Of a DNA stretch of 64,000 bases, positions 1 to 64,000 are shown one piece after another; positions within the stretch are counted from its first letter, which is position 1; every line of letters begins with the position of its first letter. The position numbers and the translations under genes were made by a program. This stretch comes from Ignavibacteriales bacterium. Lineage in GTDB: Bacteria; Bacteroidota; Ignavibacteria; UBA10030. The stretch is taken from assembly GCA_016186715.1 (NCBI GenBank), contig JACPLA010000021.1, forward strand, positions 640 through 64,639, given 5' to 3'. The notes under the pieces were generated by a model. That model was given only the letters and a program-made list of their open reading frames with translations, was not told the DNA's origin and searched no databases.

Positions 1-512
1 CGAACGACCAAGGCAACATGAATAATCGTCTGTCGCATCTTCGATCTCCTTAGTCAACGCCGGTATCACACACCCACAATATTTATGGCTCGACAGCCTT
101 AAGCCTTGTGGTTGGATGGAAGCGGATGAGATACGATGGCATCATGTTGAAGACGTAATTCGAATGACTCATTACGCTGATAACACCTCTCTCATTTTGC
201 TTTCGTAAGTACCTTAGAACGCCCATGCAACTTTCCTTTTAACGCTACCTTTTCAAAAAAATGCTCCACGACATGATGTCCTCCTTTAGTTAAGAATACT
301 TGATATCGGCTCGATGAATCTCGATCTTCGCCACCTTCGGATGCGTCGCTCGACTGTCTCTATGCTTTTCATAAAACGCATCCGACAGCTTTCAATACGC
401 TTGTCTCAATATTTCTGTCCCTGAACAAGGGAGTCCTCGCCGACTGCGGAAACAGCTGCATTGAACAGAAATCTAAGAAAGCAATCATCCAATTTAACTA
501 TTTTAAACCATA

Positions 513-545
513 CCCCGCAGCTTGGACTTCAAAGAAGCTGCGGGG
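513..545 (-). terminator. GC-rich hairpin (ccccgcagctt...aagctgcgggg) just past the stop of the Spy/CpxP-like gene; a T-rich tract follows on the minus strand
   Basis: Inverted repeat read directly from the sequence. The T-run is weak. Confidence 0.35.
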
Positions 546-563
546 TAAGCTACACTAGGTGCG

Positions 564-1250
564 TCAGCGTTTATTCGAAGAGTACCCACGAATCTGGTTG
601 TAAGAATCGCGTTGCTTTGGGGTCAGAAGATTGCTCGTTTCGAGGTGGGCCTGCAAGTGAGTCGTTCGGAGTTCTCCCTCCAATCGGGCAATTGACACGA
701 CGGACTTTATCAACGTTGCCGCTTCGATTTTCCTCGAGGCAAACAACCGGTCAAGCGATTTCTCTTGGTCTACGATAAGTTTACCTAACCTAACCGCCTC
801 TGCATGCATTTTGTCGAAGCTTACCCCAATGCGTTGTTTGACGCCGTTGGAAACGCCTAATTGATCGGCAGCGTCAAGAACGTGACGCGGTCCAGGGTAG
901 CTGTTTAACTCAGCAGCTTTCGCAAAACCCATCCCTCCACCTTCCAAGTAGCTTTTCATCTCGGCGTCAGAGAGGGCCTTGATTTCCCGGGTTTCGAGTC
1001 CAAGGTACGGCGATTGATCACCAGAGCTCTCGTATTTTTTCAAGCGCTCGGCAAGCATTGTCCTGAAATGTTCGTGCGACTCTAATTTGTCTAAGAGTTT
1101 CATCACCATTCCATGGTTACCTGAAATGAATGTGATCACCTCGTCTTGGTTTTTTGGGTCCTTTAGAAGGTCTTGAAACCTTTCTTGCGGAACGACAAAA
1201 GCTAATGAAACGACAACAACTGCGATTAGAACAATAATCGGTGATTTCAT
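564..1250 (-). CDS. Spy/CpxP-family periplasmic protein (LTXXQ motif), N-terminal signal/TM segment
   Basis: 228-aa ORF. The N-terminus is hydrophobic (MKSPIIVLIAVVVVSLAFVV). An LTPKQ (LTXXQ) motif sits near the C-terminus. The composition is helical and charged, typical of Spy/CpxP. Confidence 0.55.
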   Translation of the reverse strand: MKSPIIVLIAVVVVSLAFVVPQERFQDLLKDPKNQDEVITFISGNHGMVMKLLDKLESHEHFRTMLAERLKKYESSGDQSPYLGLETREIKALSDAEMKSYLEGGGMGFAKAAELNSYPGPRHVLDAADQLGVSNGVKQRIGVSFDKMHAEAVRLGKLIVDQEKSLDRLFASRKIEAATLIKSVVSIARLEGELRTTHLQAHLETSNLLTPKQRDSYNQIRGYSSNKR

Positions 1251-1419
1251 GGTTTAACTCCCGAAAGAAAAATTGTAAGAAACTGTTATTTAGTTAAGCA
1301 AGCAGCAAAGCATGTATGTCGTGCGGCAACCCGGGAAGAATCCTTACATTCCTTCCGCAAGGGTAACCTAACCAGCTCACGACATCACAGCGATAGCATT
1401 ACTTGTTAAGAAGTGGTAA

Positions 1420-1827
1420 TCAGATCCGAAGATTGTGCAACAGAACGGAGAGATCTCCCTGTGCACGGGGGAAGAACGAGTTGGAATTGTTCGCAATGCT
1501 TGAGAAAAGCGGGGGAAGATTTTCTGCATGCCAATGAATGTTACCGACAGTCAAGGACCGAAGGTCTTGCTGTTGCGTTGCAATCTGTGGGCCTTCACGG
1601 CAGACGCGTTCATGAAGGCCGCACTTGAGCATTACACTGAATGTTGGAAGGGCTTTCTGAGATCTCCGGCTGTGGGGACATTTGTCTTGTTCGCCAGAGA
1701 GAGATTTTCCACAGGGGATTGAAGCATTCGTCGTGATTCGCTGCTTCACAAAACAAAAAACGGGCAAGGTGCTCAACTGCACATGCGCAACGACGATTGT
1801 AATGACGAGGAGAAATCTGGAGTTCAT
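1420..1827 (-). CDS. possible small secreted Cys-containing protein (hypothetical)
   Basis: 135-aa ORF with a signal-peptide-like N-terminus. There is no recognisable domain and it sits in an otherwise non-coding 680-bp gap. Confidence 0.2.
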   Translation of the reverse strand: MNSRFLLVITIVVAHVQLSTLPVFCFVKQRITTNASIPCGKSLSGEQDKCPHSRRSQKALPTFSVMLKCGLHERVCREGPQIATQQQDLRSLTVGNIHWHAENLPPLFSSIANNSNSFFPRAQGDLSVLLHNLRI

Positions 1828-1930
1828 CTTCGTGTGATCCCGCCTTAGTTACCAAGTCAGAGTACCGATAAACGTCTCTTCATGTGAAAAAGTTCCAGTA
1901 CAATCATTGAGGTGGAATTAAGTGACAGTC

Positions 1931-2455
1931 TCATCCCATAGGGTGTTGCTGCTGTTGAGGGATCTTTTCTGATTGATTTGAGTGTATCAAACCCGTCCAG
2001 ACCGGGCATCTCAACATCACAGAGTATGAGATCTGGGACGGATTTGTGGCTAAGTCAGCGCCTGTCTTTCCGTCTCGGGCTTCGATGACCTCAAAACCCT
2101 CTTCCCTAAGACCGGTGGCGACCACTTCTCGCGTGAGGCTAGTCATTGACTGTCGTACAATGACAAGGTGAATCTCTTTGTTCCAAACTTCTCCGCTCTG
2201 GGACCGGATGACAAACAGGAGCGTGTAGTCTGTGCCCACGGGTATGCCGGGGTTTATGGCAAAAGTAAAAGGTGCTATCGCTTCTCCACGTGGCTTAATT
2301 TCATCGATGGTAATTGCCTGCTTTTCGAATCTTAGCGATGACGGTGGATTTTTTGCTTCAACCGAAATCCATCTTGCTTCATTCGAAGATGTGTTCTCAA
2401 ATCTGTTTTGAAAGGATCCTTGTGGGACTTTATGTATCACGGGCAATTTACTCAA
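1931..2455 (-). CDS. hypothetical protein whose C-terminal half resembles a response-regulator receiver (REC) domain
   Basis: 174-aa ORF. The C-terminal segment ([36 protein letters not shown]...) follows the REC pattern. The N-terminal half is unassigned. Confidence 0.4.
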
Positions 2456-2520
2456 GAGACGAGATTGTCTGACATGGAACGCGCGTCGATATGCATTCTT
2501 GCTTAGGGTTTTAGTGCGCT

Positions 2521-2967
2521 GTGCTCAATCAGGGCTTTATTGCCTTTTTCCATATTCGACTTTCAGCCCCAAACCCATCAAAACTGCCTACTGTTCTGAA
2601 CACGATTGGCGACCATATCCGGAAGCGAAGAACGGAGCTTGAACTGCTGCAAAAGGACGTAGCGGGGTTAGTCGGGGTCTATAAGACAACGGTCTACGAC
2701 TGGGAACGGGGTTATACGAAGCCACGCCACAGATACCTTCCCAAGGTTATTGAATTCCTGGGTTATGATCCGGCTCCCGCGGAGCCGAGGACGCTGGGAG
2801 AGAAATTGCTGAAGTATCGGAAGGACCGCGGGATAACTCAGAAGGAGCTTGCCCGGCGCATTGGGATTGACCCAACGACGTTGAGCAGGTTGGAAAAAGG
2901 CAAAGGAAATCGCAACTTTCGAAATGTAAAGGAGAAAGCAGAGAGCTTCCTAAGAAAACATTCCTGA
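2521..2967 (+). CDS. tandem-HTH XRE-family transcriptional regulator, paralog A of a 3-copy family
   Basis: Two HTH_XRE-like modules (LGDHIRKRR...TTVYDWERG and LGEKLLKYRKDRGITQKELARRIGIDPTTLSRLE). The true start is uncertain because the 5' part is a conserved non-coding leader. Confidence 0.7.
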   Translation: MLNQGFIAFFHIRLSAPNPSKLPTVLNTIGDHIRKRRTELELLQKDVAGLVGVYKTTVYDWERGYTKPRHRYLPKVIEFLGYDPAPAEPRTLGEKLLKYRKDRGITQKELARRIGIDPTTLSRLEKGKGNRNFRNVKEKAESFLRKHS

Positions 2968-3033
2968 GAAAACAAAGAGGCGAACGACCCACCTACTAGC
3001 CGTTCGCCCATTGCAATAGCCAAACACACCATC

Positions 3034-3444
3034 CTACTTTGTGAGAGCCATCTTCATTACCTTTGTGAATTGCTTTCCGCTCTGACCCGTCGCAACGATG
3101 CGATAGAAGTACACACCGCTTCCCACCTTGCCTCCAGCGGCGTCTGTCGCATTCCATGTCAGTCTCTGGTAGCCGGCAGAATACTCCCGCTCGACAAGTC
3201 TGACAATTTCACGACCCAAAACGTCGAGGACCGTGACACTCACGAATGACGGCTCGGGGAGCGCAAACGAAATCTGCGTTTCAGGATTGAAGGGATTGGG
3301 AAAATTCTGACTTACTTGAACCTCCTTCGGAATTACAATAACTATTTCCTCATCAGCATGTCTTTCCACGGGTTCACCCTCTACAAACGCGACGTTGCTG
3401 TACGCAGAGACCAAACATCGTGGCCGAATCTCTACGCTGGCCAT
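3034..3444 (-). pseudogene. remnant of a T9SS-secreted protein: C-terminal sorting domain only
   Basis: 136-aa ORF consisting almost entirely of a Por/T9SS C-terminal domain (NFPNPFNPETQISFALPEPSFVSVTVLDVLGREI...YFYRIVATG). No functional passenger domain remains. Confidence 0.5.
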
Positions 3445-3640
3445 GGTCGTATCGACTTGAGGTGATCAGATTCGGAAGCAACGCCCTGACCAGAATCTCT
3501 TCTAAATAAAGACGTGGCGATACTGCTGGGATTTGATACATTGACAGATTACAACTGGGAGCGCAACTTTAGACGGCCTACACTCAGGACTACACGTATC
3601 TTCCCGCATTCCTTGAGCCGGGAAGCCTTGGAAGGGAAAT

Positions 3641-3820
3641 TATGTTTTACCCCCTTCTTCGCGGGGTGAGCCAAAAGGGACTAGCGGGTAAACTCAACAT
3701 TGATCCTAGTACCTTGGCGCGGTTGGAACGAGATGAAGGAAAACCGAGTTGCAAACTGAAAGAAAAGTTTATTGAGTTCTTTAAGAAAAGCCGCCTATGC
3801 AACGAGCGGATTGAAGAATA
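3641..3820 (+). pseudogene. 59-aa fragment matching the second HTH module of the tandem-HTH XRE family
   Basis: Translation MFYPLLRGVSQKGLAGKLNIDPSTLARLERDEGK... aligns with GITQKELARRIGIDPTTLSRLEKGKG of paralog A. The first HTH module is missing. Confidence 0.5.
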
Positions 3821-3897
3821 ACCAGAAAAAGGAGACCTGCAGAACTTTTGTGTGTCTGTAGCAGCAGGGGTAGGAAACGCGACTCGTGCATGCCAAG

Positions 3898-4773
3898 CTA
3901 GGAAAGGCTCCTGGATTGAGCATCAGATGCACACTCCTCGACGACTTTGTGTATGTGAGCTTGAACGGTTTGTGATTTAGACGCTTGCGATTCTGTCATC
4001 TCATGGATTGGCTGACCAGATCCACCGCGACGCACCGCGATGATTTCACTCATAACACTGAGTGCTATTTCTTCGGGTGTTAAGGCACCGAGATCAAGTC
4101 CTGCCGGCGTCCTGACACACGAAAGCCCCGAAGCAGGTACCCCGGCATCCGCGACGTAATCGAGTACGAGTTTTGCACGTTTCTTGCTTGCAATGAGGGC
4201 GACGTATGCAGCGTTGCCTTCGAGTGCGAGCTTGAGTGAAAGATGATCCTGCTTATGCTGCGTTGCAATGACGACGTAGGATTGACTGTCGATCTTTGTC
4301 TCACCGAACGATCCCTGAAATAGTTTGTCTGCTGTGGGGAAAGCTTCCGGCATTGCCGCAGGGCTATTCACCGTGACAGTGAAGTTCATTATTTTGCCGA
4401 TTGCCGCAATCGTCTCAGCAATTTTTCCGTGACCAATAATCACAAGTTTAGGTTTCGGCAAAATCGGTTCAATATAGACTTGCATAGTCCCTCCACATGG
4501 CATGCCGACGCCGAGAACCTCGTCGGTCATATCGATGGATATCATTCGCGTATTACCATCTTTGATGCTTTGTGCAGCCTCATAGCGCACAGTGCTTTCC
4601 GCACATCCCCCGCCAACCCAGCCATAGAGAAGCCGCTCGTCGGTGTCGATGATTGCTTTTGATCCCGGCTTCGCAGAGGATGAACCCTGGATATGCACAA
4701 CCGTCGCCACTGCGAATGGTTTTTCCGTCTTGCTCAGCTCAAAGAGCTTTTCAAAAAATTCCTTTGACATCAC
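3898..4773 (-). CDS. coxF: XdhC/CoxF-family molybdoenzyme maturation chaperone
   Basis: XdhC_CoxI N-terminal domain (FAVATVVHIQGSSSAKPGSKAII...WVGGGCAE) plus a Rossmann C-terminal domain. It lies inside the cox cluster. Confidence 0.8.
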   Translation of the reverse strand: MMSKEFFEKLFELSKTEKPFAVATVVHIQGSSSAKPGSKAIIDTDERLLYGWVGGGCAESTVRYEAAQSIKDGNTRMISIDMTDEVLGVGMPCGGTMQVYIEPILPKPKLVIIGHGKIAETIAAIGKIMNFTVTVNSPAAMPEAFPTADKLFQGSFGETKIDSQSYVVIATQHKQDHLSLKLALEGNAAYVALIASKKRAKLVLDYVADAGVPASGLSCVRTPAGLDLGALTPEEIALSVMSEIIAVRRGGSGQPIHEMTESQASKSQTVQAHIHKVVEECASDAQSRSLS

Positions 4774-4781
4774 TCATCCTC

Positions 4782-5078
4782 CTATCGAAGGAAAACGTCG
4801 ATTCCAAAATAGGGTAAGATCACAAATGCGAGAGTCACAGCGCAGCTTCCCAAGAAAAATACTTTATTAAACACAGTACCCCTGGCTCGAAAAGTCAAAT
4901 AGAATGAAATACCGAATGAGATCACCCCAGCGGCAAGTAGGATGTGACGATAAGGACTGAGGATCCACACAAGACTTGTTGAACCGAGACCGAACAGGGA
5001 ATAGAAAAAGGGAAGTGCACAACAAGGTCGTGAAAGAAACCCAAAGATGATTCCCGTGATAGTCGTCAGATTCTTCAA
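4782..5078 (-). CDS. small 2-TM membrane protein with vicinal Cys pair, MerF/MerT-like
   Basis: 98 aa. TM1 carries a CCALPF motif, as in MerT/MerF CCxxP. It is followed by LSPYRH and a second TM. Confidence 0.45.
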   Translation of the reverse strand: MKNLTTITGIIFGFLSRPCCALPFFYSLFGLGSTSLVWILSPYRHILLAAGVISFGISFYLTFRARGTVFNKVFFLGSCAVTLAFVILPYFGIDVFLR

Positions 5079-5094
5079 TTGCGGACTCCTTCCT

Positions 5095-5648
5095 TCATCC
5101 TAGTTCCCTCGTTTCCTGTTCATGTTGCCGGCGTATATTCACGATCTCGGCAAGGATACTGAGTGCAATTTCTTCAGGGGTGGATGCATAAATCTCCAAA
5201 CCAGCCGGCGATCTGACGCGTTTCAATTCTTCGTCGGACACACCGCCTGAACGTAGATGCTGAATCATTTCTGCACCACGTTTCTTACTCCCCAGTACCC
5301 CAATGTACCTTGCCTTTGTTTCAAGTGCTTGCGCCAGAGCATCTTCATCGTATTTGCCGCGACTCGCGATGACGATATACGACTCAAGTGAGACATCTGC
5401 TTTCCTCAAATCCAACTCCTGGATGGTGTCATCCACCTCCATGTCATCTTCTGAAAGAAACGGATCAATAACGGTGACGTGGAATTTGAGCACTTCCCTA
5501 GCTTTGCAAGCGAGGTCGCAACCGTATCACCTCCAATGACCACGAGCCTGGCGACATGTTCAGACGTCAAGACTGGATTCCTTGATGGAGGAAAATCTTT
5601 TGAAGTCATCCGCAGTGTCGATATCAACGAGAATGCTGGCGTCAGCAA
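5095..5648 (-). pseudogene. XdhC-like Rossmann-domain-only gene, interrupted by a frameshift near 5490
   Basis: Two overlapping frames. One (5406-5648) encodes LVVIGGDTVATSLAKLGK. The other (5095-5493) continues with HVTVIDP...GVLGSKKR...SPAGLEI. It overlaps the 3' end of mocA. Confidence 0.45.
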
Positions 5649-6234
5649 GGTTCACTGTGTGGATTTTTTTCGGATGGAGGCCGAAGAGAGATCGACAGCC
5701 AATGTCACCCGAGATTTGCATCATCTCGCCAAACAGCGAGCGATCAACTAGTACCGGATTCCCTCGAAATCCCTTATAGACGGGAAGAATGATCGGAGCT
5801 TTCTCTCGACGATATTCATCGGTCAATTGATTGATAATTGAAGGATTGAGAAAAGGCTGATCAGCCAACACGATCAATGCGGCCTCTGAGTCGGGTGCGA
5901 GAGACTGGAGACCGGCCTTGATCGACGTGCTCATTCCTTGCGCAAATACATCGTTGACGACGACTCTTGTTCGTTGGGCTCCACTATTCAGAGTAATCGC
6001 TTTCAGAATTTTTTCAGACTGATAACCGAGGACAAGGATTATCTCGCTCACACTCGAATCAGCCACCGTACGTATTGTGTGTTCCAGTAACGTGCAATTC
6101 CCTACTTTCATCAATTGCTTGAGGCTTCCCATACGCTTCGACATTCCAGCTGCGAGAATTATCGCCGAGACGAATGGTCGATTGACCGTCTCAATTCTTT
6201 GTGCAGTATGTTCTCGAGTTTCGAGCATGTTCAT
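5560..6234 (-). CDS. mocA: MocA/MobA-like molybdenum cofactor nucleotidyltransferase
   Basis: N-terminal ILAAGMSKRMG nucleotide-binding loop and the MobA-like NTP_transferase pattern. Confidence 0.75.
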   Translation of the reverse strand: MNMLETREHTAQRIETVNRPFVSAIILAAGMSKRMGSLKQLMKVGNCTLLEHTIRTVADSSVSEIILVLGYQSEKILKAITLNSGAQRTRVVVNDVFAQGMSTSIKAGLQSLAPDSEAALIVLADQPFLNPSIINQLTDEYRREKAPIILPVYKGFRGNPVLVDRSLFGEMMQISGDIGCRSLFGLHPKKIHTVNLADASILVDIDTADDFKRFSSIKESSLDV

Positions 6235-7250
6235 CCACCAAGTTGAAACATTTCTGCCCTTGTTGCATGAGCACCTGCTTCAAGAAGTTGAGCGCGCTCT
6301 TCAGAATATCGATCGGTTCTGTTGCTCCAAATCGATGCGATCAATTCCTTGATGCTCTCGTCGCTCGCTCCGGTTCTCAGATGAGTCTTGAGATCGTGTC
6401 CCTGACTTGCAAACAAGCACGTATAGAATTTTCCTTCTGCCGATAGTCTGATCCTTGCGCAATCTCCACAAAAAGGTTTTGTCACTGATGCGATGACTCC
6501 TATTTCGCCCTTCCCGTCCGTGTATCGATACCGCAGCGCGACCTCGCTCGGATAACTTCGCTCCAAAGGTTCGAGCGGCAATTCTTTGTCGATACGTCGG
6601 ATGATCTCATCAGCAGAAACGACATCATCCATCCTCCAACCGTTCAGAGTTCCTACGTCCATGTACTCAATAAATCGTAGAACATGTCCCCGTCGTTTGA
6701 AAAATCTCGCGAGGTCAACCAACGTATGGCCATTGACCCCTTTTTGAACAACAACGTTGATTTTGAGAGGCGAGAAACCGACCCTCGCAGCCGTTTCAAT
6801 TCCTTGGAGGACGCGCTCAGTCGTGAATCCTTGTCCGTTCATCTTGCCGAAGACTTCATCATCGAGTGAATGCAGACTCACGGTTATTCTATGGAGTCCT
6901 GCATCCTTGAGCGCCTGCGCTTTTTCAGTTAACAGGTATCCATTCGTTGTGAGAGCGAGGTCTGTCATTCCCTTGATCCCGGCCAGTTGGTAGACCAACA
7001 CCTCTATGTCATTTCTAAGCAAAGGCTCGCCACCCGTGAGACGGACCTTGGAGACCCCAAGATCAACAAAGATCTTTGCAACGCGAACGATCTCCTCGAA
7101 TGTCAGGATTTCGGTTTTCGGAAGAAACTCGTATCGCTCGCCAAACGTTTCAGCAGGCATGCAAAAAGGACACCGAAAATTACATCGGTCCGTGACCGAG
7201 ACCCGAAGGTCGTTGAGCGGTCTGCCGAATTTATCTTTGAGTTCAGACAT
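6231..7250 (-). CDS. moaA: GTP 3',8-cyclase MoaA (radical SAM)
   Basis: CNFRCPFC radical-SAM motif, MoaA-type length (339 aa) and a C-terminal Cys cluster. Confidence 0.9.
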   Translation of the reverse strand: MSELKDKFGRPLNDLRVSVTDRCNFRCPFCMPAETFGERYEFLPKTEILTFEEIVRVAKIFVDLGVSKVRLTGGEPLLRNDIEVLVYQLAGIKGMTDLALTTNGYLLTEKAQALKDAGLHRITVSLHSLDDEVFGKMNGQGFTTERVLQGIETAARVGFSPLKINVVVQKGVNGHTLVDLARFFKRRGHVLRFIEYMDVGTLNGWRMDDVVSADEIIRRIDKELPLEPLERSYPSEVALRYRYTDGKGEIGVIASVTKPFCGDCARIRLSAEGKFYTCLFASQGHDLKTHLRTGASDESIKELIASIWSNRTDRYSEERAQLLEAGAHATRAEMFQLGG

Positions 7251-7257
7251 GTTTTTT

Positions 7258-8256
7258 TTAACGATGTTTCATCTTGATGTATTGTTCGGGGTCCTTTTCA
7301 AAGGTAGACTTGCAATGGGCGGAACAGAAATAAAAAGTCCTTCCATTCAGCTTTGAAATATGCTTCGCTGTAGCAACGTTCACCATCATCCTACAAATAG
7401 GGTCTTCTTGCTCGGCCGGTTCGTTCGCCCGGTGTTTTGCAGTCTCTGGGCTTGCGTGAGCTGCAGCTGATCTGGTAACTTGAATTATCTCTGCAAGAAT
7501 GCTTACCGCAATCTCTCCGGGAGCCGCCGCTTTGATGTCCAAACCCGCCGGGACCTTCACATGCTTCAACTGGGAGGAGGAGAAACCTCGTCCCTGCAAA
7601 TACTCTGAAACCGCCTCCCATTTCTTCTTGCTGGCAACAAACGCAACGTACGCAGCGTCAAGGCTCAGCGCCTGCTCGAGCGCTCCCTCGTCATCTTCTC
7701 CTTGCGTTGCAACGACAATGGCAGAACGGGTAGATGATCTCTCCTCAAACGCCCTCATAAGCCCTACACCATGCCCCGACTGTTGGAAAATATCCACGTC
7801 TGCAAAATCTTCTCGACTTTCTTCCGGGGCCACAACTGCAACGCGATACGAGAGGGTCTTCGCGAGCGTTGCGAGCGTTTGGGCAACGGCTGACCGTCCG
7901 AAGATGAGCAGTTGTACTTTCGAAAGAATCGGTTCAATGAAAATATCCAAGGTTCCTCCACTGTGACACATCATCGTGTAACCGGTGATGCCATCGGAAG
8001 GCTCGGCGCCAACTGTCGGGCTGACACGAACAAACCGCGGGTTGCCGTCCTCGAGAGCTTTCATCGCTTCTTTGATCACGATCGGTTGAGCGCATCCCCC
8101 GCCAACCCAGCCGGATAACTTCCCATCACGGGAGATGAGAGCTCTGTCGCCCGGCTTTGCTGAGGTCGGACGTTCACACCGCACGACGGTGGCAACCGCG
8201 AATGGTTCATTCTTTTCCCGGAGTCGACTAACGAGTTTTAAGAAATCGTCAAACAT
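7258..8256 (-). CDS. XdhC-family chaperone fused to a C-terminal YHS/TRASH metal-binding domain
   Basis: XdhC_CoxI and Rossmann domains, followed by ...ICRMMVNVATAKHISKLNGRTFYFCSAHCKSTFEKDP (YHS-type). Confidence 0.8.
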   Translation of the reverse strand: MFDDFLKLVSRLREKNEPFAVATVVRCERPTSAKPGDRALISRDGKLSGWVGGGCAQPIVIKEAMKALEDGNPRFVRVSPTVGAEPSDGITGYTMMCHSGGTLDIFIEPILSKVQLLIFGRSAVAQTLATLAKTLSYRVAVVAPEESREDFADVDIFQQSGHGVGLMRAFEERSSTRSAIVVATQGEDDEGALEQALSLDAAYVAFVASKKKWEAVSEYLQGRGFSSSQLKHVKVPAGLDIKAAAPGEIAVSILAEIIQVTRSAAAHASPETAKHRANEPAEQEDPICRMMVNVATAKHISKLNGRTFYFCSAHCKSTFEKDPEQYIKMKHR

Positions 8257-8300
8257 AATTCAATCTTCACGCACTTCTGTGTTTTCATTTCTTTTTATCG

Positions 8301-9470
8301 TTAAGATAAATGATGCTCGAGTTGGAGAAGACTCTCCAAACTGTGCGCGGGCGCGAAAACGTCCGCGAAGGGGAGTGCAGCACTCATCCCGCGTGTGATT
8401 GGCTGGTACTCAGCAAGTCCAAGAAGAGGATTGAGCCAGATGAGCTTTCGGGCCCGACGCTTGATTGTTTGGAGTTGTTCTGTCAGCGCTTCAGGTTCAC
8501 CGGTGTCCCAGCCATCACTCATGATAATGACCAAAGAATTGCGCGAACGCAGTTTCCGAGCATGCAGCGTATTGAATTCCGCCAAACATTTACCGATGCG
8601 CGTGCCCCCGGACCAGCTCTCGACGTTCTGCGCAACCATCTGTAAAGCGTTGGAGAGTTGATGCGTTCGAAGTGCGCCTGAAATATCGGTTAGCCGCGTG
8701 CTGAAAACGAACGAATCGACGCGCTCAAAATACTGCTGCAGTGCATAGACGAATCGCAGGAGGAACAAGCTGTAGAGGTCCATCGATCCGCTGACATCTA
8801 GAAGCACGACCAGATTGATCTTTTGACGTTTTCTTTCCTTATAGTGCAGCGTCATCGGTTCTCCGCCGCGACTGAGGTTGGAACGAATCGTCCGCCTGAA
8901 ATCCAGACGGCCTCGTTCTCCATACTGTCGATACCTTCGCGTCAAGCGCTTGCTCATCTGTCGCCACAGCCGCAGGCAAAGTTGTTCCAGGAGAGGAAGG
9001 TCGGAAGCCGCCACCTCTGAGAAATCCATCTTTCTTAATCGCTCTTCTGCACTTGCTCCGGTGGTTGCCGTGAGATCGCCTTCCTCCTGGGACTTGCTGG
9101 CCTGCTCCAAAGCTCGGCGGTGTTCGTCTCCAATCACGGGCACTTCAATCCGAGAAGAAAGTACTTCCCTCTGCAGGTGGATTGTTTCAGTGGAGTTTCC
9201 CCAAAACTGTTCAAACAGCTGATCAAACTGTTCGTATTGTTCCCTTGAAGAGCAGAGGAGTGCGCGAAGCGAAGATTGAAATGCTTCGCGATCGGTAATC
9301 GTAACGAAGCGAGCAACTTCCAGGGCATCGATGGTTTCTTGTAAACCGACTTGAAAACTGTTTGCTCGCAAGAATCGGCAGAACTGAACGATCGTCTTGG
9401 TCACGATACCGTCGGAAAAGCCAGCACTTGCACGCACGGTCATGCTCTTTTGAGTCGGTTTCTTCATCAC
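8301..9470 (-). CDS. coxE: VWA-domain protein CoxE
   Basis: MIDAS motif LVVLLDVSGSMD. It sits immediately downstream of the MoxR ATPase within the cox cluster. Confidence 0.8.
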   Translation of the reverse strand: MMKKPTQKSMTVRASAGFSDGIVTKTIVQFCRFLRANSFQVGLQETIDALEVARFVTITDREAFQSSLRALLCSSREQYEQFDQLFEQFWGNSTETIHLQREVLSSRIEVPVIGDEHRRALEQASKSQEEGDLTATTGASAEERLRKMDFSEVAASDLPLLEQLCLRLWRQMSKRLTRRYRQYGERGRLDFRRTIRSNLSRGGEPMTLHYKERKRQKINLVVLLDVSGSMDLYSLFLLRFVYALQQYFERVDSFVFSTRLTDISGALRTHQLSNALQMVAQNVESWSGGTRIGKCLAEFNTLHARKLRSRNSLVIIMSDGWDTGEPEALTEQLQTIKRRARKLIWLNPLLGLAEYQPITRGMSAALPFADVFAPAHSLESLLQLEHHLS

Positions 9471-9500
9471 CTCATCGTCCTCGGTTCGCGTTTCAACATC

Positions 9501-10424
9501 TTAACTTTCGACTTGCGACAGGATGCTTGGAATATTTTCAGCCTTGAGTTTCGAAATATCTTCGTTCGATTTCAGAATACATCCCAGTGTTTCTTCCACG
9601 GTCATCTCGTCCAGCTTGGTTTTCTCAAGCGAGAGAAGGGCAGAAGTCCAATCAAGAGTCTCTGCAATGCCCGGCGGCTTCGAAAGATTTTTACCCCGCA
9701 CTGCTTGAATGAACTGGACGATTTGATTCGCCAACTCTCGTCCGATCTGCGGAAGTTTCTTGTGAACGATGTGCAGCTCCTTCTCAAGGCTTGGATAATC
9801 AATCCAATGATAGAGACAGCGCCTTCTCAAGGCGTCGCTTAACTCCCTTGTTCGATTAGAGGTGAGCACAACGTAGGGTACATGGGTCGCCTTGATTGTT
9901 CCCATTTCGGGGATTGTGATCTGAAAGTCGGAAAGAAGCTCCAGCAGAAATGCTTCGAACTCTTCATCCGCCCGGTCAATTTCGTCGATCAACAACACCG
10001 GCGAAGCATTTGTCGCACTAATGGCTCTCAGGAGCGGTCGCTCCAGAAGGAATTTAGCGCTGAAAATGTGTTTCTCTTTCTCTGCGATACTTGCTTCAGC
10101 ATGTTCCTGAATCTTGATGCTCAGTAACTGCTTCTGGTAATTCCATTCATAGACCGCCGAGTTGACATCCAGTCCCTCGTAACATTGGAGGCGAATGAGT
10201 TCCGTTCCGAGAAAAGAGGCTAACACATTCGCTGTCTCCGTCTTTCCGACGCCAGCGTGTCCTTCTATGAGCAGTGGTCTTTGAAGCTTGAGGAGAAGGT
10301 AGATGGCGGTGGCAAGAGGACGGTCGGCAACGTACTTTCGCTGTTCAAAGCCGCGCATCAAATTGTCAATATCGGAGAGGTGGTTCATTGGATTAAGGAA
10401 TTCTTTAGGCATCGAATTATTCAA
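9501..10424 (-). CDS. coxD: MoxR-type AAA+ ATPase CoxD
   Basis: Walker A GHAGVGKT and the MoxR architecture, 307 aa. Confidence 0.85.
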   Translation of the reverse strand: MNNSMPKEFLNPMNHLSDIDNLMRGFEQRKYVADRPLATAIYLLLKLQRPLLIEGHAGVGKTETANVLASFLGTELIRLQCYEGLDVNSAVYEWNYQKQLLSIKIQEHAEASIAEKEKHIFSAKFLLERPLLRAISATNASPVLLIDEIDRADEEFEAFLLELLSDFQITIPEMGTIKATHVPYVVLTSNRTRELSDALRRRCLYHWIDYPSLEKELHIVHKKLPQIGRELANQIVQFIQAVRGKNLSKPPGIAETLDWTSALLSLEKTKLDEMTVEETLGCILKSNEDISKLKAENIPSILSQVES

Positions 10425-10426
10425 AC

Positions 10427-11017
10427 CTAAGATGAAGTTGACTTTCCGAGGATACGGCCGAAGAACCGACCAATCACTTTGCCTGTTACACTCAGAACCA
10501 AAGGAAGAGCATTGACAGGCTGAGGGGTAGGTGCAAATGCGACTTCGCTCCCCGTCCCATTTTCTTGCGCCAACTTTGCTTGAAAAGATCTGGTGAACTG
10601 TTCGAAGACATGATTTGACACATCATCCATCATCCGCGAGCCGAACTGTGCAAGCCTGCCCGTTACCGTGATTTCCGTCGTGCCGGTGACTTCCGTTCTT
10701 CCCTCAGTCAACGAGCGAAGTTTTCCCACCATCTTCATCGTGGCGCCGCCGGAACCGCGAGGATCTTGCCCCTTACCAAGAAGTTCAATTTCATGAATTT
10801 GATTGTCGAGTCGTTCGATTTTCACCTCTCCATTAAATTGAGAAGTAATCGGCCCTACTTTGACGGTAATGGTCCCTTTGTACGTCCTATCGTCGATCGC
10901 TTCCGTGATCTGGGCTCCGGGCAGACAGCTTGCGACTTTTTTCAAGTCGCTAAGGAATGCCCACACCTTTTCAATCGGTTGTTTGACCTGAAACTGTTTT
11001 GTGCTGGTTGCATGCAT
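10427..11017 (-). CDS. coxG: SRPBCC-family CoxG
   Basis: 196 aa with a CoxG-like sequence pattern. It lies directly after coxL. Confidence 0.75.
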   Translation of the reverse strand: MHATSTKQFQVKQPIEKVWAFLSDLKKVASCLPGAQITEAIDDRTYKGTITVKVGPITSQFNGEVKIERLDNQIHEIELLGKGQDPRGSGGATMKMVGKLRSLTEGRTEVTGTTEITVTGRLAQFGSRMMDDVSNHVFEQFTRSFQAKLAQENGTGSEVAFAPTPQPVNALPLVLSVTGKVIGRFFGRILGKSTSS

Positions 11018-11150
11018 CTTGGCAGAATCCTGACTATGATATGGTAATAAAACAACAAAGAAGATACTGCATCCGTTCGGTTACGGACGCAGCATCTTCG
11101 ATGAGTACGATGAACTTTCCCTGCTTCTCAGCAGCATCGGATGAGCACGC

Positions 11151-13511
11151 TTACCGTTCCGCTGCGACGCCTTTCTCCTTCAGAATCTGCCACACCTTCC
11201 ACGGCGTCATGGGGATATCGATGTGTCGCACACCGAGATGCGCTAACGCATCGACGACCGCGTTGACAATGGCAGGTGGTGCGCCGACGGTCGCGGATTC
11301 GCCCACTCCCTTCGCACCGAGAGGATGATGAGGTGATGGCGTGCATGTCTTGTCCGTCTCCCACTTTGGAGTCTCTACGGCCGTGGGAAGAAGATAATCC
11401 ATGAAGCTCCCGCCTTGGATGTTTCCCTCTTCGTCGTAGTTGATCGCTTCGTACAATGCGGGCGCAAGTCCCATCGTCAATCCACCATGGATCTGACCTT
11501 CGACAATCATTGGATTGATGATGTTTCCGCAATCGTCCACCGCGACGAACCGGCGTACTTTCACTTCACCGGTCCCGCGGTCAATGTCTACGACACAAAT
11601 ATACGAACCAAACGGAAAGGTAAGATTCGGCGGATCATAATAGGAGACAGCCTCGAGACCCGCTTCCATTCCCTGAGGATGGTTCGTGTACGCCGCAAAC
11701 GCAATTTCCTGAATCGTTTTTGCTTTCTGAGGAGCCCCTTGCACGTAGAATTTTCCACGTTCCCAGACAAGATCTGCCTCACTGCATTCGAGGAGGTAGG
11801 CGGCAATCTTCTTCGCTTTGTCGCGGATTTTTCGAGACGCCATTGCTCCTGCCGCTCCTGCCGTGGGAGTCGAACGAGAGGCATATGTTCCCAGCCCGTA
11901 TGGCGCGGTGTCGGTATCCCCTTCTTCCACTTGAATGTCGTCAACGGGGATGCCGAGTTCTTCTGCAACGATCTGGGCATACGTTGTCTCGTGGCCCTGA
12001 CCTTGCGACTTCGTGCCAAATCGCGCAACCGCTTTGCCGGTGGGATGAATACGAATCTCACAGCTGTCGAACATCTTGATGCCAAGAATGTCAAACGTGT
12101 GGGAAGGTCCTGCGCCGACAATTTCCGTGAAGCTGCTGATTCCGATTCCCATCAGCTCTCCTTTCTTCCGCTTCTCGGCCTGTTCCTTTCGCAGCGCATC
12201 GTAACCGATGATCACTTTCGCCTTCTGGAGCGCCGCCTCGTAGTTGCCGCTGTCATATTCCCAGCCAAGCGCAGATTTGTAAGGGAATTTATTTGCGGGA
12301 ATAAAGTTCTTCATCCGCAATTCCGCCGGATCCATCTTCAAGTCGTGGGCAAGGACATCGACCATGCGCTCAATCGTGTGGACTGCTTCTGTGACTCGGA
12401 AGGAACAGCGATACGCGATTCCTCCGGGGGGTTTATTCGTATAGACACCATCTACTTCCGCAAAAGCTGTCTTAAAGTCGTAGGAGCCGGTTGCGATGGA
12501 GAACAGACCGGCAGGAAACTTTGATGGGTTCGCTGCGGCGTCGGCGTAGCCGTGATCAGCTATTGTCTTGATTCGAAGTGCCTGCATGGTTCCATCTTTC
12601 TTTGCAGCAATCTCGGCCGTGATGTGATAGTCACGAGCGAAGGAATCCGCCTGAATATTCTCCATGCGATCTTCGATCCACTTCACCGGCTTTCCGATCA
12701 GAACGGAGGCCGCCACCGCAATGACATACCCCGGATACACCGGCACCTTTCCACCGAATCCTCCGCCGATATCCGGAGAAATGATCTGAATCTTTTGTTC
12801 ACTGAGGCCAACGTGTCCCGCGACCAGAGCAAACACCGTCCTAATCGCGTGTGGCGCCTGGGTGGTCATCCAAACGGTAAGTTTCCCGCTGATCTTGTCA
12901 AAGCTCGCCACGCAGCCACATGTCTCGATTGAACAAACATGAATTCTGGGGAGGTACATGTCTTGCTTGACTGTCACATCTGCTTCCTTAAAAGCTGTCT
13001 CTGTTGCGGCCTTGTTACCAACCTCCCAATGGAAGATAAGATTGTCTTTTTTGTCTTTCTTGTCGGTTCGGAGGATGGGCGCACCGAGCTCCAGCGCTTT
13101 TTTCGGGTCCACAACCACGGGGAGCGGCTCATATTCTACTTCCACCGCCGCCGCACCGTCTGCAGCAATGTACCGGTCGGTGGCAATCACTCCCGCTACT
13201 TCCTGAGATTGGTACATCACCTTCTCAACCGGAAGAACCATCTGTGTGTCAGACATCAGCGTCGGCATCCAGTGCAGGTTGTATTGCTTCAGCATCTCAC
13301 CGGTTACGACGGCGAGGACACCGGGGATGGCCGTTGCTTTGGAGGTATCGATCTTTTTGATTTTCGCGTGTGCGTACGGGCTGCGGACGATGTCGAGGTA
13401 GAGCATCCCCGGCAATTTGACGTCGTCAACATAATTGCCCTTTCCCTGAATAAAGCGCGGATCTTCCTTGCGCTTCACGCTATGACCCATGCCTTGGATT
13501 TCAGTAGCCAT
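11151..13511 (-). CDS. coxL: form-I aerobic CO dehydrogenase large (molybdopterin) subunit CoxL
   Basis: 786 aa of the xanthine-dehydrogenase family. It contains the form-I active-site loop GGIAYRCSFR (the AYXCSFR signature). Confidence 0.9.
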   Translation of the reverse strand: MATEIQGMGHSVKRKEDPRFIQGKGNYVDDVKLPGMLYLDIVRSPYAHAKIKKIDTSKATAIPGVLAVVTGEMLKQYNLHWMPTLMSDTQMVLPVEKVMYQSQEVAGVIATDRYIAADGAAAVEVEYEPLPVVVDPKKALELGAPILRTDKKDKKDNLIFHWEVGNKAATETAFKEADVTVKQDMYLPRIHVCSIETCGCVASFDKISGKLTVWMTTQAPHAIRTVFALVAGHVGLSEQKIQIISPDIGGGFGGKVPVYPGYVIAVAASVLIGKPVKWIEDRMENIQADSFARDYHITAEIAAKKDGTMQALRIKTIADHGYADAAANPSKFPAGLFSIATGSYDFKTAFAEVDGVYTNKPPGGIAYRCSFRVTEAVHTIERMVDVLAHDLKMDPAELRMKNFIPANKFPYKSALGWEYDSGNYEAALQKAKVIIGYDALRKEQAEKRKKGELMGIGISSFTEIVGAGPSHTFDILGIKMFDSCEIRIHPTGKAVARFGTKSQGQGHETTYAQIVAEELGIPVDDIQVEEGDTDTAPYGLGTYASRSTPTAGAAGAMASRKIRDKAKKIAAYLLECSEADLVWERGKFYVQGAPQKAKTIQEIAFAAYTNHPQGMEAGLEAVSYYDPPNLTFPFGSYICVVDIDRGTGEVKVRRFVAVDDCGNIINPMIVEGQIHGGLTMGLAPALYEAINYDEEGNIQGGSFMDYLLPTAVETPKWETDKTCTPSPHHPLGAKGVGESATVGAPPAIVNAVVDALAHLGVRHIDIPMTPWKVWQILKEKGVAAER

Positions 13512-13543
13512 TGTTCGAATCTCCTTATGTTAAGACGAAAGCA

Positions 13544-14023
13544 TCATTTTTTTTCCGTCGCAATTTTTTCCGCCGCGTACCGAATCGCTTTGACGATATT
13601 GACATAGCCTGTGCAGCGGCAAAGATTTCCCGATATCCCCCATCGAATTTCTTCTTCCGAGGGATGAGAGTTGTTCTTCAGTAACGTGTAAGCACTCATC
13701 ATCATACCGGGCGTGCAAAAACCGCACTGGAGACCATGCTTTTCCCAGAAACCTTCTTGAATGGGATGGAGCGTTCCATTCTTTGCGAGACCCTCCACCG
13801 TAAGGACATCCCCTCCATCGGCTTGAACAGCGAGGACCGTGCAGGATTTTACCGCGCGTCCGTTAAGGACAATCGTGCAGGCACCGCAGTTGGTGGTATC
13901 ACATCCAATGTGAGTCCCAGTAAGGTTCAACACTTCTCTGACAAAGTGCACGAGTAACATCCGAGGTTGAACGTCGGCTTCATTCTTCACGCCGTTGACG
14001 GTCATTTGAATTCGGTGGTTCAT
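13544..14023 (-). CDS. coxS: CO dehydrogenase small [2Fe-2S] subunit CoxS
   Basis: CGACTV and GFCTPG iron-sulfur motifs, 159 aa. Confidence 0.9.
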
Positions 14024-14026
14024 GAT

Positions 14027-15601
14027 TTATTTCCCTCCTTTCGCACGTTCTACAGCTTGGTTGAGCGCGCGAACAGTCAGAGTCTTGACCATAGCTCGTT
14101 TGTACTCTGCAGGACCGCGAAGATCAGATGAGGGCTGCGAGGCTTTTGCTGCAAGGTCGCCCGCCTTCCCCATCAGATCGTCATCCGGTTTTTTCCCTCG
14201 CAATAATTCCTCTGCTTCCTTCGCCTGAATAACCGTAGGTCCAACGTTCGTCAATCCAATGCCGACCTTTTCTATCTTGTCACTCGTATCGAGCGTCAAT
14301 TGAACCGCTACGGCAGCAACGGCGAAATCCCCAACTTTTCGCTCAAGTTTAAAGTACGCGCCTCCGGTCCGTCCACCCGGAGTCCGCACACGAATTTCAG
14401 TAAGTATCTCATCCTGCTTGAGCGCTGTCTCAAACAATCCGGTAAAGAATTGGTTGATGGGAATTGTGCGCTCACCCTTGGCGCCCGTTACTACTACCTC
14501 TGCACCGAGAGCCACCATTGTTGCAGGATGATCATTGGCGGGATCCGCGTGAGCCAAATTTCCGCCAACGGTTGCCATGTTTCTCACAAGAGGATCGGCA
14601 ATGACTTTTGCAGTATCCGCGATGATCGGATACTTCGAACGAATCAGATCGGAAGCATCGAGGTCTGACTCGCGTGTCAGAGCGCCGATCCGGAGAAATC
14701 CTCCCGATTCTTTGATATAGCTCAGTCCATCGAGACGGTTGATGTCAATGAGCATTGGTGGCGTAGCCAACCTTAGTTTCATCATGGGGATGAGACTGTG
14801 GCCGCCGGCCAGAATCTTCGCGTTCTCTCCATGCTTTTGCAGCAGCGAGATCGCCTCGGAGAGCGTTGTGGGCCGGAAGTATTCAAATGAGGGCGGGATC
14901 ATTGTTGCCTCCATTCTTCCGTGAGGAGTTAAGTGAGAAAGGTAATACCTTCGGTAGTAAGGAACCTGCGGAATGTTTCCATCGATGTTGATAACGACTT
15001 TTACCCCCTCGAGCGACATCTCAAGAACCTTATCGATCAGTGTGTTCACCTGATCAGTGCCCATCCATTGTAACCTTCTGCGAACCAATAGCGCCGCAAG
15101 TCCATGCCAGGCCGACCAAATCGCAAGAGTTGTTGCTTCAGCATCAGATTGTCGATTTCCATTACGCGCCAGGCACGCCTGAACATCGTTCCGAAGGAGA
15201 TCTAACATTTGGTATGTTGTCTGTTTGACTTCTTCCTGGGAGCGATGTTGGGTGGGCTTCCGCATGATGAACATCAGGTCGTAATACTCCGGATACTTCA
15301 GAGCAAAATCAAAATAGATTCTGCCGTGCTTTCGAAGCCGCTCCAATGGTTCTGCTATCAACTCACGCTGTTGTTGAAACGCAACAAGTTTTTCGAAGGC
15401 ATCTTCGTATAAGTGGTAGAAGATGTCGTTCTTATCCTTAAAGTAGAGGTAAATCGAAGAGGGACTATATTCGATGTGGTGGGAGATTTTTCGGATGGTA
15501 ACGTTCTCGAATCCTTCTTCGAGAAATAAGCGCATCGCGGCATCAAGCACTTGCCTTTTGAATGCAGACTTTTCTCGCTGTTTTCGTTCGTCCAGGCCCA
15601 A
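14027..15601 (-). CDS. coxM: single ORF encoding a TetR-family HTH domain (aa 1-200) joined in frame to the FAD-binding medium subunit CoxM (from about aa 234)
   Basis: The N-terminus has a TetR HTH (VTIRKISHHIEYSPSSIYLYFKDKNDIF). CoxM begins at MIPPSFEYFRPTTLSEA...LAGGHSLIPMMKLRLA. There is no stop codon between the two parts. Confidence 0.8.
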   Translation of the reverse strand: MGLDERKQREKSAFKRQVLDAAMRLFLEEGFENVTIRKISHHIEYSPSSIYLYFKDKNDIFYHLYEDAFEKLVAFQQQRELIAEPLERLRKHGRIYFDFALKYPEYYDLMFIMRKPTQHRSQEEVKQTTYQMLDLLRNDVQACLARNGNRQSDAEATTLAIWSAWHGLAALLVRRRLQWMGTDQVNTLIDKVLEMSLEGVKVVINIDGNIPQVPYYRRYYLSHLTPHGRMEATMIPPSFEYFRPTTLSEAISLLQKHGENAKILAGGHSLIPMMKLRLATPPMLIDINRLDGLSYIKESGGFLRIGALTRESDLDASDLIRSKYPIIADTAKVIADPLVRNMATVGGNLAHADPANDHPATMVALGAEVVVTGAKGERTIPINQFFTGLFETALKQDEILTEIRVRTPGGRTGGAYFKLERKVGDFAVAAVAVQLTLDTSDKIEKVGIGLTNVGPTVIQAKEAEELLRGKKPDDDLMGKAGDLAAKASQPSSDLRGPAEYKRAMVKTLTVRALNQAVERAKGGK

Positions 15602-15713
15602 ATCGAAAAATCCTTTCAGAACTGAACGCTGTTCAGTTTCCGCACAGTGTACGATATTAAGAACCGTTTGTCAAGAGGGAGCTGTGTTTAAGATAAAAGC
15701 GGCAAGCGTTTCC

Positions 15714-16430
15714 TCAGATCCAACCAAAACGGATGAGAGTCTTGTTGACCCGCCAAGAAAATAGAGCTGCCATTCCGATAAGGACAATTGTGAGAACCGG
15801 ACTGAACGCTTGATAGACTTGCAATCCTACAACGATCGTTGTGATTACGATAAACAGGCAGAGACTTGCCAACCGCTTACGGAGGATTCGATGGGGCTTA
15901 AGCTCTCCGAAAAGTCCTTCCGGCACATTGGCATCAGAACTGACGGTCGCGATGAGTGCTTCGATTTTTGGCTGAAGCTTGAAATGAACGTACGAAAGCA
16001 ATATCATCAGTATGAACAAAAGAAGGACTTTTGTCAGCACAACCCAGTTTGCCCACAATGCCTCAATCCCCAGAGGACCGGCGAGTAGCAGTAGAATGCC
16101 GGTAACGAGTGCAGTCCATTGAAATACGTAACAGCGAATTGCTCCGTGTTGAATTATGTTTTCCATGTACCTGTCGGCAAAGTAATGAAAAGATGTTCCG
16201 AGAAGTGCCCGTTCGTTTACCGCAATGAGGTTAAATAGCGGTATCGACATGAAAACAAAGCTCAAGACATGCAAAAACTTTAAGAGATCATAAAGTAAAT
16301 GCATTGTAACCTCTTCTTTCTGTGTTAAGCATGAGATGGTAAATAAAGTCGACGGGCTGTTATTGGATAAACACCTAACAGAAAAGGAGGGCGTGGGCAC
16401 CATTGGCTGTCCCAGCCGCCGGCACTTCAC
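15714..16430 (-). CDS. polytopic membrane protein of unknown function at the head of the cox cluster
   Basis: Multiple hydrophobic helices. The start is likely the internal Met (MHLLYD...). Confidence 0.45.
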   Translation of the reverse strand: MKCRRLGQPMVPTPSFSVRCLSNNSPSTLFTISCLTQKEEVTMHLLYDLLKFLHVLSFVFMSIPLFNLIAVNERALLGTSFHYFADRYMENIIQHGAIRCYVFQWTALVTGILLLLAGPLGIEALWANWVVLTKVLLLFILMILLSYVHFKLQPKIEALIATVSSDANVPEGLFGELKPHRILRKRLASLCLFIVITTIVVGLQVYQAFSPVLTIVLIGMAALFSWRVNKTLIRFGWI

Positions 16431-16586
16431 CGTATTAGCGTACCCCCTATTGAAAAAGTGTTAGCAGGGTAGATTATGTTGACAATCTAAAACTAGTTCC
16501 GGTAAAATCAAACTCCCGTAAATTCTGTGCGGAGCAAAAAAGAACGAATAACCCACCATCGAACACCGCACCTCGAGTAGACCCCA

Positions 16587-17122
16587 TCACACAGAATAGA
16601 AGCTTCTATCCAGACTACTGTATTGAATGGCTTCGCTCAAATGCTCAGTCCTGATCTGATCACTTCCCACAAGGTCGGCAATGGTGCGTGAGACTTTCAA
16701 AATTCGGTCATAAGCCCTCGCCGAGAGGCCCAGCCGATTCATCGCCGTTTTCAGCAACTCTGCCCCCGCCGTATCGATCTGACAGAATTCCTTGATTTCC
16801 TTCGATTCCATGTCGGCGTTGCAATACAGGTCTTTTCGTTTTTCGAATCTGCCAGTTTGAACCCCCTCGCACGAACAACACGCTCACGTATGGCCGAGGA
16901 ATTCTCGCCCGAGCGCTTCGAGGAAAGCTCCGTGTATTTGACAGCAGGGACCTCGACGTGAATATCGATTCTGTCCAGCAATGGACCTGAAATCTTGCCA
17001 ACGTATTTCTGGATTTGCATCGGAGTGCACATGCATTCCTGATTCGGGTTTCCGTAATTGCCGCACGGACAGGGGTTCATTGCCTTTTTGCCATATTCGA
17101 CTTTCAGCGCCAAAACCATCAA
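16587..17122 (-). pseudogene. comM: comM/yifB (Mg-chelatase-like ATPase) C-terminal remnant, 5'-truncated and frameshifted
   Basis: Frames encode [46 protein letters not shown] and ...LSARAYDRILKVSRTIADLVGSDQIRTEHLSEAIQYSSLDR. The AAA+ N-terminal two-thirds is absent. Homology ends exactly where the HTH-paralog leader begins, near 17080. Confidence 0.75.
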
Positions 17123-17505
17123 AACTGCCTACTGTTCTGAACACTATCGGGGATCACATCAGAAAGCGACGGCTTGAGCTTGGACTTCTCCAGCGTGAGG
17201 TTGCAGACCGTCTCTCTGTCAAAGTCGACACCATTCTCAACTGGGAACACAACAGAACGGCACCAACGCTCCGATGCCTTCCAGGGGTGATCGCGTTCCT
17301 CGGTTACGATCCATCGGATGACAACCCAAGAACACTGGGCGAAAAGCTGATGAAATATGGGAAAAGTTGTGGCATGAGTCAAAAAGAAATGGCGAGCCGG
17401 ATTGGTATTGACGCAACAACGTTGAGCAGGTTGGAGAGAGATAAGGGCAGATGCTTTGATACGGTACTCAAGAAAGTTCATGACTTCTTGAACACGCATG
17501 AGTAA
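16981..17505 (+). CDS. tandem-HTH XRE-family regulator, paralog B
   Basis: Shares the leader (ttgcctttttgccatattcgactttcagcgccaaaaccatcaaaactgcctactgttctgaac) and the protein core with paralog A. The real start is probably downstream of 17100. Confidence 0.65.
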
Positions 17506-17568
17506 CGCTAAATAACGAACGGCAAACAAGATAACACTCGACGTCAGCCTTAGGACCCAGGACGAAAC

Positions 17569-18168
17569 TTAATTACGCAACACTTCGGTCACTTGTGCTT
17601 GCCATGCTTTGATCACTTCTTCTGTGGTCTTAATTTCAGCGCCATAATTTGTCTTGAGATATTCGAGCCCCTCATTGTGGGCTTTTTCGTCGAATGCTTC
17701 AACGCCATCCTGCAAAATAACCAGATTGTAGCCTCTGAAAAATGCATCGGCAGAAGTATGGCGATCACAGATGTTTGTATGTAAGCCAGTGACATACAGC
17801 TTTGTCACGGCAAGGCTTCGCAGGAGTTGGTCGAGACCAGTCTCGAAAAATGCTGAGTAGGTGCGTTTTTCAAACTGATAATCTGGGGGTCCTGGTCTTA
17901 ACTCGGGAATCACCTCCGCGCCCGCGGATCCCTTCATGGCATGCTCACCCCATACACGAAGTTCAAAATCCTCCCTTAAATGCGCATCTCCAGCATAAAT
18001 CACAGGAACACCTTTCTTCCGAGCTTCTGCCAGAAATTTCATGAGATTGGGAATAATCCTATCTGCCCGTTCGCAGCGCAACTTTCCCGTGACAAAATCA
18101 TTGAGCATATCAATAACGAGAACCGCCTCGGGTTTTCTTGCCATAGGTCTTTCGCTCCTTTCTTTCAC
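17569..18168 (-). CDS. isochorismatase-family cysteine hydrolase (nicotinamidase-like)
   Basis: VLVIDMLNDF ... catalytic Cys in LYVTGLHTNICD. Confidence 0.8.
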   Translation of the reverse strand: MKERSERPMARKPEAVLVIDMLNDFVTGKLRCERADRIIPNLMKFLAEARKKGVPVIYAGDAHLREDFELRVWGEHAMKGSAGAEVIPELRPGPPDYQFEKRTYSAFFETGLDQLLRSLAVTKLYVTGLHTNICDRHTSADAFFRGYNLVILQDGVEAFDEKAHNEGLEYLKTNYGAEIKTTEEVIKAWQAQVTEVLRN

Positions 18169-18231
18169 GCTATCAACTGTTGTGATCCAAGGTAGTCAAA
18201 GTGGGAAGGTAAATCAAGGACCCTGCTGTAA

Positions 18232-20487
18232 CTACTCGTGGTAAAATAATTGATCAAAAGCGTACCTCACGCTTAGGTACGCGCCTCTTCCTCTCGTTGT
18301 AAAACCGTTTATTTCGGAGTACTTGGTGTCAAAGACATTCTCTATTCGAGCGCTCACCGAAAGATGTTCATCAACGTGATATCGCTGCGACAGGTCCAGA
18401 AGCGCATAGTCCGCCACCGGGGTACTTGCTAGAGCGCCATAAGGGCCGAGCTTTGAACTATAAAAGATATCGCTTCGCGCACCGACATATCTCATATCAA
18501 TCCTGAGAGCAAGGCGTTCAGTTGGCATATATATCAGACTCAGGTTTGCAGTGTTAGGTCTACGAACCAATCCTAACGTTTCCACTTCTTTTGTGATGAA
18601 TGCCCCATTGCTATACACCTGGACGTGGTTTCCGTCGGTCTGTGGAGTAGCAATGCTATTAGGGTTGTACGTTAATTTCCCGCTTACCAAGCTCAAGTTG
18701 CCTGAAAAAAACAAATGATCGGTTATCATGGAAGTGATCGTAAACTCGATGCCGTTGGTCGTTTGCTTACCCACGTTCAAATATGTATCTCCCCTGAAGT
18801 CGTCCCGAACCCAACTGTTGCCCAGCGTATCTATACCGATATTCTTATCCCAGAGGTACACGTTCTCAATGGCATCCTCAACGATGGTGTTAAAGTAAGC
18901 AACAGACAGACTCATACCCTTGCCAAGTTTTTGCTTAAAGCCGATCTCGTATGAAGCTGAGTTTTCCGGTTTCAGCTTCCTATTCCCCCTTGTGATGCCG
19001 GAAATATAGTTCTTGTCGGGTGCATACAGTTGGTAAAGCGATGGAGCGTTGAAGCCGGTTGAGTAGGAGGCATACAAGAGCGCATCGCCTCCGATTCTCA
19101 GCGATGGATTGATCTCGTAAGTAATATTTACGCCATAGGCGCTGTGGTCATTCAAACGCGCACCTAGTCCGATTGAAAACGGACTGAACATTTCATCCAC
19201 CAAGCTGCCATTCACGTTAACGTGCGCGAAGATGTTTCTGGTCGATGAGTTCAAATTCAATGTATCAAGATCTGATCTCGACTCATAGACACCGAAGGCG
19301 CTTCTCGAATAGAAATACGTCTTTGAGGTCATCGTTTCCGTGTACAGACCGCCACCCAATATACCTTCGAAATTTTTCAGTTTCAGGTTTCCCTGGATCT
19401 CATTGGTCAATGTTGTTCCCTTCCAGGTGCCATCGAAATACGTGTGGTCGGTCGTTCCCATGTTGTCCACAATCGAAGAATCATCGACTGCAACCCTTTT
19501 CATATCAGAATAACCACCAAGATACTTGATGCTGAGCTTATCACTAAGTTTGTAGGAAGCACCATAGGTAAATAGGTTCCTTCTAAAATTCAGCGTGTAG
19601 TTATCGTCATCCCTATACGCACTTTTGTCGATATCGGTCCTGTGAGTGGTATTCTTGTATGAAGCATAAACGTCGAGCCGGTCGTTTCTGAAGCCAACTT
19701 TGCCGACGACGTCTCTCTTATGGAAGCCATCTTTATCCCGATTTTTGAAGATGGCCAGATTCGTCACCGTATCTACTGTGGCGTCTAACCCCCTGACATT
19801 GGAATTGTTGATCTCCGTGTTGACATAAAGACCTGCGGGATCGGTATAATTCAAAAAGAGATTTGCAGAGAACGCTGAAGTTCCTTCGCCGAAGGTTCCC
19901 GTTTTCAACTCTACATCGGTATTGAATCCTGGCTTTCTGTTCTTCTCCGTAGCAATGTTCACGGCGCCACCGATAGCTGAGGAACCATAGAGTGTGCTAT
20001 GAGAACCTCTCACAATCTCGATGCGGTCAGCGGCTGCAAACGATAGTTCAGACAAATCGAGCGCATTATTCACACCTGAGGGATCCGTGATGCGGACTTC
20101 ATCGATCATAATCGTCGTTTGATTGCTTGCCGCGCCCCGGGTAAACATGCTTTGGAGCATTCCCGGATTCTGTCCGGTACCGACGACGTACAGACCTTCC
20201 TGTTGTGAGAGTAATTCCGCAACGCTGGCATAAGTGGAATTCTTCATCTGCTCTTTCGTAAGTAGCGTAATGCTTCTTCCCACTTCCATAGGATTCCTCT
20301 CACTCCGGGTGGCGGTTACGACTATTTCCTGAAGTTGATAAACTTTAACGGTATCCGCACTGGTTGAATCGTTAACAGCCTCGTTGGCAGACATCAACAC
20401 TGAGCCGGCACGAAATTCAGATAGGCCTTGTGCTCCTGCGCGAGCGGCAAGCAACCCCATTACGGAAAGTATAGCAATGCTCTTCAT
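18232..20487 (-). CDS. TonB-dependent outer-membrane receptor
   Basis: 751 aa with a signal peptide, a plug domain (IEIVRGSHSTLYGSSAIGGAVNI), a long beta-barrel and a C-terminal aromatic residue. Confidence 0.85.
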   Translation of the reverse strand: MKSIAILSVMGLLAARAGAQGLSEFRAGSVLMSANEAVNDSTSADTVKVYQLQEIVVTATRSERNPMEVGRSITLLTKEQMKNSTYASVAELLSQQEGLYVVGTGQNPGMLQSMFTRGAASNQTTIMIDEVRITDPSGVNNALDLSELSFAAADRIEIVRGSHSTLYGSSAIGGAVNIATEKNRKPGFNTDVELKTGTFGEGTSAFSANLFLNYTDPAGLYVNTEINNSNVRGLDATVDTVTNLAIFKNRDKDGFHKRDVVGKVGFRNDRLDVYASYKNTTHRTDIDKSAYRDDDNYTLNFRRNLFTYGASYKLSDKLSIKYLGGYSDMKRVAVDDSSIVDNMGTTDHTYFDGTWKGTTLTNEIQGNLKLKNFEGILGGGLYTETMTSKTYFYSRSAFGVYESRSDLDTLNLNSSTRNIFAHVNVNGSLVDEMFSPFSIGLGARLNDHSAYGVNITYEINPSLRIGGDALLYASYSTGFNAPSLYQLYAPDKNYISGITRGNRKLKPENSASYEIGFKQKLGKGMSLSVAYFNTIVEDAIENVYLWDKNIGIDTLGNSWVRDDFRGDTYLNVGKQTTNGIEFTITSMITDHLFFSGNLSLVSGKLTYNPNSIATPQTDGNHVQVYSNGAFITKEVETLGLVRRPNTANLSLIYMPTERLALRIDMRYVGARSDIFYSSKLGPYGALASTPVADYALLDLSQRYHVDEHLSVSARIENVFDTKYSEINGFTTRGRGAYLSVRYAFDQLFYHE

Positions 20488-20514
20488 AATTACTCCTTGC
20501 TGAGTGATTCGGAA

Positions 20515-21198
20515 TTATTTATTAACAAGAGATAGTTTTTTCACTTTGAGATACATCATCGAATCCTTTGTTTCCTTTGAGAAGTCGTTGAGGACGATTG
20601 TACGTCTGAAGAGCGGAAAGTCCAGCACAGTGGTATGGTATTCGCCATTTTCGCCACAAAGATCCATTCCTGTTTCTTCGCTTATTTCGTACAACCGCTC
20701 AGCGGCTTTCGTATCAAGGTCACAGCCTGGCCAACTGTCAGTCAACAAAGGCCGTTTCACACACGAAAAAATCACTTTGAAGTTATTCGTTATCAGTTTT
20801 TCAAGAAGTTCCTTTCGATTCCGTTTCCATAGCGGCGTCACGACTTCAATCCCGACAAAGGCTGCACATTCTTTTACCCAATTTGGATGAGCACGTATCT
20901 CATCGATATCACCTGTGATAACAACTGAGACCCCACGCTGCTCTTTCAAGGACCGAAGGGCTGATTTGTATACTTCGTTGAACGGTTGGGTAATTTCGAT
21001 GGTCCGATGGAGAATCTGGAGAGCCTCTGCCTGATATTTCATTACATGCACAGGGTGAGCGAGAAATCGCGGATTTGAGGGCGCGAAGGTAATCAGCCCT
21101 TTGATCTCATAGCCGAGGCTTTGGGCTTCATACAGTGCCAGACAGGAATCTTTACCGCCGGTCCATAATACAACGGCACTGCCTAAGAGCTGATTCAC
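20515..21198 (-). CDS. DUF71/MJ0570/Dph6-like PP-loop ATP pyrophosphatase, copy 2
   Basis: PP-loop WTGGKDS and the GENGEYHTTV motif. It overlaps the upstream paralog by 4 nt. Confidence 0.75.
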   Translation of the reverse strand: MNQLLGSAVVLWTGGKDSCLALYEAQSLGYEIKGLITFAPSNPRFLAHPVHVMKYQAEALQILHRTIEITQPFNEVYKSALRSLKEQRGVSVVITGDIDEIRAHPNWVKECAAFVGIEVVTPLWKRNRKELLEKLITNNFKVIFSCVKRPLLTDSWPGCDLDTKAAERLYEISEETGMDLCGENGEYHTTVLDFPLFRRTIVLNDFSKETKDSMMYLKVKKLSLVNK

Positions 21199-21956
21199 AC
21201 GCTTCTCCCTGACTCAGCAATGGGGATTAAATCGCAATACCAAAAGCCATTGTCAAAAGGCTTAGAGCCGCTGCTATTGCAGGCATATTGAGAATTGCCG
21301 TCCTGTTGTGTTGGTAGATATTTTCGATGTACGATCTCGCCGACTTCGAATTCTATCGGCTTTTTGAAAAGAGGGCCGTCGTAGACAAATGAATGAAATT
21401 CCCCGTACTCCCCGCAGGGATCGACATTGTCAGGGAGATCCTTGATGAAAGAATCATCAATAGCACGTCCCACGAAGGACTTATCTAGGAATCTATCGTT
21501 CACACACACGGTGGTTGCCTTAAACCCCAGCTCAATGAACTCTCGCATCAACTGATGAGTTGAAATCTTCCAGAGCGGAAAGACGGCGTTCAGGTTTAGC
21601 TCGGCGAGTTTGTTTTCCCTGTACTTGCGGAGATCTTCCAGGAAAATATCGCCAAAGACACAGACTTCCGTGCCGCTATTCTTCAGCCTTACCAGCGTTT
21701 CCTTCATGATAGTTTCATACGTCTTCATATCGGGCATCTCTGGGATGAGCATTTTGACCAGGGGTATTCCAATGCTTGAAGCCTGTTCATCAAGCAGCTC
21801 AACTCTGACCCCGTGCATAGAAATCCGACGGTACTGCTCGTTAACACTGGTGAGCAACCAAGAAACAGAGTGTTCTCCAAGTGTTAAGACCTTATGTAGG
21901 CACAGAGCGGAATCCTTACCGCCGCTCCAATTGAATACTGCTTTCTGCTTTTGCAC
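21195..21956 (-). CDS. DUF71/MJ0570/Dph6-like PP-loop ATP pyrophosphatase, copy 1
   Basis: PP-loop NWSGGKDS and the GEYGEFHSFV motif. Confidence 0.75.
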   Translation of the reverse strand: MQKQKAVFNWSGGKDSALCLHKVLTLGEHSVSWLLTSVNEQYRRISMHGVRVELLDEQASSIGIPLVKMLIPEMPDMKTYETIMKETLVRLKNSGTEVCVFGDIFLEDLRKYRENKLAELNLNAVFPLWKISTHQLMREFIELGFKATTVCVNDRFLDKSFVGRAIDDSFIKDLPDNVDPCGEYGEFHSFVYDGPLFKKPIEFEVGEIVHRKYLPTQQDGNSQYACNSSGSKPFDNGFWYCDLIPIAESGRSV

Positions 21957-22035
21957 AATTCAGACCGACGTATTGTAATCGTAGCTCCCGCATTCGATGA
22001 CAGGCGAGCTTATTTTGAAGCAGTTATTTGTTCAA

Positions 22036-22956
22036 TCACATTTTCATCCATCCTGATCGACAATGCTTCGCTGGAAACAGATCAGGGTGAAATACCTCAG
22101 CAAGTATTTCCAGAGAGTCTACTAATCTTGGGCCGGGGCGATTGAAATAGTGACTCCCTTCACCGATATACACCTCATGCTCTCGCACTGCCTTGAGTGC
22201 ATTCCATCCGCGTTTCTTTTCCAAAAAGGGCATATCCTTTAATGACCGCTGAATTGAAAATCCGCAGGGTGCAATGAGGATCTTATCCGGATCCTGTAGG
22301 ATGAGGTCCTCAAAACCGATCCAGCGCTTACCGTCATCAAGAAAGACATTCGAACCGCCAGCCATCTCTATCAATGGTATCATCCAGTGTCCTGCGACCA
22401 TAATCGGTTCGATCCATTCGATATGTGCGACCCGAGGGTGATGGGAGCATTCTTTTGTCTTGGACTGCACATCTTCAAATGATGTCTTCATCTTGCTGAC
22501 TACTTCGTTGCCTTTTCGTTGAACATCGAGATGACCTGAGACAAGCACAATGTTTTCCAATACCTGTTCCAGGCTCTTTGGATTCAAGTCTATGACAGTA
22601 ATATTGTCTTGGTGAAGACATTCATTGAGTGCCTCTCTCAATTCATCTGTGCTCACAGCACAGACCGCACATTGTGACTGCGTAATAATGTGCGTCGGTT
22701 CGAGTGCCCTGATCCTTTCCACATTGACCCTGTAGATTGATAGAGCCTCCCGCAGTATTACGCTCACTTCCCTGCTGATCTCAGGACTCGTTCCGCTTGA
22801 CCGGTACTTCGGCTGGCTGCAAACAGGAAGCTGCTCAATACCAGGAGGATAATCGCATTCATGCGAACGCCCGACAAGCCGATCCTTCAAGCCGAGCGAA
22901 CAAACAATTTCTGTTGCGCTGGGTAGCAACGAGATGATGCGCTGTTGTGGCGCCAA
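22036..22956 (-). CDS. BtuF/TroA-like (class III) substrate-binding-fold protein without a signal peptide
   Basis: IISLLPSATEIVCSLGL...GRSHEC matches BtuF-type cobalamin/siderophore binding proteins. Only 15 nt separate the start from the upstream gene, which leaves no room for a leader peptide. Confidence 0.65.
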   Translation of the reverse strand: MAPQQRIISLLPSATEIVCSLGLKDRLVGRSHECDYPPGIEQLPVCSQPKYRSSGTSPEISREVSVILREALSIYRVNVERIRALEPTHIITQSQCAVCAVSTDELREALNECLHQDNITVIDLNPKSLEQVLENIVLVSGHLDVQRKGNEVVSKMKTSFEDVQSKTKECSHHPRVAHIEWIEPIMVAGHWMIPLIEMAGGSNVFLDDGKRWIGFEDLILQDPDKILIAPCGFSIQRSLKDMPFLEKKRGWNALKAVREHEVYIGEGSHYFNRPGPRLVDSLEILAEVFHPDLFPAKHCRSGWMKM

Positions 22957-22971
22957 GGCCCGTTTCCTGAC

Positions 22972-23511
22972 TTAGATCCGGGATTCCGCCAAGGCCGGAA
23001 TTTTATGTTGTGCGAACTCAAATGAGCCGAAGAGCAGGCCGGAGTAGAAAAGAGCGCTCAACACAGTATTGCTAAAGAATGGTATCGCTGCGATGTAACA
23101 TTGAGCTAGTCCTGTCATGTTCATCGGATACAAGTGTCCTCCAGCCCATACCGCGAAATTCGTTATGATAAAGAATACGATTGAACCAGCCACCGAGGCG
23201 GCAATAATGTTGACGATTTTCAGACGATGCCGTAAGAGAAATCCCATCGTTGTCATCAAAGAGAAACATCCATAAATCACCAAACGCATCGCCGTGAAAA
23301 ACTCGTAGCCCTTAAGAAAGGCCAAACCAATATCGCTTAACACCATCGCAGCAAGGGGAACAACGTAGGCTGTTCTCCTGTCGGTAAAATAAGATCCTCC
23401 GAATAAGGCAAGAGCAATCATCGGCGTAAAGTTTGGGGGGTGTGGAATGAGTCGTGAAGCTACGGCCGCCAGCACCATTGAGATTAGGACCGTAATGCGG
23501 CTCTTAAGCAT
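22972..23511 (-). CDS. small polytopic membrane protein, possibly an ECF-type S-component
   Basis: 179 aa with 5 to 6 hydrophobic helices. It has a good RBS (aaaggagtaatcttATG) and is the first gene of the minus-strand operon. Confidence 0.45.
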   Translation of the reverse strand: MLKSRITVLISMVLAAVASRLIPHPPNFTPMIALALFGGSYFTDRRTAYVVPLAAMVLSDIGLAFLKGYEFFTAMRLVIYGCFSLMTTMGFLLRHRLKIVNIIAASVAGSIVFFIITNFAVWAGGHLYPMNMTGLAQCYIAAIPFFSNTVLSALFYSGLLFGSFEFAQHKIPALAESRI

Positions 23512-23608
23512 AAGATTACTCCTTTCTTGAATGATGAAGGATTTTGTAAGTTGGGGGGACTTTAATCACTTGCCTAGAATACGTTTGTGAATTCAGTGTT
23601 TTCGGCAA

Positions 23609-23641
23609 ACAAAAAAACCCCAACCTTCGAAAAGATTGGGG
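23609..23641 (-). terminator. rho-independent terminator on the minus strand (ccccaatcttttcgaaggttgggg followed by a T7 run)
   Basis: Perfect 8-bp GC-capped stem plus a T-run when read on the minus strand. It lies upstream of the uptake-operon promoter. Confidence 0.45.
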
Positions 23642-24240
23642 TTCAAGAAGTCAAGAAAAAGAAATATTCTCACTCGGGCGAACACCTTCCCTCGAAGGTT
23701 TCAAGCTGCTACGACTTGGCAGGTCTCCTGGCTTTCTCGATCCTTGATCGTCTTCCCATCCCGACTGTTGTCGGCACAGTGACGTTCGTGATCAAAGAGG
23801 AAATCTCACATTGGGTGAGTCGAGATCACAGTTGCGGGGCAGCTTCCGAATGTATCACGGAATTCCCTTTTCATCCCGGGCATTGCTTGCCGGGACACCA
23901 AATCATTCCATGTGAAAGAACGGTAATTCTTCGTCGCACGCCTATGTACAAAGATTCTCGACAAATGTCAAGAGATTGCAAGAGGGACAACCAAGATGGT
24001 GATGAACGGTCAGCAAGACCTCTTCTCGATGAGTGGTAGGGTACAAGCAATCAAGGGTCCCTAGTCTTTCTCACTTCGTGGACGAAATCCAAAGCGGGCT
24101 TTTTCAAAAGGCTCAAGACTGCATTTTCATACGTCGCGGTCCCTTTGCAGAACTACCCGAGTTATTTCAGGGGCCTTTTGGGAAACCATGCATGATATAG
24201 CATTCTCTCTTCAGGTTCTCAGCGGCGTTAACCAACAGGG

Positions 24241-24774
24241 TTGCGTTGCCAGAGTACGGGTCGGGTCGTCCTTACGGCCAAACGGCCAAAATCATCAGAA
24301 TTCCTTAAATCGCTCATTTCTCTGGGTGATCACATCAGAGCAAGGCGGCTTGAATTGAAGTTTTTGCAGAAGGACGTGGCTCGGGTTATTGGAGTCGATG
24401 AGACGACTGTCTACAATTGGGAGCGGGGGTATACAAGTCCGACGCTTAGGTATGTGCCGAGGATTCTGGATTTCCTGGGTTATGATCCGGCTCCCGCGGA
24501 GCCGAGGACGCTGGGAGAGAAATTGCTGAAGTATCGGAAGGACCGCGGGATAACTCAGAAGGAGCTTGCCCGGCGCATTGGGATTGACCCAACGACGCTG
24601 AGCAGGTTGGAGAGGACCAGCAGCAAGCGGGTTTTCCGAAGTGTTTTGCTGAAGGTTGAGGACTCTCTTCGCAAATGCTTCTGTGCGATCCTCGAGATCA
24701 TACTGTTTGCCCATAGAGCCCCCCTTTGGGAAGCACGAAATATCAAATCCGAAATACGAAACAAAAACAGATAA
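24241..24774 (+). CDS. tandem-HTH XRE-family regulator, paralog C; its 3' end reads through into unrelated sequence
   Basis: The core [47 protein letters not shown] is identical to paralog A at protein level and almost identical at DNA level. The C-terminal approximately 40 aa are not HTH-like. Confidence 0.65.
   Translation: MRCQSTGRVVLTAKRPKSSEFLKSLISLGDHIRARRLELKFLQKDVARVIGVDETTVYNWERGYTSPTLRYVPRILDFLGYDPAPAEPRTLGEKLLKYRKDRGITQKELARRIGIDPTTLSRLERTSSKRVFRSVLLKVEDSLRKCFCAILEIILFAHRAPLWEARNIKSEIRNKNR
24655..24714 (-). pseudogene. 20-codon stub of a four-helix-bundle (23S-IVS/Avd-like) protein gene
   Basis: MGKQYDLEDRTEAFAKRVLN compares with MKYDLEERLTNFAVRII of the intact copy at 41575. Nucleotide identity is high (ta[c/t]gatctcgagga). 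Confidence 0.35.
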
Positions 24775-25072
24775 TGACAGAAATTCAAAACGCTTTATGC
24801 CCGTTTTGAACCTTTGGACATTTTGTCATTGCTCTTTGTTTGAGATTTCGTGCCTGCACGCCGAAGTGAATGTGATTTCCAAAAGAATGGCGAAATGTTT
24901 CGGCACGCAGGCGTGCTTGTGATTTCGGATTTCAACGTTAGACTGTATAGAAGTTCCTATCCAAGCTCCTGACTGGATCGCCCCGCTCAGACGCTTCTGG
25001 CCATGCAAGGGATTCCATCCCTTCCATAGCAGTTCCCCAGAGAGGGATGGAATCCTCCCTAAGCACCAAATC

Positions 25073-26890
25073 TCATGCCTGCACCGGCTCAAGGTGGGTC
25101 CGGGCGAACCTCTCGAGCTCATTCTGAAATGCCGACAACTCCTCGTGAATATCGCGACGCATTCCCTCCCACCTTTTCTCGGTTCTCGAAAACAGATCTC
25201 GGTAGTACTCAATTCCATTGCACAGGTTGTTTCGGAACTTCCTAAAGAAGTTTCGCTGTTTCTCATCCAAAGGCTTCGCCGATTCACGAAACTGATCTTT
25301 GAGATAGTTGACGTAAAGCTTGAGCTCGTTGATAAACATGTGCGGACGATCCGACCTTCGGATGATATTCGTCCGCCCATAGATGTGATCCACCATTGTC
25401 TTGAGAGAAACGATCTCGGAGAAGTATGCAATATTCGGCCCAGGACACACCAGCGCACCATCCCCGCCCTGCAACCTGCTATCCATCCCATGAACAAGGA
25501 GCGCTCCTGCCCCCAGGCCGGCACAGAGGCATGACTTTTCTACAACACGGTCGAATTGAAACTGATATTCTTCCGGTGAAAGCCCCAGTCCTTCCAACTC
25601 CGAAATCTTCAGCTTTTGATACAGTCTCGACGCGACACAAATAGGGCGTTCTGTGAATTCGGTGCTAAATTCAAGATATTCCTTGGGACAGGAGCTTCCC
25701 GGCCTCCCACTGCCCACCAGCCTTTGGCGCTCGACATCCTTTGAGCTTCCCTTGAGGGTGTAGAAGGGAACACCCAGGGGGGATATGTGGCTGAGACAAA
25801 CATCGTTCTCCGTCGCAGCACCAAGTTGTTCTCGCGTGTGCGAATCAACGTTGGTAACCTCAGGAACGAGAAGGAAGGGTGTGCCCCATCCAACCGAATC
25901 CAGCCCATAGTGATCCAAAAGGAACTGATGCTCTTCAGCAGTCCCCACTCCACCCTGTGCCGTGAGTCTAAGCTCCATGGGTTGACGCGGAACGGCGCGT
26001 CCTTGTTTCCGCAAAGCTTCAGTAAGAATTTCGTGCGCCGATGTAACGAGCAACTCCCGATTGTTCTTGAATTCCTCCAAGATCGGGCCAATCAAGTATC
26101 CGTCGGTCGCAAATGCATGCCCTCCGCAGTTCAATCCCGATTCGATCCGATACTCCGACACCCACAATCCCTTTCTGGCAAGAAATTGCCCCTGAATACG
26201 TGCTGATCGGTAATCGCTCACTTTGAGTACAAGCATCTTTTTCAACTGCCCTTGCTCGTCAGGATAAAAATCCTCGAACTGCGCAATGTAACCATACAGA
26301 CGCGGGTTCATTCCTGCCGATAACACCAGGGAGGAGCGGAGCGTGCTTCGCGCAAATCCGCGGAGTGCGGCATGGGCATCATTATACTCCACGGGCAGCG
26401 GTTGCTCTTCTCGGTACGTCTGCTTGTCGAGCTTGGTCATAATGTTGACATCTATGCTGCCGGGGTGAAAGTGGTCGTTCACCCACCTCTCAAGATCCTG
26501 TTTCATCGCATTGTTCCGGACGAACTTCGTGAATCTCTGTTTGAGTTCCGAAAGGTCTGGAAGCATCTCAATATACTTCTGCAATTCGCCGCCTTTCTCC
26601 AGGAGAGAACACTTAAGACGGTCAAACCGTTTCTTCACGATCTTATCGATCAGGTTGAGATACATCGTAATCCTGCGCGCGCGATAATCGTCCTCTTCTT
26701 CACCGATCGGATCAAATGGAATGTCGCATTCCGTGCAATAGAGCTCGCGCATTGTTTCGATGAGCATATCATCGACGATCGAGATAACGGAAGATATCCC
26801 GTAATGTGCGACCTTGGCTGGCGTGTCAATGCTAAAGCCGGTTCCCATAACGGGTATGTGAAATGTGTGCGGCGTATTCGTTCTGTTCAT
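25073..26890 (-). CDS. large uncharacterised protein (605 aa), no confident family assignment
   Basis: Long uninterrupted ORF with plausible codon usage. Motifs GLNCGGHAF and GGVGTAEE hint at a nucleotide/FMN-binding barrel, but I cannot place it. Confidence 0.55.
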   Translation of the reverse strand: MNRTNTPHTFHIPVMGTGFSIDTPAKVAHYGISSVISIVDDMLIETMRELYCTECDIPFDPIGEEEDDYRARRITMYLNLIDKIVKKRFDRLKCSLLEKGGELQKYIEMLPDLSELKQRFTKFVRNNAMKQDLERWVNDHFHPGSIDVNIMTKLDKQTYREEQPLPVEYNDAHAALRGFARSTLRSSLVLSAGMNPRLYGYIAQFEDFYPDEQGQLKKMLVLKVSDYRSARIQGQFLARKGLWVSEYRIESGLNCGGHAFATDGYLIGPILEEFKNNRELLVTSAHEILTEALRKQGRAVPRQPMELRLTAQGGVGTAEEHQFLLDHYGLDSVGWGTPFLLVPEVTNVDSHTREQLGAATENDVCLSHISPLGVPFYTLKGSSKDVERQRLVGSGRPGSSCPKEYLEFSTEFTERPICVASRLYQKLKISELEGLGLSPEEYQFQFDRVVEKSCLCAGLGAGALLVHGMDSRLQGGDGALVCPGPNIAYFSEIVSLKTMVDHIYGRTNIIRRSDRPHMFINELKLYVNYLKDQFRESAKPLDEKQRNFFRKFRNNLCNGIEYYRDLFSRTEKRWEGMRRDIHEELSAFQNELERFARTHLEPVQA

Positions 26891-27023
26891 TGGTCGGGGT
26901 TGTAAGAACTTGGTTGCTGGACAGTTGCCATGTTTTCATCACCTCTTCTGCCGTCGTAATTTCCGCGCCGTCATAGGTAAGTCACAAAACGTAGCCTATG
27001 TGCACATCATGCAAAGCAAGAAA

Positions 27024-27047
27024 TCCCACCCCCGGTTGGTGGGAGGA
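27024..27047 (-). terminator. hairpin (cctcccaccaaccgggggtggga) downstream of apaG
   Basis: Inverted repeat followed on the minus strand by a T-rich stretch. Confidence 0.4.
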
Positions 27048-27083
27048 CTCAAGCAAACAGTCGGGTCTTGAACTCCGCTTCGG

Positions 27084-27467
27084 CTAGTTCGACATCGCTC
27101 GGAGAGTAAATCGGGGAATGACAATCCTGAACTGTTCACCCCCCGAACGCTTCATGAGGTACGTTCCTTCCATGGTCCCTTCCAGCGTCTCGAGAATGCA
27201 GTAGCTGTTGTAGTCGTGGGATCCGCCTGGTTGGATCACCGGTCGTTTTCCGATGACCCCCTCTCCTTCGACCTCTTCCAGCTTTCCGTTCGAATGCTTG
27301 ATGAGCCAATGACGGCGCAAGAGCTGAACGGGCTCCCGGCTCATGTTCTCGATCGTGATGAAATAGGCGAAGACGAACTTATGTTCAAGCGCGTTTGACT
27401 GCGCATCGAGATAGAGCGGCCTCACGGTCACCTTGATCTCTTCCGTGATTGCAGTGTAGGCATGCAT
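27084..27467 (-). CDS. apaG: ApaG (DUF525) protein
   Basis: 127 aa; KVTVRPLYLDAQSNALEHKFVFAYFITIEN is characteristic of ApaG. Confidence 0.85.
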   Translation of the reverse strand: MHAYTAITEEIKVTVRPLYLDAQSNALEHKFVFAYFITIENMSREPVQLLRRHWLIKHSNGKLEEVEGEGVIGKRPVIQPGGSHDYNSYCILETLEGTMEGTYLMKRSGGEQFRIVIPRFTLRAMSN

Positions 27468-27659
27468 GGGTCGACGATCTGCTCGAAGTGTTGTCCTTCA
27501 CTCTTCCCGCGATGCTAGTGCCCCTCCAACTAAATGTTTTTACAAACGAAGGGGCACAGTGTCCGTCCGACCTCGGCGAGTCCGATTACCGGACGAGACG
27601 GGTCGGCTGCAACTGAACGAAATGCTTGGTATGTGTCGAACAATTTAGTTGCAGACGCA

Positions 27660-28139
27660 CTAGTGATCTCCCCCCGGTTCATGTACATGGCCATGGTTCA
27701 ACTCTTCTTTTGTGGCCTCACGGACATCCACGACGGTAACATCAAAATTTAGCGTCTTCCCTGCCAGTGGATGATTGGCGTCGACAGTCACGGTCTTTTC
27801 TTTGACCTTCGTCACCGTCACGATATGAGCCCCCTGCTCGCCCTGAGCGCGAAACTGCATTCCCTTTTTGATTTCACCTGCGCCTTCAAACCGGTCGAGC
27901 GGGAGATCCACTATCTTTTCTTCATCCCACTCGCCGTATGCCTCTGCAGGAGGGACTGAAACCTTAACTGAATCGCCCCTTCCCTTCCCGTCCAGCGAAT
28001 TCTCCAGGCCTGGAATGACGTTCCCCTGGCCCTGGATATACGAGAGCGGCTCCTGTCCTTTGGAACTGTCGATAATCGTACCCTTTTCATCCGTGAGGGT
28101 GTAATCAATCGTAACCACTTTGTTTTTGGCGATTGTCAT
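27660..28139 (-). CDS. slyD: FKBP-type peptidyl-prolyl isomerase SlyD with a His-rich tail
   Basis: VVTIDYTLTDEKG...GQGNVIPGLENSL and a C-terminal HGHVHEPGGDH. Confidence 0.85.
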   Translation of the reverse strand: MTIAKNKVVTIDYTLTDEKGTIIDSSKGQEPLSYIQGQGNVIPGLENSLDGKGRGDSVKVSVPPAEAYGEWDEEKIVDLPLDRFEGAGEIKKGMQFRAQGEQGAHIVTVTKVKEKTVTVDANHPLAGKTLNFDVTVVDVREATKEELNHGHVHEPGGDH

Positions 28140-28229
28140 GAGTCCTCCGTGTCAACATGCTTGGAACACAGGATGAATTCCTTTTACTCTCCCCGCCCCT
28201 TGATAAGAAACAAAATCCCTTGCAGCGGC

Positions 28230-29018
28230 TCACTTCAGCCGCTCGACGTTCCATCGTTTCATCTCGTCCATCATGGAATAGTCGGTCAGATCGTACTGGA
28301 TCGGCGTGATCGACACATACCGGTTGGTCACCGCCCACTGATCGGCATCTCTGCTGCTGTTGTCGGCTTCCTGCAACGCTCCGGTCAGCCAGTAATATTC
28401 TTTGTTAGCTGGGTCCCGTCGCGCATCAAACGTGTCATCCCACGTCGACTTCCCCTGCCTTGTTACCAATACCCCTTTGATGTCCTGCGGTTTCAGCGGC
28501 GGTACGTTCACATTCAACAGAGTCCCTTTCGGCAGACCGTGGCTTGCCACCACGCGAGTGAGCTTGCGTGCAAATCGAGCAGCGTAGGTGAAGTCGGCTT
28601 TCCCGTACGTCGTCAGGGAGATGGCAAGAGAGGGAATCCCGAGGATCGTCCCTTCGGTCGCCGCAGAAACCGTTCCTGAATAAATAATACTGATTGCAGT
28701 ATTGGAGCCGTGGTTAATGCCGGAGACGATGATATCCGGCTTGCCTTGCAGCAGAGCCCGCACTGCAAGCTTCACGGCATCCGCCGGTGTTCCTTCCACT
28801 GCGTAGCCGAAAAACTTTCCGTTTTTCTGATATTGCCTGACGCGGAGGGGATAATTCATGGTAATGGCGTGACCGACAGCGCTTTGCTGCTTATCCGGAG
28901 CCACGACGGTCACGGTCCCAATCTTGCGCAATTCCTGGACGAGCGCGTAAATCCCCGGTGCATCGATCCCATCGTCATTGGAAACAAGGATGTTGAGTTT
29001 CCTGTCCGGTGCGTTCAT
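28230..29018 (-). CDS. surE: 5'/3'-nucleotidase SurE
   Basis: LNILVSNDDGIDAPGI motif. The start is taken at the internal Met of the 286-aa ORF. Confidence 0.85.
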   Translation of the reverse strand: MNAPDRKLNILVSNDDGIDAPGIYALVQELRKIGTVTVVAPDKQQSAVGHAITMNYPLRVRQYQKNGKFFGYAVEGTPADAVKLAVRALLQGKPDIIVSGINHGSNTAISIIYSGTVSAATEGTILGIPSLAISLTTYGKADFTYAARFARKLTRVVASHGLPKGTLLNVNVPPLKPQDIKGVLVTRQGKSTWDDTFDARRDPANKEYYWLTGALQEADNSSRDADQWAVTNRYVSITPIQYDLTDYSMMDEMKRWNVERLK

Positions 29019-29080
29019 ACGCTCAATGTAAGGAAATTTGGAGGGGGATACAACGATTCGACGGGGTCGGGACGAGGGGG

Positions 29081-29295
29081 GAAGCACCAAATCTCAATAA
29101 CCCCCGCCTGCCTTTTGTGATCCTTCCAGGCGGGCAGGAAATCACAAACAAATCCAAAATCGGAAATCACAGAAATTCGAAACGGCGGTGTTTCGATCAT
29201 TCCCAATTTTGGTCATTGGAGCCTTGTTTGAAAATTCCTGCCCGCCTGCAGGAGTCTTGAGTGCCAGGCGGGGTGCTTGAAATTTGGTGCTTAAG
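29081..29295. repeat. MITE-like intergenic element bounded by terminal inverted repeats gaagcaccaaatctca / tgaaatttggtgcttaag, with internal hairpins
   Basis: The TIRs were read directly. Internal palindromes include ccgcctgcc...ggcgggcagg. Related motifs (taagcaccaaatctca, TGTGATTTCC/TGTGATTTCGG, acagaaattcaaaacg-hairpin) recur at 24780-25075. Confidence 0.5.
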
Positions 29296-29337
29296 ACTGG
29301 TGTTTGAGCTTTTGGATTTGGTACGGTGAAATTTCCG

Positions 29338-30225
29338 TCATTTCCGAGACACAAGGCTAGTGTAACTCTCGTCTTTCGATGGGAATTTCTTCGACTTGAT
29401 GTCACTCACATACTTCCCCACCGAAGACCGGATCTCCTCGGCAAGATTGGCATAACGCCGGACAAAGCGAGGATGGAAATCTTCGTACAGGCCGAGCATG
29501 TCGGAAACCACAAGAATTTGTCCGTCGGTATGAATCCCTGCCCCAATACCGATCGTCGGAATTGACACCGATTGCGTGACCTTCGCGGCAAGCGTGGCGG
29601 GGATTTTTTCAAGCACGATCGAAAAAACTCCTGCTTCCTCAAGAACACGCGCCTCGGCAATGATTCTCCTTGCCTCTTCTTTTGTAGCCCCGCGCGGCTG
29701 GTAGCCGCCGAAGCTGTGAATGGACTGCGGCGTCAGGCCGAGATGACCCATGACGGGAATTCCGGCCTGCGCGGTCATCCGGATCATTTCTGCAACCCGC
29801 TCCCCTCCTTCCACCTTCACTCCCCCCGCCCCCGTTTCCTTCATGATCCGACCCGCATTCCGAAATCCCTCTTCGGGATTTCCCTGATAGGTCATGAAAG
29901 GCATGTCGACGATGACCAGGGCTCTCCTCACCCCCCTGACGACTGCCTTGGCATGGTAGAGCATGTCTTCGAGCGTCACGGGAAGCGTCGTCTCCTCACC
30001 CTGAAACACCATCGCCAGAGAATCGCCTACGAGAACAATCTCAACGCCTGCCTGATCCAGAAGCTTTGCGGTCACATAATCGTAGGCGGTCAAGCAGGCG
30101 ATCTTGTTTCCTTCCTTCTTCATCGCCATGACCGTCTTGGTCGTAACGCGTTTCACTTGCTGACCTGATTGCTGTGCCATCGTCAGTCCGCCCTTACGGG
30201 AATCTCGTGAAAATGTATCTGCCAC
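29338..30225 (-). CDS. panB: 3-methyl-2-oxobutanoate hydroxymethyltransferase PanB
   Basis: ACLTAYDYVTAKLLDQAGVEIVLVGDSLAMV... is the canonical PanB pattern. The start may be the internal Met. Confidence 0.85.
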   Translation of the reverse strand: MADTFSRDSRKGGLTMAQQSGQQVKRVTTKTVMAMKKEGNKIACLTAYDYVTAKLLDQAGVEIVLVGDSLAMVFQGEETTLPVTLEDMLYHAKAVVRGVRRALVIVDMPFMTYQGNPEEGFRNAGRIMKETGAGGVKVEGGERVAEMIRMTAQAGIPVMGHLGLTPQSIHSFGGYQPRGATKEEARRIIAEARVLEEAGVFSIVLEKIPATLAAKVTQSVSIPTIGIGAGIHTDGQILVVSDMLGLYEDFHPRFVRRYANLAEEIRSSVGKYVSDIKSKKFPSKDESYTSLVSRK

Positions 30226-30883
30226 GTGTGCTCACGGTCGAGAGATCCGTAGTACGAGCTTCCAGCTCCTCCTTGACGGTCCTCTTCTGCTGGTCACTGA
30301 GCCGCAGGAACTCTCCGAGACGCCTGTGCTCCCGGCTAAGGAGGATTGACCCGTGCTGCAGCACTGCTTCCCGTCCGTCCTCCCGCGCGTACCGCCTCTG
30401 CGCGCTGCCGACAATCTTCTTTCCATCGATCTTGACTTCATGCCGAGCCGAGCTCACAAAGCACGCAACGGAGGAAGGACTGCGGTACAGTCCGGGAAAA
30501 TTCGGCTGGGATCGTTCGAGGACGGCCCGAACGCCCAGCAAGCGCAACCCGCCGACCAGCGCGCGGCTAATTTCATTGTACACTCCGGCGACGCTTTTCG
30601 AATCTGCCACCATCGCCACGCTGTACGTGAGCTCGTCAGCGTGCAAGATCGCCCTCCCGCCCGTGGGGCGTCGTACCACATCGATGCCCGCACGCGCGGT
30701 TTTTTCCAGTTCGATAGCCTCAAGGGACTGATTCCAACCCAGGGAAACCGCCCACGGGCTCCAGCCGTAGACCCGAACGAAACACTCGTCTCCTCCCGTC
30801 GTGAGGGTCTGAACCAGTTCGCCGTCAACCCTCATGTTTTCCGAACCACTCTGATACCCGGTATTGACGAACTGCCATGCCAT
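30194..30883 (-). CDS. lipoate/octanoate-protein ligase family protein (BPL/LPL catalytic domain)
   Basis: LplA/LipM-like core (RRPTGGRAILH...KIDGKKIVGSAQRR). Confidence 0.7.
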   Translation of the reverse strand: MAWQFVNTGYQSGSENMRVDGELVQTLTTGGDECFVRVYGWSPWAVSLGWNQSLEAIELEKTARAGIDVVRRPTGGRAILHADELTYSVAMVADSKSVAGVYNEISRALVGGLRLLGVRAVLERSQPNFPGLYRSPSSVACFVSSARHEVKIDGKKIVGSAQRRYAREDGREAVLQHGSILLSREHRRLGEFLRLSDQQKRTVKEELEARTTDLSTVSTRGRYIFTRFP

Positions 30884-31680
30884 TAGTCGCGATGACGACT
30901 GATCCCTGGAATGATTCCGCGTTTGCTGGCCGCAATAAACTCGAGAATTTGTTGAACGGGCGGAATCATCTCGACATCGGATTTCACCCGCTCAACGGCT
31001 TGTGAGACGTTGAGATTCGACTTATAGAGAATTCGATAGGTATGGTCGATCAGCGTAATCGACTTGTCATCGAAGCCTCTTCTTCTTAAGCCAACCAAAT
31101 TCAGCCGCTCAAATGCCAGCGGATCCTGACCGGCAAGAACAAACGGTGGAACATCTTTCGAAACTCTGAACCCTCCGCCGATCATCGCATGATCTCCAAC
31201 TCTTACGAATTGGTGCACCGGCGTCAATCCCCCAATAATCACCCAATTTCCGAGCTCTACATGGCCCCCAAGTGCGACGCAATTTGCAAGAATGACCTTG
31301 TCACCAAGGTGGCAATCGTGAGCCACATGCGTATAGGCCATGAGCAGGCAATGACTCCCAACCCTCGTGATCCCGCTTTCTGCTGTTGCACGATTGAGCG
31401 TGGCAAACTCCCGAACCACAGTTCTTTCCCCCACCTCCAGATAGGTCTTTTCCCCTTTGTACTTCAGATCCTGCGGGGGACCTGCGATCGAGGCTCCGTT
31501 GAAGATCTTGCACTCCTTGCCGATTCTGGCGCCGTCATAGATCATAGCGTGGGAGCCCACCCACGTGCTGTCGCCGATGACAACGTCATCCTGAATAACG
31601 ACGAAAGGACCGATGATGACGCCCTCGCCAATCTCCGCTCGGGTACTCACAACGGCGCGGGGATCGATCTGCCTGCTCAT
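30883..31680 (-). CDS. lpxA: acyl-ACP--UDP-GlcNAc O-acyltransferase LpxA
   Basis: Hexapeptide repeats and the C-terminal LpxA domain. Confidence 0.9.
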   Translation of the reverse strand: MSRQIDPRAVVSTRAEIGEGVIIGPFVVIQDDVVIGDSTWVGSHAMIYDGARIGKECKIFNGASIAGPPQDLKYKGEKTYLEVGERTVVREFATLNRATAESGITRVGSHCLLMAYTHVAHDCHLGDKVILANCVALGGHVELGNWVIIGGLTPVHQFVRVGDHAMIGGGFRVSKDVPPFVLAGQDPLAFERLNLVGLRRRGFDDKSITLIDHTYRILYKSNLNVSQAVERVKSDVEMIPPVQQILEFIAASKRGIIPGISRHRD

Positions 31681-31695
31681 GAAATCGAAGTTGGG

Positions 31696-33144
31696 TTAGT
31701 TCACTCTGGAGAGATCGGGCTTCTGTTCGGGTTCCCTTGCCGCGGAATCCTGCCGGTCGACAATGGCCGCCGTGAAATCGCCCTCGGCAACCAGGCCTCC
31801 GTCAACGAAGGCCTTCCCCCGCACCTGAATGATCCTGGAACGCCGGCTGACCATTTCGACATCCAGGATCAGTTGGTCGCCGGGAATGACGGGTTTGCGG
31901 AACTTCACGTTGTTGATGGCCATGAAGTAGACAAGCTTGTTTCCGGGATTCTCAATCCCGTTCAGCAGCAAAACTCCGCCCGCCTGAGCAAGGGCTTCAA
32001 TGATCAGCACCCCGGGCATGACCGGCTGACCGGGAAAGTGCCCCTGGAAGAAAAATTCGCTCAAGGTCACACTCTTCACACCCACGACCCGCTTGTCCAT
32101 TTCGAAATCGATGATCTTGTCCACCAACAGGAAAGGGTAGCGGTGCGGAAGAATCCGCTGGATTGCATTCGTATCGAACACAATCCCTTCTTTCTTCTCG
32201 TGCTGGTATTTGCGAACGAGCTTCTTTTGCTGATACAGCTTTCGTACTTTCTTCGCAAATTCGACGTTGCTGGCGTGTCCCGGCCGCGCAGCCAGAATCT
32301 GGGCTCTCAGAGGCGCGCCGATCAGCGCCAAATCACCCATCAGATCGAGAAGCTTGTGGCGAGCAGGCTCGTTCCGATAATGAAGCTTCTTGTTATTCAG
32401 GGTCCCCGTGGTTCCAAGAATGACGGAATGGTCGATTCCGAGCTTGTGAGCGAGAGTTTTCAGATTTTCGGTTGAAATTTCACGATCGACGATGACGATC
32501 GCATTGTCCAGATTTCCACCTTTGATCAATCCCTGTGCGCGCAACGCTTCCACTTCGTGCAGAAAGCAAAACGTACGAGCAGACGAAAACTCCGACACAA
32601 ACTCTTTTTCCAGATTGAATAACCCCGTATGCTGACTCCCGAGGGCCGGATTGTTGTAGTCAATGACGACGGAAACGCGAAAATCATCCGTCGGGAGGGC
32701 GACAATGTCCACTCCCTTCTCTTCGTTCTGGTAGTGGATGGTTTGATCGATCACCAGATAATCTTTCGGCGCTTCCAATTCGTCAAAGCCCGCCTGTGTG
32801 AGCATTTCTACAAAAGGTTTGGCGCTCCCGTCGGCGATGGGAGGCTCAATATTGTCCAACTCGATAATGAGGTTGTCCACCTGCATCCCGACAACGGCAG
32901 CAAGAACGTGCTCGGTCGTGTGGACGCGGGCTTCGCCGACAGCCAGTGTCGTTCCCCGCGCGACATCGACCACATGATCAACGTCCGCCGGAATTTCCGG
33001 AGTTCCTCCCAAATCGACGCGACGAAACCGGATGCCGAAGCTCTCCGGCGCCGGTTTCAGCGTCATCCTTGTGGTGACGCCGGTATGAAGCCCGACCCCA
33101 TTCATCGAAACGGGCTTTTTGATCGTCCGCTGATGTACAAGCAT
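31696..33144 (-). CDS. lpxC/fabZ: bifunctional UDP-3-O-acyl-GlcNAc deacetylase / 3-hydroxyacyl-ACP dehydratase (LpxC-FabZ)
   Basis: N-terminal LpxC (HTTEHVLAA...) and C-terminal FabZ hotdog (ILPHRYPFLLVDKI...GHFPGQPVMPGVL). Confidence 0.9.
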   Translation of the reverse strand: MLVHQRTIKKPVSMNGVGLHTGVTTRMTLKPAPESFGIRFRRVDLGGTPEIPADVDHVVDVARGTTLAVGEARVHTTEHVLAAVVGMQVDNLIIELDNIEPPIADGSAKPFVEMLTQAGFDELEAPKDYLVIDQTIHYQNEEKGVDIVALPTDDFRVSVVIDYNNPALGSQHTGLFNLEKEFVSEFSSARTFCFLHEVEALRAQGLIKGGNLDNAIVIVDREISTENLKTLAHKLGIDHSVILGTTGTLNNKKLHYRNEPARHKLLDLMGDLALIGAPLRAQILAARPGHASNVEFAKKVRKLYQQKKLVRKYQHEKKEGIVFDTNAIQRILPHRYPFLLVDKIIDFEMDKRVVGVKSVTLSEFFFQGHFPGQPVMPGVLIIEALAQAGGVLLLNGIENPGNKLVYFMAINNVKFRKPVIPGDQLILDVEMVSRRSRIIQVRGKAFVDGGLVAEGDFTAAIVDRQDSAAREPEQKPDLSRVN

Positions 33145-33156
33145 ATCAACCTCGTG

Positions 33157-34215
33157 TTATGATTTCGATTCCAACTTGACGAGCAATTTTTCGACTTTCG
33201 TCTGAAGGTCCTTGAGATCATGTGCCAGTTCCGGGAGGGAACGTATCGTCGCTTCGATCCGCATCGCTTTACCCCGTTCCTTCGCCGGGTTCCCAAAGTA
33301 TGTCTTCCCGGGATCCTTGATGGACTTGGAAATACCCGATTGGGCGTAGATCACCGTTTTGTCTGCGATCTCGATATGCCCTACAAATCCAACCTGTCCG
33401 GCGACCATGACATTCTTCCCGATCTTCGTGCTCCCGCTGATTCCGGTCTGCGCCGCAATCACCGTATTCTCTCCAATGGTGACATTATGAGCCACCTGAA
33501 TGAGATTGTCGAGTTTGACCCCTTTCTTGATAAGGGTCTCCCCCAGTGTGGCCCTGTCCACTGAACAATTCGATCCAATCTCAACGTCGTCCTCGATCAC
33601 CACAATACCAAGCTGAGGAATTTTCTCAAAACTCCCCTCTCCGGTAGGGGCAAAGCCGAAACCGTCGCTTCCAATCACCGTTCCTGAATGAATGGTCACT
33701 CGGTTTCCGATCCGGCACTGATGAGAGACCGTCACGTTCGGATAGAGCAGACAATCGGTTCCAACTTCTGCCCGCGTTCCGATGACGCACGCATCGCCGA
33801 TCCGCGTGTTGTTCCCGATGATTGCTCCGTCTCCGACGACGACCAGTGCCCCGACGCCAACGTTGGTTCCCAAGGTCGCGGTCGGAGAAATAACGGCCGA
33901 GGGGTGCACCCCCTTGTAAAAGGGATCAACAGCGGGGGTCAGACGTTTGAGAACGTGAAGGAATGCGACATACGGGTCATCGACCTTGATGAGTGTCAGG
34001 GACTTCGGAGCGCCTGCCTTTTGCGGATCGAACGACCGTGAGACAAGGACCGCCGAGGCCTTTGTCGTGGCAATGTGTTTTTCGTACTTGGGATTCGCAA
34101 GGAAGGTCAGCCCCAAGGGTCCCGCTTCTTCAATCTTCGCAACCTTTGTAATATCAACAGTTCCGTCACCGACAACTTCTCCCTTCAGCCAGGCGGCAAT
34201 CTCGGAGACTTTCAT
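33157..34215 (-). CDS. lpxD: UDP-3-O-acylglucosamine N-acyltransferase LpxD
   Basis: Hexapeptide-repeat left-handed beta-helix and an LpxD N-terminal domain. Confidence 0.9.
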   Translation of the reverse strand: MKVSEIAAWLKGEVVGDGTVDITKVAKIEEAGPLGLTFLANPKYEKHIATTKASAVLVSRSFDPQKAGAPKSLTLIKVDDPYVAFLHVLKRLTPAVDPFYKGVHPSAVISPTATLGTNVGVGALVVVGDGAIIGNNTRIGDACVIGTRAEVGTDCLLYPNVTVSHQCRIGNRVTIHSGTVIGSDGFGFAPTGEGSFEKIPQLGIVVIEDDVEIGSNCSVDRATLGETLIKKGVKLDNLIQVAHNVTIGENTVIAAQTGISGSTKIGKNVMVAGQVGFVGHIEIADKTVIYAQSGISKSIKDPGKTYFGNPAKERGKAMRIEATIRSLPELAHDLKDLQTKVEKLLVKLESKS

Positions 34216-34222
34216 GGGTCGG

Positions 34223-34759
34223 TCAGTTTTGTCTTTGGCCGGGAGCCATCGTGGTCAGCCGTCCCAGGACTTTTTGAGTCAGATCATACTCTTCATTTGT
34301 GTACATCATCAGGATCTCGCCGCTCTTATCCAGAACATAGTCGTACCCCTCTTCCTTTGCAACGTCCTGAATGGCCTTGAACACCCGGTCTTGAACGGGC
34401 TTCATGAGTTCATTCTGTTTCTGGAACAACTCCCCGTTCTGGCCGAATTTCTGGGCGCGAAAATTCGCGATTCTCTGATCAAGATCACGAAGTCCTTTCT
34501 CCGTTTCCGCCCGCCGGGCGTCGGTCATGATGAGCTTTTTCTTATCATAGTCCGCGAATTTGTCCTCCCACTCCTTCTGAAGATTGTTCAGCTCCTGCTG
34601 CCATTCCACCACGAGCGCGTCAAGTTGCTTCTGGGCATCCTGGGCATCCGGTAGTTGCTTCATGATAGCATCGGTACTGATGTGCCCAATCTTTTGTTGC
34701 GCAGCCGCGGCAACCGGAGTCAGCACCGCCAGCAGCAAACATGGAAAAATCCGGTTCAT
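34223..34759 (-). CDS. skp: OmpH/Skp periplasmic chaperone
   Basis: Signal peptide plus a coiled-coil KE-rich sequence, next to bamA. Confidence 0.8.
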   Translation of the reverse strand: MNRIFPCLLLAVLTPVAAAAQQKIGHISTDAIMKQLPDAQDAQKQLDALVVEWQQELNNLQKEWEDKFADYDKKKLIMTDARRAETEKGLRDLDQRIANFRAQKFGQNGELFQKQNELMKPVQDRVFKAIQDVAKEEGYDYVLDKSGEILMMYTNEEYDLTQKVLGRLTTMAPGQRQN

Positions 34760-34795
34760 ACAGTTTCCTTCAAGGGGGTGTACACGCCGCCGCGC

Positions 34796-35344
34796 CTACT
34801 TAGACGACTTCGTGTCTCCGCGTTTCAACCGATCCAGAACTTTGTACGTCAGGTCGTATTTCGTCTCCGCATAGAGGAGGCCGATTTCATTGGCCTTGTC
34901 AAAGACAAAACTGAAACCCTCTTCTTTGGCAACGGCCTCAATATTCTTGAGGATTTTTTCCCGGATAGGCGCGAGTTTCTTGTCGCGCAGCTGCTGAGCC
35001 TCTCCGTTCTGTCCGAATTTTTGAACCTGGTAGTCGCGGGCCCGTTGCTGCATGTCGGCGAGCCTCCGCTGTTCTTCTTCCCGTTTGGCGGGGGCCAGCA
35101 CGGCTTCCTTCTTCTGGTAATCTTCGACCGACTTCTGAAACTCATCCGACATCTTCTGCAGCTCCTCTTGCCACCCCTTGAACACGGCTTCCAGTTCTTT
35201 CTGCGCTCCCTGTGCCTCCGGAAGATCATTGATGATCTTCTCGGAATCGACAAACGCTAGGCGCGGTACCTGGGCAAAGGCAGACGACGCAAAAAGCAGA
35301 AGTCCGAAGACCATAACACCGTTTGTTGTCACGGTATCCCTCAT
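34796..35344 (-). CDS. skp: OmpH/Skp periplasmic chaperone, second copy
   Basis: Paralog of the preceding gene. Confidence 0.8.
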   Translation of the reverse strand: MRDTVTTNGVMVFGLLLFASSAFAQVPRLAFVDSEKIINDLPEAQGAQKELEAVFKGWQEELQKMSDEFQKSVEDYQKKEAVLAPAKREEEQRRLADMQQRARDYQVQKFGQNGEAQQLRDKKLAPIREKILKNIEAVAKEEGFSFVFDKANEIGLLYAETKYDLTYKVLDRLKRGDTKSSK

Positions 35345-35414
35345 GTGTTAATGAATGATAAACAATTTGGATTGAAGAGCACGATGGCTTCCAAGCCTCC
35401 CGTCGTTCGCTTTC

Positions 35415-37802
35415 TTAAAATGTCCTTCCAAACTGGAAGTGGAACCTCCATCCCGACGGCTCCTGCTTCGGAAACAGACCGTCAAAACCGTAGCCGTAAT
35501 CAAAACCGATCAGACCGATGGGATTGATCAGCAGCCTCACACCCACCCCGGCCGAACGTTTGAGATCAAGGGGGTTCATCGTTTTCGGCTCGGCCCACAC
35601 GTTGCCGGCCTCGGCGAATAAGAGCGTGTAAATTGGAATCGGATTCAGAGCAAGCGCAAAGCGGAGTTCTGCCGAGTGTTTGATCAACCCCTTCCCTCCA
35701 AGGATCCCGCCGGTTGAATTCAAAGAGGTCTGCCTTCGGGGACCAACGCCGCGGTCATCGTACCCTCGCAACGGCGTAGTGGAAAACTGCCCCAGTCCCG
35801 TTCCACCCATATAGAAGAAATCCTGAATCGGAATAAACGCGTCCCTTTCGAATCCGAACAGAAACCCGTAGGTGGTCGAAAGTGCAATTGCCACGCGCGT
35901 GCTGTTCAGGACAGGGATGTACCAGTCGGCATTAAAGACATGCTTGTGGTAGTTCGCCGTGCCCGGGAGAAACGGGCCGCCGGAAATTTCCGTCAGCAGA
36001 GAGAGACTGGAGCCGCGCGAAGGAAAGATGGGACTGTCCGTACTATTCCGGCTAATGACCTGCGAAATTCCCATTTGCGTCGAGGTTCCCGCAGCGTAGA
36101 AATCTCCGCCGGCATTCACGACGTTCCGCTGGTAGCGCAGCGTCCAATCTCCGCGAAAGAGATTGTCCGGCCATTTCAGTCTGCGTCCCACCCGTATCGA
36201 CCCGCCCGTAATCTGGTAATCGTAATCAAAATAGATCACCCGTGTGTCGAAAAGATTGACCCCCACCAAAGTCGGGGTGTCAAACAACCACGGTTCGGTA
36301 AAGCCGATCGTAAACGTCCGGTACCGGTTCCCTTCGCCGAACTGCCATTCGAAATTCAGAACCTGGCCCGCTCCCCCCCGAAGCGGTTCGGTGATGGAGA
36401 AGTTATTGAACGTGAGCCCAAGGCCGCCGTTAAAACCGAACGCTCCGCTGTACCCCACCGACATGTTAAACGTATCGCTGGACTTTTCCTCGACCGCGTA
36501 TTCAACATCCACGCTGTTCTCTGCCGGATGGATGCGGGTATCCGGTTTGATTTTTTCCGGATTGAAGTAATTCAGCTGCGCCAGCTGACGGACGCTTGAA
36601 AGAATCGCTTGGCGACTGAAATAATCGCCCGGCCGGGTATACAGCTCCCGGCGAATCACTTTCTCGTACGTCTTGGTGTTCCCCGTGATAAGGACCCGGC
36701 CGATCCGGAATTTCTCCCTCTCACGCAGCCTGATCACAATGTCAAGGCTGTCATCGGCAACGCGAACCTCTTCAGGCTCGGCCTGGAACAACAAATACCC
36801 CGTGTCATAATACAGCGACCCAACGTCCGATTCCGATTCGTTGCGATACAGGTTTTCCTCGAATCGACGCTTATCGTAGATATCCCCTTTCTTGAACCCA
36901 AGCCGATCGTTGAGGATCTCGGTCGGATAAACGGCATTCCCTTCCCAAACAACATTCCTGACCTTGTATTGGGGACCCTCGTACACGTACACGTTGACCG
37001 TTAGCCGTTCTTTCTTGTCGTCGTACTTCAAAGAATCTGCGAGTATTTCCGCATCGCGAAACCCGTTCTTCCGATAGAAGTCCAGAAGGAGCTGCTTATC
37101 CTTTTCGTACCCCTTCGGCTTGAATTTCCGGCCCACCCAAAACTGCCACCAGGCGGGATCGTTTGTCTCGTCAAACGTACCTTTGAGGTCGCCGTCGTCA
37201 AAATGTTTGTTCCCGAAAAAGTGGATGGATTCGACTTTGACGACCGATCCCTCATCGATCGTCAAACGAAGGACGACGCGGCGGGACGTGGTATCTTCAG
37301 GCTGCTCCAGTTTTGTTTCAATCCGTGCGTTGAGATACCCCTCTTTTTCATATTCTGCCTTGAGGATTCGCTTGATCGAAGACAACCCCTGAGGCGTCAC
37401 CAGCTGACCCTTCGTCAGGCTGATTTTCTTTTGGATGTCGTCCTCATCCAGCTCGTCGTTTCCTTCGATAACCACGCGCTCAAGCCGCGGGTTCTCCTTG
37501 ACCCTGATGAGCAGGTAGACACCGTTCTGTACGCGGTTTTCGATCAGGATCTGTACATCGGAAAACAGGCGAAGCTGGTGAAGTCTCTGAATGGCCGTGC
37601 GAGTTTCGTCCCCCGGAACTGTAATCTCTGTCCCAACCTGGAGTCCCGTATTGGCAATAATGGCCTGAGGTTCCGCCGATGTCTGTCCCTCGACAGTGAT
37701 TCCGAGGATCCTGTAGACCTCAGGTTTTTGCTGGGCAAACAACGGTGGAAAAACTGCGAAGGCGAAAATAACGAGGCCGACAACCCTACAATTTCGAGAC
37801 AC
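35415..37802 (-). CDS. bamA: outer-membrane protein assembly factor BamA
   Basis: 795 aa with POTRA repeats, an Omp85 barrel and a terminal F. Confidence 0.9.
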   Translation of the reverse strand: MSRNCRVVGLVIFAFAVFPPLFAQQKPEVYRILGITVEGQTSAEPQAIIANTGLQVGTEITVPGDETRTAIQRLHQLRLFSDVQILIENRVQNGVYLLIRVKENPRLERVVIEGNDELDEDDIQKKISLTKGQLVTPQGLSSIKRILKAEYEKEGYLNARIETKLEQPEDTTSRRVVLRLTIDEGSVVKVESIHFFGNKHFDDGDLKGTFDETNDPAWWQFWVGRKFKPKGYEKDKQLLLDFYRKNGFRDAEILADSLKYDDKKERLTVNVYVYEGPQYKVRNVVWEGNAVYPTEILNDRLGFKKGDIYDKRRFEENLYRNESESDVGSLYYDTGYLLFQAEPEEVRVADDSLDIVIRLREREKFRIGRVLITGNTKTYEKVIRRELYTRPGDYFSRQAILSSVRQLAQLNYFNPEKIKPDTRIHPAENSVDVEYAVEEKSSDTFNMSVGYSGAFGFNGGLGLTFNNFSITEPLRGGAGQVLNFEWQFGEGNRYRTFTIGFTEPWLFDTPTLVGVNLFDTRVIYFDYDYQITGGSIRVGRRLKWPDNLFRGDWTLRYQRNVVNAGGDFYAAGTSTQMGISQVISRNSTDSPIFPSRGSSLSLLTEISGGPFLPGTANYHKHVFNADWYIPVLNSTRVAIALSTTYGFLFGFERDAFIPIQDFFYMGGTGLGQFSTTPLRGYDDRGVGPRRQTSLNSTGGILGGKGLIKHSAELRFALALNPIPIYTLLFAEAGNVWAEPKTMNPLDLKRSAGVGVRLLINPIGLIGFDYGYGFDGLFPKQEPSGWRFHFQFGRTF

Positions 37803-38769
37803 TTTTCAAAAACCTTTCCACGTATTCCAAACTCCCCTGGCGTTTTCGAATCTGCTCACTGACCTTTCCGAAACGGCGCTCCCGTTTCTGAAATTCCGCT
37901 ATTGCACTGTAAAGCTGCTTCCTGCGGAACGAAGGCCAGTATTCATCGGAAATAAACAATTCTGAATAGGCAAGCTGCCACAAGAGGAAATTGCTGATCC
38001 GAAGTTCTCCGCTGGTCCTGACCAACAGATCCGGGTCGGGAATATCTTTTGTGGACAGATAGCTCGCCAGGAGATCTTCCGTGACGGACGCCGGCTTCAC
38101 GATTCCCAAACGCACGTCTTCCGCCATCCGTCTTATCGCATTCGTGATGTCCCAGCGTCCGCTGTAACTGAGGGCAAGCACAAGAGTTAGACCCCTGTTG
38201 TCCTCCATAAGCTTAATTGCATCCAGAAGCTCGTCCTGCACATCCTGCGGGAGTTTGGCAATATCACCGATCGCCTTAAGCTGAACTTCGTTCTGGTGAA
38301 GACGGTCGCGCTCATCGCGGAGGGCTCTCAGAAGCAACCGCATCAGGAGAGAGACCTCATGTTTGGGCCGGTTCCAATTCTCCGTGGAAAACGCGTACAG
38401 AGTCAGATACTTGACGCCTAGCTGTCCGCACGCCTCCACAATATCACGAACGGAATTGACACCTTCGTGATGTCCGGCGATGCGCGGCATCCCCCGGCGT
38501 TTTGCCCACCGACCGTTTCCATCCATGATGATGGCAATGTGTTGCGGAATTTCCCCCGCTTGCAGCAATCGATCCTGCAGCTTCTTGTCCTGTCCCGTGG
38601 CTTTCTCGAGAGGCACTCCTTGACCATTCCCTTTGTGTGTAGAGGTGAAACCAAATTTAACCCTTTTTGGGTTGAAAGTCAAAGAAGAGAATGAAACGAA
38701 TGAAGCTTTTGTGTTTTCAGGAAAGGGGTTCCGCTCTGACGGCGGCCCGTTTCTTGACACCGCTTTCAA
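37786..38769 (-). CDS. uppS: isoprenyl transferase / undecaprenyl-diphosphate synthase UppS
   Basis: HIAIIMDGNGRWA...YLTLYAFSTENWNRP. The N-terminal extension is probably not translated. Confidence 0.85.
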   Translation of the reverse strand: MKAVSRNGPPSERNPFPENTKASFVSFSSLTFNPKRVKFGFTSTHKGNGQGVPLEKATGQDKKLQDRLLQAGEIPQHIAIIMDGNGRWAKRRGMPRIAGHHEGVNSVRDIVEACGQLGVKYLTLYAFSTENWNRPKHEVSLLMRLLLRALRDERDRLHQNEVQLKAIGDIAKLPQDVQDELLDAIKLMEDNRGLTLVLALSYSGRWDITNAIRRMAEDVRLGIVKPASVTEDLLASYLSTKDIPDPDLLVRTSGELRISNFLLWQLAYSELFISDEYWPSFRRKQLYSAIAEFQKRERRFGKVSEQIRKRQGSLEYVERFLKSVSKL

Positions 38770-38822
38770 ATTTGGTTATATTGAAAGAAACTTTTGGGGG
38801 TTGGCCGAAGTTGTAGGGGGAA

Positions 38823-41357
38823 ATGAGCGTTGTATCATACCACCGTGAGAGGTTTATGGAAGGTAACTTTTCGAATCGGGTTCAAGATGTCATCCGTCTT
38901 AGCCGGGAGGAGGCGCTCCGGCTGGGTCATGATTACATCGGAACCGAACACCTGCTTCTCGGGATCATCCGGGAGGGGGAAGGAATTGCGGTCAAGATTC
39001 TCCGAAACCTTGGAGTCGACCTGTACAAGCTGAAAAAAGCCATCGAAGACACGGTTCGGACTTCGGGAGGAACGCTGACCATCGGCAATATTCCGCTTAC
39101 CAAACAGGCGGAAAAAGTCCTCAAGATTACATATCTGGAAGCCAAACTCTATAAGTCGGACGTCATTGGGACCGAACATCTGCTTCTCTCGCTCCTTCGC
39201 GATGACGATAACATCGCGGCCCAGATCCTGCACCAGTTCAACGTACATTACGATGTGGTAAGGAACGAACTGGACAATATCATTTCCGGAAAGCCATCCA
39301 CCCCTCCGACCCAGCATGCACCTGAGAAAAAGCCCGAAAAATCGAAAACACCCGTGCTGGACAATTTTGGAAGGGACCTTACAAAGCTTGCTCTGGAAGA
39401 CAAGCTTGATCCGATTGTCGGCCGCGAAAAGGAAATTGAGCGAGTGGCCCAAGTCCTGAGCCGCCGCAAGAAGAATAACCCCGTGCTCATCGGCGAACCT
39501 GGTGTCGGGAAGTCCGCGATCGCCGAGGGGCTGGCTCTGCGGATTGTGCTGAAAAAGGTCTCAAGGGTCCTTCACGAAAAGCGGGTCGTTACCCTGGATC
39601 TCGCGGCGCTGGTCGCAGGCACGAAGTACCGGGGCCAGTTTGAAGAGCGAATGAAAGCCGTGATGAACGAGCTTGAGAAGGCAAAGGATGTTATTCTGTT
39701 CATCGACGAACTTCATACCATTGTCGGTGCGGGAGGCGCAAGCGGATCACTGGATGCGTCAAACATGTTCAAGCCCGCCCTTGCCCGTGGCGAGCTCCAG
39801 TGCATCGGCGCCACGACGTTGGACGAATACCGCCAATACATCGAAAAAGACGGCGCACTGGACCGTCGATTCCAGAAAATCATGGTCGACCCGACGACGG
39901 TCGAGGAAACCATCCAGATTCTCCAGAATATCAAATCAAAGTACGAAGAGCACCACGGCGTCCGTTTTACCGAAGAAGCCGTCGATGCGGCGGTTCGGCT
40001 CAGCGACCGGTATATCACGGATCGCTACCTCCCCGATAAGGCCATCGATGTCATGGATGAAGCAGGATCGAGGGTTCACCTTGCGAATATCGTCGTCCCA
40101 AAGGAAATCCTCCACCTCGAAGAAGAGATCGAAAAGATCAAACAGTCTAAAAATCAGGTGGTAAAGAATCAGAATTTTGAGGAAGCGGCCCGCCTGCGCG
40201 ACCTGGAAAAGAAACTGCTGAGCGACCTCGACATTGCCAAACGTGAGTGGGAGCTCAAGGCACAGGACACGATTTACGAGGTTGACGAAGAAGACTGCGC
40301 GGCCGTGGTTGCCATGATGACCGGCATCCCGGTGCAAAAAGTGGCTCAGAGCGAATCGGAAAAACTGCTGAAGATGCAGGATGCGTTGAAAACAAGCATT
40401 GTCGGACAGGATGAGGCGATTGAGAAACTGACCAAGGCGATCCGCCGTACCCGCGCCGGTCTCAAAGATCCAAAACGGCCCATCGGCTCCTTCATTTTCC
40501 TTGGTCCGACGGGCGTCGGAAAAACCGAGTTGGCCAAGTCGCTCGCCCGGTATCTCTTCGACTCGGAAGAGGCCTTGATCCGGATCGACATGAGCGAGTA
40601 CATGGAGAAATTCTCCGTTTCGCGTCTTGTTGGAGCTCCCCCGGGATATGTCGGATACGAAGAAGGCGGCCAGCTGACGGAGAAAGTACGCCGGAAACCG
40701 TATTCTGTGGTGCTTCTCGACGAGATCGAAAAGGCCCATCCGGATGTGTTCAATATTCTGCTCCAGGTACTTGATGACGGTATCCTGACGGACAGCCTCG
40801 GCCGGCGGGTCGATTTCAAGAATACGATTCTCATCATGACGTCCAACATTGGCTCACGTGATATCAAATACGGAGCCACGTTCGGATTCGGTCAGCAGAG
40901 CCAAAAGGACAAATACCAGACGATGAAGGGGAATATTGAAGACGCCCTCAAGCGGGTCTTCAATCCTGAATTCCTGAATCGGGTCGATGAAACCATCGTC
41001 TTCCACAATCTCGGGCGTGAAGACATCCTCACAATCATCGATATCGCTGCCAAGGATCTTATTGACCGCATGACCTCGATGGAAATCACGATCGAATTGA
41101 CAAAAGCGGCGAAAGAATTCCTGGCCGATAAGGGATTCGATCCCTCCTTTGGCGCCCGCCCGCTGCGTCGAGCCGTGCAGAAATATGTTGAGGATCCCCT
41201 TGCGGAAGAGATTCTGAAAGGGAATTTTTCAGCCGGCAGCAAAGTGAAGGTAAAGTTCAACAAGAAGGCGGAAGAGCTGAAGTTCATCGATTCCAGCAAA
41301 GACAAAGGCGGAGACGAGCTGAAGGAACAAGATGAAGAAGTCGTGGACGTGACGTAG
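38823..41357 (+). CDS. clpC: ATP-dependent Clp protease ATP-binding subunit ClpC
   Basis: Clp_N repeats, two AAA+ modules and a short UVR-like linker, 844 aa. Confidence 0.9.
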
Positions 41358-41383
41358 ACGCCGGTCTTGCATCCAAGAACCAA

Positions 41384-41418
41384 GCACCCCCGGGAGACCG
41401 GGGGTTTTTTGTTTTTCC
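41384..41418 (+). terminator. rho-independent terminator after clpC
   Basis: cccccgggagaccggggg followed by ttttttgttttt. Confidence 0.75.
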
Positions 41419-41436
41419 CAAGCACCTGCCATCCAC

Positions 41437-41532
41437 TTCATCATTCTACATTCAGCGTTCTGCATTCGATATTGTTTTTTGTTTGTGAAACAAGCAATAT
41501 CGAATATCGAATGCTGAATATTGAATGTAGAA
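41437..41532. repeat. approximately 95-bp imperfect palindromic element, copy L
   Basis: Left arm cattctacattcagcgttctgcattcgatattg. The right arm is its reverse complement with small insertions. Confidence 0.6.
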
Positions 41533-41574
41533 GGGAGGGAAAATCTACCTCTCTTGACATTCTATGGGGGAATC

Positions 41575-41931
41575 ATGAAGTACGATCTCGAGGAACGGCT
41601 CACGAATTTCGCGGTAAGGATTATCGATATTGTCGAATCGCTCCCGCGGACAAGAACCGGTAACTATCTGGCCGGACAACTGATTCGATCCGGCACCTCC
41701 CCTGCACTGAACTACGGGGAAGCCCAAGGTGCGGAATCTCGGCAGGATTTTATCCACAAAATGAAGATCATCGTCAAAGAATTGCGGGAAACCCGGATCA
41801 ATCTGACCATTATCCATCGGAAGAAACTCTCCCGCAGCCAAAACGCTTTCCCAGAGATCGCCGACGAATGTCGGCAGCTGATTTCAATCTTCGTCAAGAG
41901 TATCAAGACGGCGGAGTCAAGAAAAAGATAA
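41575..41931 (+). CDS. four-helix-bundle protein (23S rRNA intervening-sequence protein family, Avd-like)
   Basis: MKYDLEERLTNFAVRIIDIVESLP...GNYLAGQLIRSGTSPALNYGEAQGAESRQDFIHKMKI is the canonical family signature. Confidence 0.8.
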   Translation: MKYDLEERLTNFAVRIIDIVESLPRTRTGNYLAGQLIRSGTSPALNYGEAQGAESRQDFIHKMKIIVKELRETRINLTIIHRKKLSRSQNAFPEIADECRQLISIFVKSIKTAESRKR

Positions 41932-41976
41932 TAGGAGCGAGGACCCAGGCCGAAAAGTTGGGCACCGGCTATAACT

Positions 41977-42063
41977 TCAACATTCTACATTCAGCGTTCT
42001 GCATTCGATATTGTTTTTGTTGTGAAAGAAGCAATATCGAATGTTGAATGGAGAACGTAGATG
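41977..42063. repeat. palindromic element, copy R, more degraded on its right arm
   Basis: The left arm is 33/33 identical to copy L. Confidence 0.6.
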
Positions 42064-42069
42064 GGAGGC

Positions 42070-42110
42070 GAAAAAAAAATCCCCCAGCTGCAGCCGGGGG
42101 ATCGTTTTTG
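42070..42110. terminator. bidirectional rho-independent terminator (A9-cccccagctgcagccggggg-T5)
   Basis: A GC stem flanked by an A-run and a T-run. It serves cspA on the minus strand and the 4HB gene on the plus strand. Confidence 0.7.
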
Positions 42111-42126
42111 CTTCAGAGACTTTTCG

Positions 42127-42327
42127 TCAGACTTTCACGACTTTGGCCGCCTGAAGTCCTTTGGGTCCCTGCTGCACCTCGAATTCGACGGTGTCGCCTT
42201 CTTCGAGGGTCTTGTAGCCTTCACCCACGATGGCTTTGAAGTGGACGAACACATCTTCGCCGCTTGCCCGTTTGATGAAGCCGTACCCTTTCGCAGCGTT
42301 GAACCACTTGACGCTTCCGCGTTCCAT
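42127..42327 (-). CDS. cspA: cold-shock protein (CSD)
   Basis: [30 protein letters not shown]... The upstream 38 codons of the ORF are not part of the gene. Confidence 0.85.
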
Positions 42328-42551
42328 ACGGAACACTCCTTGAAGAGGTTTTACATGATGTACAGCCTGCTGGCCATGAACAGATGCTGTCAAAACCCTT
42401 CCAAGGACTGCAACCATCCCCGCACGGAGCGCATCGGACAAAGGACAACAACAGTGTACAGTGAACTACAGGCGCCAATCTACTGTTTTCCTGTTTGAAA
42501 AACAAGAGCCATCCGGCTTGGAAGGTAAGACGCTGTGCTTCACCTCCCCTC

Positions 42552-44741
42552 TTAAAGGTTTTCCTCCAAGAATTTCGTAATCATTTCGAACAAATGCGTC
42601 CTGGTTTCCCTTCCCCTAATGCCATGATTCTTATTCACATAGAACATGGTCTCGAATTGTTTCGCTTCCGACTGCAGGGCGTTGACAAACGCAGTCGTAT
42701 TCTGCCAATGCACATTGTCATCCGTGGTCCCATGCACGATGAGCAGGCGTCCTTTGAGCTTCTCTGCATGTGTGAGAGGCGCGCTCTCGTGATACCCTTC
42801 CTCGTTGTCCTGCGGTCTCTGCATGTATCGCTCAGTGTAAATCGTATCATAGTATTTCCAATGCGTCACCGGAGCGACCGCAACGCCCGCCTTGAAATAA
42901 TCGGCCCCCAGCAGCATCGTCAGCGACGTCATATATCCGCCGTAGCTCCAACCCCAGATTCCAATGCGGGTCTTGTCAACATACGATTGAGCGCCCAGAT
43001 ACTTTGCCGCTTCGATCTGATCATGCGCCTCCCACTTCCCGAGGTTTCGGTAGGTGACGCTTTTAAACGCCTTCCCGCGCATGCCTGTCCCACGGTTGTC
43101 CACACTTGCCACAAGGTATCCTTTCTGAGCCATGAGGTGGTGCCAAAGAGCGCGCAGCCCTCCCCATGCATTCTGCACCGTCTGTGAACCCGGGCCGCCA
43201 TAGACGTACATCAGGACCGGATACTTCCTGGAGGGATCAAAGCCCGGGGGCTTGATCATCCATCCATGGAGTTCAATCCCATCCGCGGTCTTGAAAGAAA
43301 AGAACTCGTGCTTCCCCATTCGATACTCCCTCAGGGATTCCAGCTTGTTTTCTTGAATCAGTCGAATGAGCCTCCCATCGGAGTAATAAATTCCCGATTG
43401 GAACGGCGTCTGAACGTTGGAATATGTTCCCAAATAGTACTTTCCGTTCGGGGCCATCGATACGTTCCAGCTGAAGTTCTCCCGGGACAGGCGCTGAAAT
43501 CCGGAGCCATCCGTTCGAACGGCATAGAGGTGTTTTTCCAACACTGACTTCTCCGCGGCCGTGAAATAGAGAATGCCTCGTTCCTCGTCAAGATGGACGA
43601 CATTGGCAACATCCCACCGCCCTTTTGTCAGCTGCCGCACCTCCTTTCCCTCCATATCAAACAGATACACATGTTTGTATCCGTCTTTTTCAGAAGACCA
43701 GATGAACTGACGGCCGTTTTTGAGAAATCTGACATCATTGTCTACCGAGATCCATGTCTTCTCCTGCTCCGTGAAAAACACTTCGGTCTTACCGGTCCGC
43801 ACGTCTCCCTTCATCAACTCAAGTCTGTTCTGCAGTCGGTTCAAACGGACCAGGATGAGCGTAGCCGGTTGAGACCCCCAGTAGATGCGCGGCACATAGA
43901 TATCGTCGTCCGTCCCCAGGTCCATCCAAACTGTTTTCTTGTCCGCAAGATCGACAACGCCGATTTGGACGACCGAGTTTTCATCCCCTGATTTCGGATA
44001 TTTCATCGGTAACACGTCTGCCCGAAGGCTGGCAAAATCCATCATATGGAAGTCCGGGACCCGGTGCTCATCAAGTTTCCAAAAGGCGATCCGAGACCCG
44101 TCGGGCGACCACTGCCAGCCATCCGAAATTCCGAACTCTTCTTCATACACCCAGTCAAACTTTCCGTTGATGATGTGATCCGAACCGTCGGCTGTCAACT
44201 GAGATTCCACACCCTTTTCAAGATCCCACACATAGATGTCATGTTCACGAACGTAACCGATCTTCTTTCCGTCTTGCGAGAATTTCGGGTTGTACTGAGG
44301 GACCTCAACGTCGGTGATCCGCCGAAGCGTCTTTTTCTTCACATCATAGAGGAAGAGGTTCCCGGCGGGGGTCAGTCGTGAGTAATACTGGCGTTCGGGA
44401 GGGTTCCCGGAAAAGAGGATCTGCCGTTGGTCAGGGGACCACCCGTATGCCGTGAATCGAAAAGAGTCGTTACCTTCCCGAAGATTTTTTGTATCGACGA
44501 CAACCTCCGATTTCCCGCTTGAAACGGTGACAACGAAAATCTTGACCGATGACGTCGTAGAATCGTATTCTTGATACGAGTATTTGCCTCCCTCATCAAT
44601 CCACTGGAATCCGGAGACACTGCGCGTTTCAAATTCGTCCGAACCGCTGACTTGCCGGTTCGTAAAGACTTTGTTCTGCGCGAAGCCCCCGACAATGAAT
44701 CCAACGCTGATACAGAAGAGAATCAAGACATATCTCATCAC
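42552..44741 (-). CDS. S9-family dipeptidyl-peptidase IV-like serine peptidase
   Basis: Signal peptide, a beta-propeller, and a catalytic GWSYGGYMT nucleophile elbow. Confidence 0.85.
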   Translation of the reverse strand: MMRYVLILFCISVGFIVGGFAQNKVFTNRQVSGSDEFETRSVSGFQWIDEGGKYSYQEYDSTTSSVKIFVVTVSSGKSEVVVDTKNLREGNDSFRFTAYGWSPDQRQILFSGNPPERQYYSRLTPAGNLFLYDVKKKTLRRITDVEVPQYNPKFSQDGKKIGYVREHDIYVWDLEKGVESQLTADGSDHIINGKFDWVYEEEFGISDGWQWSPDGSRIAFWKLDEHRVPDFHMMDFASLRADVLPMKYPKSGDENSVVQIGVVDLADKKTVWMDLGTDDDIYVPRIYWGSQPATLILVRLNRLQNRLELMKGDVRTGKTEVFFTEQEKTWISVDNDVRFLKNGRQFIWSSEKDGYKHVYLFDMEGKEVRQLTKGRWDVANVVHLDEERGILYFTAAEKSVLEKHLYAVRTDGSGFQRLSRENFSWNVSMAPNGKYYLGTYSNVQTPFQSGIYYSDGRLIRLIQENKLESLREYRMGKHEFFSFKTADGIELHGWMIKPPGFDPSRKYPVLMYVYGGPGSQTVQNAWGGLRALWHHLMAQKGYLVASVDNRGTGMRGKAFKSVTYRNLGKWEAHDQIEAAKYLGAQSYVDKTRIGIWGWSYGGYMTSLTMLLGADYFKAGVAVAPVTHWKYYDTIYTERYMQRPQDNEEGYHESAPLTHAEKLKGRLLIVHGTTDDNVHWQNTTAFVNALQSEAKQFETMFYVNKNHGIRGRETRTHLFEMITKFLEENL

Positions 44742-45184
44742 AATCTCCTTGATTGGTGGTCTCGGGCGAAACGAAAATAGGTAAAAAAGGCCGGAAAAAG
44801 AAACCCCGACGCAGCTTGGAATGCGCCGGGGTCAGGGAGGCTGTCATGAATCCGCCAACCTCTTGCCAGATCAGCGGACCCATGTTTTCATAACAAAAAG
44901 CAGCCGGCGTTTGTTCCGCTCAGAGCCTTTCTTTTTCTTTTCCTTCCTTTCGCACGCTGACGGCGAATCGCAATATGCAGAAAAGACGCCATGGAAAAAC
45001 CGAGTTCAGTCCGGGTGAGATGCCGAAGGACCAAACATCAAGCGCCACATGCCAAACAATGCCGACACCCAATTGCTCATTGACTCATTGAACCTTGCGA
45101 TTTTGGTGGAAGATGTGTTCAAAAAATTCTTATCTTTCTCCCTTCAATTTACGATCCAAGTTCCTCGCCCCCAGGAGCGTTTCT

Positions 45185-46474
45185 ATGCCCGACACCCTCA
45201 CCATCGTTGATAACCGAACGGGAAAGAAATACGAAGTCCCTATAGAGCAGAGCACCGTCAAGGCCGTCGATCTCCGGCAGATCAAAGTCAACGCGGATGA
45301 TTTTGGACTGATGTCGTATGACCCCGCGTTCATGAACACCGCCTCCGTGAAAAGCCGAATCACGTTCATCGACGGGGACAAAGGGATCCTGAGATATCGG
45401 GGTTATCCCATCGAACAGCTTGCAGAGTACTCCACGTCGTTCATGGAAGTGGCTTACTTGATTCTGAAAGGCGACCTGCCGACCCACGCGCAGCGCGAGG
45501 AATGGCGCAAAACGATCCGGCACCACACCTTCGTCCACGAGAATATCAAGAAACTGATGGAAGGATTCCGGTACGACGCTCATCCCATGGGAATGTTCAT
45601 CAGCACCATCGCTGCATTTTCAACATTCTACCCCGAAGCCAAGAATATCTTTGATAAGGACATCCGGCAACGGCAGATCAACCGGCTGATTGCCAAGGTC
45701 CCGACGATCGCCGCTTTTTCGTACCGGCACACAAAGGGAATGCCGTACGTCTACCCCGACAATGCCCTGACCTACGCCGGGAATTTTCTGAATATGATGT
45801 TCCAGGTGGGAGGACAGAAATACGATCCCCACCCGTCGCTCGAACACGCCCTGACCGTGCTGTTTATCCTTCATGCCGACCATGAGCAGAACTGCAGCGC
45901 GAATGCGATGAGAGGCGTTGGAAGCTCGCACGTCGATCCCTACTCTGCCTGCGCGGCGGCCGCAGCCGCCTTGTGGGGCCCTTTGCATGGGGGAGCAAAC
46001 GAGGCGGTCTTGGAAATGCTCGATGAAATCGGTTCCATCAAAAACATCCCGCCCTTTATCAAGGAGGTAAAAGATGGAAAGGGCCGTCTGATGGGCTTCG
46101 GCCACCGAGTCTATAAGAACTATGACCCACGCGCCAAAGTCATCAAGAAAATGGCCTACGAGGTGTTTGAAGTCACCGGCAAGAATCCAAAACTCGACAT
46201 TGCCCTTGAGCTGGAACGGATCGCGCTCGAAGACGAGTATTTCGTGAAACGAAAACTCTATCCGAATGTGGATTTCTATTCTGGGCTGATCTATCAGGCC
46301 ATGGGCTTCCCAATGGATTTCTTCCCGGTGCTCTTTGCCATCCCTCGCACCGTCGGATGGCTCGCCCAGTGGGAGGAACATATCCTTGATTCGGAACAGA
46401 AAATCGCGCGCCCCAGACAAATCTACCTTGGAGAGCAGGAGCGTCCCTGGGTTCCAATTGACAAACGGAAGTAA
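45185..46474 (+). CDS. gltA: citrate synthase
   Basis: HADHEQNCS and GFGHRVYK motifs. The start is taken at MPDTLTIVDNRTGKK. Confidence 0.9.
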   Translation: MPDTLTIVDNRTGKKYEVPIEQSTVKAVDLRQIKVNADDFGLMSYDPAFMNTASVKSRITFIDGDKGILRYRGYPIEQLAEYSTSFMEVAYLILKGDLPTHAQREEWRKTIRHHTFVHENIKKLMEGFRYDAHPMGMFISTIAAFSTFYPEAKNIFDKDIRQRQINRLIAKVPTIAAFSYRHTKGMPYVYPDNALTYAGNFLNMMFQVGGQKYDPHPSLEHALTVLFILHADHEQNCSANAMRGVGSSHVDPYSACAAAAAALWGPLHGGANEAVLEMLDEIGSIKNIPPFIKEVKDGKGRLMGFGHRVYKNYDPRAKVIKKMAYEVFEVTGKNPKLDIALELERIALEDEYFVKRKLYPNVDFYSGLIYQAMGFPMDFFPVLFAIPRTVGWLAQWEEHILDSEQKIARPRQIYLGEQERPWVPIDKRK

Positions 46475-46588
46475 GCCGGTCTCTTAACCTTCATTCTATT
46501 TCCTTGGGGAGGCACTTTTTTTTCTTCTTAGTTCCTTATCTTTAAAACGGGGAAAGGTTCTGCGGGGGATTCAACTCCTGGTTTCTTT

Positions 46589-47743
46589 ATGGAACGACGA
46601 AAGCTGCTGATCCTCTCTGCGACAGGCGGCGCCGGACACACGCGCGCAGCAGAGGCTCTTGAGGAGACGGCCCAATCATTGGACCTACCCATACAAGCCA
46701 ATCACTACGATTGCCTCGATTTCACCACGAAGGGCTTCAAGCGCCTGTACTCTGAGTCGTACCTTGCAATGGTCAACAAGGCACCGGAGCTTTGGGGCTA
46801 TCTCTATTCAAGATCGGAGATGAAGCCTTACGAGAAAAAAGGCCTCCTCAAACTGTTTGACGCCCTGAACTACAAGAATTACCTGAAATTTCTCCTGGAC
46901 GAGAAGCCCGATGCCTTGATCTGCACGCATTTCCTTCCTTACATTTCAATTTCGGGAGCATTACGAAAAGCTGGAATAACGGCTTCCGTCTTTGCCGCGA
47001 CCACTGACTTTGATGTCCACCAGTACTGGATCGACTCGGTTGTCAAACGATACTATGTGCATACAGAAGAATCTGCCTGGCAGCTGCGATCCAAGGGCGT
47101 TACGGCCGACAGGATTGATGTGAAGGGAATTCCCATAAAAAAGGAATTCGCCTCACGGGAAGAAAGATCCGCCGTTCGGCGACGCCTCAGCCTTTACCCG
47201 GACCGCCTCACCATTCTCATGGTGTGGGGAGGGTTCGGGGTGGGAAAAGCCGAGGAAATGGCGAAAGAGGTGATCGGTATGCTTGAAATCTTTCCGGAGC
47301 AGCGGTTCACGTTGCTGATAGTCTGCGGAAGGAATGAAAAACTCCGTCGACGTCTTTCCGAACAATCACCGCTGCCCCATGTCGACACTCATCTGTTTGG
47401 CTATGTCGAAAACGTCCACGAACTCATGAGCGCTTCCGATGTTCTCATCTCAAAGGCCGGCGGGCTCACCTCGGCAGAGTCGATGGCGCTCGGAATCCCC
47501 ATGATCATCGTTGACCCTATTCCAGGGCAAGAAACCCGAAACGCCGAAATGATTGTTGAGTGTCGCGCCGGATGGAAGGCCATGAATATTGCCAACCTGG
47601 GTTACAAGGTCAAGAGAATCGTTGAAAAGCCGGAATTGCTCGAGGAAGCGCGGGCGGCAACGTCCTTCCTGGCCCGGCCAACGGCTGCCCGGGATATTCT
47701 CAGCGACGTCTATGACACAGTGATCAAAGGAGACGCCAGATGA
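46589..47743 (+). CDS. GT28-family glycosyltransferase (MGDG-synthase / UgtP-like)
   Basis: N-terminal LILSATGGAGHTRAAEAL and a C-terminal GT-B domain. Confidence 0.7.
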   Translation: MERRKLLILSATGGAGHTRAAEALEETAQSLDLPIQANHYDCLDFTTKGFKRLYSESYLAMVNKAPELWGYLYSRSEMKPYEKKGLLKLFDALNYKNYLKFLLDEKPDALICTHFLPYISISGALRKAGITASVFAATTDFDVHQYWIDSVVKRYYVHTEESAWQLRSKGVTADRIDVKGIPIKKEFASREERSAVRRRLSLYPDRLTILMVWGGFGVGKAEEMAKEVIGMLEIFPEQRFTLLIVCGRNEKLRRRLSEQSPLPHVDTHLFGYVENVHELMSASDVLISKAGGLTSAESMALGIPMIIVDPIPGQETRNAEMIVECRAGWKAMNIANLGYKVKRIVEKPELLEEARAATSFLARPTAARDILSDVYDTVIKGDAR

Positions 47744-48543
47744 AAATCAAGCTGAATGGTCTCACGATGAACTATCAGGAACGCGGACTCCCCCAGGGGC
47801 TTCCCGTAATCTTCATCCACGGATTTCCTTTCGATCACACGATGTGGGAGTCTCAAATGATGGCACTCCCGCAGGAATACCGGGCGATTTCCTATGACGT
47901 GCGGGGGCACGGCCAAAGCGATGTGGCGGATGGTCAGTACTCGATCGAATTCTTTGTGGATGACCTCGTGGACCTGATGGACCATCTCGGGCTTAAAAAA
48001 GCTGTTCTCTGCGGATTGTCCATGGGTGGCTACATCGCTCTGCGCGCAACCGAGCGACATCCCAATCGGGTAAAGGCTTTGATCCTTTGTGACACGCGCA
48101 GTGAAGCCGACGCGAACGAGGCAAAGGTCAAGCGAGCCAACCAGATAAAAGCGGTCAAGACTGGCGGCGTCAAGCCGTTTGCGGAAGGATTCATCAAGGC
48201 CGTGTTTGCGCCGCAGACAATCAAGGAGAACCCTGTCGTTGTCGAATCGATTCGGACCGTCATCGAATCAACATCGCCGCTTGCGATTTGCGGTACCCTG
48301 CTCGCTCTTGCCGCCCGCACAGATACCACCGATTCCCTTCCCGCCATCAACGCGCCGACCATGATTCTCGTGGGAGAACACGATGCGCTGACTCCTCCGT
48401 CGGCCTCACGTTCTATGCACGAACGAATCCGCAGTTCCTCGCTTCATGTCGTCCCCCACGCCACACATTTGAGCAACCTGGAAAACCGGGCCTTTTTTAA
48501 CGAAAAGCTCCTTGCCTTTTTAAAATCCGTTCCGAAGCCATGA
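47740..48543 (+). CDS. alpha/beta-fold hydrolase
   Basis: The HG loop (VIFIHGFPFDH) and nucleophile elbow GLSMGG. Confidence 0.75.
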   Translation: MKIKLNGLTMNYQERGLPQGLPVIFIHGFPFDHTMWESQMMALPQEYRAISYDVRGHGQSDVADGQYSIEFFVDDLVDLMDHLGLKKAVLCGLSMGGYIALRATERHPNRVKALILCDTRSEADANEAKVKRANQIKAVKTGGVKPFAEGFIKAVFAPQTIKENPVVVESIRTVIESTSPLAICGTLLALAARTDTTDSLPAINAPTMILVGEHDALTPPSASRSMHERIRSSSLHVVPHATHLSNLENRAFFNEKLLAFLKSVPKP

Positions 48544-49225
48544 CGGGGCTCCGGACACTCCAGAACGAGGTCATCGGCTGTACCCGCTGCCCGCGTCTCG
48601 TACAGTGGAGAACCAGGGTCGCGACGGAAAAGACGAGACGTTTTCAGGACTGGAATTATTGGGGGAAGCCTGTTCCCGGATTCGGCGATGCCAGGGCTCG
48701 TTTGCTGATTGTCGGCCTGGCCCCTGCTGCGCATGGCGCCAACCGAACGGGCAGGATGTTTACCGGCGACCGGAGCGGCGATTGGCTGTATCGGGCTCTT
48801 CACAAGGCCGGCTTTGCCAGCAAGGCTCATGCCGAGTCCTGCAATGATGGACTCGTACTCAGAGATTGCTACATCACCGCTGCAGTGCGATGCGCTCCCC
48901 CGGCGAACAGGCCGACACCACGGGAAATTCAAAACTGCAAGACGTTTTTGATCCGGGAACTCACGCTTCTGCGTCGCGTGCGCGTGATCCTCGGCCTCGG
49001 GAGGATCGGCTTTGTTGCGGCATTCAAGGGCTGCCGCGAAGCCGGCCTCACTGCCTCAAAGATCATTCCGCGGTTCGGTCATGGAGTCCGTGTGAGCCTG
49101 AACGCGCACCTTACACTCATGGGATCCTTTCATCCCAGCCAGCAAAACACCTTCACGGGAAAACTAACGGAACCGATGTTCGATTCCATATTTCACCAAG
49201 CGAGGATTCTTCTCCGTAAAGAACT

Positions 49226-49229
<4 letters not shown>
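48540..49229 (+). CDS. uracil-DNA glycosylase, family 4/5 (UdgB-like)
   Basis: CTRCPRL Fe-S Cys and the GLAPAAHGANRTGRMFTGD motif. Confidence 0.8.
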
Positions 49230-52716
<3,487 letters not shown>

Positions 52717-52728
52717 TCCGCCTGACCG

Positions 52729-53574
52729 ATGAGAGTCCTTGTCCCTGTTGCCGGTCTTGTTCTCTTTCTTTCTTCCCCCCTGCTTTCCCAATGTTCAGAT
52801 GCGGGTGTGTGTTCAATCGGCCCTCGGACGCTCGAACCCGGGCATTCTGTTTCTGCACACTACACCTTTGGCTCCAGCGGATCTCCTGACGATCTCACGG
52901 TTCATACAGTCGATGTGAGCGGATCTTTTCGCATCCTCGAAAACTCCCGGCTCTCGGTGAAACTCCCCTACAGCGCCCAGTCCGGACCTCTCGGCTCGGT
53001 GCAGGGGATTGGAGACGTGACGATCCTTTGGGATCAACTCGTTTTTCCCGACGAACCGTTCACCGTCCGGATTACGGCAGGCGGAAAGATCGCCACAGGT
53101 TCCGTCAAAAATGGAAATCTGCCCCAGGCCTATCAAAGCGGACTTGGTACCAACGATGTCCTTGTCGGTGTGAGCGTCGAGCGCAACCTATGGAACGCAT
53201 CGATTGCCTATCAGATCTCCAGAGGGAGAAGCGACAATCCTCGCGATCGCCTGAGGCGAGGCGATGATATGCTCCTCCGCGCGGGCTACGCGGTGCAATT
53301 TGATGCCTGGAATGCCGGCGCAGAAGTCCTGCTTATCCGACGCCTAAGAGAGTCGAGCATCCTCGATTCGGTGCTCGGACAGCCTGAATCATTCGTCAAC
53401 ATCCGCGGGAGCGACCAGACGCAAATCAATCTTCTGGCAAGAGCGGGTCTGCCCGTTTCAGAGAGCATCGAACTCCGCGCCGTCACGGCAATCCCCCTTC
53501 TTCAACGAAAGAACAATATCGACGGCCTCAAGAGGGCGCTCACTCTTTCGGCCGGACTCGCTTATTCCTTTTGA
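52729..53574 (+). CDS. hypothetical outer-membrane beta-barrel protein
   Basis: Signal peptide, alternating amphipathic strands, and a terminal ...AYSF. Confidence 0.45.
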   Translation: MRVLVPVAGLVLFLSSPLLSQCSDAGVCSIGPRTLEPGHSVSAHYTFGSSGSPDDLTVHTVDVSGSFRILENSRLSVKLPYSAQSGPLGSVQGIGDVTILWDQLVFPDEPFTVRITAGGKIATGSVKNGNLPQAYQSGLGTNDVLVGVSVERNLWNASIAYQISRGRSDNPRDRLRRGDDMLLRAGYAVQFDAWNAGAEVLLIRRLRESSILDSVLGQPESFVNIRGSDQTQINLLARAGLPVSESIELRAVTAIPLLQRKNNIDGLKRALTLSAGLAYSF

Positions 53575-53578
53575 CCCC

Positions 53579-54562
53579 ATGAGAAACGTCCTCGTGACCG
53601 GCGGCACGGGATTCATTGGATCGAACCTCGCTGCCGCTCTCGTACGGGAAGGCCACAACGTTCGCATCCTGAGACGGGCCTCCTCCGATCTTCGAGCCAC
53701 CGGGAGCATCGACGCGGACTACATCATCGGAGATGTCAGGGATCCGGATTCCGTCCGCAAGGCGATCAAAGGATGCGATACAGTGTTCCATGTTGCGGCC
53801 CTCGTTTCGTATTGGAAACGGCGCCGGCAGGAATTGTACGATATCAATGTCGGTGGGACTGCAAATATTGTTCAGGCCTGTCTTGAGTATGGAATCGAAA
53901 AGATGGTGCATACAAGCTCCGTCGCCGCCGTTGGTTTCGCCGGCAATCGCGTCCTGGCGAATGAGTTAACCGAATTCAACTGGGACGCGCATGATGTTGG
54001 GTACAGAATTTCGAAGTCCCGGGCCGAACGGGAGGTCTTGAGGGGCGTAGAACGGGGACTCCCAGCCGTCATCGTCAACCCGTCGGTCGTGGTCGGAGAG
54101 CGGGATCTTCATTTCAACGGAGGACAAATCATCCGTGACGTCTACCGGAAGCGCATCTTCTACGACGTTCGCGGCGGATTCAGCATCGTGTACGTCGGAG
54201 ATGTCGTAAAGGGACATCTCGAAGCCGCACGCCGGGGGCGCATCGGTCAACGATACATCCTTTCAGGAGAAAACCTGACCCACAGGGAGATCCTGTCAAT
54301 CACGGCCGACGTTGTAGGTGGATTCAAACCCTTGTTCCGACTTCCCCTTTGGATGACCAAAGGATTGGCCGCAGCCTCCGAATCCTTCGGGAACCTCGCC
54401 AACAGGAAACCCTGGATCACAAGAGAGTTGGTCGCGGGGATCGGGCTTACTGTCTGGTTTTCCTGTGAAAAAGCAAAACGCGAACTGAATTATTCTGTCA
54501 CGCCATTCCGAACCGCCGTTCGGCGCACATTCGAGTGGTACAGGAACGAACAGATGCTCTGA
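53579..54562 (+). CDS. NAD-dependent epimerase/dehydratase (SDR)
   Basis: [14 protein letters not shown] Rossmann motif. Confidence 0.8.
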
Positions 54563-54570
54563 CCGCCTTC

Positions 54571-55860
54571 ATGAAAACATCACGATCGAAAAAACTCTTC
54601 GCCAAGTCCCAGAAACTTCTTCCCGGGGGCGTCAACTCGCCCGTGCGCGCCTTCAAATCGGTCGACCGAGACCCCCTTTTTATCGCCCGGGCCAAGGGTC
54701 CGTCCGTCTGGGATGTAGACGGAAATCGGTTTATCGACTATGTCGGATCGTGGGGACCGATGATTCTTGGACACGCTCATGCCGGGATACTTCGAGCTGT
54801 CCGGCAGGCGGCTGAAAAAGGAACGAGCTTTGGAGCTCCCACGGAGCGCGAAACTCTCCTGGCGGAGCTGATTACGAAGGTTGTTCCGTCCATTGAAATC
54901 GTGCGGATGGTAAATTCCGGAACCGAAGCAACCATGAGCGCCATTCGCCTTGCGCGTGCATTCACCGGAAAGGAAAAGATTATCAAGTTCGAAGGTTGTT
55001 ACCACGGCCATGCCGATTCTTTCCTGATTAAGGCGGGCTCGGGAGCCCTCACGTTAGGGACACCTGACAGCCCAGGCGTCCCTGCGGCAACCGCCTCGGG
55101 AACGCTGAGCGCTCCATTCAACGACCTCGCGTCAGTTCAGCAGCTCGTCGATCAGTGGAAGGGCGAAGTTGCAGCTCTGATTGTTGAACCGGTCGCGGGC
55201 AACATGGGTTGTGTCCCACCCGGAGCCGGATTTCTGCAGGGGTTGAGGGATCTGTGCAGCAGGGAACATATCGTTCTGATCTTCGACGAAGTGATGACGG
55301 GATTTCGCGTGGCTCCGGGAGGAGCTCAGGAGTTATACAGCGTGCGGCCCGATCTCACAACGCTTGGGAAGATCATCGGCGGCGGGCTGCCCGTCGGAGC
55401 TTACGGAGGAAAGAAGGAAATCATGAATCTTGTATCCCCGTCGGGACCTGTCTACCAGGCAGGCACGTTGTCGGGCAACCCGCTGGCAATGGCTGCCGGT
55501 CATGAAATGCTGAGAACACTTTCGAAATCAAAATCCATTTATAAGAAACTCGAGTTTTTGGGGAAGATCCTTGAAGAGGGAATGAACGATCATCTGAGGA
55601 AGGTCGGCCTGCCCTACTGCCTGAACCGTGTCGGGTCGATGTTCACTCTCTTCTTCACCGAGAGGGAAGTCGTCGACTTCGGATCGGCGAAGTCGTCGGA
55701 TACAAAGCGATTCGCAGCGTATTTCAATCGGATGCTCGAACAGGGGGTCTATCTTCCGCCATCGCAATTCGAAGCCGCTTTCATCTCCGCAGCTCACACG
55801 GAGAAAGATCTGGAGCGGACCATCACAGCGTTCAAGAAGGCCGTCATGCCCGTCGGTTAA
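54571..55860 (+). CDS. hemL: glutamate-1-semialdehyde 2,1-aminomutase HemL
   Basis: [13 protein letters not shown] and the PLP-Lys region. The start is taken at MKTSRSKK. Confidence 0.9.
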
Positions 55861-55883
55861 AACCGACGGCTCGATTCTGGCGA

Positions 55884-55910
55884 ATCCCCCAAAAGACGGG
55901 GATTTTTTTG
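55884..55910 (+). terminator. rho-independent terminator after hemL
   Basis: atcccccaaaagacgggggat followed by tttttttg. Confidence 0.7.
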
Positions 55911-56211
55911 TTCCCTAGACAACAACATTGTAGAGTCCGGTCCGCGACCGGACACGAAGGCTTGTGAGGTCCGATTACGAATCGGACTCTACAAGGCGTC
56001 GGATTTGAGCCAAAGGCTCATTCCCGCCAGCCTAAGTCCGGGCCTGATGGAGGCGGGCTGGCGCCTCTGGCGAATATCCGATGCCGTGCCTCCGGCACAG
56101 CCGCGCTTTGGAACTCCGTGCTTCGCCTTCCGATGCTCCCAAAGGAACAAAAGCAAAGGCCATGCTGATCGCTCAAGATGGCCTTTTGTACACGATAGTT
56201 TCTGAAAACCG

Positions 56212-57729
56212 TTACCGGACTTCTCCCTGTAATGCCGGGGACGACGCCGTCCGGGCGCCGAAAATCCCCCCGGGCGTGGTTACTGTGATGGTCACCGAAA
56301 ACGGATAGGGCGGCGGGCCTGTTGGAGTGGCATTGGGATCTTTTGAGATGTTGACGCTGAAAGATGTCCAGAACGAAGACTGGGTATCTGGGATGGTATT
56401 ACTAGGCGAGACTCTGGAAACAACTGCAGGTGCACCGCCGGTCACTTCGACGGCAATTGTGCTTCCACCCGCTACAGGGTTGAGATTTAGGTCATATACC
56501 GTGAAGGTTATTGTCGCCTGGGTTGTGGAATCGACCACGATGGGCGGACCCGGGGAACTCGTGATCGCAATAATCGGATCGGCCGAAAAGAGATGAGGGA
56601 TGGAATCCAGGACCTGAACTCCGTTTTCCCCGAGCGTTCGTGCAGTGACCTGACCGAAGCCATCCGGCGAGAAAGGGTTTCCTGAAATTATGGTAACTGT
56701 GGCAAATCCTTGCACGTTAGTTTGTCCCGAGTTGGTCGTAATCACGCCCTGGGTCGTCGTGAAGTACACGGCCGTTCCCGGCTGTACCGGATTCCCGAAC
56801 CTGTCTCCAACCAGAACCGTAATCCCGCCTGTGCCTCCGATGTATCCATAACCAAAGACATTTCTTGGATTTGCTCCAAGGGAGAAATGTGCCTGATCCG
56901 GTAGGCCTCCGTGAATGAGTATCCGCACAGGGCTTGAAACAACCTGCTGGCCGTCGGTATCCCGAGTCAGCGAAGCGGTGAGTTGAAGTGTCCCGGCAAT
57001 TGTTCCACTGTTCACAACGGTTGCAGCGCGGCCTGCTGAATTTGTGAAGGCCGACGTCGGAGAAACATATGCGCCGCCCGCTACAGGGACTCCCGTAATC
57101 GAAAAGTTGATCGTGTCTGCCACGGCGGATGTGATGGGAAAGCCAAGCGAGTCCCGGGCCTCGAATGTGAGAATAGCGCTCTCGGTTCCGCCCACCCCAT
57201 AGATTGCCAGCTGGACACTCCCACTGACGTACGCAATCGTATTTGCGTAGCCGCTTCCCGGCGCCGGGGGCGGAAGAATTGTCGTGGTATCCCGTTGGAG
57301 CTGAAAATCCTGCGTCTGAGATGCGCCGGGAACCAGTGAGACAACTCTACTAGCGGACCGATATCCGCTCTTGCTTAAGTTCATGGTACCGGAGGCCGCA
57401 TTACTGTCGGGGAGATCTATCGTAAAGTTGTACGACCCGTCGTTTGCCGAAGTTGTATTATAGGTTTGACTGGCAGTTGTCAACCCAATCGCTACCGCGG
57501 ACAGCGGGAGAGCGGTCCCCTGTTCGGAAACTACGCCCGTAACGATTGCGGTGGTCGGAGTCGCCCCCAGCGGACCCGTCGGTTCGTCCTTCTTGCAGCT
57601 CAGAAGGACAATCAGGACAAGAGGCACCACTTTGGTCAGAGCTCTCAGCGTGAAATTCATATCTCGTTCCCTTCGATGAATTCGTACAGGAAACAATTTC
57701 CTCATTGCAGCGAAGTTTCTCTGTGACAC
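56212..57729 (-). CDS. surface lipoprotein with Ig-like/S,T,G-rich repeats
   Basis: Lipobox LLSC, then long Thr/Ser/Gly-rich beta-rich sequence. Function unknown. Confidence 0.5.
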   Translation of the reverse strand: MSQRNFAAMRKLFPVRIHRRERDMNFTLRALTKVVPLVLIVLLSCKKDEPTGPLGATPTTAIVTGVVSEQGTALPLSAVAIGLTTASQTYNTTSANDGSYNFTIDLPDSNAASGTMNLSKSGYRSASRVVSLVPGASQTQDFQLQRDTTTILPPPAPGSGYANTIAYVSGSVQLAIYGVGGTESAILTFEARDSLGFPITSAVADTINFSITGVPVAGGAYVSPTSAFTNSAGRAATVVNSGTIAGTLQLTASLTRDTDGQQVVSSPVRILIHGGLPDQAHFSLGANPRNVFGYGYIGGTGGITVLVGDRFGNPVQPGTAVYFTTTQGVITTNSGQTNVQGFATVTIISGNPFSPDGFGQVTARTLGENGVQVLDSIPHLFSADPIIAITSSPGPPIVVDSTTQATITFTVYDLNLNPVAGGSTIAVEVTGGAPAVVSRVSPSNTIPDTQSSFWTSFSVNISKDPNATPTGPPPYPFSVTITVTTPGGIFGARTASSPALQGEVR

Positions 57730-57732
57730 CCG

Positions 57733-59172
57733 TCAATCCTTCCCGCTTTGCGAGCGTTTCTTGATGTCTAGTCGCCCTTCTTTCAGGCGTTCTTCAATCA
57801 CATTCCGGGCTTTTTGGGTGACCCGTTCCTCCAGCGTCGGTACAAGGTCAGCCCTTAAAAGTACGATCAGTTCCTTTTTGGTCACCTGCTGCCGGTCGTA
57901 TCCGAAAATGTACCGAAGACCTAACACCCACCAGGGGAGATCTTTGAGGATCGGAATCCCTTCCCTCACAATGTTCTCATCGTTGAGAAAAAGTCCTCCT
58001 ACATAGTTTTCTTCCCCATTCAGAAGAAGAAGCTTGCTCTCTGCTTTGGTTTTGTTGATACGCGACGTCGCAGGGTCGATCAACGAGCTCCGTTCGACCG
58101 AAAGGGAGATGTCAATGAAATCCATTCCGTCATAGGTATAAACCGTGGGGGTCACCTCAAGGATCGTCCCGGTGCTGACAAATGTCTCGGTAATGTCCCC
58201 CGAAATTGTCCGTTGTTTCACAGAAAAATCTTCGCCAACCTGAACCCTTCCTTTGATCCCCGACCGAACTGAGACCTGTGGGCGGGCTATTACTTCACCA
58301 ATGGCATTGGACTCGAATATTTTCAGCGCCGAGGTTATATCCACCTCCAGCTGGCCCTGCGCTGTGCTCGCTGTGACGCCGAAAATGTCGCTGCTCACCC
58401 GGCCCGAGCCCTGAAATTCAACCCCCAAATTCCAGTCGGTCGCACTCGACCGGAAAATCGAGAAGCTGATTCCGGACTCACGGAGCTTTGAAGTGTTGAT
58501 CTCGAGGAAGATCGCCGAAATCGTTACCTCACGCTCCTTCGCGAGGGCTGCTGCAGAGTCGGCTGCAGTAAGCGTCGGGAATCCCGTGATGGGCTGAACA
58601 GGACGCACTCCGGTCTCCGGCACTGGTTGCTGCGGTGTTGGTTCAACTCCCGGTGGCGTTCCCAGAGGAACTCCCTGCGGGGTCACAAGCTGGAAATAGT
58701 CCGGCAGTTCCCGGTACCAAATCCCGTTGGAACGAAGAATAGTCTCCAGGGCGGTTCGCCACGGCATCTCGATAATGTCCACGCCGATTTTCTTTCCCGT
58801 GAAATATTCTCCCGCAAAGACGATGGGCTTGTTGGTCAGCTTTTTGGACAATTCGCTGAGGGAAAGGAGCGCCTGCTCAACATCCATGTCGCTCTTGAAC
58901 GAAACGATTTCCTGAGGATCGATGCCGACTTTCCCCCGCTCCGCCCGCCTCAGAAGCATTTCGTCCCGAACCTGCGCATCGACGTCGGTAACAAAGATCA
59001 GAACGCAGAGGCACGCAATCATCATTCGTAAGTTCATAACTACCTCTTTAGGTTTATCTCCGCCCAAACTGAATTTGCTTTTCGACCTTGCGGATGATTC
59101 CGCCCTCGTCGAGGATGAATTCGATCCTGCTCTCCTGCGGGACAATCTTACTGACATATCCGCGCCAGACAC
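57733..59172 (-). CDS. pilQ: type IV pilus secretin PilQ-like (secretin family). The likely real start is the internal Met near 59043.
   Basis: Secretin N-domains and a C-terminal secretin domain (...LPWWVLGLRYIFGYD...ELIVLLRADLV). Confidence 0.7.
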   Translation of the reverse strand: MSGADMSVRLSRRRAGSNSSSTRAESSARSKSKFSLGGDKPKEVVMNLRMMIACLCVLIFVTDVDAQVRDEMLLRRAERGKVGIDPQEIVSFKSDMDVEQALLSLSELSKKLTNKPIVFAGEYFTGKKIGVDIIEMPWRTALETILRSNGIWYRELPDYFQLVTPQGVPLGTPPGVEPTPQQPVPETGVRPVQPITGFPTLTAADSAAALAKEREVTISAIFLEINTSKLRESGISFSIFRSSATDWNLGVEFQGSGRVSSDIFGVTASTAQGQLEVDITSALKIFESNAIGEVIARPQVSVRSGIKGRVQVGEDFSVKQRTISGDITETFVSTGTILEVTPTVYTYDGMDFIDISLSVERSSLIDPATSRINKTKAESKLLLLNGEENYVGGLFLNDENIVREGIPILKDLPWWVLGLRYIFGYDRQQVTKKELIVLLRADLVPTLEERVTQKARNVIEERLKEGRLDIKKRSQSGKD

Positions 59173-59935
59173 GGTCTCCCAAATGAAGAACCTGCAGCTC
59201 GTTTTCGTACAGGATAAACGCCTTTCCGGGTAACACAGCCTTTAAGTCGACATTATCGGCGTTGATCACGCCCACGGGGGCGTTCGACGCCAACGCCTGC
59301 AGAATCAGCGGGTTGAATGGATCAAACGGGGCACGGGCCAGCCCAAGTGCTTTTGCCGCCAGGGAACTCGCCAGCTCGGGAATTTTGGAGTAGTAGGCGT
59401 GTAATTCCATTGTAAAGGCAATCCACTTCTTTGTCTCGTTCGTCTCCGGATCCACCTGCTCCTGCTGTTGGAGGTTCAACGTGTTGATCTTGTATAGTTT
59501 CTTCCCGTTTTCGAGATAATAAACAAACTTGTAGAGATTACTAAATGGGGCCTCGCCGTCCTGGAGAAGATAGATATTATATCCCCACCTCGCGAAATCG
59601 CGGGGCCCGCCGTAGATCATGTTGAACGTCAGAAACCCGGCTTCGTCGATTCCACGGCTCATGTACGCGTACGTCTGCGAAGTGATATCGGTCGGCGGAA
59701 TTTCCTTGCTGCGCGAGTCGTATTTCCGCTTGACGTCAAAATACTGCTCCGTGAGCGTCTTCACCTGTTCGATGAGGAAGGGCAACTCCTGAAGCTCACG
59801 CTCCAGACTTCGAATGTCCCGCACGGCGGTGTCCAACTGGCGGGGCTGAATAAAGAACCAATAGACGAACCCGCCGCCCGAAATCAGCAGGAAGAAGACA
59901 CCCAGAACAACCGTATTGCGAAGTTTAAACGACAT
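59054..59935 (-). CDS. PilO/PilP-like single-pass membrane protein
   Basis: N-terminal TM, then a coiled coil, positioned between pilMN and pilQ. Confidence 0.45.
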   Translation of the reverse strand: MSFKLRNTVVLGVFFLLISGGGFVYWFFIQPRQLDTAVRDIRSLERELQELPFLIEQVKTLTEQYFDVKRKYDSRSKEIPPTDITSQTYAYMSRGIDEAGFLTFNMIYGGPRDFARWGYNIYLLQDGEAPFSNLYKFVYYLENGKKLYKINTLNLQQQEQVDPETNETKKWIAFTMELHAYYSKIPELASSLAAKALGLARAPFDPFNPLILQALASNAPVGVINADNVDLKAVLPGKAFILYENELQVLHLGDRVWRGYVSKIVPQESRIEFILDEGGIIRKVEKQIQFGRR

Positions 59936-60062
59936 GAGGTCTCCTTAGTCCTTCGATTCACAAAGCCGACAACGAATTTGTTCACTCAGGACTAAGTGCT
60001 GAGTGAGCAATTTCCCGAATGTTCCGCCACTTATACGTTACCGGAATTGCGAACCGAAGCAC

Positions 60063-61667
60063 TTAGCGCCCGGCCACTGGTCGCGGCGGAACTGCAAACT
60101 GGGCCCTATCGATCTGGTCAACCTGCAAATCGAACTCGTACACAATCTTCTCCCGGATCGTTCTCGTGCGAACCGCCTTCAGGGTCGCTTTTTCGAACAA
60201 GCTTGCCAGGCGCGGGATCCGTGTCCGGTAGATCGACCGTCCACTGATCACAAGCGCGGTAGGATTCCCCGCGTCCTGCTGAATCTGATAAATCCAGAGA
60301 GAATTCAGGTCTTCGACACTGTTGGAAAGATAATGAAGAATCCGGCTCCAGCGATCGCCGCCCGGCGCGATTGAATCGTACACCTGCGCAGCCGTCGAAA
60401 ACCGCGCGATGCCGGCCGTCAGCGTGTCCCTCTGCTGCCGCAAAACAACAAGGTCGCTGAACTCGGTCTGCCGCCTCTTCAGCAACTCCTGGGCCGCTCT
60501 GATTTCCTGGTTTCTCGAAATGATGGAAGTGTAAAAGAACACGATGGAAACCATGCTGAGGACAGCCAACAGCCACCCATGCCAGGCCAGCTTGAAAGCC
60601 TTCTGCTCTTCAAGAATCGAAGTCGGGATCAGGTTAACATCGTAAAAACCCGGATGCGCGGGCTGGAGCAATCTCCATGCCGTTGCAAGCGGAACGGAGT
60701 ATTCCGAAAGGGCCTCGCCCACCGATTCCTCGAACATGCTGAGGTCAAGCTCGCTCGAAGTCAGGTATTCTACGGCCGAACTGCTAAACTGAGGAGCCAG
60801 CGCCTCGCGCAGGTTCACCTTGTGCCCGTCGCCTGCCAGCAGGATGCGGTCGATCCGCGCAAGGGCTATGTTATCCTGCTCCAGGAGAATACGACTGTAG
60901 AGCGTATTTTCGATGTTCGGGGAGTTATATCCTTCGCTGATCACGGGGGCAAAATGCAGATAGTTGCCCCCCTGCATAAAGATGAGACGCGTAAACTCGT
61001 TGCCGACGTACGCGATAACGGAAATCTCTCCCTCTTGGAGCTGATAGCTGGCCCGGACGAAATTCATCAGCGCAACATCCGCACTGTCGATGATGCGGAG
61101 GTTGGGCAAACGGTTCCCTATGAACGGTTTGATTTCGAGGAGAACGTCGTACAACTTGAGTCCGTCTTCGCGCGTGACGGAGAGCAATCCCCCGGTGGAT
61201 GTGGGGATCATGTCGAGGCCGTCGAGGGCAGGAGGCGCCGAGCGCATCGACGACAATTCCTGCACAAGCTGTTTTTTCAGCTTGAGACCTTTCAGTCCGA
61301 AGTCGGTTTCGAATTCATGGTAGGTGACTGCCGGCTCACTCAGGGTAAAGGCGAGGTCGTATTTGGTGGGTGGGATGTCTCCTATGGTGGCCAGGAGAAC
61401 GGATGCGTTCGTGTTGCCTTCTCCGCCCCCCGCTTCCGTAGGCGGAGGAGCGGCGAATGTCTCTGTTCCCAAATCCCCGAAACCTGCTGCTTCTTCCGGC
61501 TCAACGCCGGCGGCCGCTTTTTCTTCAAACTTCTGAACCAGCGCGACCGTTTTGAAATCTCTCAACTGAACTGTGCTGCCCCTGAGGGAAAGCTGGACAT
61601 ACTTGAGTTCGAGGCCATCGACAAACAGGGCAACCGCCGTTTTGCCTTGGCCGGCCTGGTATGGCAT
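60063..61667 (-). CDS. pilMN: PilM (actin-like ATPase) fused to PilN (TM + coiled coil)
   Basis: N-terminal PilM pattern, then a TM helix (LLAVLSMVSIVFFYTSII) and a PilN-like coiled coil. Confidence 0.65.
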   Translation of the reverse strand: MPYQAGQGKTAVALFVDGLELKYVQLSLRGSTVQLRDFKTVALVQKFEEKAAAGVEPEEAAGFGDLGTETFAAPPPTEAGGGEGNTNASVLLATIGDIPPTKYDLAFTLSEPAVTYHEFETDFGLKGLKLKKQLVQELSSMRSAPPALDGLDMIPTSTGGLLSVTREDGLKLYDVLLEIKPFIGNRLPNLRIIDSADVALMNFVRASYQLQEGEISVIAYVGNEFTRLIFMQGGNYLHFAPVISEGYNSPNIENTLYSRILLEQDNIALARIDRILLAGDGHKVNLREALAPQFSSSAVEYLTSSELDLSMFEESVGEALSEYSVPLATAWRLLQPAHPGFYDVNLIPTSILEEQKAFKLAWHGWLLAVLSMVSIVFFYTSIISRNQEIRAAQELLKRRQTEFSDLVVLRQQRDTLTAGIARFSTAAQVYDSIAPGGDRWSRILHYLSNSVEDLNSLWIYQIQQDAGNPTALVISGRSIYRTRIPRLASLFEKATLKAVRTRTIREKIVYEFDLQVDQIDRAQFAVPPRPVAGR

Positions 61668-61714
61668 TTACTGTTGAGCCCTCTGTCGTGATCGGATGTG
61701 GTGACAGTGTACCA

Positions 61715-63061
61715 TCAAGCCTCCGCCGCGCCCTGCACTTGCAGGAGCTGCTGAATCCGGCGTTTGTTATTTGCGTAGTTGAGCGCGTTCTCGAGCGAAA
61801 TTCTCTTTCCCATGTACAGCCGCTTCAGGTCCTGCTCCATGGTGATCATTCCGAGCTCGGATCCCTCCGATATCATCTGATAGATTTCACTCGTGTTATT
61901 ATTCTTGATCGCCGCCCGCACCGAGGGCGCACCAAGAAGAACCTCACGGGCGAGAACGCGTTTCCCGTCGAGACTGGGGACAAGTTTCTGGGAAAGGACA
62001 CAGCGAACCGTGTCCGCCAGACGGTTTCTCACACGTTCTTGTTCGATCGGCGGAGTTTCACCGATAATCCTGTCAATACTCTCCACCGCCGACGCCGTGT
62101 GGAGCGTCGAGAACACCTTATGCCCCGAGTCGGTGATTTCCAGGGCAGTCAGAATCGTTTCAGGGTCGCGGAGCTCACCGATCATGATGATGTCCGGATC
62201 CTGGCGCAGCGCCTGGATAGCTCCCTCTTTGAAGGAAAGGACATCTCTTCCTACTTCACGGTGACGGATAATGCAGCGGTCCGACTTGTGAACATATTCG
62301 ATCGGAGAAGCAATGATGACGATATGGCCGTCAACACTGTGGTTGTTCGCATCGATAATCGAATCAAGTGTCGAGCTTTTGCCAGAACCAGTGATACCGG
62401 TGACGAGACAGAGTCCCTCTTTCGTATGGGCCAGGCTCAGGACTTTCAGAACATTCGCGTGGAGATCAAGTCCTTTGATTGAGCGGACCGAATTGTTGAT
62501 GGCGCGCATGTTGAGCGCCAGTTGGTCCAGATCGAAGTACGCATCGGCGCGAAACCGCCGGAATTCCCCGCCTTCCTGAAAAAGCATATGCGAAAAATCA
62601 AGATTCCTGTTTTCATAGAGAAAACTTCTCTGCCGGTCCCCGATCACGCTCTGAATCAAAACGTTCATGTCGTCCGGGGAATACTTGCCAAAAGTCGGAT
62701 CCGGCTTCTTGTTTCCGAACACTCTGTACCATACATAACCCTGGGAGCCGTACCCCCCCATATCGATATCCGACGCGCTGTTCGCGAACATCCGGCCGAG
62801 GAAATGGTTGATCGTATTCCTCAGTTTTTCTTTCTGCCCTTCATCCATTCGGCCCAGAATATCGCCAATCATCATCTGGCGTTCGAGGCCCAGGACGGTC
62901 TTAGGCAGTTGCGCCGTCGAGTCGTTGAGGATTTTCCTCGCCTCGGCGAGAACCGGAGAGTGGTCAAGGGGCGCGGCGGGAGCTTGCACGGAGGGGTTTT
63001 TTGGGGGTGCTGCCGCTTGGGCTTTCTGATCCTGAGCTTGCACAGCCATTACAGCCTCCAA
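61715..63061 (-). CDS. pilT: type IV pilus retraction ATPase PilT/PilU family
   Basis: Walker A GITGSGKSST, a His box, and a C-terminal AIKNN...EG motif. The N-terminal 60 aa are low-complexity, so the start may be internal. Confidence 0.85.
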   Translation of the reverse strand: MEAVMAVQAQDQKAQAAAPPKNPSVQAPAAPLDHSPVLAEARKILNDSTAQLPKTVLGLERQMMIGDILGRMDEGQKEKLRNTINHFLGRMFANSASDIDMGGYGSQGYVWYRVFGNKKPDPTFGKYSPDDMNVLIQSVIGDRQRSFLYENRNLDFSHMLFQEGGEFRRFRADAYFDLDQLALNMRAINNSVRSIKGLDLHANVLKVLSLAHTKEGLCLVTGITGSGKSSTLDSIIDANNHSVDGHIVIIASPIEYVHKSDRCIIRHREVGRDVLSFKEGAIQALRQDPDIIMIGELRDPETILTALEITDSGHKVFSTLHTASAVESIDRIIGETPPIEQERVRNRLADTVRCVLSQKLVPSLDGKRVLAREVLLGAPSVRAAIKNNNTSEIYQMISEGSELGMITMEQDLKRLYMGKRISLENALNYANNKRRIQQLLQVQGAAEA

Positions 63062-63207
63062 AAGGCGTTTGACAGTGGGGGAATTAAGAAACAGCTCACT
63101 TCCACATGAGCCCGATAATAAGAAACTACAGGCGAAAATGCAACTCCCTTAAAGGAAAAAATGCGACGGATTGTGCTTTTCCAATGATTTCAACCCTGAA
63201 CCCCATG

Positions 63208-63320
63208 TGGAAGTCCGGTTTCTCCCTGCGCCGCCAGATAGAAGTCCGATTTCTCCCCGTGCCGCCAGGTAGAAGTCCGATTTCTCCCCGCGCCGTCTAT
63301 AGGAGAAATCGGACTTCTAC
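63208..63320. repeat. three direct repeats of a roughly 31-bp unit followed by an inverted partial copy
   Basis: Units are (g/t)agaagtccg(g/a)tttctccc(c)g(c/t)gccgcca(g)(a/g). The inverted copy is ggagaaatcggacttctac. It lies 150-260 bp upstream of pilT. Confidence 0.6.
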
Positions 63321-63496
63321 CCTCGCCAAAAAAAATGCCACCTTCTGGGAGATGGCATTACGAGATAACGAACTGACGAAATAACCAATCAACGAATTGA
63401 CAAAGCGACGAATCACAGCGAAGATTTGAACGGTTTTCTGTCAGCGCCTCACCGGCCGGTCATCTCAGCCCTTACCCTTCACCCTTCACCACGCTC

Positions 63497-63961
63497 TTAT
63501 TTGACAAAGAGCATCTTCCTCATGACCGACTGCCCGCCGGACTCCAGGCGCGAGACGTAGACTCCGGTCGGAAGAGCCGATGCGTCGAACGTTGCCCGAT
63601 AGAGTCTTCCTGCGACCGCTTCTCCTTCGAAGAGAACGGCGACTTCCTGGCCGAGCATGTTATAGACCCTCAGGACGGCGCGGCCGTCTTCAGGAACGGT
63701 GAAGGAAATATTCGTCGTTGGATTAAACGGATTCGGGTAGTTAGGCTCAAGTGCAAGCTCCTGAGGAGCGAGACCGACTTCGACCTCCGCTGCAGAGTAG
63801 TACGTGTATGCTCCGCTGAAATCGATTTGCTTGATGCGGTACGCGTAGCGACCGGGCCAGAGGTCTGAATCAACGAATGAATATTCGCGGGGATCGGTTG
63901 TGGTGCCCGCTCCCTGAACAAATCCCACACGCGCCCATCCCTCTTGCTCCTCCGCCCCCAC
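63497..63961 (-). CDS. T9SS C-terminal-sorting-domain protein, C-terminal part (the gene continues beyond the window)
   Basis: NYPNPFNPTTNISFTVPEDGRAVLRVYNMLGQEV...YVSRL is the Por secretion tail. Confidence 0.7.
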   Translation of the reverse strand: MGAEEQEGWARVGFVQGAGTTTDPREYSFVDSDLWPGRYAYRIKQIDFSGAYTYYSAAEVEVGLAPQELALEPNYPNPFNPTTNISFTVPEDGRAVLRVYNMLGQEVAVLFEGEAVAGRLYRATFDASALPTGVYVSRLESGGQSVMRKMLFVK

Positions 63962-64000
63962 GCTCCTCCGCTCAATCTCAAAGCCGTAGTTGTTCAGCTC

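Follow-up and report, generated by a model that had tools for sequence, protein, structure and literature searches.

A probable decayed tandem accretion of comM-associated elements, each with a tandem-HTH regulator gene, in an Ignavibacteriales bacterium

Four plus-strand copies of a two-domain Cro/C1-type (XRE) regulator occur in the 64,000-nt stretch of DNA analyzed here (the window): three full genes and one pseudogene, in line with the three copies and one fragment, all on the plus strand, listed by the sequence-only reading. Copy A (2521–2967, +) is annotated from a GTG at 2521, copy B (17080–17505, +) encodes 141 aa within a frame open already from 16981, and copy C (24241–24774, +) bears a type-2 leader. 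The fragment placed at 3641 is present, yet its extent is larger: copy D (3496–3822, +) is a 5'-truncated, frameshifted pseudogene starting at 3496 and delimited at 3743 or, more widely, at 3822, with residues ~14–45 and 55–103 in two frames. The tandem HTH architecture also holds, each full copy displaying two stretches that match the Pfam HTH_3 profile (77.7, 62.2, and 84.6 bits for A, B, and C, respectively; cut-off 23). The AF2 model of the XRE protein (pLDDT 89.9) exhibits two Cro/C1 domains and 22 disordered N-terminal residues; each half superposes on the 434 Cro, P22 c2, SinR, and DdrO N-domains (TMt 0.7–0.8, rmsd 1–2 Å), and no structural match to the whole chain was found. Copy A has lost its normal start, a 1-nt deletion just downstream of its terminus putting the usual TTG out of frame, and copy C has lost the family stop codon, which adds a C-terminal extension of ~35 aa.

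As noted previously, copies A and C share a near-identical stretch (A 2755–2895, +; C 24472–24612, +; 139 of 141 nt identical) within otherwise diverged genes, their synonymous sites being saturated elsewhere (pS 0.8–0.98). Identity of this order, far beyond chance, indicates a recent gene-conversion patch. Copies A and B, in turn, are 83% identical over 2545–2651 versus 17086–17192; counted from the junction described below, 2530–2601 and 17070–17142 are ~93% identical, with one 1-nt gap. The ~70-nt leader proposed for this pair thus exists as a DNA block, but its description as non-coding was mostly wrong: ~55 of ~73 nt are in frame and code for the conserved N-terminus. From "catattcga..." on, both copies use the same frame and encode HIRLSAP(N/K)..., an N-terminal segment kept in homologues, while the first ~20 nt of the block are out of register because copy A lost one base (tttttgcc to tttttcc). 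The claim that the leader is not conserved in reading frame does stand, across the family, for its first ~15 nt (CAGGGTTGCGTTGCC), used in three frames among homologues (QGCVA, GLRC, or RVAL).

The genes between the regulators are diverse. Next to copy A lies a truncated gene (3034–3444, −) retaining only a T9SS sorting C-terminus (Por_Secre_tail/FlgD_ig), which matches L002, L004, L019, and L039; related elements, too, repeatedly have a secreted-protein gene that converges on the regulator. Beyond copy D, a molybdenum hydroxylase cluster (CO-dehydrogenase/xanthine-dehydrogenase-like; 3898–15601, −) includes XdhC, MobA-like, MoaA, CoxE, CoxD-like AAA, and CoxG proteins together with the large, small, and FAD subunits, and is followed by a protein predicted to lie in the membrane, which weakly matches DUF2157 (15714–16430, −). 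Beside copy B are found an isochorismatase, a TonB-dependent receptor, two Diphthami_syn_2 proteins, a periplasmic binding protein, and DUF6580 (17569–23511, −), probably a cobalamin-uptake operon, headed by a cobalamin riboswitch (23701–23917, −; RF00174, 91.4 bits). The GC content of 1–25 kb is lower than that of the housekeeping remainder of the window. A different operon beside each copy, together with gene conversion between A and C, would suit ordinary chromosomal paralogues regulating their neighboring operons (Mo-enzyme, B12 uptake), with the repeats due to duplication and conversion only. This we regard as highly improbable, given that the genes are directed away from the module before them and run convergently with the one after them, that A and C have lost their start and stop, respectively, and D has become a pseudogene, and that ~70 related copies adjoin comM fragments at a single nucleotide position, irrespective of their neighbors.

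A fixed junction (..CA|GGGTTGCGTTGCC..) lies within ~10 nt of the start of the regulator gene. There the element meets a comM/yifB segment that breaks off at the A-M-N-P-C-P-C-G Cys codon. Directly against copy B lies a comM/yifB 3' pseudogene (16590–17083, −), comprising approximately the last 166 codons with one frameshift and starting at A-M-N-P-C-P-C-G; neither this pseudogene nor comM as the hotspot had figured in the sequence-only reading. The terminus of copy B (CAGGGGTTCATTGCC; 17070–17084, +) contains the TTG start of the gene and, read in antisense, corresponds exactly to the comM codons A-M-N-P-C. The terminus of copy A (CAGGGCTTTATTGCC; 2530–2544, +) is preceded directly on its left by an antisense comM-derived stub of class S3 (2491–2531, −), which, compared with the real fragment beside B, reads *LSTAH*NPKQECI in the comM frame; this ~42-nt stub type also occurs in L064, L067, L071, L077, L079, L083, and L090. 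The terminus of copy C (24236–24250, +), with the sequence CAGGGTTGCGTTGCC given above, is the same as at the junctions in L002, and to its left a sense-strand stub of class S5 (24209–24235, +) weakly matches the 5' side of comM (F-R-F-S-A-A-L-T vs. F-M-L-I-A-A-M-N). A second comM 3' copy survives as a remnant of the last ~30 codons (24941–25040, −; LSGAIQ/SLDRNFYTV*), truncated on its 5' side. Downstream of a comM 3' copy, a hairpin followed by a T-rich stretch (24731–24856, −), homologous to 9349–9481 of L002, was read directly from the sequence; the terminator scan did not return it. No intact comM or complete element unit was found in the window array.

Of ~115 related copies, ~70 have the comM junction; they represent at least nine phyla and often form tandem arrays. 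In the genome set, the regulator abuts a comM 3' fragment at the same codon in 28 of 36 species-representative loci, with representatives in Bacteroidota/Ignavibacteriota, Kryptoniota, Acidobacteriota, Gemmatimonadota, Myxococcota, Planctomycetota, Desulfobacterota, Bacillota, Omnitrophota, and Tectomicrobia. The same comM 3'/XRE junction occurs in L001 and L002 and, in the metagenome set, in 41 of 82 copies (41 of 76 without contig-edge copies). These frequencies (28/36 and 41/76) agree with the earlier proposal of elements that each carry a regulator at one end; likewise, accretion at a hotspot is borne out by a junction at one comM codon and by arrays of two to four units, common among related loci. 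Most other copies display short comM-derived stubs, antisense from the 3' side or sense from the 5' side, joined at the identical nucleotide, and in L086 and L092 a real comM 5' part runs into the terminus. In high-GC lineages (e.g. L015, L030, and L036) the site shows dyad symmetry, for example CGCAGGGG-CA-CCCCTGCG. Further copies are also tied to accessory DNA, as had been anticipated for an element marker: the cargo between copies differs from locus to locus, with unrelated content such as restriction-modification, kinase, RHS, T9SS proteins, subtilase, and CBASS. Since the source is a metagenome-assembled contig with a 141-nt near-identical block, a chimeric contig joined at repeated regulator genes might be invoked; it is barely credible, as the same architecture and arrays are found in dozens of independent assemblies, including contigs of 0.4–2.5 Mb and one isolate genome, and the copies are too different outside the 141-nt patch to collapse.

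Complete elements, 3.7–5.6 kb long, were found at three loci (L008, L030, and L035), each between a displaced fragment on the left and an intact comM of 509–515 aa on the right, the two forming direct repeats of the attachment site in the target gene. These elements bring a spare comM 3' end, and therefore comM stays intact. The intact protein of L008 is a full-length YifB (TIGR00368, 655.8 bits, cut-off 362), with the junction at residue 351 of 515, in the NPCPCG codons. The duplicated segment, ~0.5 kb, is bounded exactly by the comM stop codon and the junction; fragment and intact comM are identical up to ..GCCGCAnGGnCA and divergent beyond. Where a locus holds a single element, its two comM 3' copies show 95.3% (L008) and 99.6% (L035) identity. 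Within arrays they retain 72–86% nucleotide identity, with dS ~1 and dN/dS ~0.03, which means that they diverged while still functional, in separate donors.

Overall, we interpret the window as a decayed tandem accretion of comM-specific integrative elements. The regulators are probably the left-end genes of one such family, whose att site is the comM Cys codon of A-M-N-P-C-P-C-G. A unit would consist of the terminus and XRE gene, variable cargo, and a duplicate of the site's comM side, either the full 0.5-kb 3' end or a 30–45-nt stub. In the circular form, the comM piece/XRE terminus junction would serve as attP; recombination with comM would then place the resident 3' end beside the XRE gene and join the spare 3' end of the element to the resident 5' part, rebuilding comM and regenerating an attB-like site. 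With this site regenerated, the next element could enter, giving rise to tandem arrays. The window would be an old, decayed array of four units: copy A with the secreted-protein remnant; pseudogene D with the Mo-hydroxylase cluster and comM 3' pseudogene; copy B with the B12-uptake operon; and copy C with the hairpin element (24731–24856) and comM 3' remnant. The "leader" would be the element terminus, that is, one arm of the recombination site plus the first regulator codons. This best explanation leaves unaccounted for a 605-aa gene that lies on the opposite side of the array from its L002 orthologue.

Within ~10 kb of the copies, neither a tyrosine or serine recombinase nor a transposase turned up in a motif scan of ~126 loci, in all-vs-all clustering, or in precomputed Pfam lists (~12 loci); two isolated recombinase matches, in L062 and L125, are not recurrent. 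The integrase, excisionase, or relaxase genes that the sequence-only reading had suggested looking for next to the copies were not seen nearby, nor was a circular form, or an empty site belonging to the same population, observed. As no recombinase was found, it is from the anatomy of the junction only that we infer site-specific recombination. About one fifth of long loci share a Rep/RuvC-like/FtsK-HerA-like backbone, with a RuvC-like resolvase and a second, weakly RuvC-like protein. As for conjugation or mobilisation functions, a ~1020-aa ATPase matches DUF87/TrwB_AAD_bind, and TraD/VirD4 models only around the P-loop; no relaxase was seen. The joining enzyme may act in trans, or may be an unrecognised protein of this backbone.

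The failure to find any integrase, the RuvC-like resolvase and its weakly RuvC-like companion in the recurrent backbone, and the 95.3% and 99.6% identities of L008 and L035, enough for RecA, would also fit integration of the same elements by homologous (Campbell-type) recombination. The 0.5-kb comM 3' end would then act as a homology arm, the resolvase would cut the Holliday junction, and the fixed junction would be an inherited arm edge. We consider this unlikely. Many copies bear only 30–45-nt stubs, or a sense 5'-side stub, with the identical joining nucleotide; such stubs are too short for RecA and their geometry is wrong. In addition, comM 3' copies in arrays stand at dS ~1 (72–86% nucleotide identity), junction and terminus motif are kept between phyla in which comM has diverged beyond the reach of homologous exchange, and the dyad symmetry of high-GC junctions is typical of a recombinase core.

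Insertion into comM has precedents. In Tn6022 and Tsy, the insertion point lies at the Walker B codons; comM is split and nothing is duplicated (PMC10293859; Faure et al. 2023). Tn6022/AbaR and Tsy use TnsF with TnsABC or YRec, and Tsy includes a small HTH protein (PMC10293859). Both, like the elements described here, land across a broad host range in a highly conserved part of comM that codes for an ATPase motif. A transposon-like mode, in which "CA" would mark a defined end and a selector would target comM, could be drawn from comM being a proven target of Tn6022 and Tsy (PMC10293859) and from an XRE end that is sharply defined and occurs outside comM too. It is nonetheless very unlikely: here the site is the downstream A-M-N-P-C-P-C-G rather than the Walker B codons, 0.5 kb is duplicated and comM usually rebuilt, a second, inverted end was not found, and Pfam lists of the annotated neighborhoods hold no TnsA/B/C, TniQ, TnsF, or YRec gene near any copy. 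Membership in Tn6022 or Tsy was rejected on the same absences (TnsF, TnsABC, YRec) and the position of the junction.

The comM-specific accretion proposed here can also be compared with other integrative elements. ICESt1 and ICESt3, which occupy the fda 3' end in Streptococcus thermophilus, undergo tandem accretion with cis-mobilizable elements (CIMEs). In both cases, units stack at a gene-internal att site, the target 3' end is repeated in each att copy, and many units have no recombination genes and would need a helper. Here, on the other hand, the target is comM, the repeated piece measures 0.5 kb, many phyla are involved, no helper integrase was identified, and each unit, even the smallest, retains a tandem-HTH regulator at its att-proximal end. 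Similarly, e14 and phage 21 integrate in icd, and the 3' ends of tRNA or tmRNA genes host further elements, among them the Dehalococcoides ssrA islands; all of these, too, bring in a replacement for the target 3' end, leave the original as a pseudogene fragment and, upon repeated entries, deposit serial fragments. However, these elements encode an integrase beside att, found in none of the comM elements, and the segment replaced at comM is much longer than at tRNA sites.

In integron arrays, short units with imperfect symmetric sites and diverse cargo, most without a recombinase, stack proximal to a promoter. The comM elements resemble them in these respects, with very diverse cargo, yet each has its own regulator gene and the site derives from a protein-coding gene. 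An integron proper was discarded, as no IntI/tyrosine recombinase was found and the boundaries are comM-derived, not attC-type hairpins. More tentatively, and with doubt prevailing, the arrays might reflect a novel recombination system, in which a putative tandem-HTH guide, encoded at the very end of the element, would direct an enzyme that acts in trans or has escaped recognition to a dyad-symmetric comM site of ~80 bp. Candidates for this enzyme are the RuvC-like resolvase together with the second, weakly RuvC-like protein, or one of the unannotated proteins of the backbone. If true, such a system would constitute a phylum-spanning, integron-like cassette platform built on the housekeeping gene comM.

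As for the regulator itself, integrated elements are governed by ImmR in ICEBs1, SetR in SXT, and cI/Cro-type repressors elsewhere. By analogy with these Cro/C1-type HTH genes at element extremities, the XRE protein could confer maintenance and immunity; it is thus a putative element repressor or immunity factor, or else a putative terminus-binding factor. An operator common to the element terminus and the backbone promoter region was searched for, and none was found. The comM-associated regulators differ from ImmR, SetR, and cI in fusing two HTH domains in a ~140-aa chain, without an oligomerisation or peptidase-sensitive domain, and in a gene that starts within ~10 nt of the crossover.

The window, part of a metagenome-assembled NCBI contig labelled Ignavibacteriales bacterium, carries three intact-looking plus-strand genes for proteins of about 140 amino acids, each with two Cro/C1-type (XRE) HTH_3 domains by ORF listing, translation and Pfam scans: copy A at 2521-2967, copy B at 17080-17505 and copy C at 24241-24774. 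A tblastn search with copy B retrieved a fourth plus-strand copy, D, which is frameshifted and 5'-truncated (3496-3743; 3496-3822 in the unit listing). The repeated regulators announced by the sequence-only reading are real, the shared A/C and A/B blocks being found again by the repeat finder. The A/C repeat spans 300 nt at 79% identity, with a 122-nt core at 93%, and the A/B repeat 107 nt at 83%. Between 2755-2895 and 24472-24612, the A/C core, 139 of 141 positions are identical, while outside it the synonymous sites of both genes have reached saturation (pS 0.8-0.98). A near-identical core inside saturated genes argues against slow divergence; judged from these alignments, the shared patch is a recent gene conversion.

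A minus-strand 3' fragment of comM (yifB), at 16590-17083 and with one frameshift, immediately abuts the start of B. The same arrangement was observed in the earliest homologue loci fetched, L001 and L002 (loci from other genomes and metagenomes are numbered with the prefix L), and occurs twice, 6.6 kb apart, in the 433-kb Bacteroidota contig of L002. A genome scan with the regulator alignment as query, restricted to one genome per species, gave 36 loci; in 28 of these, the regulator adjoins an opposite-strand comM 3' fragment beginning at residue 1-4 of a common 166-residue segment. The carriers in this species-representative scan belong to Bacteroidota/Ignavibacteriota, Kryptoniota, Acidobacteriota, Gemmatimonadota, Myxococcota, Planctomycetota, Desulfobacterota (including a cultured isolate, Geomonas diazotrophica Red69), Bacillota (Desulforudis), Omnitrophota and Tectomicrobia. 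Metagenomes provided 82 more regulator copies, 41 of them adjoining a recognisable comM 3' fragment, and when 1.84 billion cluster representatives were searched with a profile, 467 members of the regulator family were recovered at E <= 1e-30. Two to four junctions stand in array at L002, L007, L014, L024, L031 and L032. The initial suggestion of accretion at a hotspot, or of elements with a regulator at one end, is supported by this recurrent adjacency, and the finding reaches beyond the window: the data support a widespread family of integrative cassettes that are comM-specific and capped by a regulator. Phage origin was ruled out, with just three weak single-HTH matches in IMG/VR, and so was plasmid carriage, PLSDB being without any tblastn match.

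The exact boundary is visible in small complete units of 5.6, 3.7 and 4.1 kb (L008, L030 and L035, respectively), each standing between a displaced comM 3' fragment (left) and an intact comM of 509-515 amino acids (right), whose product in L008 is a bona fide YifB. The duplicated comM segment spans exactly from the stop codon to the junction: both copies match up to ..GCCGCAnGGnCA, at the Cys codon of N-P-C, and then part ways, into XRE-terminus sequence in one copy and comM 5' sequence in the other. In high-GC lineages an inverted repeat lies at the junction (e.g. CGCAGGGG-CA-CCCCTGCG). These small units hold cargo only, identified by Pfam as a Ser/Thr kinase, a metallophosphoesterase, a subtilase and T9SS proteins.

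The first ~15 nt of the element at the junction, here called the terminus, overlap the start of the regulator gene. With the consensus CAGGGTTGCGTTGCC, they are read in all three frames among homologues (QGCVA, GLRC, RVAL), and in L008 a 2-nt indel moves the frame once more and leaves the DNA motif unchanged; hence this stretch is conserved as DNA. To that extent the proposal of a non-coding leader shared by A and B holds, and applies family-wide. It fails from 'catattcga' on, where A and B share a frame and encode HIRLSAP(N/K)..., an N-terminal segment kept in homologues. The two copies are out of register over the first ~20 nt only, as A lacks one base, a loss that throws the usual TTG start out of frame; copy A is thus probably crippled, or starts at GTG 2521. 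B-type termini open with 15 nt, CAGGGGTTCATTGCC, that match the antisense strand of the comM codons A-M-N-P-C exactly; other termini hold a diverged copy of those codons (A-T-Q-P/G-C). A reading of the 'ATQPC' codons as plain comM sequence was revised: they are part of the element terminus, a diverged AMNPC copy that is exact in B. In L040 (19580-19640), a 28-nt G+C-rich hairpin-forming insert, CGTCCGACCCGACGGTCGTCCGGGCGGG, interrupts the otherwise conserved terminus motif.

Regulator copies without a long comM fragment are joined at the identical nucleotide, and their left flanks are non-random. An antisense stub of ~42 nt, translating as a stop codon followed by SGRDHGNPKQECI, precedes window copy A and the copies in L064, L067, L071, L079, L083, L090, L077 and L088. 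A sense stub, ~30 nt of the comM 5' side (..NFMLIAA..), occurs in L004, L062, L074, L082, L112, L115, L117, L120, L126 and others, and window copy C has a weakly matching sense stub from that side. In L086 and L092 the true comM 5' part leads into the terminus. By eye we counted ~11 antisense and ~15 sense stubs; a further 4 belong to a third conserved type and ~5 fit no class, the automatic classifier being imperfect. Insertion of A and C at random secondary sites was dropped, given that their left flanks are such recurrent comM-derived stubs. Since joining falls on the same nucleotide even where no long comM fragment is present, and since one junction recurs across phyla whose comM is too diverged for homologous exchange, we favour a site-specific reaction, which would join the elements to comM. 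Homologous recombination through the comM 3' copy would instead exploit the 95-99.6% identity of the two comM copies at single-element loci; the presence of a RuvC-like resolvase in a recurrent backbone and the lack of an integrase near the regulator copies of the loci searched also speak for it. We nevertheless consider it improbable, against the invariant junction of the short-stub copies and its persistence across divergent phyla. Within arrays, moreover, the comM 3' copies share 72-86% nucleotide identity, which makes them poor RecA substrates, and their dS of ~1 (L002) or higher (L024), with dN/dS of ~0.03, indicates that they evolved as working genes in separate donors and were later united.

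Read with this model, the window comprises four units. The first comprises an S3 stub (2491-2531), copy A and a secreted-protein gene remnant (3034-3444); the DNA to the left of A may be an eroded flank or cargo, and holds a decayed response-regulator receiver piece (1931-2455, minus strand) resembling the response regulator left of the L040 comM fragment. The second runs from pseudogene D through a Mo-hydroxylase cluster (3898-15601) and a membrane protein to the comM 3' pseudogene abutting B. Within that cluster a single 524-aa open frame (14027-15601, minus strand) joins a complete TetR (TetR_N + TetR_C_33) to a Mo-hydroxylase FAD-binding subunit (FAD_binding_5 + CO_deh_flav_C), being either a true fusion or two genes without a stop between them. 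The third unit consists of B, followed by isochorismatase and a riboswitch-controlled, probable B12-uptake operon (17569-23917). A cobalamin riboswitch (RF00174, 91 bits, 23701-23917, minus strand) heads the minus-strand genes at 17569-23511, which encode DUF6580, a periplasmic binding protein, two Diphthami_syn_2 (ATP-pyrophosphatase-like) proteins, a TonB-dependent receptor and the isochorismatase; for an operon of this kind, two Diphthami_syn_2 genes are an unusual presence. The fourth contains a sense stub (24209-24235), C, a hairpin with a T-rich element (24731-24856) and a comM 3' remnant (24941-25040). Copy A without a start, pseudogene D, copy C without a stop and the frameshifted or truncated comM pieces indicate an old, eroded array. 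To its right, at 27-64 kb, housekeeping genes (including ApaG, SurE, PanB, LpxACD, BamA, UppS, ClpB and citrate synthase) show a GC content above that of the array, and neither an integrase nor an intact comM was found among them. Rfam and tRNA scans of the window returned the cobalamin riboswitch only, with no tRNA attachment site. Sigma-70 promoter and terminator scans at the three window junctions were uninformative; the host probably relies on other promoter types.

A two-HTH single chain is able to read two half-sites as a monomer. In the AF2 model of the regulator (pLDDT 89.9) a short linker connects two canonical Cro/C1 domains and the N-terminal ~22 residues are disordered; Foldseek retrieved single-domain matches only (434 Cro, P22 c2, SinR, DdrO, C-proteins). 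The start of the gene and the crossover are no more than ~10 nt apart, and the DNA upstream of the gene is a comM piece in every case; the XRE promoter is predicted to lie within the antisense comM piece. We infer that the regulator would act as the element's repressor/immunity factor or as a terminus-binding accessory factor. The family also includes giant members of many tandem HTH repeats: the homologous proteins P0232 (4162 aa, 32 matched stretches), P0235 (2332 aa, 15) and P0226 (1002 aa, 8).

No recurrent recombinase candidate emerged from all-versus-all ORF clustering of ~46 loci, in which the recurrent families were the regulator, comM, T9SS-tail proteins, two-component proteins, one large ATPase and no others. 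A regex scan of ~46 loci for tyrosine/serine recombinase motifs gave zero matches, the motif scan of 80 metagenome loci gave two isolated tyrosine-recombinase matches and nothing recurrent, and in about a dozen neighbourhoods the precomputed Pfam annotation included no integrase, transposase or relaxase. With no recognisable integrase, the family is a concrete lead, open to test, towards either a new recombinase or a system that depends on a helper.

Several loci (L001, L002, L011, L017, L024, L047, L071, L081, L090/91) share a module that lies rightward of the regulator and converges on it; in L008 a fragment of this backbone sits directly against the comM stop codon. It encodes a 1010-1030-aa FtsK/HerA/T4CP-like ATPase (DUF87, TrwB_AAD_bind; phrog_5156), proteins of ~219 and 95 aa without assigned functions, a 167-aa RuvC-like resolvase, a ~175-aa protein with a faint RuvC match, a 222-aa Rep-like winged-helix protein (HTH_36) and a small HTH protein. 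The backbone-bearing element looks like the self-mobile form, from which the XRE-plus-cargo units would derive by decay or as dependents. Comparison of the terminus with the region upstream of the backbone, in search of a common operator, yielded no convincing shared motif, and rightward extension via the Rep-like protein gave backbone and more cargo, with neither integrase nor right end in the 10-kb flanks. In L049 (1-1707) the cargo of a backbone-bearing element is a defence module of CBASS type, with SMODS cyclase, bacterial HORMA and Trip13-like AAA; at the corresponding position L001 has a type III restriction-modification system. The Rep-like/RuvC-like/large-ATPase module is also a widespread element backbone by itself: matches to the Rep-like protein are labelled Bacteroidota, Acidobacteriota (Acidoferrales), Zixiibacteriota, Patescibacteria and one Halobacteria archaeon, and among the fetched L050-L054, L052 and L053 hold the module with neither an XRE gene nor a comM piece in the surrounding 10 kb.

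Three kinds of element are already known to target comM. Tn6022/AbaR and Tsy rely on TnsF and interrupt the gene at its Walker B codons (PMC10293859), and integrase-bearing elements inactivate yifB (PMC7192596). The present family differs in its site, the CPCG motif, in its gene content and in usually rebuilding the gene with a 0.5-kb spare end. The nearest logic is found in the tandem accretion of ICEs and CIMEs at fda, in e14/phage 21 at icd and in serial islands at tRNA/tmRNA genes; an integron-like flavour comes from its many cassettes that lack a recombinase and have short symmetric sites as boundaries. In the open-access literature we found no description of this family, only comM/yifB-targeting elements of other kinds, which is not proof of novelty. 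The gene comM, the known landing site of AbaR/Tn6022 resistance islands and Tsy, gains a second, different and far more widespread use at another conserved motif, in a mode that usually repairs the gene and permits unlimited stacking of cargo. The cargo types seen include metabolic clusters, vitamin-uptake operons, secreted proteins, toxins, restriction-modification systems and CBASS. The family occurs in many poorly studied phyla. An antisense or sense comM stub, followed by ..CA|nnnnTGCGTTGCC and next by a tandem-HTH gene, provides a simple signature to delimit accessory DNA in metagenome-assembled genomes.

Some further features of the window deserve mention. A 605-aa protein without a Pfam family (25073-26890, minus strand) is 76% identical to the product of L002 915-2741; its gene, with the same strand in both genomes, adjoins a comM 3' copy in each, yet on opposite sides of the array, a rearrangement outside the account of our model. 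Two small tandem genes, the first from the 23S rRNA intervening-sequence protein family, are preceded at 41435-42061 by a 45-nt direct repeat, whose copies are 98% identical and 539 nt apart, and by several inverted repeats of 30-43 nt. Finally, a 31-nt unit occurs in three tandem copies, 81-87% identical, at 63203-63295.

Follow-up and report, generated by a model that had tools for sequence, protein, structure and literature searches.

A form-I carbon monoxide dehydrogenase gene cluster in a groundwater Ignavibacteriales population and its probable origin

The locus described here raises the question of whether an Ignavibacteriales genome carries a complete form-I aerobic Mo-Cu carbon monoxide dehydrogenase (CODH) cluster and whether such a cluster was acquired as a discrete genomic island. 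The window (the whole stretch of DNA analyzed, 64,000 nucleotides) encodes on its minus strand, between 3898 and 15601, TetR, CoxM, CoxS, CoxL, CoxG, CoxD, CoxE, XdhC-YHS, MoaA, MocA-XdhC_C, a 98-aa membrane ORF, and XdhC. The original prediction of a complete form-I cluster with the order coxM-S-L-G-D-E plus two xdhC genes, moaA, and mocA on one strand was borne out, with every gene at its expected position and strand, and a TetR gene and a separate XdhC_C piece can be added to it. Judged from profiles (Pfam and TIGR), solved-structure comparison, and motifs, all of which agree, this is a complete and ordinary-looking form-I cluster, and the enzyme call is solid. We consider it probable that the window holds a complete minus-strand form-I operon of an Ignavibacteriales (FCB/Bacteroidota) groundwater population, which most likely derives from an old transfer and is not delimitable as a recent discrete island. 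The same DNA is already public in GenBank as a groundwater Ignavibacteriales MAG, in which CoxL is correctly named.

Structural genes and enzyme identity

The form-I Mo-Cu large subunit gene coxL (11151-13511, minus strand) encodes a protein scoring 1267 bits on TIGR02416 (cut-off 991), and it matches the solved Oligotropha CoxL (1ZXI/1N5W) with 1088 bits and 62.7% identity, compared with 476 bits for quinoline oxidoreductase 1T3Q. The diagnostic form-I loop AYRCSFR, which had been predicted, is exact at residues 366-372 (window 12396-12416), and this loop, the Gln of TTQAPH, and the Glu of GVGES all align to Oligotropha CoxL. Models for other families remained below their cut-offs (glyceraldehyde dehydrogenase 616/790, group-5 CODH model 525/950, XdhA 422/780), and a check for placement among form-II or other xanthine dehydrogenase-family enzymes came out as form I, the form-I equivalog being the only one passed. 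Form-II CoxL (AYRGAGR-type), 1T3Q, and glyceraldehyde dehydrogenase share the three-subunit Mo/FeS/FAD architecture and the Pfam domains with the window, but the window differs from form-II and xanthine-oxidase-family hydroxylases in its form-I Cys loop and M-S-L order.

The small subunit gene coxS (13544-14023, minus strand; Fer2_2, Fer2; GenBank MBI2618769.1) specifies two [2Fe-2S] clusters and retains all eight cluster cysteines (C41/46/49/61 and C100/103/135/137). The FAD-binding medium subunit gene coxM (14027-14899, minus strand; FAD_binding_5, CO_deh_flav_C) has a start, MIPPSFEYF, that agrees with the CoxM N-termini of the related loci L090, L083, and L085, to which it is 76-82% identical. 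Upstream lies a TetR-family regulator (15002-15601, minus strand; Pfam TetR_N and TetR_C_33 at residues 19-193 of a 524-aa ORF), which is found upstream of coxM in none of the relatives compared. The regulator has no stop codon, and its ORF (14027-15601) continues into coxM in the same frame; if the G5 run at 15004-15008 were one G shorter, the protein would end in ...LEG-stop. Further upstream, a membrane ORF (15714-16430, minus strand, likely ATG at 16304) has only a weak DUF2157 match, and its 15714-16304 portion has no match in any related locus; cox clusters do not contain it as a conserved element, which makes its membership here doubtful.

Maturation genes and comparison with known clusters

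The 133 nt that separate coxL from coxG contain a terminator-like hairpin (11060-11099, minus strand) with a 17-bp stem followed by a T-run, a consensus match only, in a region where the total of such sites is not above shuffled expectation; it may act as a partial terminator setting the structural genes apart from the maturation genes. The gene coxG (10427-11017, minus strand; SRPBCC/CoxG family, Pfam COXG) encodes a protein thought to couple the enzyme with the membrane and quinone pool (PMC4240915). It is followed on the minus strand by coxD (9501-10424), a MoxR-type AAA+ ATPase gene (AAA_5, AAA; Walker A GHAGVGKT, Walker B LLIDEID) that is 95% identical in L091, and by coxE (8301-9470, GenBank start 9467; MBI2618765.1), encoding a VWA-domain maturation protein (VWA_CoxE, 211 bits). 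The next gene (7258-8256, minus strand; MBI2618764.1) encodes an XdhC protein with a C-terminal YHS domain (XdhC_CoxI, XdhC_C, YHS), a fusion that 59 of 60 related form-I loci share; it sits where Oligotropha has CoxF and is proposed to be a copper-delivering CoxF equivalent. The roles of CoxD, CoxE, CoxF, and CoxG come from mutant work (PMC4240915).

Genes for the molybdenum cofactor (Moco) continue on the minus strand with moaA (6231-7250; Radical_SAM, Mob_synth_C; MBI2618763.1), encoding the GTP 3',8-cyclase of the first Moco step, and a MocA-XdhC_C fusion (5095-6234; NTP_transf_3, TIGR03310) that is split here into mocA (5560-6234), with a complete Moco cytidylyltransferase domain, and an XdhC_C piece (5095-5493). 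Compared with the Logan contig L118, the fusion lacks 68 bp at 5566/5567 and 1 bp at 5495/5496, and intact fusions of 343-402 aa occur in L081, L083, L085, and L118. A second full-length XdhC-family Moco chaperone (3898-4773; XdhC_CoxI, XdhC_C; MBI2618760.1) brings the XdhC complement to two full genes and the C-terminal half of the split fusion. The 98-aa ORF (4782-5078, minus strand) has three predicted membrane helices, a CC motif, and a sub-threshold MerT likeness (E = 0.046, 14 bits); it has no homologue in related loci and was left out of the GenBank annotation (accessions 760 and 761 are consecutive). The description of the cluster as self-contained for Moco biosynthesis goes too far, with moaA and mocA the only pathway genes in the window, which has no homologues of MoeA, MoaD, MoaE, or MoaC/B and lacks three steps (MoaC, MoaD/E, MoeA/MogA). 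A terminal oxidase was likewise not found in the window.

By family membership, CoxL would bind molybdopterin cytosine dinucleotide and a [CuSMoO2] center whose Cu would be held by the Cys of AYRCSFR, and would catalyze CO + H2O -> CO2 + 2H+ + 2e-, with electrons passing through the two CoxS [2Fe-2S] clusters to the CoxM FAD and CoxG helping their transfer to the membrane quinone pool and aerobic respiratory chain. In the proposed maturation route, MoaA would begin Moco synthesis, MocA would add CMP, and the XdhC proteins would hold and insert the cofactor; Mo sulfuration would be driven by CoxD (AAA+), and Cu(I) insertion would fall to CoxE (VWA) together with the XdhC-YHS protein that occupies the CoxF position. 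The upstream TetR protein probably represses the operon, and the maturation genes may be expressed at a lower level because of the hairpin 3' of coxL.

The Oligotropha (Afipia) carboxidovorans OM5 cluster on plasmid pHCG3 has the same loop, (V/I)AYRCSFR, M-S-L order, and subunit domains, and the window shares its maturation set of AAA+ CoxD, VWA CoxE, an XdhC-family protein encoded downstream of coxE, and CoxG (PMC4240915). The gene order differs (MSL-G-D-E-F(like) in the window, MSL-D-E-F-G in OM5), and, unlike OM5, the window has a YHS domain on the protein in the CoxF position and carries moaA, the MocA-XdhC_C fusion, and a second xdhC inside the cluster, with TetR upstream where OM5 has coxBC. 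No equivalents of the OM5 genes coxH, coxI, and coxK were recognized in the window, which lies on a chromosomal-looking contig where no plasmid genes were seen, in contrast to the plasmid location in OM5. Most of the best CoxL matches also differ from the window in having the maturation genes upstream (xdhC-mocA-xdhC_YHS-coxD-E-G-MSL). The window's order, M-S-L-G-D-E-xdhC_YHS-(moaA)-MocA/XdhC_C-xdhC, is shared by L118 and L091 (same or near population), L090, L081, L083 (GCA_974446475.1), and L085. These syntenic relatives have a GC content of 0.485-0.51 and accessory proteins 55-95% identical to those of the window, and they lack its TetR gene, upstream membrane ORF, and 98-aa ORF; L091 additionally differs from the window in that a PDDEXK_3 gene separates its coxD from coxE.

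Flanking sequences and host link

Four copies of an HTH gene family occur in the first 25 kb, all on the plus strand. Copy 1 on the left flank (2521-2967) is a double XRE-HTH gene with two HTH_3 stretches; copy 2 (3496-3791, identified by paralogy) is decayed, convergent on xdhC, and missing 22 bp at ~3595 that are present in L118; copy 3 on the right flank (17068-17505) has a leader that is the antisense of a comM remnant; and copy 4 (24241-24774, identified by paralogy) lies at a compositional boundary. Copies 1 and 4 have a 126-nt exact direct repeat in common (2755-2880 = 24472-24597). The predicted paralogy of the HTH flanks is therefore upheld, but a bracketing pair is not, since the family has four copies. 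The gene debris reported around the cluster is real and comprises, besides the HTH fragment, a T9SS-type C-terminal sorting-domain remnant (3034-3444, minus strand; FlgD_ig 30.5 bits, Por_Secre_tail sub-threshold at 23.2 bits) and a truncated comM pseudogene (16587-17122, minus strand). The latter consists of the 3' third only, in two reading frames (Mg_chelatase profile positions 155-206, with Mg_chelatase_C in another frame), and ends where HTH copy 3 starts; the comM 5' part is nowhere in the window.

The same GenBank contig (65,162 bp) encodes LpxC-FabZ, LpxD, BamA, and SurE. L118 is 99.9% identical to the window from coxL through xdhC and the HTH fragment into the T9SS remnant, differing by three deletions in the window (68, 1, and 22 bp) and almost no SNPs, and a second Ignavibacteriales MAG encodes a MoaA at least 90% identical. 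For the right-hand junction (cox, comM remnant, HTH copy 3, B12 operon), no independent assembly support was found. The adjacent BtuB has its best named matches in Ignavibacteriae/Bacteroidetes (66-75% identity), and an isochorismatase on the low-GC3 side is 85% identical to that of L087.

Origin of the cluster

The top 80 species representatives matching CoxL (80-86% identity) belong to Methylomirabilota, Acidobacteriota, Gemmatimonadota, Myxococcota, Armatimonadota, Chloroflexota, Pseudomonadota, and Calditrichia, with no Ignavibacteria among them, and a neighbor-joining CoxL tree (without support values) is scrambled relative to taxonomy. In its identity to MAG proteins of at least eight phyla (80-91%) and its non-taxonomic tree, the window CoxL resembles the mixed-phylum clades described as "mixed 1/2" (Cordero et al., 2019, PMC6794299) and clades III/IV (PMC13240472), to which it is likened by identity and mixed taxonomy and in which Bacteroidota members have already been reported (PMC6794299, PMC13240472). 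Plasmids of many taxa carry form-I coxL. Published work describes the spread of the enzyme as both horizontal and vertical (PMC6794299). Because the cluster belongs to this mixed-phylum, long-spreading form-I lineage, its presence in an FCB genome most likely traces, as far as sequence can indicate, to an old inter-phylum transfer. In composition the cluster now matches the low-GC3 region around it, which is at least 25 kb long, is scarred by rearrangements, and also carries a native-looking B12-uptake operon. The view that aerobic CO oxidation is a notable trait for an FCB-type organism was overstated, given that published work already records form-I coxL from Bacteroidota and from mixed-phylum clades (PMC6794299, PMC13240472) and that GenBank already names this protein correctly.

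The original prediction of a probably horizontally acquired island stands in part, as regards foreign kin of CoxL beside an Ignavibacteria-like BtuB, the composition relative to 27-64 kb, and the debris. The stronger reading, that 3898-16430 was inserted recently as a discrete unit bounded by HTH paralogues and debris, is weakly supported and in our judgment unlikely. Truncated genes (the T9SS and comM remnants) adjoin HTH copies on both sides, comM is an integration hot spot in other bacteria, the 126-nt repeat brackets the region, and the nearest named kin of CoxL lie outside the FCB group. The GC3 of the cox genes (0.527) also differs from the 27-64 kb core (0.639; p = 1.4e-6, a comparison within the window, in which either part may be the atypical one), but it equals that of the first-25-kb neighbors (0.521, p = 1.0), and the shift falls at ~25-27 kb and not at the cluster borders. 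Against insertion as a unit, moreover, no integrase, transposase, recombinase, or tRNA was found in 1-27 kb and no att-like direct repeats at 3.9 and 16.4 kb, and the four HTH copies are unpaired around cox. Three Ignavibacteria relatives have the B12 module and lack cox genes within 10 kb of it, but the surroundings of the module vary even among these relatives, which makes the missing cox genes poorly informative. GC averages 0.651 across the loci that best match CoxL but is 0.506 in the cluster. These loci also differ in gene order, and their accessory proteins show just 30-60% identity to those of the window; the low GC and diverged accessory genes together exclude a recent import from the best-matching phyla.

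An old transfer also accounts better for the locus than an assembly or binning artefact, in which a cox segment of another organism would have been joined at a repeat such as an HTH copy. This is very unlikely, even though the GC3 step is sharp and lies beside HTH copy 4 with its repeat shared with copy 1, the best named CoxL matches are non-FCB, and the three deletions relative to L118 with few SNPs make local assembly errors possible. The low-GC3 side carries the FCB-type BtuB, which shares 73-75% identity with proteins of Ignavibacteriae/Bacteroidetes MAGs, the isochorismatase, and the T9SS-type remnant; L118 independently links cox to both the HTH fragment and the T9SS remnant; the same moaA occurs in the second MAG labeled Ignavibacteriales; two direct repeat copies flanking unique sequence leave an unambiguous assembly path; and the high-GC phyla that match CoxL differ widely from the cluster in GC. 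Very unlikely, too, is a locus that does not encode a working CODH, be it a molybdenum hydroxylase of form II or another type, or a decaying, non-functional cluster. The TetR read-through into coxM and the MocA-XdhC_C split in this assembly could mean decay, pseudogenes surround the cluster, and several Moco genes are not nearby, yet are adjacent in L081, which extends into moeA-moaD-moaE-moaC/B. However, CoxL passes the form-I equivalog, fails all other models, and has the exact loop; coxM, S, L, G, D, E, xdhC-YHS, moaA, and xdhC are full-length and 76-95% identical to the versions in relatives; and the split fusion, whose MocA domain is complete here, is intact in L118 of the same population.

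Identity of the enzyme and layout of the cox cluster

On sequence grounds, coxL (11151–13511, minus strand) is identified as the gene for the large subunit of a form-I aerobic Mo-Cu CO dehydrogenase (CODH). With 1267 bits, its product clears the 991-bit cut-off of the form-I equivalog TIGR02416, whereas it falls below the cut-off on every other model; it matches the solved CODH large chains 1ZXI, 1N5W, 1FFU, and 8UEM at 1070–1088 bits, against 476 bits for the next family, quinoline oxidoreductase. Identity to the Oligotropha protein is 62.7% over 777 aligned residues, with the TTQAPH Gln, the GVGES Glu, and the loop that binds Cu all in alignment. The loop AYRCSFR, which the original prediction had named as diagnostic of form I, is present exactly at residues 366–372 (window 12396–12416) with its Cu-ligating cysteine, and IAYRCSFR (residues 365–372) is aligned to VAYRCSFR of 1ZXI and 1N5W. 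CoxS keeps all eight cysteines (8/8) for two [2Fe-2S] clusters, and Walker A and B motifs are present in CoxD. A reading of CoxL as a form-II enzyme or another hydroxylase is therefore refuted by the model and structure scores and the aligned active-site residues, together with the CoxS cysteines and the CoxD motifs. The structural genes run in the form-I order coxM-coxS-coxL, all on the same strand and separated by 3 and 32 nt, whereas form II has the order S-L-M, as reported by King and Weber in 2007.

The cluster had also been predicted to be complete, and the ORF map and Pfam/NCBIfam scans bear this out: coxMSL and the coxD, coxE, coxF-like, and coxG genes are all present as a minimal working set, and all genes are co-oriented on the minus strand. 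Read along that strand, a membrane ORF (15714–16430, with the ATG likely at 16304 and a weak DUF2157 match as its sole match) is followed by a TetR regulator gene (15002–15601), coxM (14027–14899; FAD_binding_5 and CO_deh_flav_C), coxS (13544–14023; Fer2_2), coxL, coxG (10427–11017), coxD (9501–10424; AAA+, AAA_5/AAA), coxE (8301–9470; VWA_CoxE), and a gene for an XdhC protein with a YHS domain (7258–8256; XdhC_CoxI, XdhC_C, and YHS) in the coxF position, so that coxD, coxE, and this xdhC lie directly downstream of, and linked to, the structural genes. They are followed by moaA (6231–7250), mocA (5560–6234), an XdhC_C-only ORF of 132 aa (5095–5493), an unannotated membrane ORF of 98 aa (4782–5078), and a second full-length xdhC (3898–4773). 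Gaps between the genes range from −4 to 66 nt with three exceptions, namely 112 nt from the membrane ORF to TetR, 102 nt forming an in-frame linker from the TetR domain to coxM, and 133 nt downstream of coxL. The coxL–coxG gap holds a hairpin with a 17-bp stem followed by a T-run (11060–11099), a pattern match that may attenuate transcription of the maturation genes.

Small variations in gene content were also observed. The 98-aa ORF (4782–5078, minus strand), which sits between the XdhC_C piece and xdhC, has a CC motif within its first predicted membrane helix; its likeness to MerT is sub-threshold (E = 0.046), GenBank gives no annotation for it, and no homologue was found in related cox loci. 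In L091, a locus of the same or a near population with 93–95% nucleotide identity, coxD and coxE are separated by an inserted PDDEXK_3 gene (L091:1097–1492), so small insertions do occur within the cluster.

By family membership and the Oligotropha literature, from which the roles of CoxD, CoxE, and CoxF are taken (PMC4240915), CO would be oxidised at the [CuSMoO2]-MCD centre of CoxL, and electrons would pass through CoxS to the FAD of CoxM and on to the quinone pool, with CoxG helping the enzyme to reach the membrane. Mo sulfuration would be driven by CoxD, and Cu(I) would be inserted by CoxE and the XdhC-family protein encoded after coxE. That the enzyme oxidises CO with Cu and Mo-MCD as its cofactor is a prediction from family membership. 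Heterologous expression has precedent in Oligotropha genes expressed in Ralstonia (PMC6011924). If the enzyme is active, trace CO could provide Ignavibacteriales members with extra energy where groundwater is oxic or micro-oxic. Potential CO oxidisers are already numerous; this would add one more lineage to them and broaden slightly what is known of the metabolism of the class, with no change to the understanding of the enzyme itself, of how it matures, or of how it has spread horizontally.

Accessory genes and differences from a closely related contig

Of the 60 related form-I loci with an xdhC (L001–L085 range, at least eight phyla), 59 encode an XdhC protein that ends in a YHS domain, the sixtieth being cut by a contig end; the fusion is therefore a conserved component and no peculiarity of the window. 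Its place in the window and in the syntenic relatives is that of CoxF in Oligotropha, which makes YHS a concrete candidate for a copper-delivering domain; a literature search found no paper linking YHS, XdhC, and CODH maturation.

The original prediction listed moaA, mocA, and two xdhC genes, and claimed that the cluster contains its own Moco biosynthesis genes. The inventory stands for moaA, mocA, and the two full-length xdhC genes, but the small 132-aa "XdhC" piece is no separate gene. This ORF was considered as a stand-alone gene fragment and rejected, as it is half of a MocA-XdhC_C fusion, which forms a single protein of 343–373 aa in the syntenic relatives L081, L083, and L085 and an intact protein of 402 aa in L118, a Logan contig from run SRR12113385 representing the same population as the window. 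The fusion is thus recurrent in the syntenic subgroup to which the window belongs. Self-containment for Moco synthesis does not hold: L081 carries genes for MoeA, MoaD, MoaE, and MoaC/MoaB directly after xdhC, and no homologue of any of these was found anywhere in the window. No Moco riboswitch was found in the cluster by Rfam, the sole match being a cobalamin riboswitch outside it.

L118 is 99.9% identical to window 12687–5565 and 98.9% identical onward to 3385, with a single SNP over 3385–5160. Compared with this contig, the window lacks 68 bp at 5566/5567, 1 bp at 5495/5496, and 22 bp at ~3595 in an HTH fragment, and two of these three deletions disrupt the MocA-XdhC_C gene. These deletions may be strain variants or strain-level decay, or else local assembly errors. 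A further irregularity concerns the TetR gene at its junction with coxM (14900–15010, minus strand): no stop codon closes its ORF, which continues in frame through a 34-codon linker into coxM, giving an ORF of 524 aa in which the TetR_C_33 match ends at residue 193. With one G fewer in the G5 run at 15004–15008, the reading would end "...LEG-stop", which suggests a 1-nt insertion in the TetR gene. Since CoxM of the relatives begins at the same MIP(A/P)SFEY, coxM is taken to have a start of its own. For none of four candidate CoxM products (among them 290-aa and 294-aa forms and the read-through ORF of 524 aa) does the protein collection contain an exact match, and exact look-ups of CoxL, isochorismatase, CoxM, and MocA returned no record, probably due to differing called starts or pseudogene flags.

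Ancestry, borders, and host of the cluster

Horizontal acquisition, as originally proposed, is likely in the sense of an old ancestry and unlikely as a recent, discrete insertion. Among the best 80 species representatives for CoxL (80–86% identity), none belongs to Ignavibacteria (0/80); the phyla represented are Methylomirabilota, Acidobacteriota, Gemmatimonadota, Myxococcota, Armatimonadota, Chloroflexota, and Pseudomonadota, with one member of Calditrichia. In an NJ tree, the window CoxL and three metagenome sequences (89–91% identity) form their own branch within a star-like radiation that ignores taxonomy. In contrast, the best named matches of BtuB, whose gene lies 2 kb rightward of the cluster, come from Ignavibacteriae and Bacteroidetes metagenome-assembled genomes (MAGs; 66–75%), a difference in affinity that is indicative, since named matches make up only about one quarter of the hits and the comparison stands on these and not on a reconciled tree. 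Form-I coxL is also found on plasmids in many taxa, and spread of the enzyme by both horizontal and vertical routes is the published view (PMC6794299).

The CoxL identity of 85% to Acidobacteriota and Gemmatimonadota could be taken as a sign of recent transfer, but this was rejected. In the same best-CoxL loci, CoxM is only ~60%, CoxD ~55%, CoxE ~35%, XdhC ~40%, and MocA ~30% identical, the maturation genes lie upstream of coxMSL in most, and mean GC is 0.651 against 0.506 in the window cluster, a gap of 0.15. The loci that share the gene order of the window (L081, L083, L085, L090, and L091) have a GC of 0.485–0.51, with CoxM 75–82%, CoxD 70–95%, and CoxE 58–93% identical, far above the best-CoxL loci. 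Because CoxL is so constrained, its identity carries little information, and because accessory identity, gene order, and GC all differ, any transfer from the high-GC phyla is old. Old horizontal ancestry of the cluster is likely.

The further claim of a discrete island is unlikely to hold. Composition does differ between the cox region and the 27–64 kb region, with third-codon-position GC (GC3) of 0.527 in 13 cox-region genes and 0.639 in 24 genes at 27–64 kb (p = 1.4e-6), but the cox value equals that of its neighbours (0.521 across the remaining 10 genes within the first 25 kb, p = 1.0), so that the compositional step lies at ~25–27 kb and not at 3.9 or 16.4 kb. Tetranucleotide profiles agree with this pattern. 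As the baseline was drawn from genes inside the window, GC3 alone does not define an atypical block, and the low-GC3 block takes in a native-looking B12 operon. No integrase, transposase, or relaxase Pfam family was found in any ORF of 1–27 kb, no tRNA was found, and direct repeats are absent from the borders of the cluster. The three genomes nearest by BtuB (L087–L089, 72–75% identical) carry the B12 module with no cox genes within 10 kb, which is weak evidence of absence because only that module is shared, with no other synteny to the window. A metagenome scan with CoxE recovered relatives at 60% identity or less only, and no close relative.

A chimeric contig would also explain a cox cluster with foreign affinities, but this is unlikely, as FCB-type genes lie on both sides of every junction and the GC of the cluster is unlike that of the best CoxL-matching phyla. 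The core genes of this type on the contig are an LpxC-FabZ fusion, LpxD, BamA, SurE, ClpB, and citrate synthase; MoaA is at least 90% identical in a second MAG labelled Ignavibacteriales, and L118 independently links coxL through xdhC to the HTH fragment and the T9SS remnant. BtuB was found in the same sequencing run on a 3.2-kb contig, but this contig ends within the gene for isochorismatase, short of the cox/comM/HTH3 junction (16.3–17.6 kb), for which there is no independent support. The bifunctional LpxC-FabZ gene (31696–33144, minus strand) lies inside an lpxD/bamA/surE core block and fits an FCB-group host.

The contig (65,162 bp, from a MAG labelled Ignavibacteriales bacterium) is already public in GenBank. 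Exact look-ups returned MBI2618760 (XdhC), 761 (132-aa XdhC_C), 762 (194-aa MocA), 763 (MoaA), 764 (XdhC-YHS), 765 (CoxE), and 769 (CoxS); CoxL is 768 by numbering and correctly bears the name "carbon-monoxide dehydrogenase large subunit". The cluster is a new lineage member of a well-known system. Aerobic CO oxidation had been called notable for an FCB-type organism, which is overstated, form-I coxL having been reported in the phylum (PMC6794299; PMC13240472). A literature search found no paper linking Ignavibacteria to form-I CODH.

HTH paralogues and neighbouring modules

The original prediction placed the cluster between paralogous HTH regulator genes and gene debris. Both are present, but the HTH genes form a four-copy family that does not delimit cox. 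The four paralogues (copies 1–4, all on the plus strand) lie at 2521–2967, 3496–3791, 17068–17505, and 24241–24774; the 5' end of copy 2 adjoins a truncated minus-strand T9SS-type remnant, that of copy 3 a truncated minus-strand comM remnant on one side of the cluster, and copy 1 adjoins an ORF without family assignment. An ORF at 1931–2455 was considered as response-regulator debris and dropped, as it has no Pfam support. A leader of ~55 nt is common to copies 1 and 3 and, more weakly, 4 (17027–17083 vs 2487–2545, and ~24230–24290), and at copy 3 it is the antisense of truncated comM coding sequence (19 residues). The paralogues seem to have been copied along with part of comM, which may once have served as an attachment site. 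Copies 1 and 4 are otherwise ~87% identical and share an exact direct repeat of 126 nt (2755–2880 and 24472–24597), which may reflect an effect of the assembly or gene conversion in recent time. Separated by 21.7 kb, the two repeats enclose the cox and B12 modules and could mediate deletion of the whole block.

A cobalamin riboswitch (RF00174, 91 bits, 23701–23917, minus strand) stands at the head of the B12 operon to the right of the cluster (17569–23511, minus strand). The operon encodes DUF6580, Peripla_BP_2, two Diphthami_syn_2 proteins, a BtuB-like TonB receptor, and isochorismatase, a content that looks like B12 uptake. An ORF of 150 aa that overlaps the riboswitch (23587–24039, plus strand) is probably spurious.

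The HTH/comM pattern points to a recombination-prone region, possibly with relics of comM-targeting elements. A bolder reading, which we regard as improbable, is that the first 25 kb consists of three cargo modules in tandem, of which one is decayed and the others are the cox operon and the riboswitch-controlled B12 operon, each with a double-XRE HTH gene at its head and a ~55-nt comM-derived leader, left by comM-targeting integrative elements that would move whole metabolic operons among Ignavibacteria. If this were true, the cox module would be mobile cargo giving trace-CO respiration to a lineage generally seen as facultatively anaerobic organoheterotrophs. Elsewhere in the window, two direct repeats of ~120 nt (41422–41543 and 41962–42074; 83% identical), each internally palindromic, lie between ClpB-like and DPP-IV genes, and further self-complementary stretches occur at 29082–29292 and 63268–63321.

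Follow-up and report, generated by a model that had tools for sequence, protein, structure and literature searches.

An orthologue of CoxF with a C-terminal YHS domain is predicted to be encoded among the maturation genes of a form-I (Mo-Cu) CODH operon of an Ignavibacteriales MAG, an architecture that is the commonest among the surveyed CoxF loci and that is apparently undescribed so far. Together with the other metal modules found at the same position in related proteins, this fusion supports, at the level of sequence comparison, that CoxF is the Cu(I) donor for CODH. The same operon harbours a gene for a 98 aa membrane protein, classified here as a divergent homologue of MerT, whose involvement in the supply of copper is plausible, yet unproven.

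The operon extends from position 15601 to 3898 on the minus strand of the window, as the whole 64 kb stretch of DNA analysed is called here; the part of main interest is its maturation half (Table 1). Its gene order, coxM-S-L-G-D-E-F, matches that of Oligotropha carboxidovorans plasmid pHCG3 (coxMSLDEFG) around coxD-coxE, although coxG precedes coxD in the window and follows coxF in pHCG3. A form-I CODH, as assumed by the sequence-only reading that preceded this analysis, is indeed present, with CoxL scoring 1267 bits against its family model (cut-off 991). The features named in that reading all lie where it placed them and go far beyond what chance would produce. CoxM probably starts at the ATG at 14902, which has GGAG upstream and yields a protein of 291 aa in agreement with the CoxM of relatives, while CoxS was called from its translation and from its position as in L085, L087 and pHCG3 rather than from a Pfam scan.

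Table 1. Predicted features of the form-I cox operon (window positions)
Feature	Position	Strand	Basis
CoxM (FAD subunit)	14027..14902	-	FAD_binding_5 and CO_deh_flav_C matches (Pfam)
CoxS ([2Fe-2S] subunit)	13544..14023	-	ORF translation; place between CoxM and CoxL
CoxL (form-I Mo-Cu CODH large subunit)	11151-13511	-	AYRCSFR active-site loop; TIGR02416
CoxG	10427..11017	-	PF06240, E 2.4e-21
CoxD (MoxR-type AAA+ ATPase)	9501..10424	-	AAA_5, AAA, AAA_3; position as pHCG3 coxD
CoxE (VWA protein)	8301..9470	-	PF05762 VWA_CoxE, E 2.1e-62
CoxF orthologue (predicted), XdhC family with C-terminal YHS, 332 aa	7258..8256	-	Pfam; adjoins coxD-coxE
YHS/TRASH domain of CoxF, residues 285-327	7276..7404	-	PF04945
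MoaA GTP 3',8-cyclase	6231..7250	-	TIGR02666, 393 bits (cut-off 284)
MocA-type molybdenum cofactor cytidylyltransferase, 224 aa	5560..6234	-	TIGR03310, 183 bits; NTP_transf_3, E 2.5e-36
XdhC_C-only fragment, 132 aa	5095..5493	-	Pfam XdhC_C, profile positions 20-125 only
MerT-superfamily membrane protein (predicted), 98 aa	4782..5078	-	Family profile versus MerT; GFLSRPCCALP; three predicted TM segments
Second full-length XdhC-family chaperone, 291 aa	3898..4773	-	Pfam XdhC_CoxI and XdhC_C

The ORF at 7258-8256 contains the Pfam domains XdhC_CoxI (E 5.9e-20) and XdhC_C (E 1e-28), and its best match encoded on pHCG3 is coxF (40.7% identity over residues 4-262, 167 bits), with CoxI reaching 51 bits. 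As the second XdhC protein is also CoxF-like (150 bits versus O. carboxidovorans CoxF), gene position decides the assignment; since domains, position and the pHCG3 match all agree, we consider the protein the CoxF orthologue. It shares with CoxF of O. (Afipia) carboxidovorans OM5 the XdhC_CoxI and XdhC_C core, a gene that immediately follows coxD-coxE within a form-I cox operon and the region of the conserved M-x-C motif (MMCHSGGT in the window, NMCPSHGT in OM5), which had been suspected to bind Cu (Pelzmann et al., PMC4240915). Knockout of coxF in O. carboxidovorans leads to a CODH without Cu (PMC4240915). However, the OM5 protein ends about 15 residues past XdhC_C without a YHS, HMA or Cys-rich tail, whereas the protein of the window adds a 28-residue linker and a YHS domain of 43 residues.

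That one of the XdhC chaperones carries such a domain with the motif CRMM...FYFCSAHC had been read from the letters alone and was borne out by the profile search, where PF04945 reached 45.0 bits (cut-off 30.3; E 1e-11). D285, C288, M290, C311 and C315 are invariant among 119 homologues, and the protein thereby shows the YHS signature of an Asp and three Cys (D-P-x-C ... C-x3-C), while Ser takes the place of a fourth Cys (C312) that is conserved in at least 90% of the homologues. In the AF2 model of CoxF (mean pLDDT 90) the YHS domain is predicted with a pLDDT of 89-96 behind a low-confidence linker (residues 272-276); the only PDB sequence match of the domain, a weak one, is the ribosomal protein eL24. 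The Met following the first Cys is invariant in the CoxF YHS domain. The signature of Asp and three Cys, proposed to bind copper, is shared with the YHS domains of Cu-ATPases and of a Mycobacterium phlei adenylyl cyclase, in which the domain, of the same Pfam family, likewise forms a C-terminal module, with a short linker between it and the catalytic or chaperone core (Linder 2015, PMC4626032). It confers a copper-specific response on the mycobacterial cyclase, where it is a regulatory copper sensor (PMC4626032). The YHS domain of the window, by contrast, is located on a chaperone for maturation and would act as a donor.

With respect to distribution, the YHS fusion is present in all of the best 120 of 6009 homologues, and among 85 surveyed CoxF loci the C-terminal tail is a YHS domain in 65, Cys-rich in 11 and an HMA domain in one, with the YHS-fused loci spanning many phyla. 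At 67 of the 68 loci with a readable motif position, [AS]Y[RAS]CS[FL]R of the adjoining CoxL retains the Cys that ligates Cu. In cultured Thermomicrobium roseum, coxMSL is followed by a gene for XdhC-YHS. An HMA domain takes the place of YHS in an entire clade of Rhodothermales to which Rhodothermus marinus belongs, where the CoxF core is 47% identical to that of the window over residues 1-258 (L040; the HMA-type core and YHS-type CoxF proteins share about 50-54% identity) and the context likewise consists of an AYRCSFR CoxL and coxMSGDE; the thiophilic-metal module at the same C-terminal position is, however, a ferredoxin-like domain (GMSCSHC) and not YHS. In Burkholderiales, Cys-rich SCCGG tails are found where other CoxF proteins have YHS. 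This interchangeability of thiophilic-metal modules at the C-terminus suggests CoxF to be a Cu(I) donor. On the other hand, the alphaproteobacterial CoxF proteins, including that of Oligotropha, the only genetically studied one, work without any tail, indicating that the metal module is dispensable in some lineages. A literature search found no description of the CoxF-YHS fusion, in line with the earlier impression that the arrangement had not been reported.

Besides CoxF, the cluster encodes the second full-length XdhC protein noted before and, in addition, a third XdhC gene that had been overlooked, a fragment with XdhC_C only. The nearest solved folds to the CoxF model, XdhC-like 2WE7/2WE8 and 3ON5, show the two-domain fold common to Rhodobacter capsulatus XdhC and the generic XdhC/PaoD Moco chaperones. 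The task of generic XdhC is the insertion of sulfurated Moco; it lacks a metal-binding tail and, to our knowledge, any link to Cu. This role probably belongs to the second XdhC of the cluster, which possesses the generic GMPCGG motif, lacks a metal-binding tail and has its counterpart in the last gene of the cluster in the relatives L083, L085 and L087. The fragment is the C-terminal half, now split off, of a MocA::XdhC_C fusion that forms a single protein of 343-393 aa in relatives; in the window, the two halves are parted by two stops in frame and by the loss of about 20 aa. The part of the cluster which holds this broken fusion and the adjacent MerT-like gene of low GC content may be degenerating.

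The 98 aa ORF with its Cys-Cys motif is real and sits among the maturation genes as described, although hydropathy indicates three hydrophobic segments (about 5-36, 40-62 and 73-93) where two helices had been counted. Its relation to MerT/MerF, as initially put forward, holds for MerT. The sole Pfam match of the protein is a sub-threshold one to MerT (14.2 bits, E 0.046, cut-off 32.9), the best members of its family reach 25-30 bits, 50 of 71 relatives from profile searches match Pfam MerT, and the family profile aligns with bona fide MerT over 94 columns (hhalign 98.2%, E 5e-14). MerF gave no match at E up to 0.1 for the protein itself and none among the 71 relatives in Pfam; the protein also has a third hydrophobic segment, lacks a Cys pair at the C-terminus and is not a MerF. 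It is homologous to MerT of the Tn21/Tn501 type (PF02411) over all three TM segments and shares with it the vicinal Cys pair of TM1 with a Pro behind it and a conserved (E)PYR motif after TM1; C19, C20 and P23 (CCxxP) are invariant in the family, and 47 invariant positions, the CC pair intact, are common to the protein and its three closest homologues. In contrast to MerT, it has lost the approximately 14-residue cytoplasmic loop with the second Cys pair, which is represented by the invariant C75 and C81 between TM2 and TM3 in the alignment of true MerT proteins and was sought here in vain; the TM2-TM3 loop of the 98 aa protein holds its positive charges. We therefore classify it by homology as a divergent, stripped-down MerT. 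The exact protein sequence was not found in a public protein collection, and the gene is probably unannotated.

The setting of this gene can be read in two ways. On the one hand, it might be a fragment of a mer-type operon which landed in the cox operon, has no role for CODH and moves Hg(II) or a similar metal or decays, a reading we hold to be possible, if short of an even chance. In the relatives L088-L103, but not in the window, the MerT-like gene resides in mer-type heavy-metal operons with MerA, MerR-type or CsoR-type regulators, HMA proteins, GDCCVxC proteins and an outer-membrane barrel; close homologues (46-56% identity) are accompanied by MerA (TIGR02053, 557 bits) and a MerTP fusion, and in every other setting of the family a barrel of the Phenol_MetA_deg type comes next. 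The company of MerA, MerR-type regulators and GDCCVxC proteins indicates Hg rather than Cu, and the relatives would move a thiophilic metal, probably Hg(II), across the inner membrane. Furthermore, the nearest cox clusters with the same maturation gene order (L083, L085, L087) lack the gene, its GC content is 0.44 compared to 0.47-0.54 in its neighbours and the adjoining MocA::XdhC_C is broken. Yet the ORF is intact with every family-invariant residue kept, a good ribosome-binding site (AGGAAGGAG) lies 7 nt before its TTG start, the genes on either side are only 16 nt and 8 nt away, and mobile-element remnants are absent at the gene. Neither MerP, MerA, MerR nor another mer gene was found within the 64 kb window, and the outer-membrane partner is missing from the cox operon, although a merA gene may lie in the rest of the genome. 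A lone MerT without MerA (or MerP) is normally Hg-sensitising and would be deleterious if its substrate were Hg; an Hg-specific transporter under cox control should thus be counter-selected, which argues for a different substrate in the cox operon.

On the other hand, the two-part relay originally envisaged, in which the membrane protein is a dedicated CODH importer of Cu(I) that hands the metal to the YHS domain of CoxF, must be regarded as rather unlikely in this strict form, although its CoxF part is supported. Both genes are part of one tightly packed operon, the MerT-like one as a single copy inserted between two XdhC genes, its CC pair and other family-invariant residues are intact, and one heavy-metal operon of a relative (L103) combines a MerT homologue with a stand-alone YHS protein. 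In addition, CODH belongs to the few copper enzymes of the cytoplasm, no route of Cu import is known for it, and the published proposal for its Cu supply is limited to CoxF and CoxE (PMC4240915). Against the relay, the setting of the relatives is mercury-type and the pairing has been seen once, as the 85 other CoxF/cox loci all lack a MerT-like gene and cox genes are near none of the 22 MerT-like relatives with recovered context. The membrane neighbour is thus not part of a recurring module; this absence from related cox clusters, named beforehand as the observation that would count against the pair, applies to the pair, but not to the YHS fusion.

The best overall explanation, and one we consider fairly probable, combines capture and presentation of Cu(I) by CoxF-YHS with a MerT-like protein that is either an entry path for Cu(I) or a passenger. 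CoxF would be the factor that puts Cu(I) onto the Mo-SH centre of the folded apo-CODH, with the YHS domain (Asp285, Cys288, Met290, Cys311, Cys315) capturing cytoplasmic Cu(I) on its flexible linker and subsequently presenting it to the XdhC core or the CODH active site. The MerT-like protein, co-expressed with cox, could tentatively admit Cu(I) via the Cys-Cys pair of TM1 and, because the cytoplasmic Cys loop of MerT is missing, hand it straight to a soluble acceptor, for instance the YHS domain of CoxF; otherwise the gene would be a lineage-specific passenger. Recruitment of a MerT-family protein from mercury-type operons as a dedicated Cu(I) importer, feeding the Cu-S-Mo centre via CoxF YHS, appears doubtful. 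Concerning the domain itself, Zn, structurally bound, is also possible for YHS/TRASH folds; a Met right after the first Cys (CGM) is typical of Cu(I) ligation, and the HMA domain has the fold that is classic for chaperones of Cu(I)/Hg(II). A function of the CoxF YHS domain other than Cu donation, as a structural Zn ribbon, a metal sensor gating CoxF or a Cys persulfide relay for sulfuration, seems improbable, as the treble-clef-like TRASH/YHS fold with its relation to eL24 and zf-FCS, the work of XdhC proteins with cysteine desulfurases in Moco sulfuration (PMC4240915) and the sensor role in M. phlei (PMC4626032) are set against sister clades that fill the position with HMA or CC-rich tails, neither a Zn ribbon nor a sulfur relay, against the invariant Met of CGM and against a fusion that tracks CoxL enzymes with the Cu-ligating Cys.

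Copper delivery to the cytoplasmic Cu-S-Mo site of aerobic CODH is still unsettled, and the only existing model is based on O. carboxidovorans mutants and on motifs in a CoxF without an obvious metal-binding domain. The YHS, HMA or Cys-rich tails on most surveyed CoxF proteins provide independent comparative evidence for CoxF as a Cu(I) metallochaperone. CoxF-YHS of Thermomicrobium roseum and CoxF-HMA of Rhodothermus marinus, from cultured organisms and with recognisable metal sites, are better experimental subjects, and such proteins could aid efforts to produce active Mo-Cu CODH in heterologous hosts. Should the MerT-like protein indeed feed the pathway, it would be one of the rare importers of copper into the bacterial cytoplasm and would show that the fold of a mercury transporter can be turned to a nutrient metal; leading to the YHS domain of CoxF, it would complete a copper route from the membrane to the active site of a kind not described so far.

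Judged by its large subunit, the aerobic CO dehydrogenase (CODH) encoded in the window is a form-I Mo-Cu enzyme, in agreement with the sequence-only reading: CoxL, with its AYRCSFR loop, reaches 1267 bits with the model of the aerobic CODH large subunit (cut-off 991). The genes constitute a single operon on the minus strand, which extends from approximately 15601 down to 3898. The two XdhC chaperones counted previously are both present as full genes, but an XdhC_C fragment occurs in addition.

Features of the cox operon in window coordinates
Feature	Position	Strand	Remark
TetR-family reading frame	15601 downwards	-	continues stop-free into CoxM
CoxM	14027-14902	-	own start ATG 14902
CoxS	13544-14023	-	
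CoxL	11151-13511	-	
CoxG	10427-11017	-	
CoxD	9501-10424	-	
CoxE	8301-9470	-	
XdhC protein with YHS domain	7258-8256	-	
MoaA	6231-7250	-	
MocA	5560-6234	-	
XdhC_C-only fragment	5095-5493	-	
98-aa membrane protein	4782-5078	-	
Second XdhC	3898-4773	-	

Two irregularities accompany the operon. The TetR-family frame joins CoxM without an intervening stop to give a 524-aa ORF (14027-15601, minus strand); at the junction (15001-15010) a G5 run at 15004-15008 is followed by TAA, one G fewer would terminate TetR after ...SLEG, and the CoxM ATG is preceded by GGAG. An indel of 1 nt, introduced in assembly or present as a genuine frameshift, is the probable cause of the read-through. MocA and XdhC_C form one fusion protein of 343-393 aa in the relatives L083, L085, L087 and L111, while the window gene (5095-6234, minus strand) is split into a MocA of 224 aa and an XdhC_C fragment of 132 aa by two in-frame stops together with the loss of about 20 aa within the linker and the first Rossmann strand. 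Pfam scans of the flanking ORFs in the window revealed nothing copper-related; immediately downstream of the operon, a small protein (3034-3444, minus strand) possesses a FlgD-Ig/Por secretion C-terminal sorting domain, a T9SS-type tail consistent with placement in the FCB group/Ignavibacteria.

The XdhC protein with the YHS domain, encoded straight after coxD and coxE, is by similarity and gene neighbourhood CoxF: its best match on plasmid pHCG3 of Oligotropha carboxidovorans OM5 is the gene flanked by coxE and coxG, that is coxF (40.7% identity, 167 bits, versus 51 bits for CoxI). In O. carboxidovorans, coxF and coxE mutants produce a Cu-free CODH that contains Mo and sulfane sulfur, and Pelzmann et al. 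suggested CoxF as a copper escort (PMC4240915). In contrast to O. carboxidovorans CoxF, which is without a YHS domain, the window protein carries one at its C-terminus, and the profile search bore out this earlier assignment (PF04945, residues 285-327, E 1e-11; 45.0 bits, gathering score 30.3). D285, C288, M290, C311 and C315 of the domain are invariant among 119 sequences. The Asp plus three Cys signature is shared with the domain of the copper-activated adenylyl cyclase of M. phlei, for which Linder proposed Cu binding (PMC4626032).

In the AlphaFold2 model of CoxF (mean pLDDT 90), the YHS domain (pLDDT 89-96) is connected by a low-confidence linker (residues 272-276) to a core that resembles the solved XdhC-like proteins 2WE7/2WE8 and 3ON5. 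A fold search with the model retrieved XdhC-type cores only, and a PDB sequence search with the YHS domain retrieved eL24 alone, as a non-significant match. The MMCHSGG motif was rejected as a CoxF-specific Cu site, as its Cys belongs to the generic XdhC CGG motif, present in the second XdhC of the window as well. The public record 100% identical to the window protein is entitled 'MAG: XdhC family protein [Ignavibacteriales bacterium]', and the database names of XdhC-YHS and XdhC-HMA proteins are only 'XdhC family protein' or 'xanthine dehydrogenase accessory factor'.

The combination of XdhC_CoxI, XdhC_C and YHS is found in all 120 best of 6009 homologues. Classification by the CoxF C-terminus covered 85 loci, 80 retrieved by scanning species-representative genomes (Acidobacteriota, Chloroflexota, Rokubacteria/Methylomirabilota, Gammaproteobacteria, SAR324, Gemmatimonadota, Actinomycetota and others) and five of the closest relatives. 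The fusion noticed at the single locus recurs in 65 of them across many phyla (three split by a frameshift), in a sample biased towards YHS because it was picked by similarity to a YHS-bearing query. Cys-rich tails are present at 11 loci, all Burkholderiales-like, an HMA domain at one (Rhodothermales L040; Pfam 31.3 bits versus 24.8) and no tail at six, while two C-termini are lost at contig ends. A search with the HMA form showed that this type comprises a whole clade including the cultured Rhodothermus marinus (P0199-P0258), with an XdhC core about 50-54% identical to YHS-type proteins and a C-terminal HMA domain (GMSCSHC) where others have YHS; the L040 gene (10001-11017) is located inside a form-I cox cluster. 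The YHS fusion and its HMA and Cys-rich counterparts go together with form-I CODH. Among loci with a neighbouring CoxL that spans the active-site loop, 67 of 68 keep [AS]Y[RAS]CS[FL]R, with the Cu-ligating Cys. On the megaplasmid of Thermomicrobium roseum, a cultured CO oxidiser, XdhC-YHS directly follows coxMSL.

The tails and the preceding linkers vary in composition. The Burkholderiales-type CoxF proteins (L059, L062-L064, L067, L069, L071, L072, L074, L076, L078), which are without YHS, have low-complexity tails without a Pfam family match that contain one to three SCCG motifs and end with ...(K)(P/S)SCCGG or CCGH. The linker before YHS reads SCCGS...SCCAGS in L043, is His-rich in L049 (HGDGEAHSHAPGPSHH) and is long and Gly/Ala-rich in Gemmatimonadota/Longimicrobiales (L080/L052), and the homologue P0032 displays two YHS domains in tandem.

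That YHS, HMA and CC-rich tails are swapped at one position on closely related CoxF cores is difficult to account for if the tail does not bind a thiophilic metal, which in the CODH system would be Cu(I). Going by these sequence patterns, the YHS domain of CoxF probably captures Cu(I) and would deliver it in the step, dependent on CoxD, CoxE and CoxF, by which Mo-SH becomes Mo-S-Cu.

The other component of the proposed copper route was a two-helix, MerF-like membrane protein with a CC motif (GFLSRPCCALP). The 98-aa ORF is real; an AGGAAGGAG ribosome-binding site is located 7 nt upstream of the TTG start, and the neighbours are tightly spaced at 16 nt and 8 nt. The protein possesses three hydrophobic segments rather than two, and its sole direct Pfam match is MerT, at a sub-threshold 14.2 bits (E 0.046). 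The MerF assignment was abandoned in favour of a divergent MerT, as neither the protein nor its relatives match a MerF profile. A word-indexed search retrieved only three homologues (52-56% identity), and an exhaustive profile search, which covered 1.84 billion representatives, retrieved 75 proteins at E <= 0.001, only six of them at E <= 1e-10. Pfam MerT was detected in 50 of 71 relatives scanned, with 18 also having an HMA domain like MerTP fusions. Aligned with a true MerT set of four proteins from operons with MerP, MerA or MerR, the family profile matches over 94 columns and all three helices (hhalign probability 98.2%, E 5e-14). The TM1 CCxxP and PYR motifs of MerT are retained, whereas the cytoplasmic loop of about 14 residues with the second Cys pair is deleted. 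On this profile evidence the protein is a divergent MerT, and a new, unusually placed member of the MerT superfamily. Its exact sequence has no entry in the public protein collection, whereas CoxF of the same contig has one; the deposited record seems to lack an annotation for the gene.

Among the loci examined, the association of the two genes is confined to the window. HMMs from two alignments (A1, A3), applied to ORFs of at least 40 aa, detected the MerT-like gene in none of the 85 CoxF loci, the extra matches being driven by HMA domains only. L083, L085 and L087, the CoxF proteins of which are 57-67% identical to that of the window, display the same gene order (CoxE, CoxF-YHS, (MoaA), MocA::XdhC_C, XdhC) without an insertion; the contigs of the nearest CoxF relatives (63-72% identity) end short of the position in question. 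Conversely, no cox genes were found near MerT-like relatives at 20 metagenome loci and on two contigs of close homologues.

These relatives are located in heavy-metal operons. At L088, a MerTP fusion, MerA (TIGR02053, 557 bits, cut-off 454), a periplasmic HMA protein, the MerT-like gene, a Phenol_MetA_deg-type outer-membrane barrel and a CsoR-family repressor are encoded; L089, L090 and L095 combine the MerT-like gene with the barrel, two HMA proteins, a further CC membrane protein, a MerR-type regulator (TIGR02051, 142 bits, slightly below the cut-off of 151) and a GDCCVxC protein. L103 contains MerR, the MerT-like gene, an HMA protein, a stand-alone 64-aa YHS protein and a barrel-like ORF that groups with the barrels of other loci without a Pfam match of its own. 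Throughout the mer-type contexts L088-L097, the barrel immediately follows the MerT-like (GFLSRPCC) gene (e.g. L088 4129-5369; L091 10054-11166; L092 825-2027), and on several contigs both are a single ORF of 371-401 aa, an arrangement that suggests a coupled outer-/inner-membrane metal uptake pair. Several small genes for Cys-rich products lie in these operons: the GDCCVxC-domain protein follows MerR (e.g. L090 5857-6042), a membrane protein of 164 aa at L090 4917-5408 has a CC motif and matches no family, and at L001 (2445-2591) a 48-aa Cys-rich peptide (CPDDGCGC...PKCCCG) follows a CsoR-like gene.

Two readings of the MerT-like gene are about equally likely, and each is held tentatively. 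Cu(I) may enter through the TM1 Cys pair and be handed directly to a soluble acceptor; the ORF is intact and sits tightly within the operon, and a MerT importer without MerA, of which tblastn found no homologue in the window (nor of MerP/HMA, an outer-membrane barrel/channel, MerR or CsoR), would be harmful if the substrate were Hg. The gene may just as conceivably be a passenger in the cox operon, as all its relatives are of the mercury type, every other cox cluster examined dispenses with it and the adjacent MocA::XdhC_C gene is broken.

The proposed route of copper from membrane protein to chaperone is thus partly supported, strongly in its YHS-CoxF half and weakly in the pairing, as the pair was seen at this one locus only. 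The searchable (non-subscription) literature was found not to pair YHS with XdhC or CO dehydrogenase, and none of the papers inspected connects CoxF to TRASH, YHS or HMA. More useful than the pair is the swappable, recognisable metal-binding module on most of the surveyed CoxF proteins, the most useful outcome overall, as it opens the copper-insertion step of CODH maturation to direct tests in cultured organisms.

Follow-up and report, generated by a model that had tools for sequence, protein, structure and literature searches.

Islands at comM and at comparable target genes

The comM gene is a preferred landing site for accessory islands, as with the AbaR and Tn6022 elements of Acinetobacter, Tn7-like transposons which move by Tns transposition, produce a 5-bp duplication and leave comM split and inactivated. 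At the icd gene of E. coli, the elements e14 and phage 21 encode a tyrosine integrase and supply a replacement 3' end for their target, by which the gene stays intact and its original 3' end is left as a pseudo-fragment at the far junction.

Mg-chelatase/comM genes are also the commonest target of large serine recombinases, as stated in the survey by Durrant et al. 2022 (PMC10083194). Phage WO integrates by sr1WO into the Mg-chelatase gene of Wolbachia, and rearranged WO prophages are described as retaining a piece of the target gene on each part (PMC9203015). Elements of this type disrupt the gene and carry their own recombinase (PMC10083194, PMC9203015). Tandem islands that partly lack recombinases are known from ssrA of Dehalococcoides, where they are bounded by 3'-end repeats; the published account compares them with SCC and invokes cis-mobilisable elements and accretion (PMC3146451). 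In these islands and in the staphylococcal SCC and pseudo-SCC islands (CcrB-family serine recombinases; PMC3146451, PMC11470126), cargo is arranged in tandem arrays downstream of the single-copy target gene, which stays functional. Many units have a recombinase module beside attL; others lack integration genes, and their movement is attributed to mobilisation in cis or in trans. The repeat comprises about 20 bp at ssrA and the last rlmH codons in SCC.

The locus described here lies in a 64-kb window (the whole stretch of Ignavibacteriales DNA that was analysed), in which the 3' third of comM abuts a gene for a protein with two HTH domains. This junction is probably the distal, attR-type junction of a site-specific island family that targets the PCPC codons 352-355 of comM. 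Loci of relatives, found by a search with the repaired comM fragment and subsequent locus look-ups, are labelled L001 and so on. The islands resemble the serine-recombinase elements in the target gene family, in the gene pieces that flank the element and in the PCPC core, which is used by such elements in L088 and L051. They differ in that a second 3' copy keeps comM intact in relatives, in the absence of a recombinase and in the stand-alone double-HTH gene by the core. With the ssrA and SCC islands they share the tandem arrays, the 3'-end repeats and the functional single-copy gene, but the repeat is 495 nt long, a third of the gene, no unit has a recombinase module, and the junction HTH gene has no counterpart there. 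The icd elements are similar in the intact target and the displaced end but differ in having their own tyrosine integrase, in the shorter segment replaced and in forming no arrays of recombinase-less units. Both comM as a serine-recombinase target and arrays bounded by 3'-end repeats are therefore already known; no description of a 495-nt replacement end together with recombinase-less units and a junction HTH gene related to a recombinase tail was found in the literature searched.

An earlier note on this DNA had called comM a classic insertion hotspot. The Tn7-like AbaR islands of Acinetobacter, for which comM is such a hotspot, work by a mechanism other than the one indicated here. A transposon of the AbaR/Tn6022 type, as found in Acinetobacter, would be a natural candidate given that comM is a known target of this family; it is nevertheless hardly conceivable here and was rejected on gene content, as no TnsA/B/C or TniQ-like genes occur in the scanned ORFs of the window or of the examined islands. 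The target is moreover duplicated over 495 nt and not split with a 5-bp duplication.

The comM fragment at the HTH-B junction

The comM fragment (comM' B) occupies positions 16587-17083 of the minus strand and covers residues 349-513 and the stop codon of ComM, which has about 513 residues in total, as seen by tblastn with the full-length proteins of L002 and L005 (E 2e-70). Pfam matches positions 155-206 of 207 of Mg_chelatase (PF01078, E 1e-19) and, in a different frame, positions 30-93 of 94 of Mg_chelatase_C (PF13335, E 2e-24). The tblastn match likewise consists of two pieces with a frame switch at 16856-16880, and three-frame translation places the shift, by one base, at a C5 run (G5 on the coding strand) at 16862-16866. 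The frameshift is a single 1-nt homopolymer indel, which may be real or a sequencing error. The N-terminal Lon-like ChlI domain (PF13541) is absent from the fragment according to Pfam, the N-terminal ComM residues have no tblastn match in the window, and the complete AAA+ domain PF01078 with its nucleotide-binding motifs, as required of the family, is lacking. Judged by its domain content, the copy is a gene fragment (a pseudogene) and not a working member of the ComM/YifB family. A scan of a viral collection queried with the fragment gave zero matches.

Homology to comM stops at 17083, the first base of codon A349 in the motif AMNPCPCG. The zone from 17063 to 17083 corresponds to comM codons 349-355 (AMNPCPC) and forms the putative att core, with the PCPC codons, a repeat of the form (CCNTGY)2, at 17063-17074. 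An alignment of eight fragment junctions, eight intact genes and the window copies A and B places the junctions of all relatives in this zone. On the opposite strand, HTH-B (17080-17505, plus strand) encodes a protein of 141 aa with two XRE-type HTH domains (HTH_3 twice in Pfam) and is the terminal gene of an island termed Y. Its TTG start at 17080 lies inside the junction zone and overlaps comM codons 349/350. The same start is annotated by NCBI for MBI2618772.1 (141 aa), a 99% match to HTH-B across all 141 aa, and the N-terminus LPFCH is kept in L002, L014, L019 and L031.

These results bear out what the earlier note had read from the sequence, namely that comM is truncated exactly where the HTH gene begins and that only its C-terminal third is left, in frameshifted form. 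The conserved “leader” of HTH-B that the note had placed at the junction is correctly positioned but codes for the N-terminus of the HTH protein, as indicated by the synonymous differences to relatives in this region. In a scan with a sigma-70-type pattern, which is uninformative for this phylum, no promoter-like site was found inside the comM fragment towards HTH-B, the only sites on the HTH-B strand being at 16450-16508, about 570 nt upstream.

Further junctions in the window

The window has two more junctions of this kind. HTH-A (2521-2967, plus strand; NCBI MBI2618757.1, 148 aa) is a double-HTH paralogue in which the junction TTG is out of frame through a 1-nt deletion, and upstream of it lies a decayed comM remnant of about 52 nt (2491-2542, minus strand; codons 349-366). 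The similarity between the A and B regions runs past the truncation point because copy A bears this remnant of its own: the repeat continues for about 50 nt into the comM piece (2491-2542 against 17031-17083, about 64% identity as counted by hand), and the local alignment across the truncation point scores 117 compared with at most 26 for shuffled sequences. The coincidence of repeat boundary and truncation point given in the earlier note thus needs correction. A fourth HTH copy at approximately 3499-3827 (plus strand) is 5'-truncated and contains stops and frameshifts, which makes it a pseudogene (tblastn, translation).

HTH-C (24241-24774, plus strand), a double-HTH paralogue with the LRCQSTG type of junction, marks the end of a further island and is about 76% identical to the first HTH protein of L001. 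HTH-B and HTH-C each contain two stretches of HTH_3 (PF01381; E 5e-17 and 5e-24). Upstream of HTH-C, about 14 nt of core or comM-like sequence (CAGGGTTGCGTTGC) are present at 24236-24249; when the region is aligned locally with the L001 junctions, the match stops at 24236, with a score of 98 (shuffles at most 29). The comM 3' copy that would be expected there is missing except for these nucleotides. In total the window has three junctions and a fourth HTH pseudogene, with comM remnants of about 497 (B), 52 (A) and 14 nt (C). The three intact HTH genes differ pairwise by a dS of at least 1 with a dN/dS of about 0.2 and are therefore separately acquired, constrained genes and not recent local duplicates. 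A and C share about 110 identical nucleotides, which looks like gene conversion.

Recurrence in relatives

The junction between the HTH gene and comM residues 349-513 is found again, nearly identical at the base level, in about ten further assemblies or metagenome populations, the hosts being Ignavibacteriota/Bacteroidota relatives and one Kryptoniota MAG (L031). A comM copy that begins at residue 349 next to a divergent HTH gene is present in L001 (twice), L002/3/4, L005/L097, L012, L014, L019 and L031, and further in L090/91, L092 (twice), L093/94, L098 (=L099) and L100. The observation is far beyond chance, and an assembly chimera as the origin of the junction was ruled out by its recurrence across independent assemblies.

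The ancestral gene order in relatives is nuoH-nuoI-comM-dus-polX. Empty sites, with an uninterrupted attB and an intact core between nuoI and dus, are seen in L006, L010 and L011. In occupied genomes the order is an intact comM (512-519 aa), unrelated cargo of 5-10 kb, the double-HTH gene on the opposite strand and the comM copy from residue 349, so that about 495 nt of the target are present twice. The intact gene was seen wherever the contig was long enough: L002/L003, L005/L097, L012 and L019 combine an intact target at the other island end with a displaced 3' pseudo-copy that starts at the att core, in the manner of e14 at icd, and L014 shows the 3' part of the gene. The window itself holds only the displaced copy. 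In the Ignavibacteria-like loci L002/L003 and L005/L097, dus comes after the displaced copy; L012, L014 and L019 have the same island structure, with nuoI and dus not nearby. Tandem arrays exist as well, as L001, L092 and L135 each contain two HTH|comM' units (the first comM' of L135 being truncated), and in L098 a single such unit is accompanied by another comM 3' fragment at the contig end. The cargo varies and includes a histidine kinase with a LytTR regulator, glycosidases, Czc efflux, T9SS-tailed proteins, radical-SAM enzymes and a TonB-dependent receptor.

These loci bear on how the truncation should be understood. The earlier note had proposed that a foreign segment starting with the HTH gene replaced the 5' part of comM. 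In its full form this reading assumes a single insertion from HTH-B, by which the 5' two thirds of comM were deleted or overwritten, leaving a genome without working comM and the fragment as its sole remnant. Such an event would fit the frameshift in the fragment and the fact that neither an intact comM nor a comM 5' part was found by tblastn in the 64-kb window, including the region beyond 24.8 kb where the note had suggested looking for it; the array is also away from the normal place of comM, and its right end adjoins core genes. The contig of this MAG, however, is only 65,162 nt long and nearly all of it is covered by the window, so that absence from the window says little. The same junction position and partner gene occur in about ten other assemblies or populations with an intact comM a few kilobases away, and the two further junctions with shorter comM remnants in the window would remain unexplained. 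A unique insertion with deletion is hence decidedly unlikely. The foreign segment does run rightward from HTH-B, as the GC content indicates (46-49% against 53-58%), but relatives give no support to a replacement: they carry the intact gene at the other end of the island, which makes the fragment a duplicate 3' end, the very case that the note had named as contradicting its proposal. When the loci are aligned with the intact comM genes of relatives, as had also been suggested, the endpoints fall at the PCPC codons. The most plausible reading of the fragment is a 3' end of comM that was duplicated and displaced, the scar of a site-specific insertion and not of a one-off deletion.

Junction sequences and divergence of the comM copies

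At every junction the switch from element-specific to host comM sequence takes place within about 10 nt of the codons for P352-C353-P354-C355, the repeat (CCNTGY)2, even though the host comM genes compared are only 60-75% identical. The element-specific end reads, for example, ...GGCAGAATG GCAACGCAAC... or, for the type of window junction B, ...GGCAAAAAG. The crossover itself can be placed only within about 20 nt. The paired junctions with a 2-bp crossover and without target duplication which characterise large-serine-recombinase elements are not present; only attR-type junctions are seen, with 495 nt duplicated.

The comM copies within one locus differ considerably. The two tandem fragments of L001 have a dS of 1.13 and a dN/dS of 0.03, and the fragment and the intact copy of L002 a dS of 0.56 and a dN/dS of 0.11; the copies therefore differ in origin and are not local duplicates. 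The comM copies of L014 are only 75% identical. Most of the divergence between copies arose under selection, when each copy was part of a working comM, and the constraint relaxed later. The dN/dS of the L002 fragment is about three times that between intact genes (0.11 against 0.03). In L005, L019 and L012, fragment and intact copy are identical from the core outward over 395 nt, about 215 nt and about 85 nt, respectively, and diverge thereafter, a pattern that may reflect one-sided gene conversion from the core. In a test for a chimeric gene, by a drop in identity at codon 349 of intact comM in occupied genomes, control pairs had the same difference between the 5' and the 3' side.

These data also bear on whether the short comM copies could be genes in their own right. 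In such a reading, a protein of 166 aa from the C-terminus of ComM and the divergent HTH protein would form a functional module, for example a regulator and a subunit that interferes with or assists ComM, and there would be no scar at all. Most fragments of relatives do have a reading frame that stays open between the junction and the native stop, and they are called as proteins of 164-166 aa, ATQ-type junctions provide an in-frame ATG from the element end, and dN/dS between fragments is low. This last feature, however, is expected anyway if divergence precedes displacement, and decay is evident: copy B of the window is frameshifted, A and C are truncated to about 52 and 14 nt, L012 has two extra truncated comM 3' remnants, 12 residues are inserted in the fragment of L031, and the first of the two fragments of L135 is truncated. 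Together with the raised dN/dS of the L002 fragment, this makes the module very improbable. Homologues of 164-166 aa account for 67 of the best 120 matches to the comM fragment, and this excess was initially a candidate for the sole proof of a conserved short gene. It was dropped because some of the 164-aa proteins are contig-start artefacts of intact genes, as with P0001, an intact comM cut by the start of its contig, and the argument for a displaced end therefore relies on the loci only. The many 166-aa “magnesium chelatase family” or “ATP-binding” proteins of these phyla that start at the junction (MATQPC...) probably represent displaced ends rather than genes.

A probable link to large serine recombinases

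Three loci were matched when viral contigs were scanned with the aligned HTH proteins. In L087 and L088 the double-HTH module makes up the last 130 residues, at the C-terminus, of a 684-707 aa large serine recombinase with the domains Resolvase, Recombinase and Zn_ribbon_recom. HTH-B is 36-50% identical to this C-terminal extension, and the alignment starts at the first residues (LPFCHIRLS against LPRAH-RLS). L088 is a prophage with terminase and DnaB; at its attL, the 5' part of comM runs up to the same core (...AMNPCPC|). In L051, from the Bacteroidota, a serine recombinase gene reads into the PCPC core, with the junction before CCATGTCCATGCGG. Junctions with serine-recombinase elements in other phyla (L089, L039, L048, L058, L075) are located at other comM positions, around residues 281 and 318. 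In L089 the HTH arm adjoins the opposite half of comM, and the orientation is inverted.

The islands themselves contain neither the recombinase gene expected inside a serine-recombinase element nor a tyrosine integrase beside the att site as in elements of the e14/icd type; no recombinase gene was found in about a dozen HTH-type islands examined. A single integrase turned up, of the tyrosine type, at a distance of 4 kb from an HTH gene in L095, where no comM piece can be recognised.

A model of insertion would start from an island circle which carries the core, comM codons of about 352-513, the cargo and the HTH gene. Recombination with the chromosomal core would join the native 5' part of comM to the island-borne 3' part and thereby keep comM whole, and the previous 3' end would be pushed to the far side, beside the HTH gene, where it would decay. 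Repeated insertion would stack such units into tandem arrays. In the window, junction B would close the island with the B12 riboswitch, the TonB-dependent receptor and the DUF71 proteins, and junctions C and A would close neighbouring units. The likeliest enzyme, though with less certainty, would be a comM-specific large serine recombinase supplied in trans, a proposal made because the sole conserved gene of the islands is a stand-alone homologue of the double-HTH extension of such recombinases. The island HTH protein probably binds the arm beside the core and may act as a specificity, directionality or regulatory factor.

Several points speak against this model. The arm of the island is the same as the 3' half of comM, which makes the island site similar to attR, and characterised serine integrases are not known to recombine attR with attB. 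The window and the islands examined have no recombinase, the window has no intact comM, no attL and none of the usual neighbours of comM, and the inversion in L089 does not fit either. The same islands could have been built without a serine recombinase, either by a tyrosine integrase acting in trans, similar to e14 and phage 21, or, with site-specific movement lost altogether, by homologous recombination through the flanking homology of comM and comM'-dus, the site serving as a hotspot for cargo. Long replacement coding ends such as the 495 nt seen here, accompanied by a displaced pseudo-end, are better known from tyrosine-integrase elements, of which they are typical, and these routes are compatible with the integrase of L095 and with the tracts of L005, L012 and L019 in which the two comM copies are identical and which show ongoing homologous exchange. 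Both routes are nonetheless unlikely, as the one gene conserved among the islands has its homologue in the extension of serine recombinases and two serine-recombinase elements (L088, L051) occupy the same core. Element sequence moreover gives way to host sequence abruptly and at a fixed place even in distant hosts, which is not the picture left by scattered homologous crossovers, and the 3' ends of tandem units are strongly diverged at synonymous sites.

For the preferred reading, insertion of site-specific islands at the PCPC codons, the loci point to islands that use a known landing spot yet keep comM whole and always retain a small HTH protein related to a recombinase tail. If they are mobilised in trans, this would explain the spread of B12 uptake, metal efflux and secreted enzymes among uncultured Ignavibacteriota, and it would constitute a natural split of the recognition module of a serine integrase, with new attB/attP pairs for integrase engineering.

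A wider interpretation can be put forward only tentatively. In it, comM of Ignavibacteriota and neighbouring FCB lineages would anchor a platform of recombinase-less cassettes that borrow a phage recombinase by means of an HTH “adaptor”. A cassette would combine three parts: a comM 3' end in reserve, a cargo of at least one and up to several genes, and the double-HTH adaptor, whose start codon lies in the att core and which would be the detached DNA-binding tail of comM-targeting serine recombinases. The recombinase would come from a resident or incoming phage, and cassettes would stack and shuffle without ever inactivating comM. This would amount to an accretion system like integrons or SCC but with a serine recombinase and a protein-coding target. 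Among the cargo observed are T9SS-secreted proteins, metal efflux and B12 uptake.

Cargo and surroundings of the islands in the window

No recombinase or transposase domain was detected by Pfam in any sizeable ORF of the window, and the window has no tRNA gene and no attL-type junction. The usual neighbours of comM, that is nuoH/I, dus, polX, nth and HD, were not found in it by tblastn. According to the model the right end of the array should be an intact comM after nuoI; in its place, the window shows a gene for a protein of 605 aa and core genes. The 605-aa gene (25073-26890, minus strand) adjoins HTH-C and has no Pfam match. A gene with 76% identity comes after the last comM' fragment in L001, but the window copy is found on the opposite side of the junction; the upstream sequences are unrelated, and no comM remnants were found upstream of it in the comparison with L001. 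To the right of HTH-C and this gene lie the core genes apaG, surE, panB, lipB, lpxA/C/D, ompH, bamA, uppS, clpB and gltA. The unexpected right end could result from a rearrangement, as in WO, from the use of a secondary site or from a mis-join in the MAG.

To the left, comM' fragment B is followed by the segment called island Z in the model (3898-16430, minus strand), which contains a DUF2157-like membrane protein and a cluster for CO dehydrogenase and molybdenum cofactor (Pfam). Between junctions B and C, the cargo of island Y forms a single operon (17569-23917, minus strand). Pfam identifies its products as DUF6580, a periplasmic binding protein, two DUF71/Dph6-like enzymes, a TonB-dependent receptor and an isochorismatase-family protein. 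The operon is headed by a cobalamin riboswitch (RF00174; 23701-23917, minus strand), which matches the full model (1-189) with 91.4 bits at an Rfam gathering threshold of 31.5 and precedes DUF6580 as well as the genes for the binding protein and the TonB-dependent receptor. The GC content is 46-49% at 15-25 kb compared with 53-58% in the core genome farther right. Pfam, Rfam and GC content thus agree with the earlier note in that the segment to the right of the junction includes the TonB/DUF71 module. The receptor protein of island Y is otherwise on record only on a 3-kb Logan contig.

Break points in comM

When the displaced and intact 3′ copies of comM are compared, identity runs outward from the core, the PCPC codons 352-355 to which the island junctions map, for 395 nt at L005, about 215 nt at L019 and about 85 nt at L012, all comM-related loci in other genomes. 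The identical tract starts at the core in every case, and beyond it the copies diverge sharply. In other phyla comM is also split near residue 281 (ALVGGG) and near residue 318 (L089 at 9711-10411, and loci L039, L048, L058 and L075). Serine-recombinase genes lie directly at the comM break in L089 and L075, and in L089 the 5′ half of comM is joined in inverted orientation to the HTH arm, the island-side sequence which bears the double-HTH gene.

In the window, a near-consensus sigma-70-type promoter (TTGACA-18-TAAAAT, 11/12; a consensus which may not be that of the host) is predicted on the forward strand at 16450-16508. It points across the comM fragment, in antisense to it, towards HTH-B, the double-HTH gene of junction B located 570 nt downstream. 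Left of this fragment, on the CO-dehydrogenase side, a CoxM-type FAD-binding subunit shares a single uninterrupted frame of 524 codons (14027-15601, reverse strand) with a TetR regulator; the two are fused, or else they are separate genes with no stop codon between them.

HTH paralogues and neighbouring genes

The paralogues at junctions A and C, HTH-A and HTH-C, have an overall dS of about 1 despite a 122-nt patch (2785-2906 versus 24502-24623) with 93% identity, of which about 110 nt are largely identical. The two paralogues lie 21.7 kb apart and seem to have undergone gene conversion in this patch. The window's fourth double-HTH copy (3499-3827, forward strand) lacks the first 46 or so codons, is interrupted by stops and frameshifts, and adjoins an ORF for a T9SS-tail fragment (3034-3444). 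Immediately left of junction A, a response-regulator receiver domain (1931-2455, reverse strand) is seemingly split across two frames, and its gene appears to be a second frameshifted pseudogene.

Beside HTH-C, a gene on the reverse strand (25073-26890) encodes a protein of 605 aa without Pfam or PHROG matches. Its counterpart, with 76% identity, is found at 17290-19116 of L001, a tandem HTH/comM-fragment array in a Bacteroidota MAG, where it follows the last comM fragment. The gene travels with comM-island junctions in both genomes, yet on opposite sides.

Cargo and repeats

The cargo between junctions B and C includes an operon on the reverse strand (17569-23917) headed by a cobalamin riboswitch (RF00174, 91 bits; 23701-23917). 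It encodes DUF6580, a Peripla_BP_2 binding protein, a TonB-dependent receptor, an isochorismatase-family protein and two adjoining DUF71/Dph6-like ATP pyrophosphatases; two DUF71 enzymes under B12 control are an unusual pairing.

Right of the islands, the region 41435-42073 contains a small gene from the four-helix 23S_rRNA_IVP family (41521-41931), flanked by a 45-nt repeat in two copies (98% identical) and by inverted repeats that are long but imperfect; the ORF that follows (42061-42498) has a similar repeat in front of it. Close to the window's right end, a 31-nt unit occurs three times in tandem (63203-63295; 81-87% identical) beside a T9SS-tail ORF.
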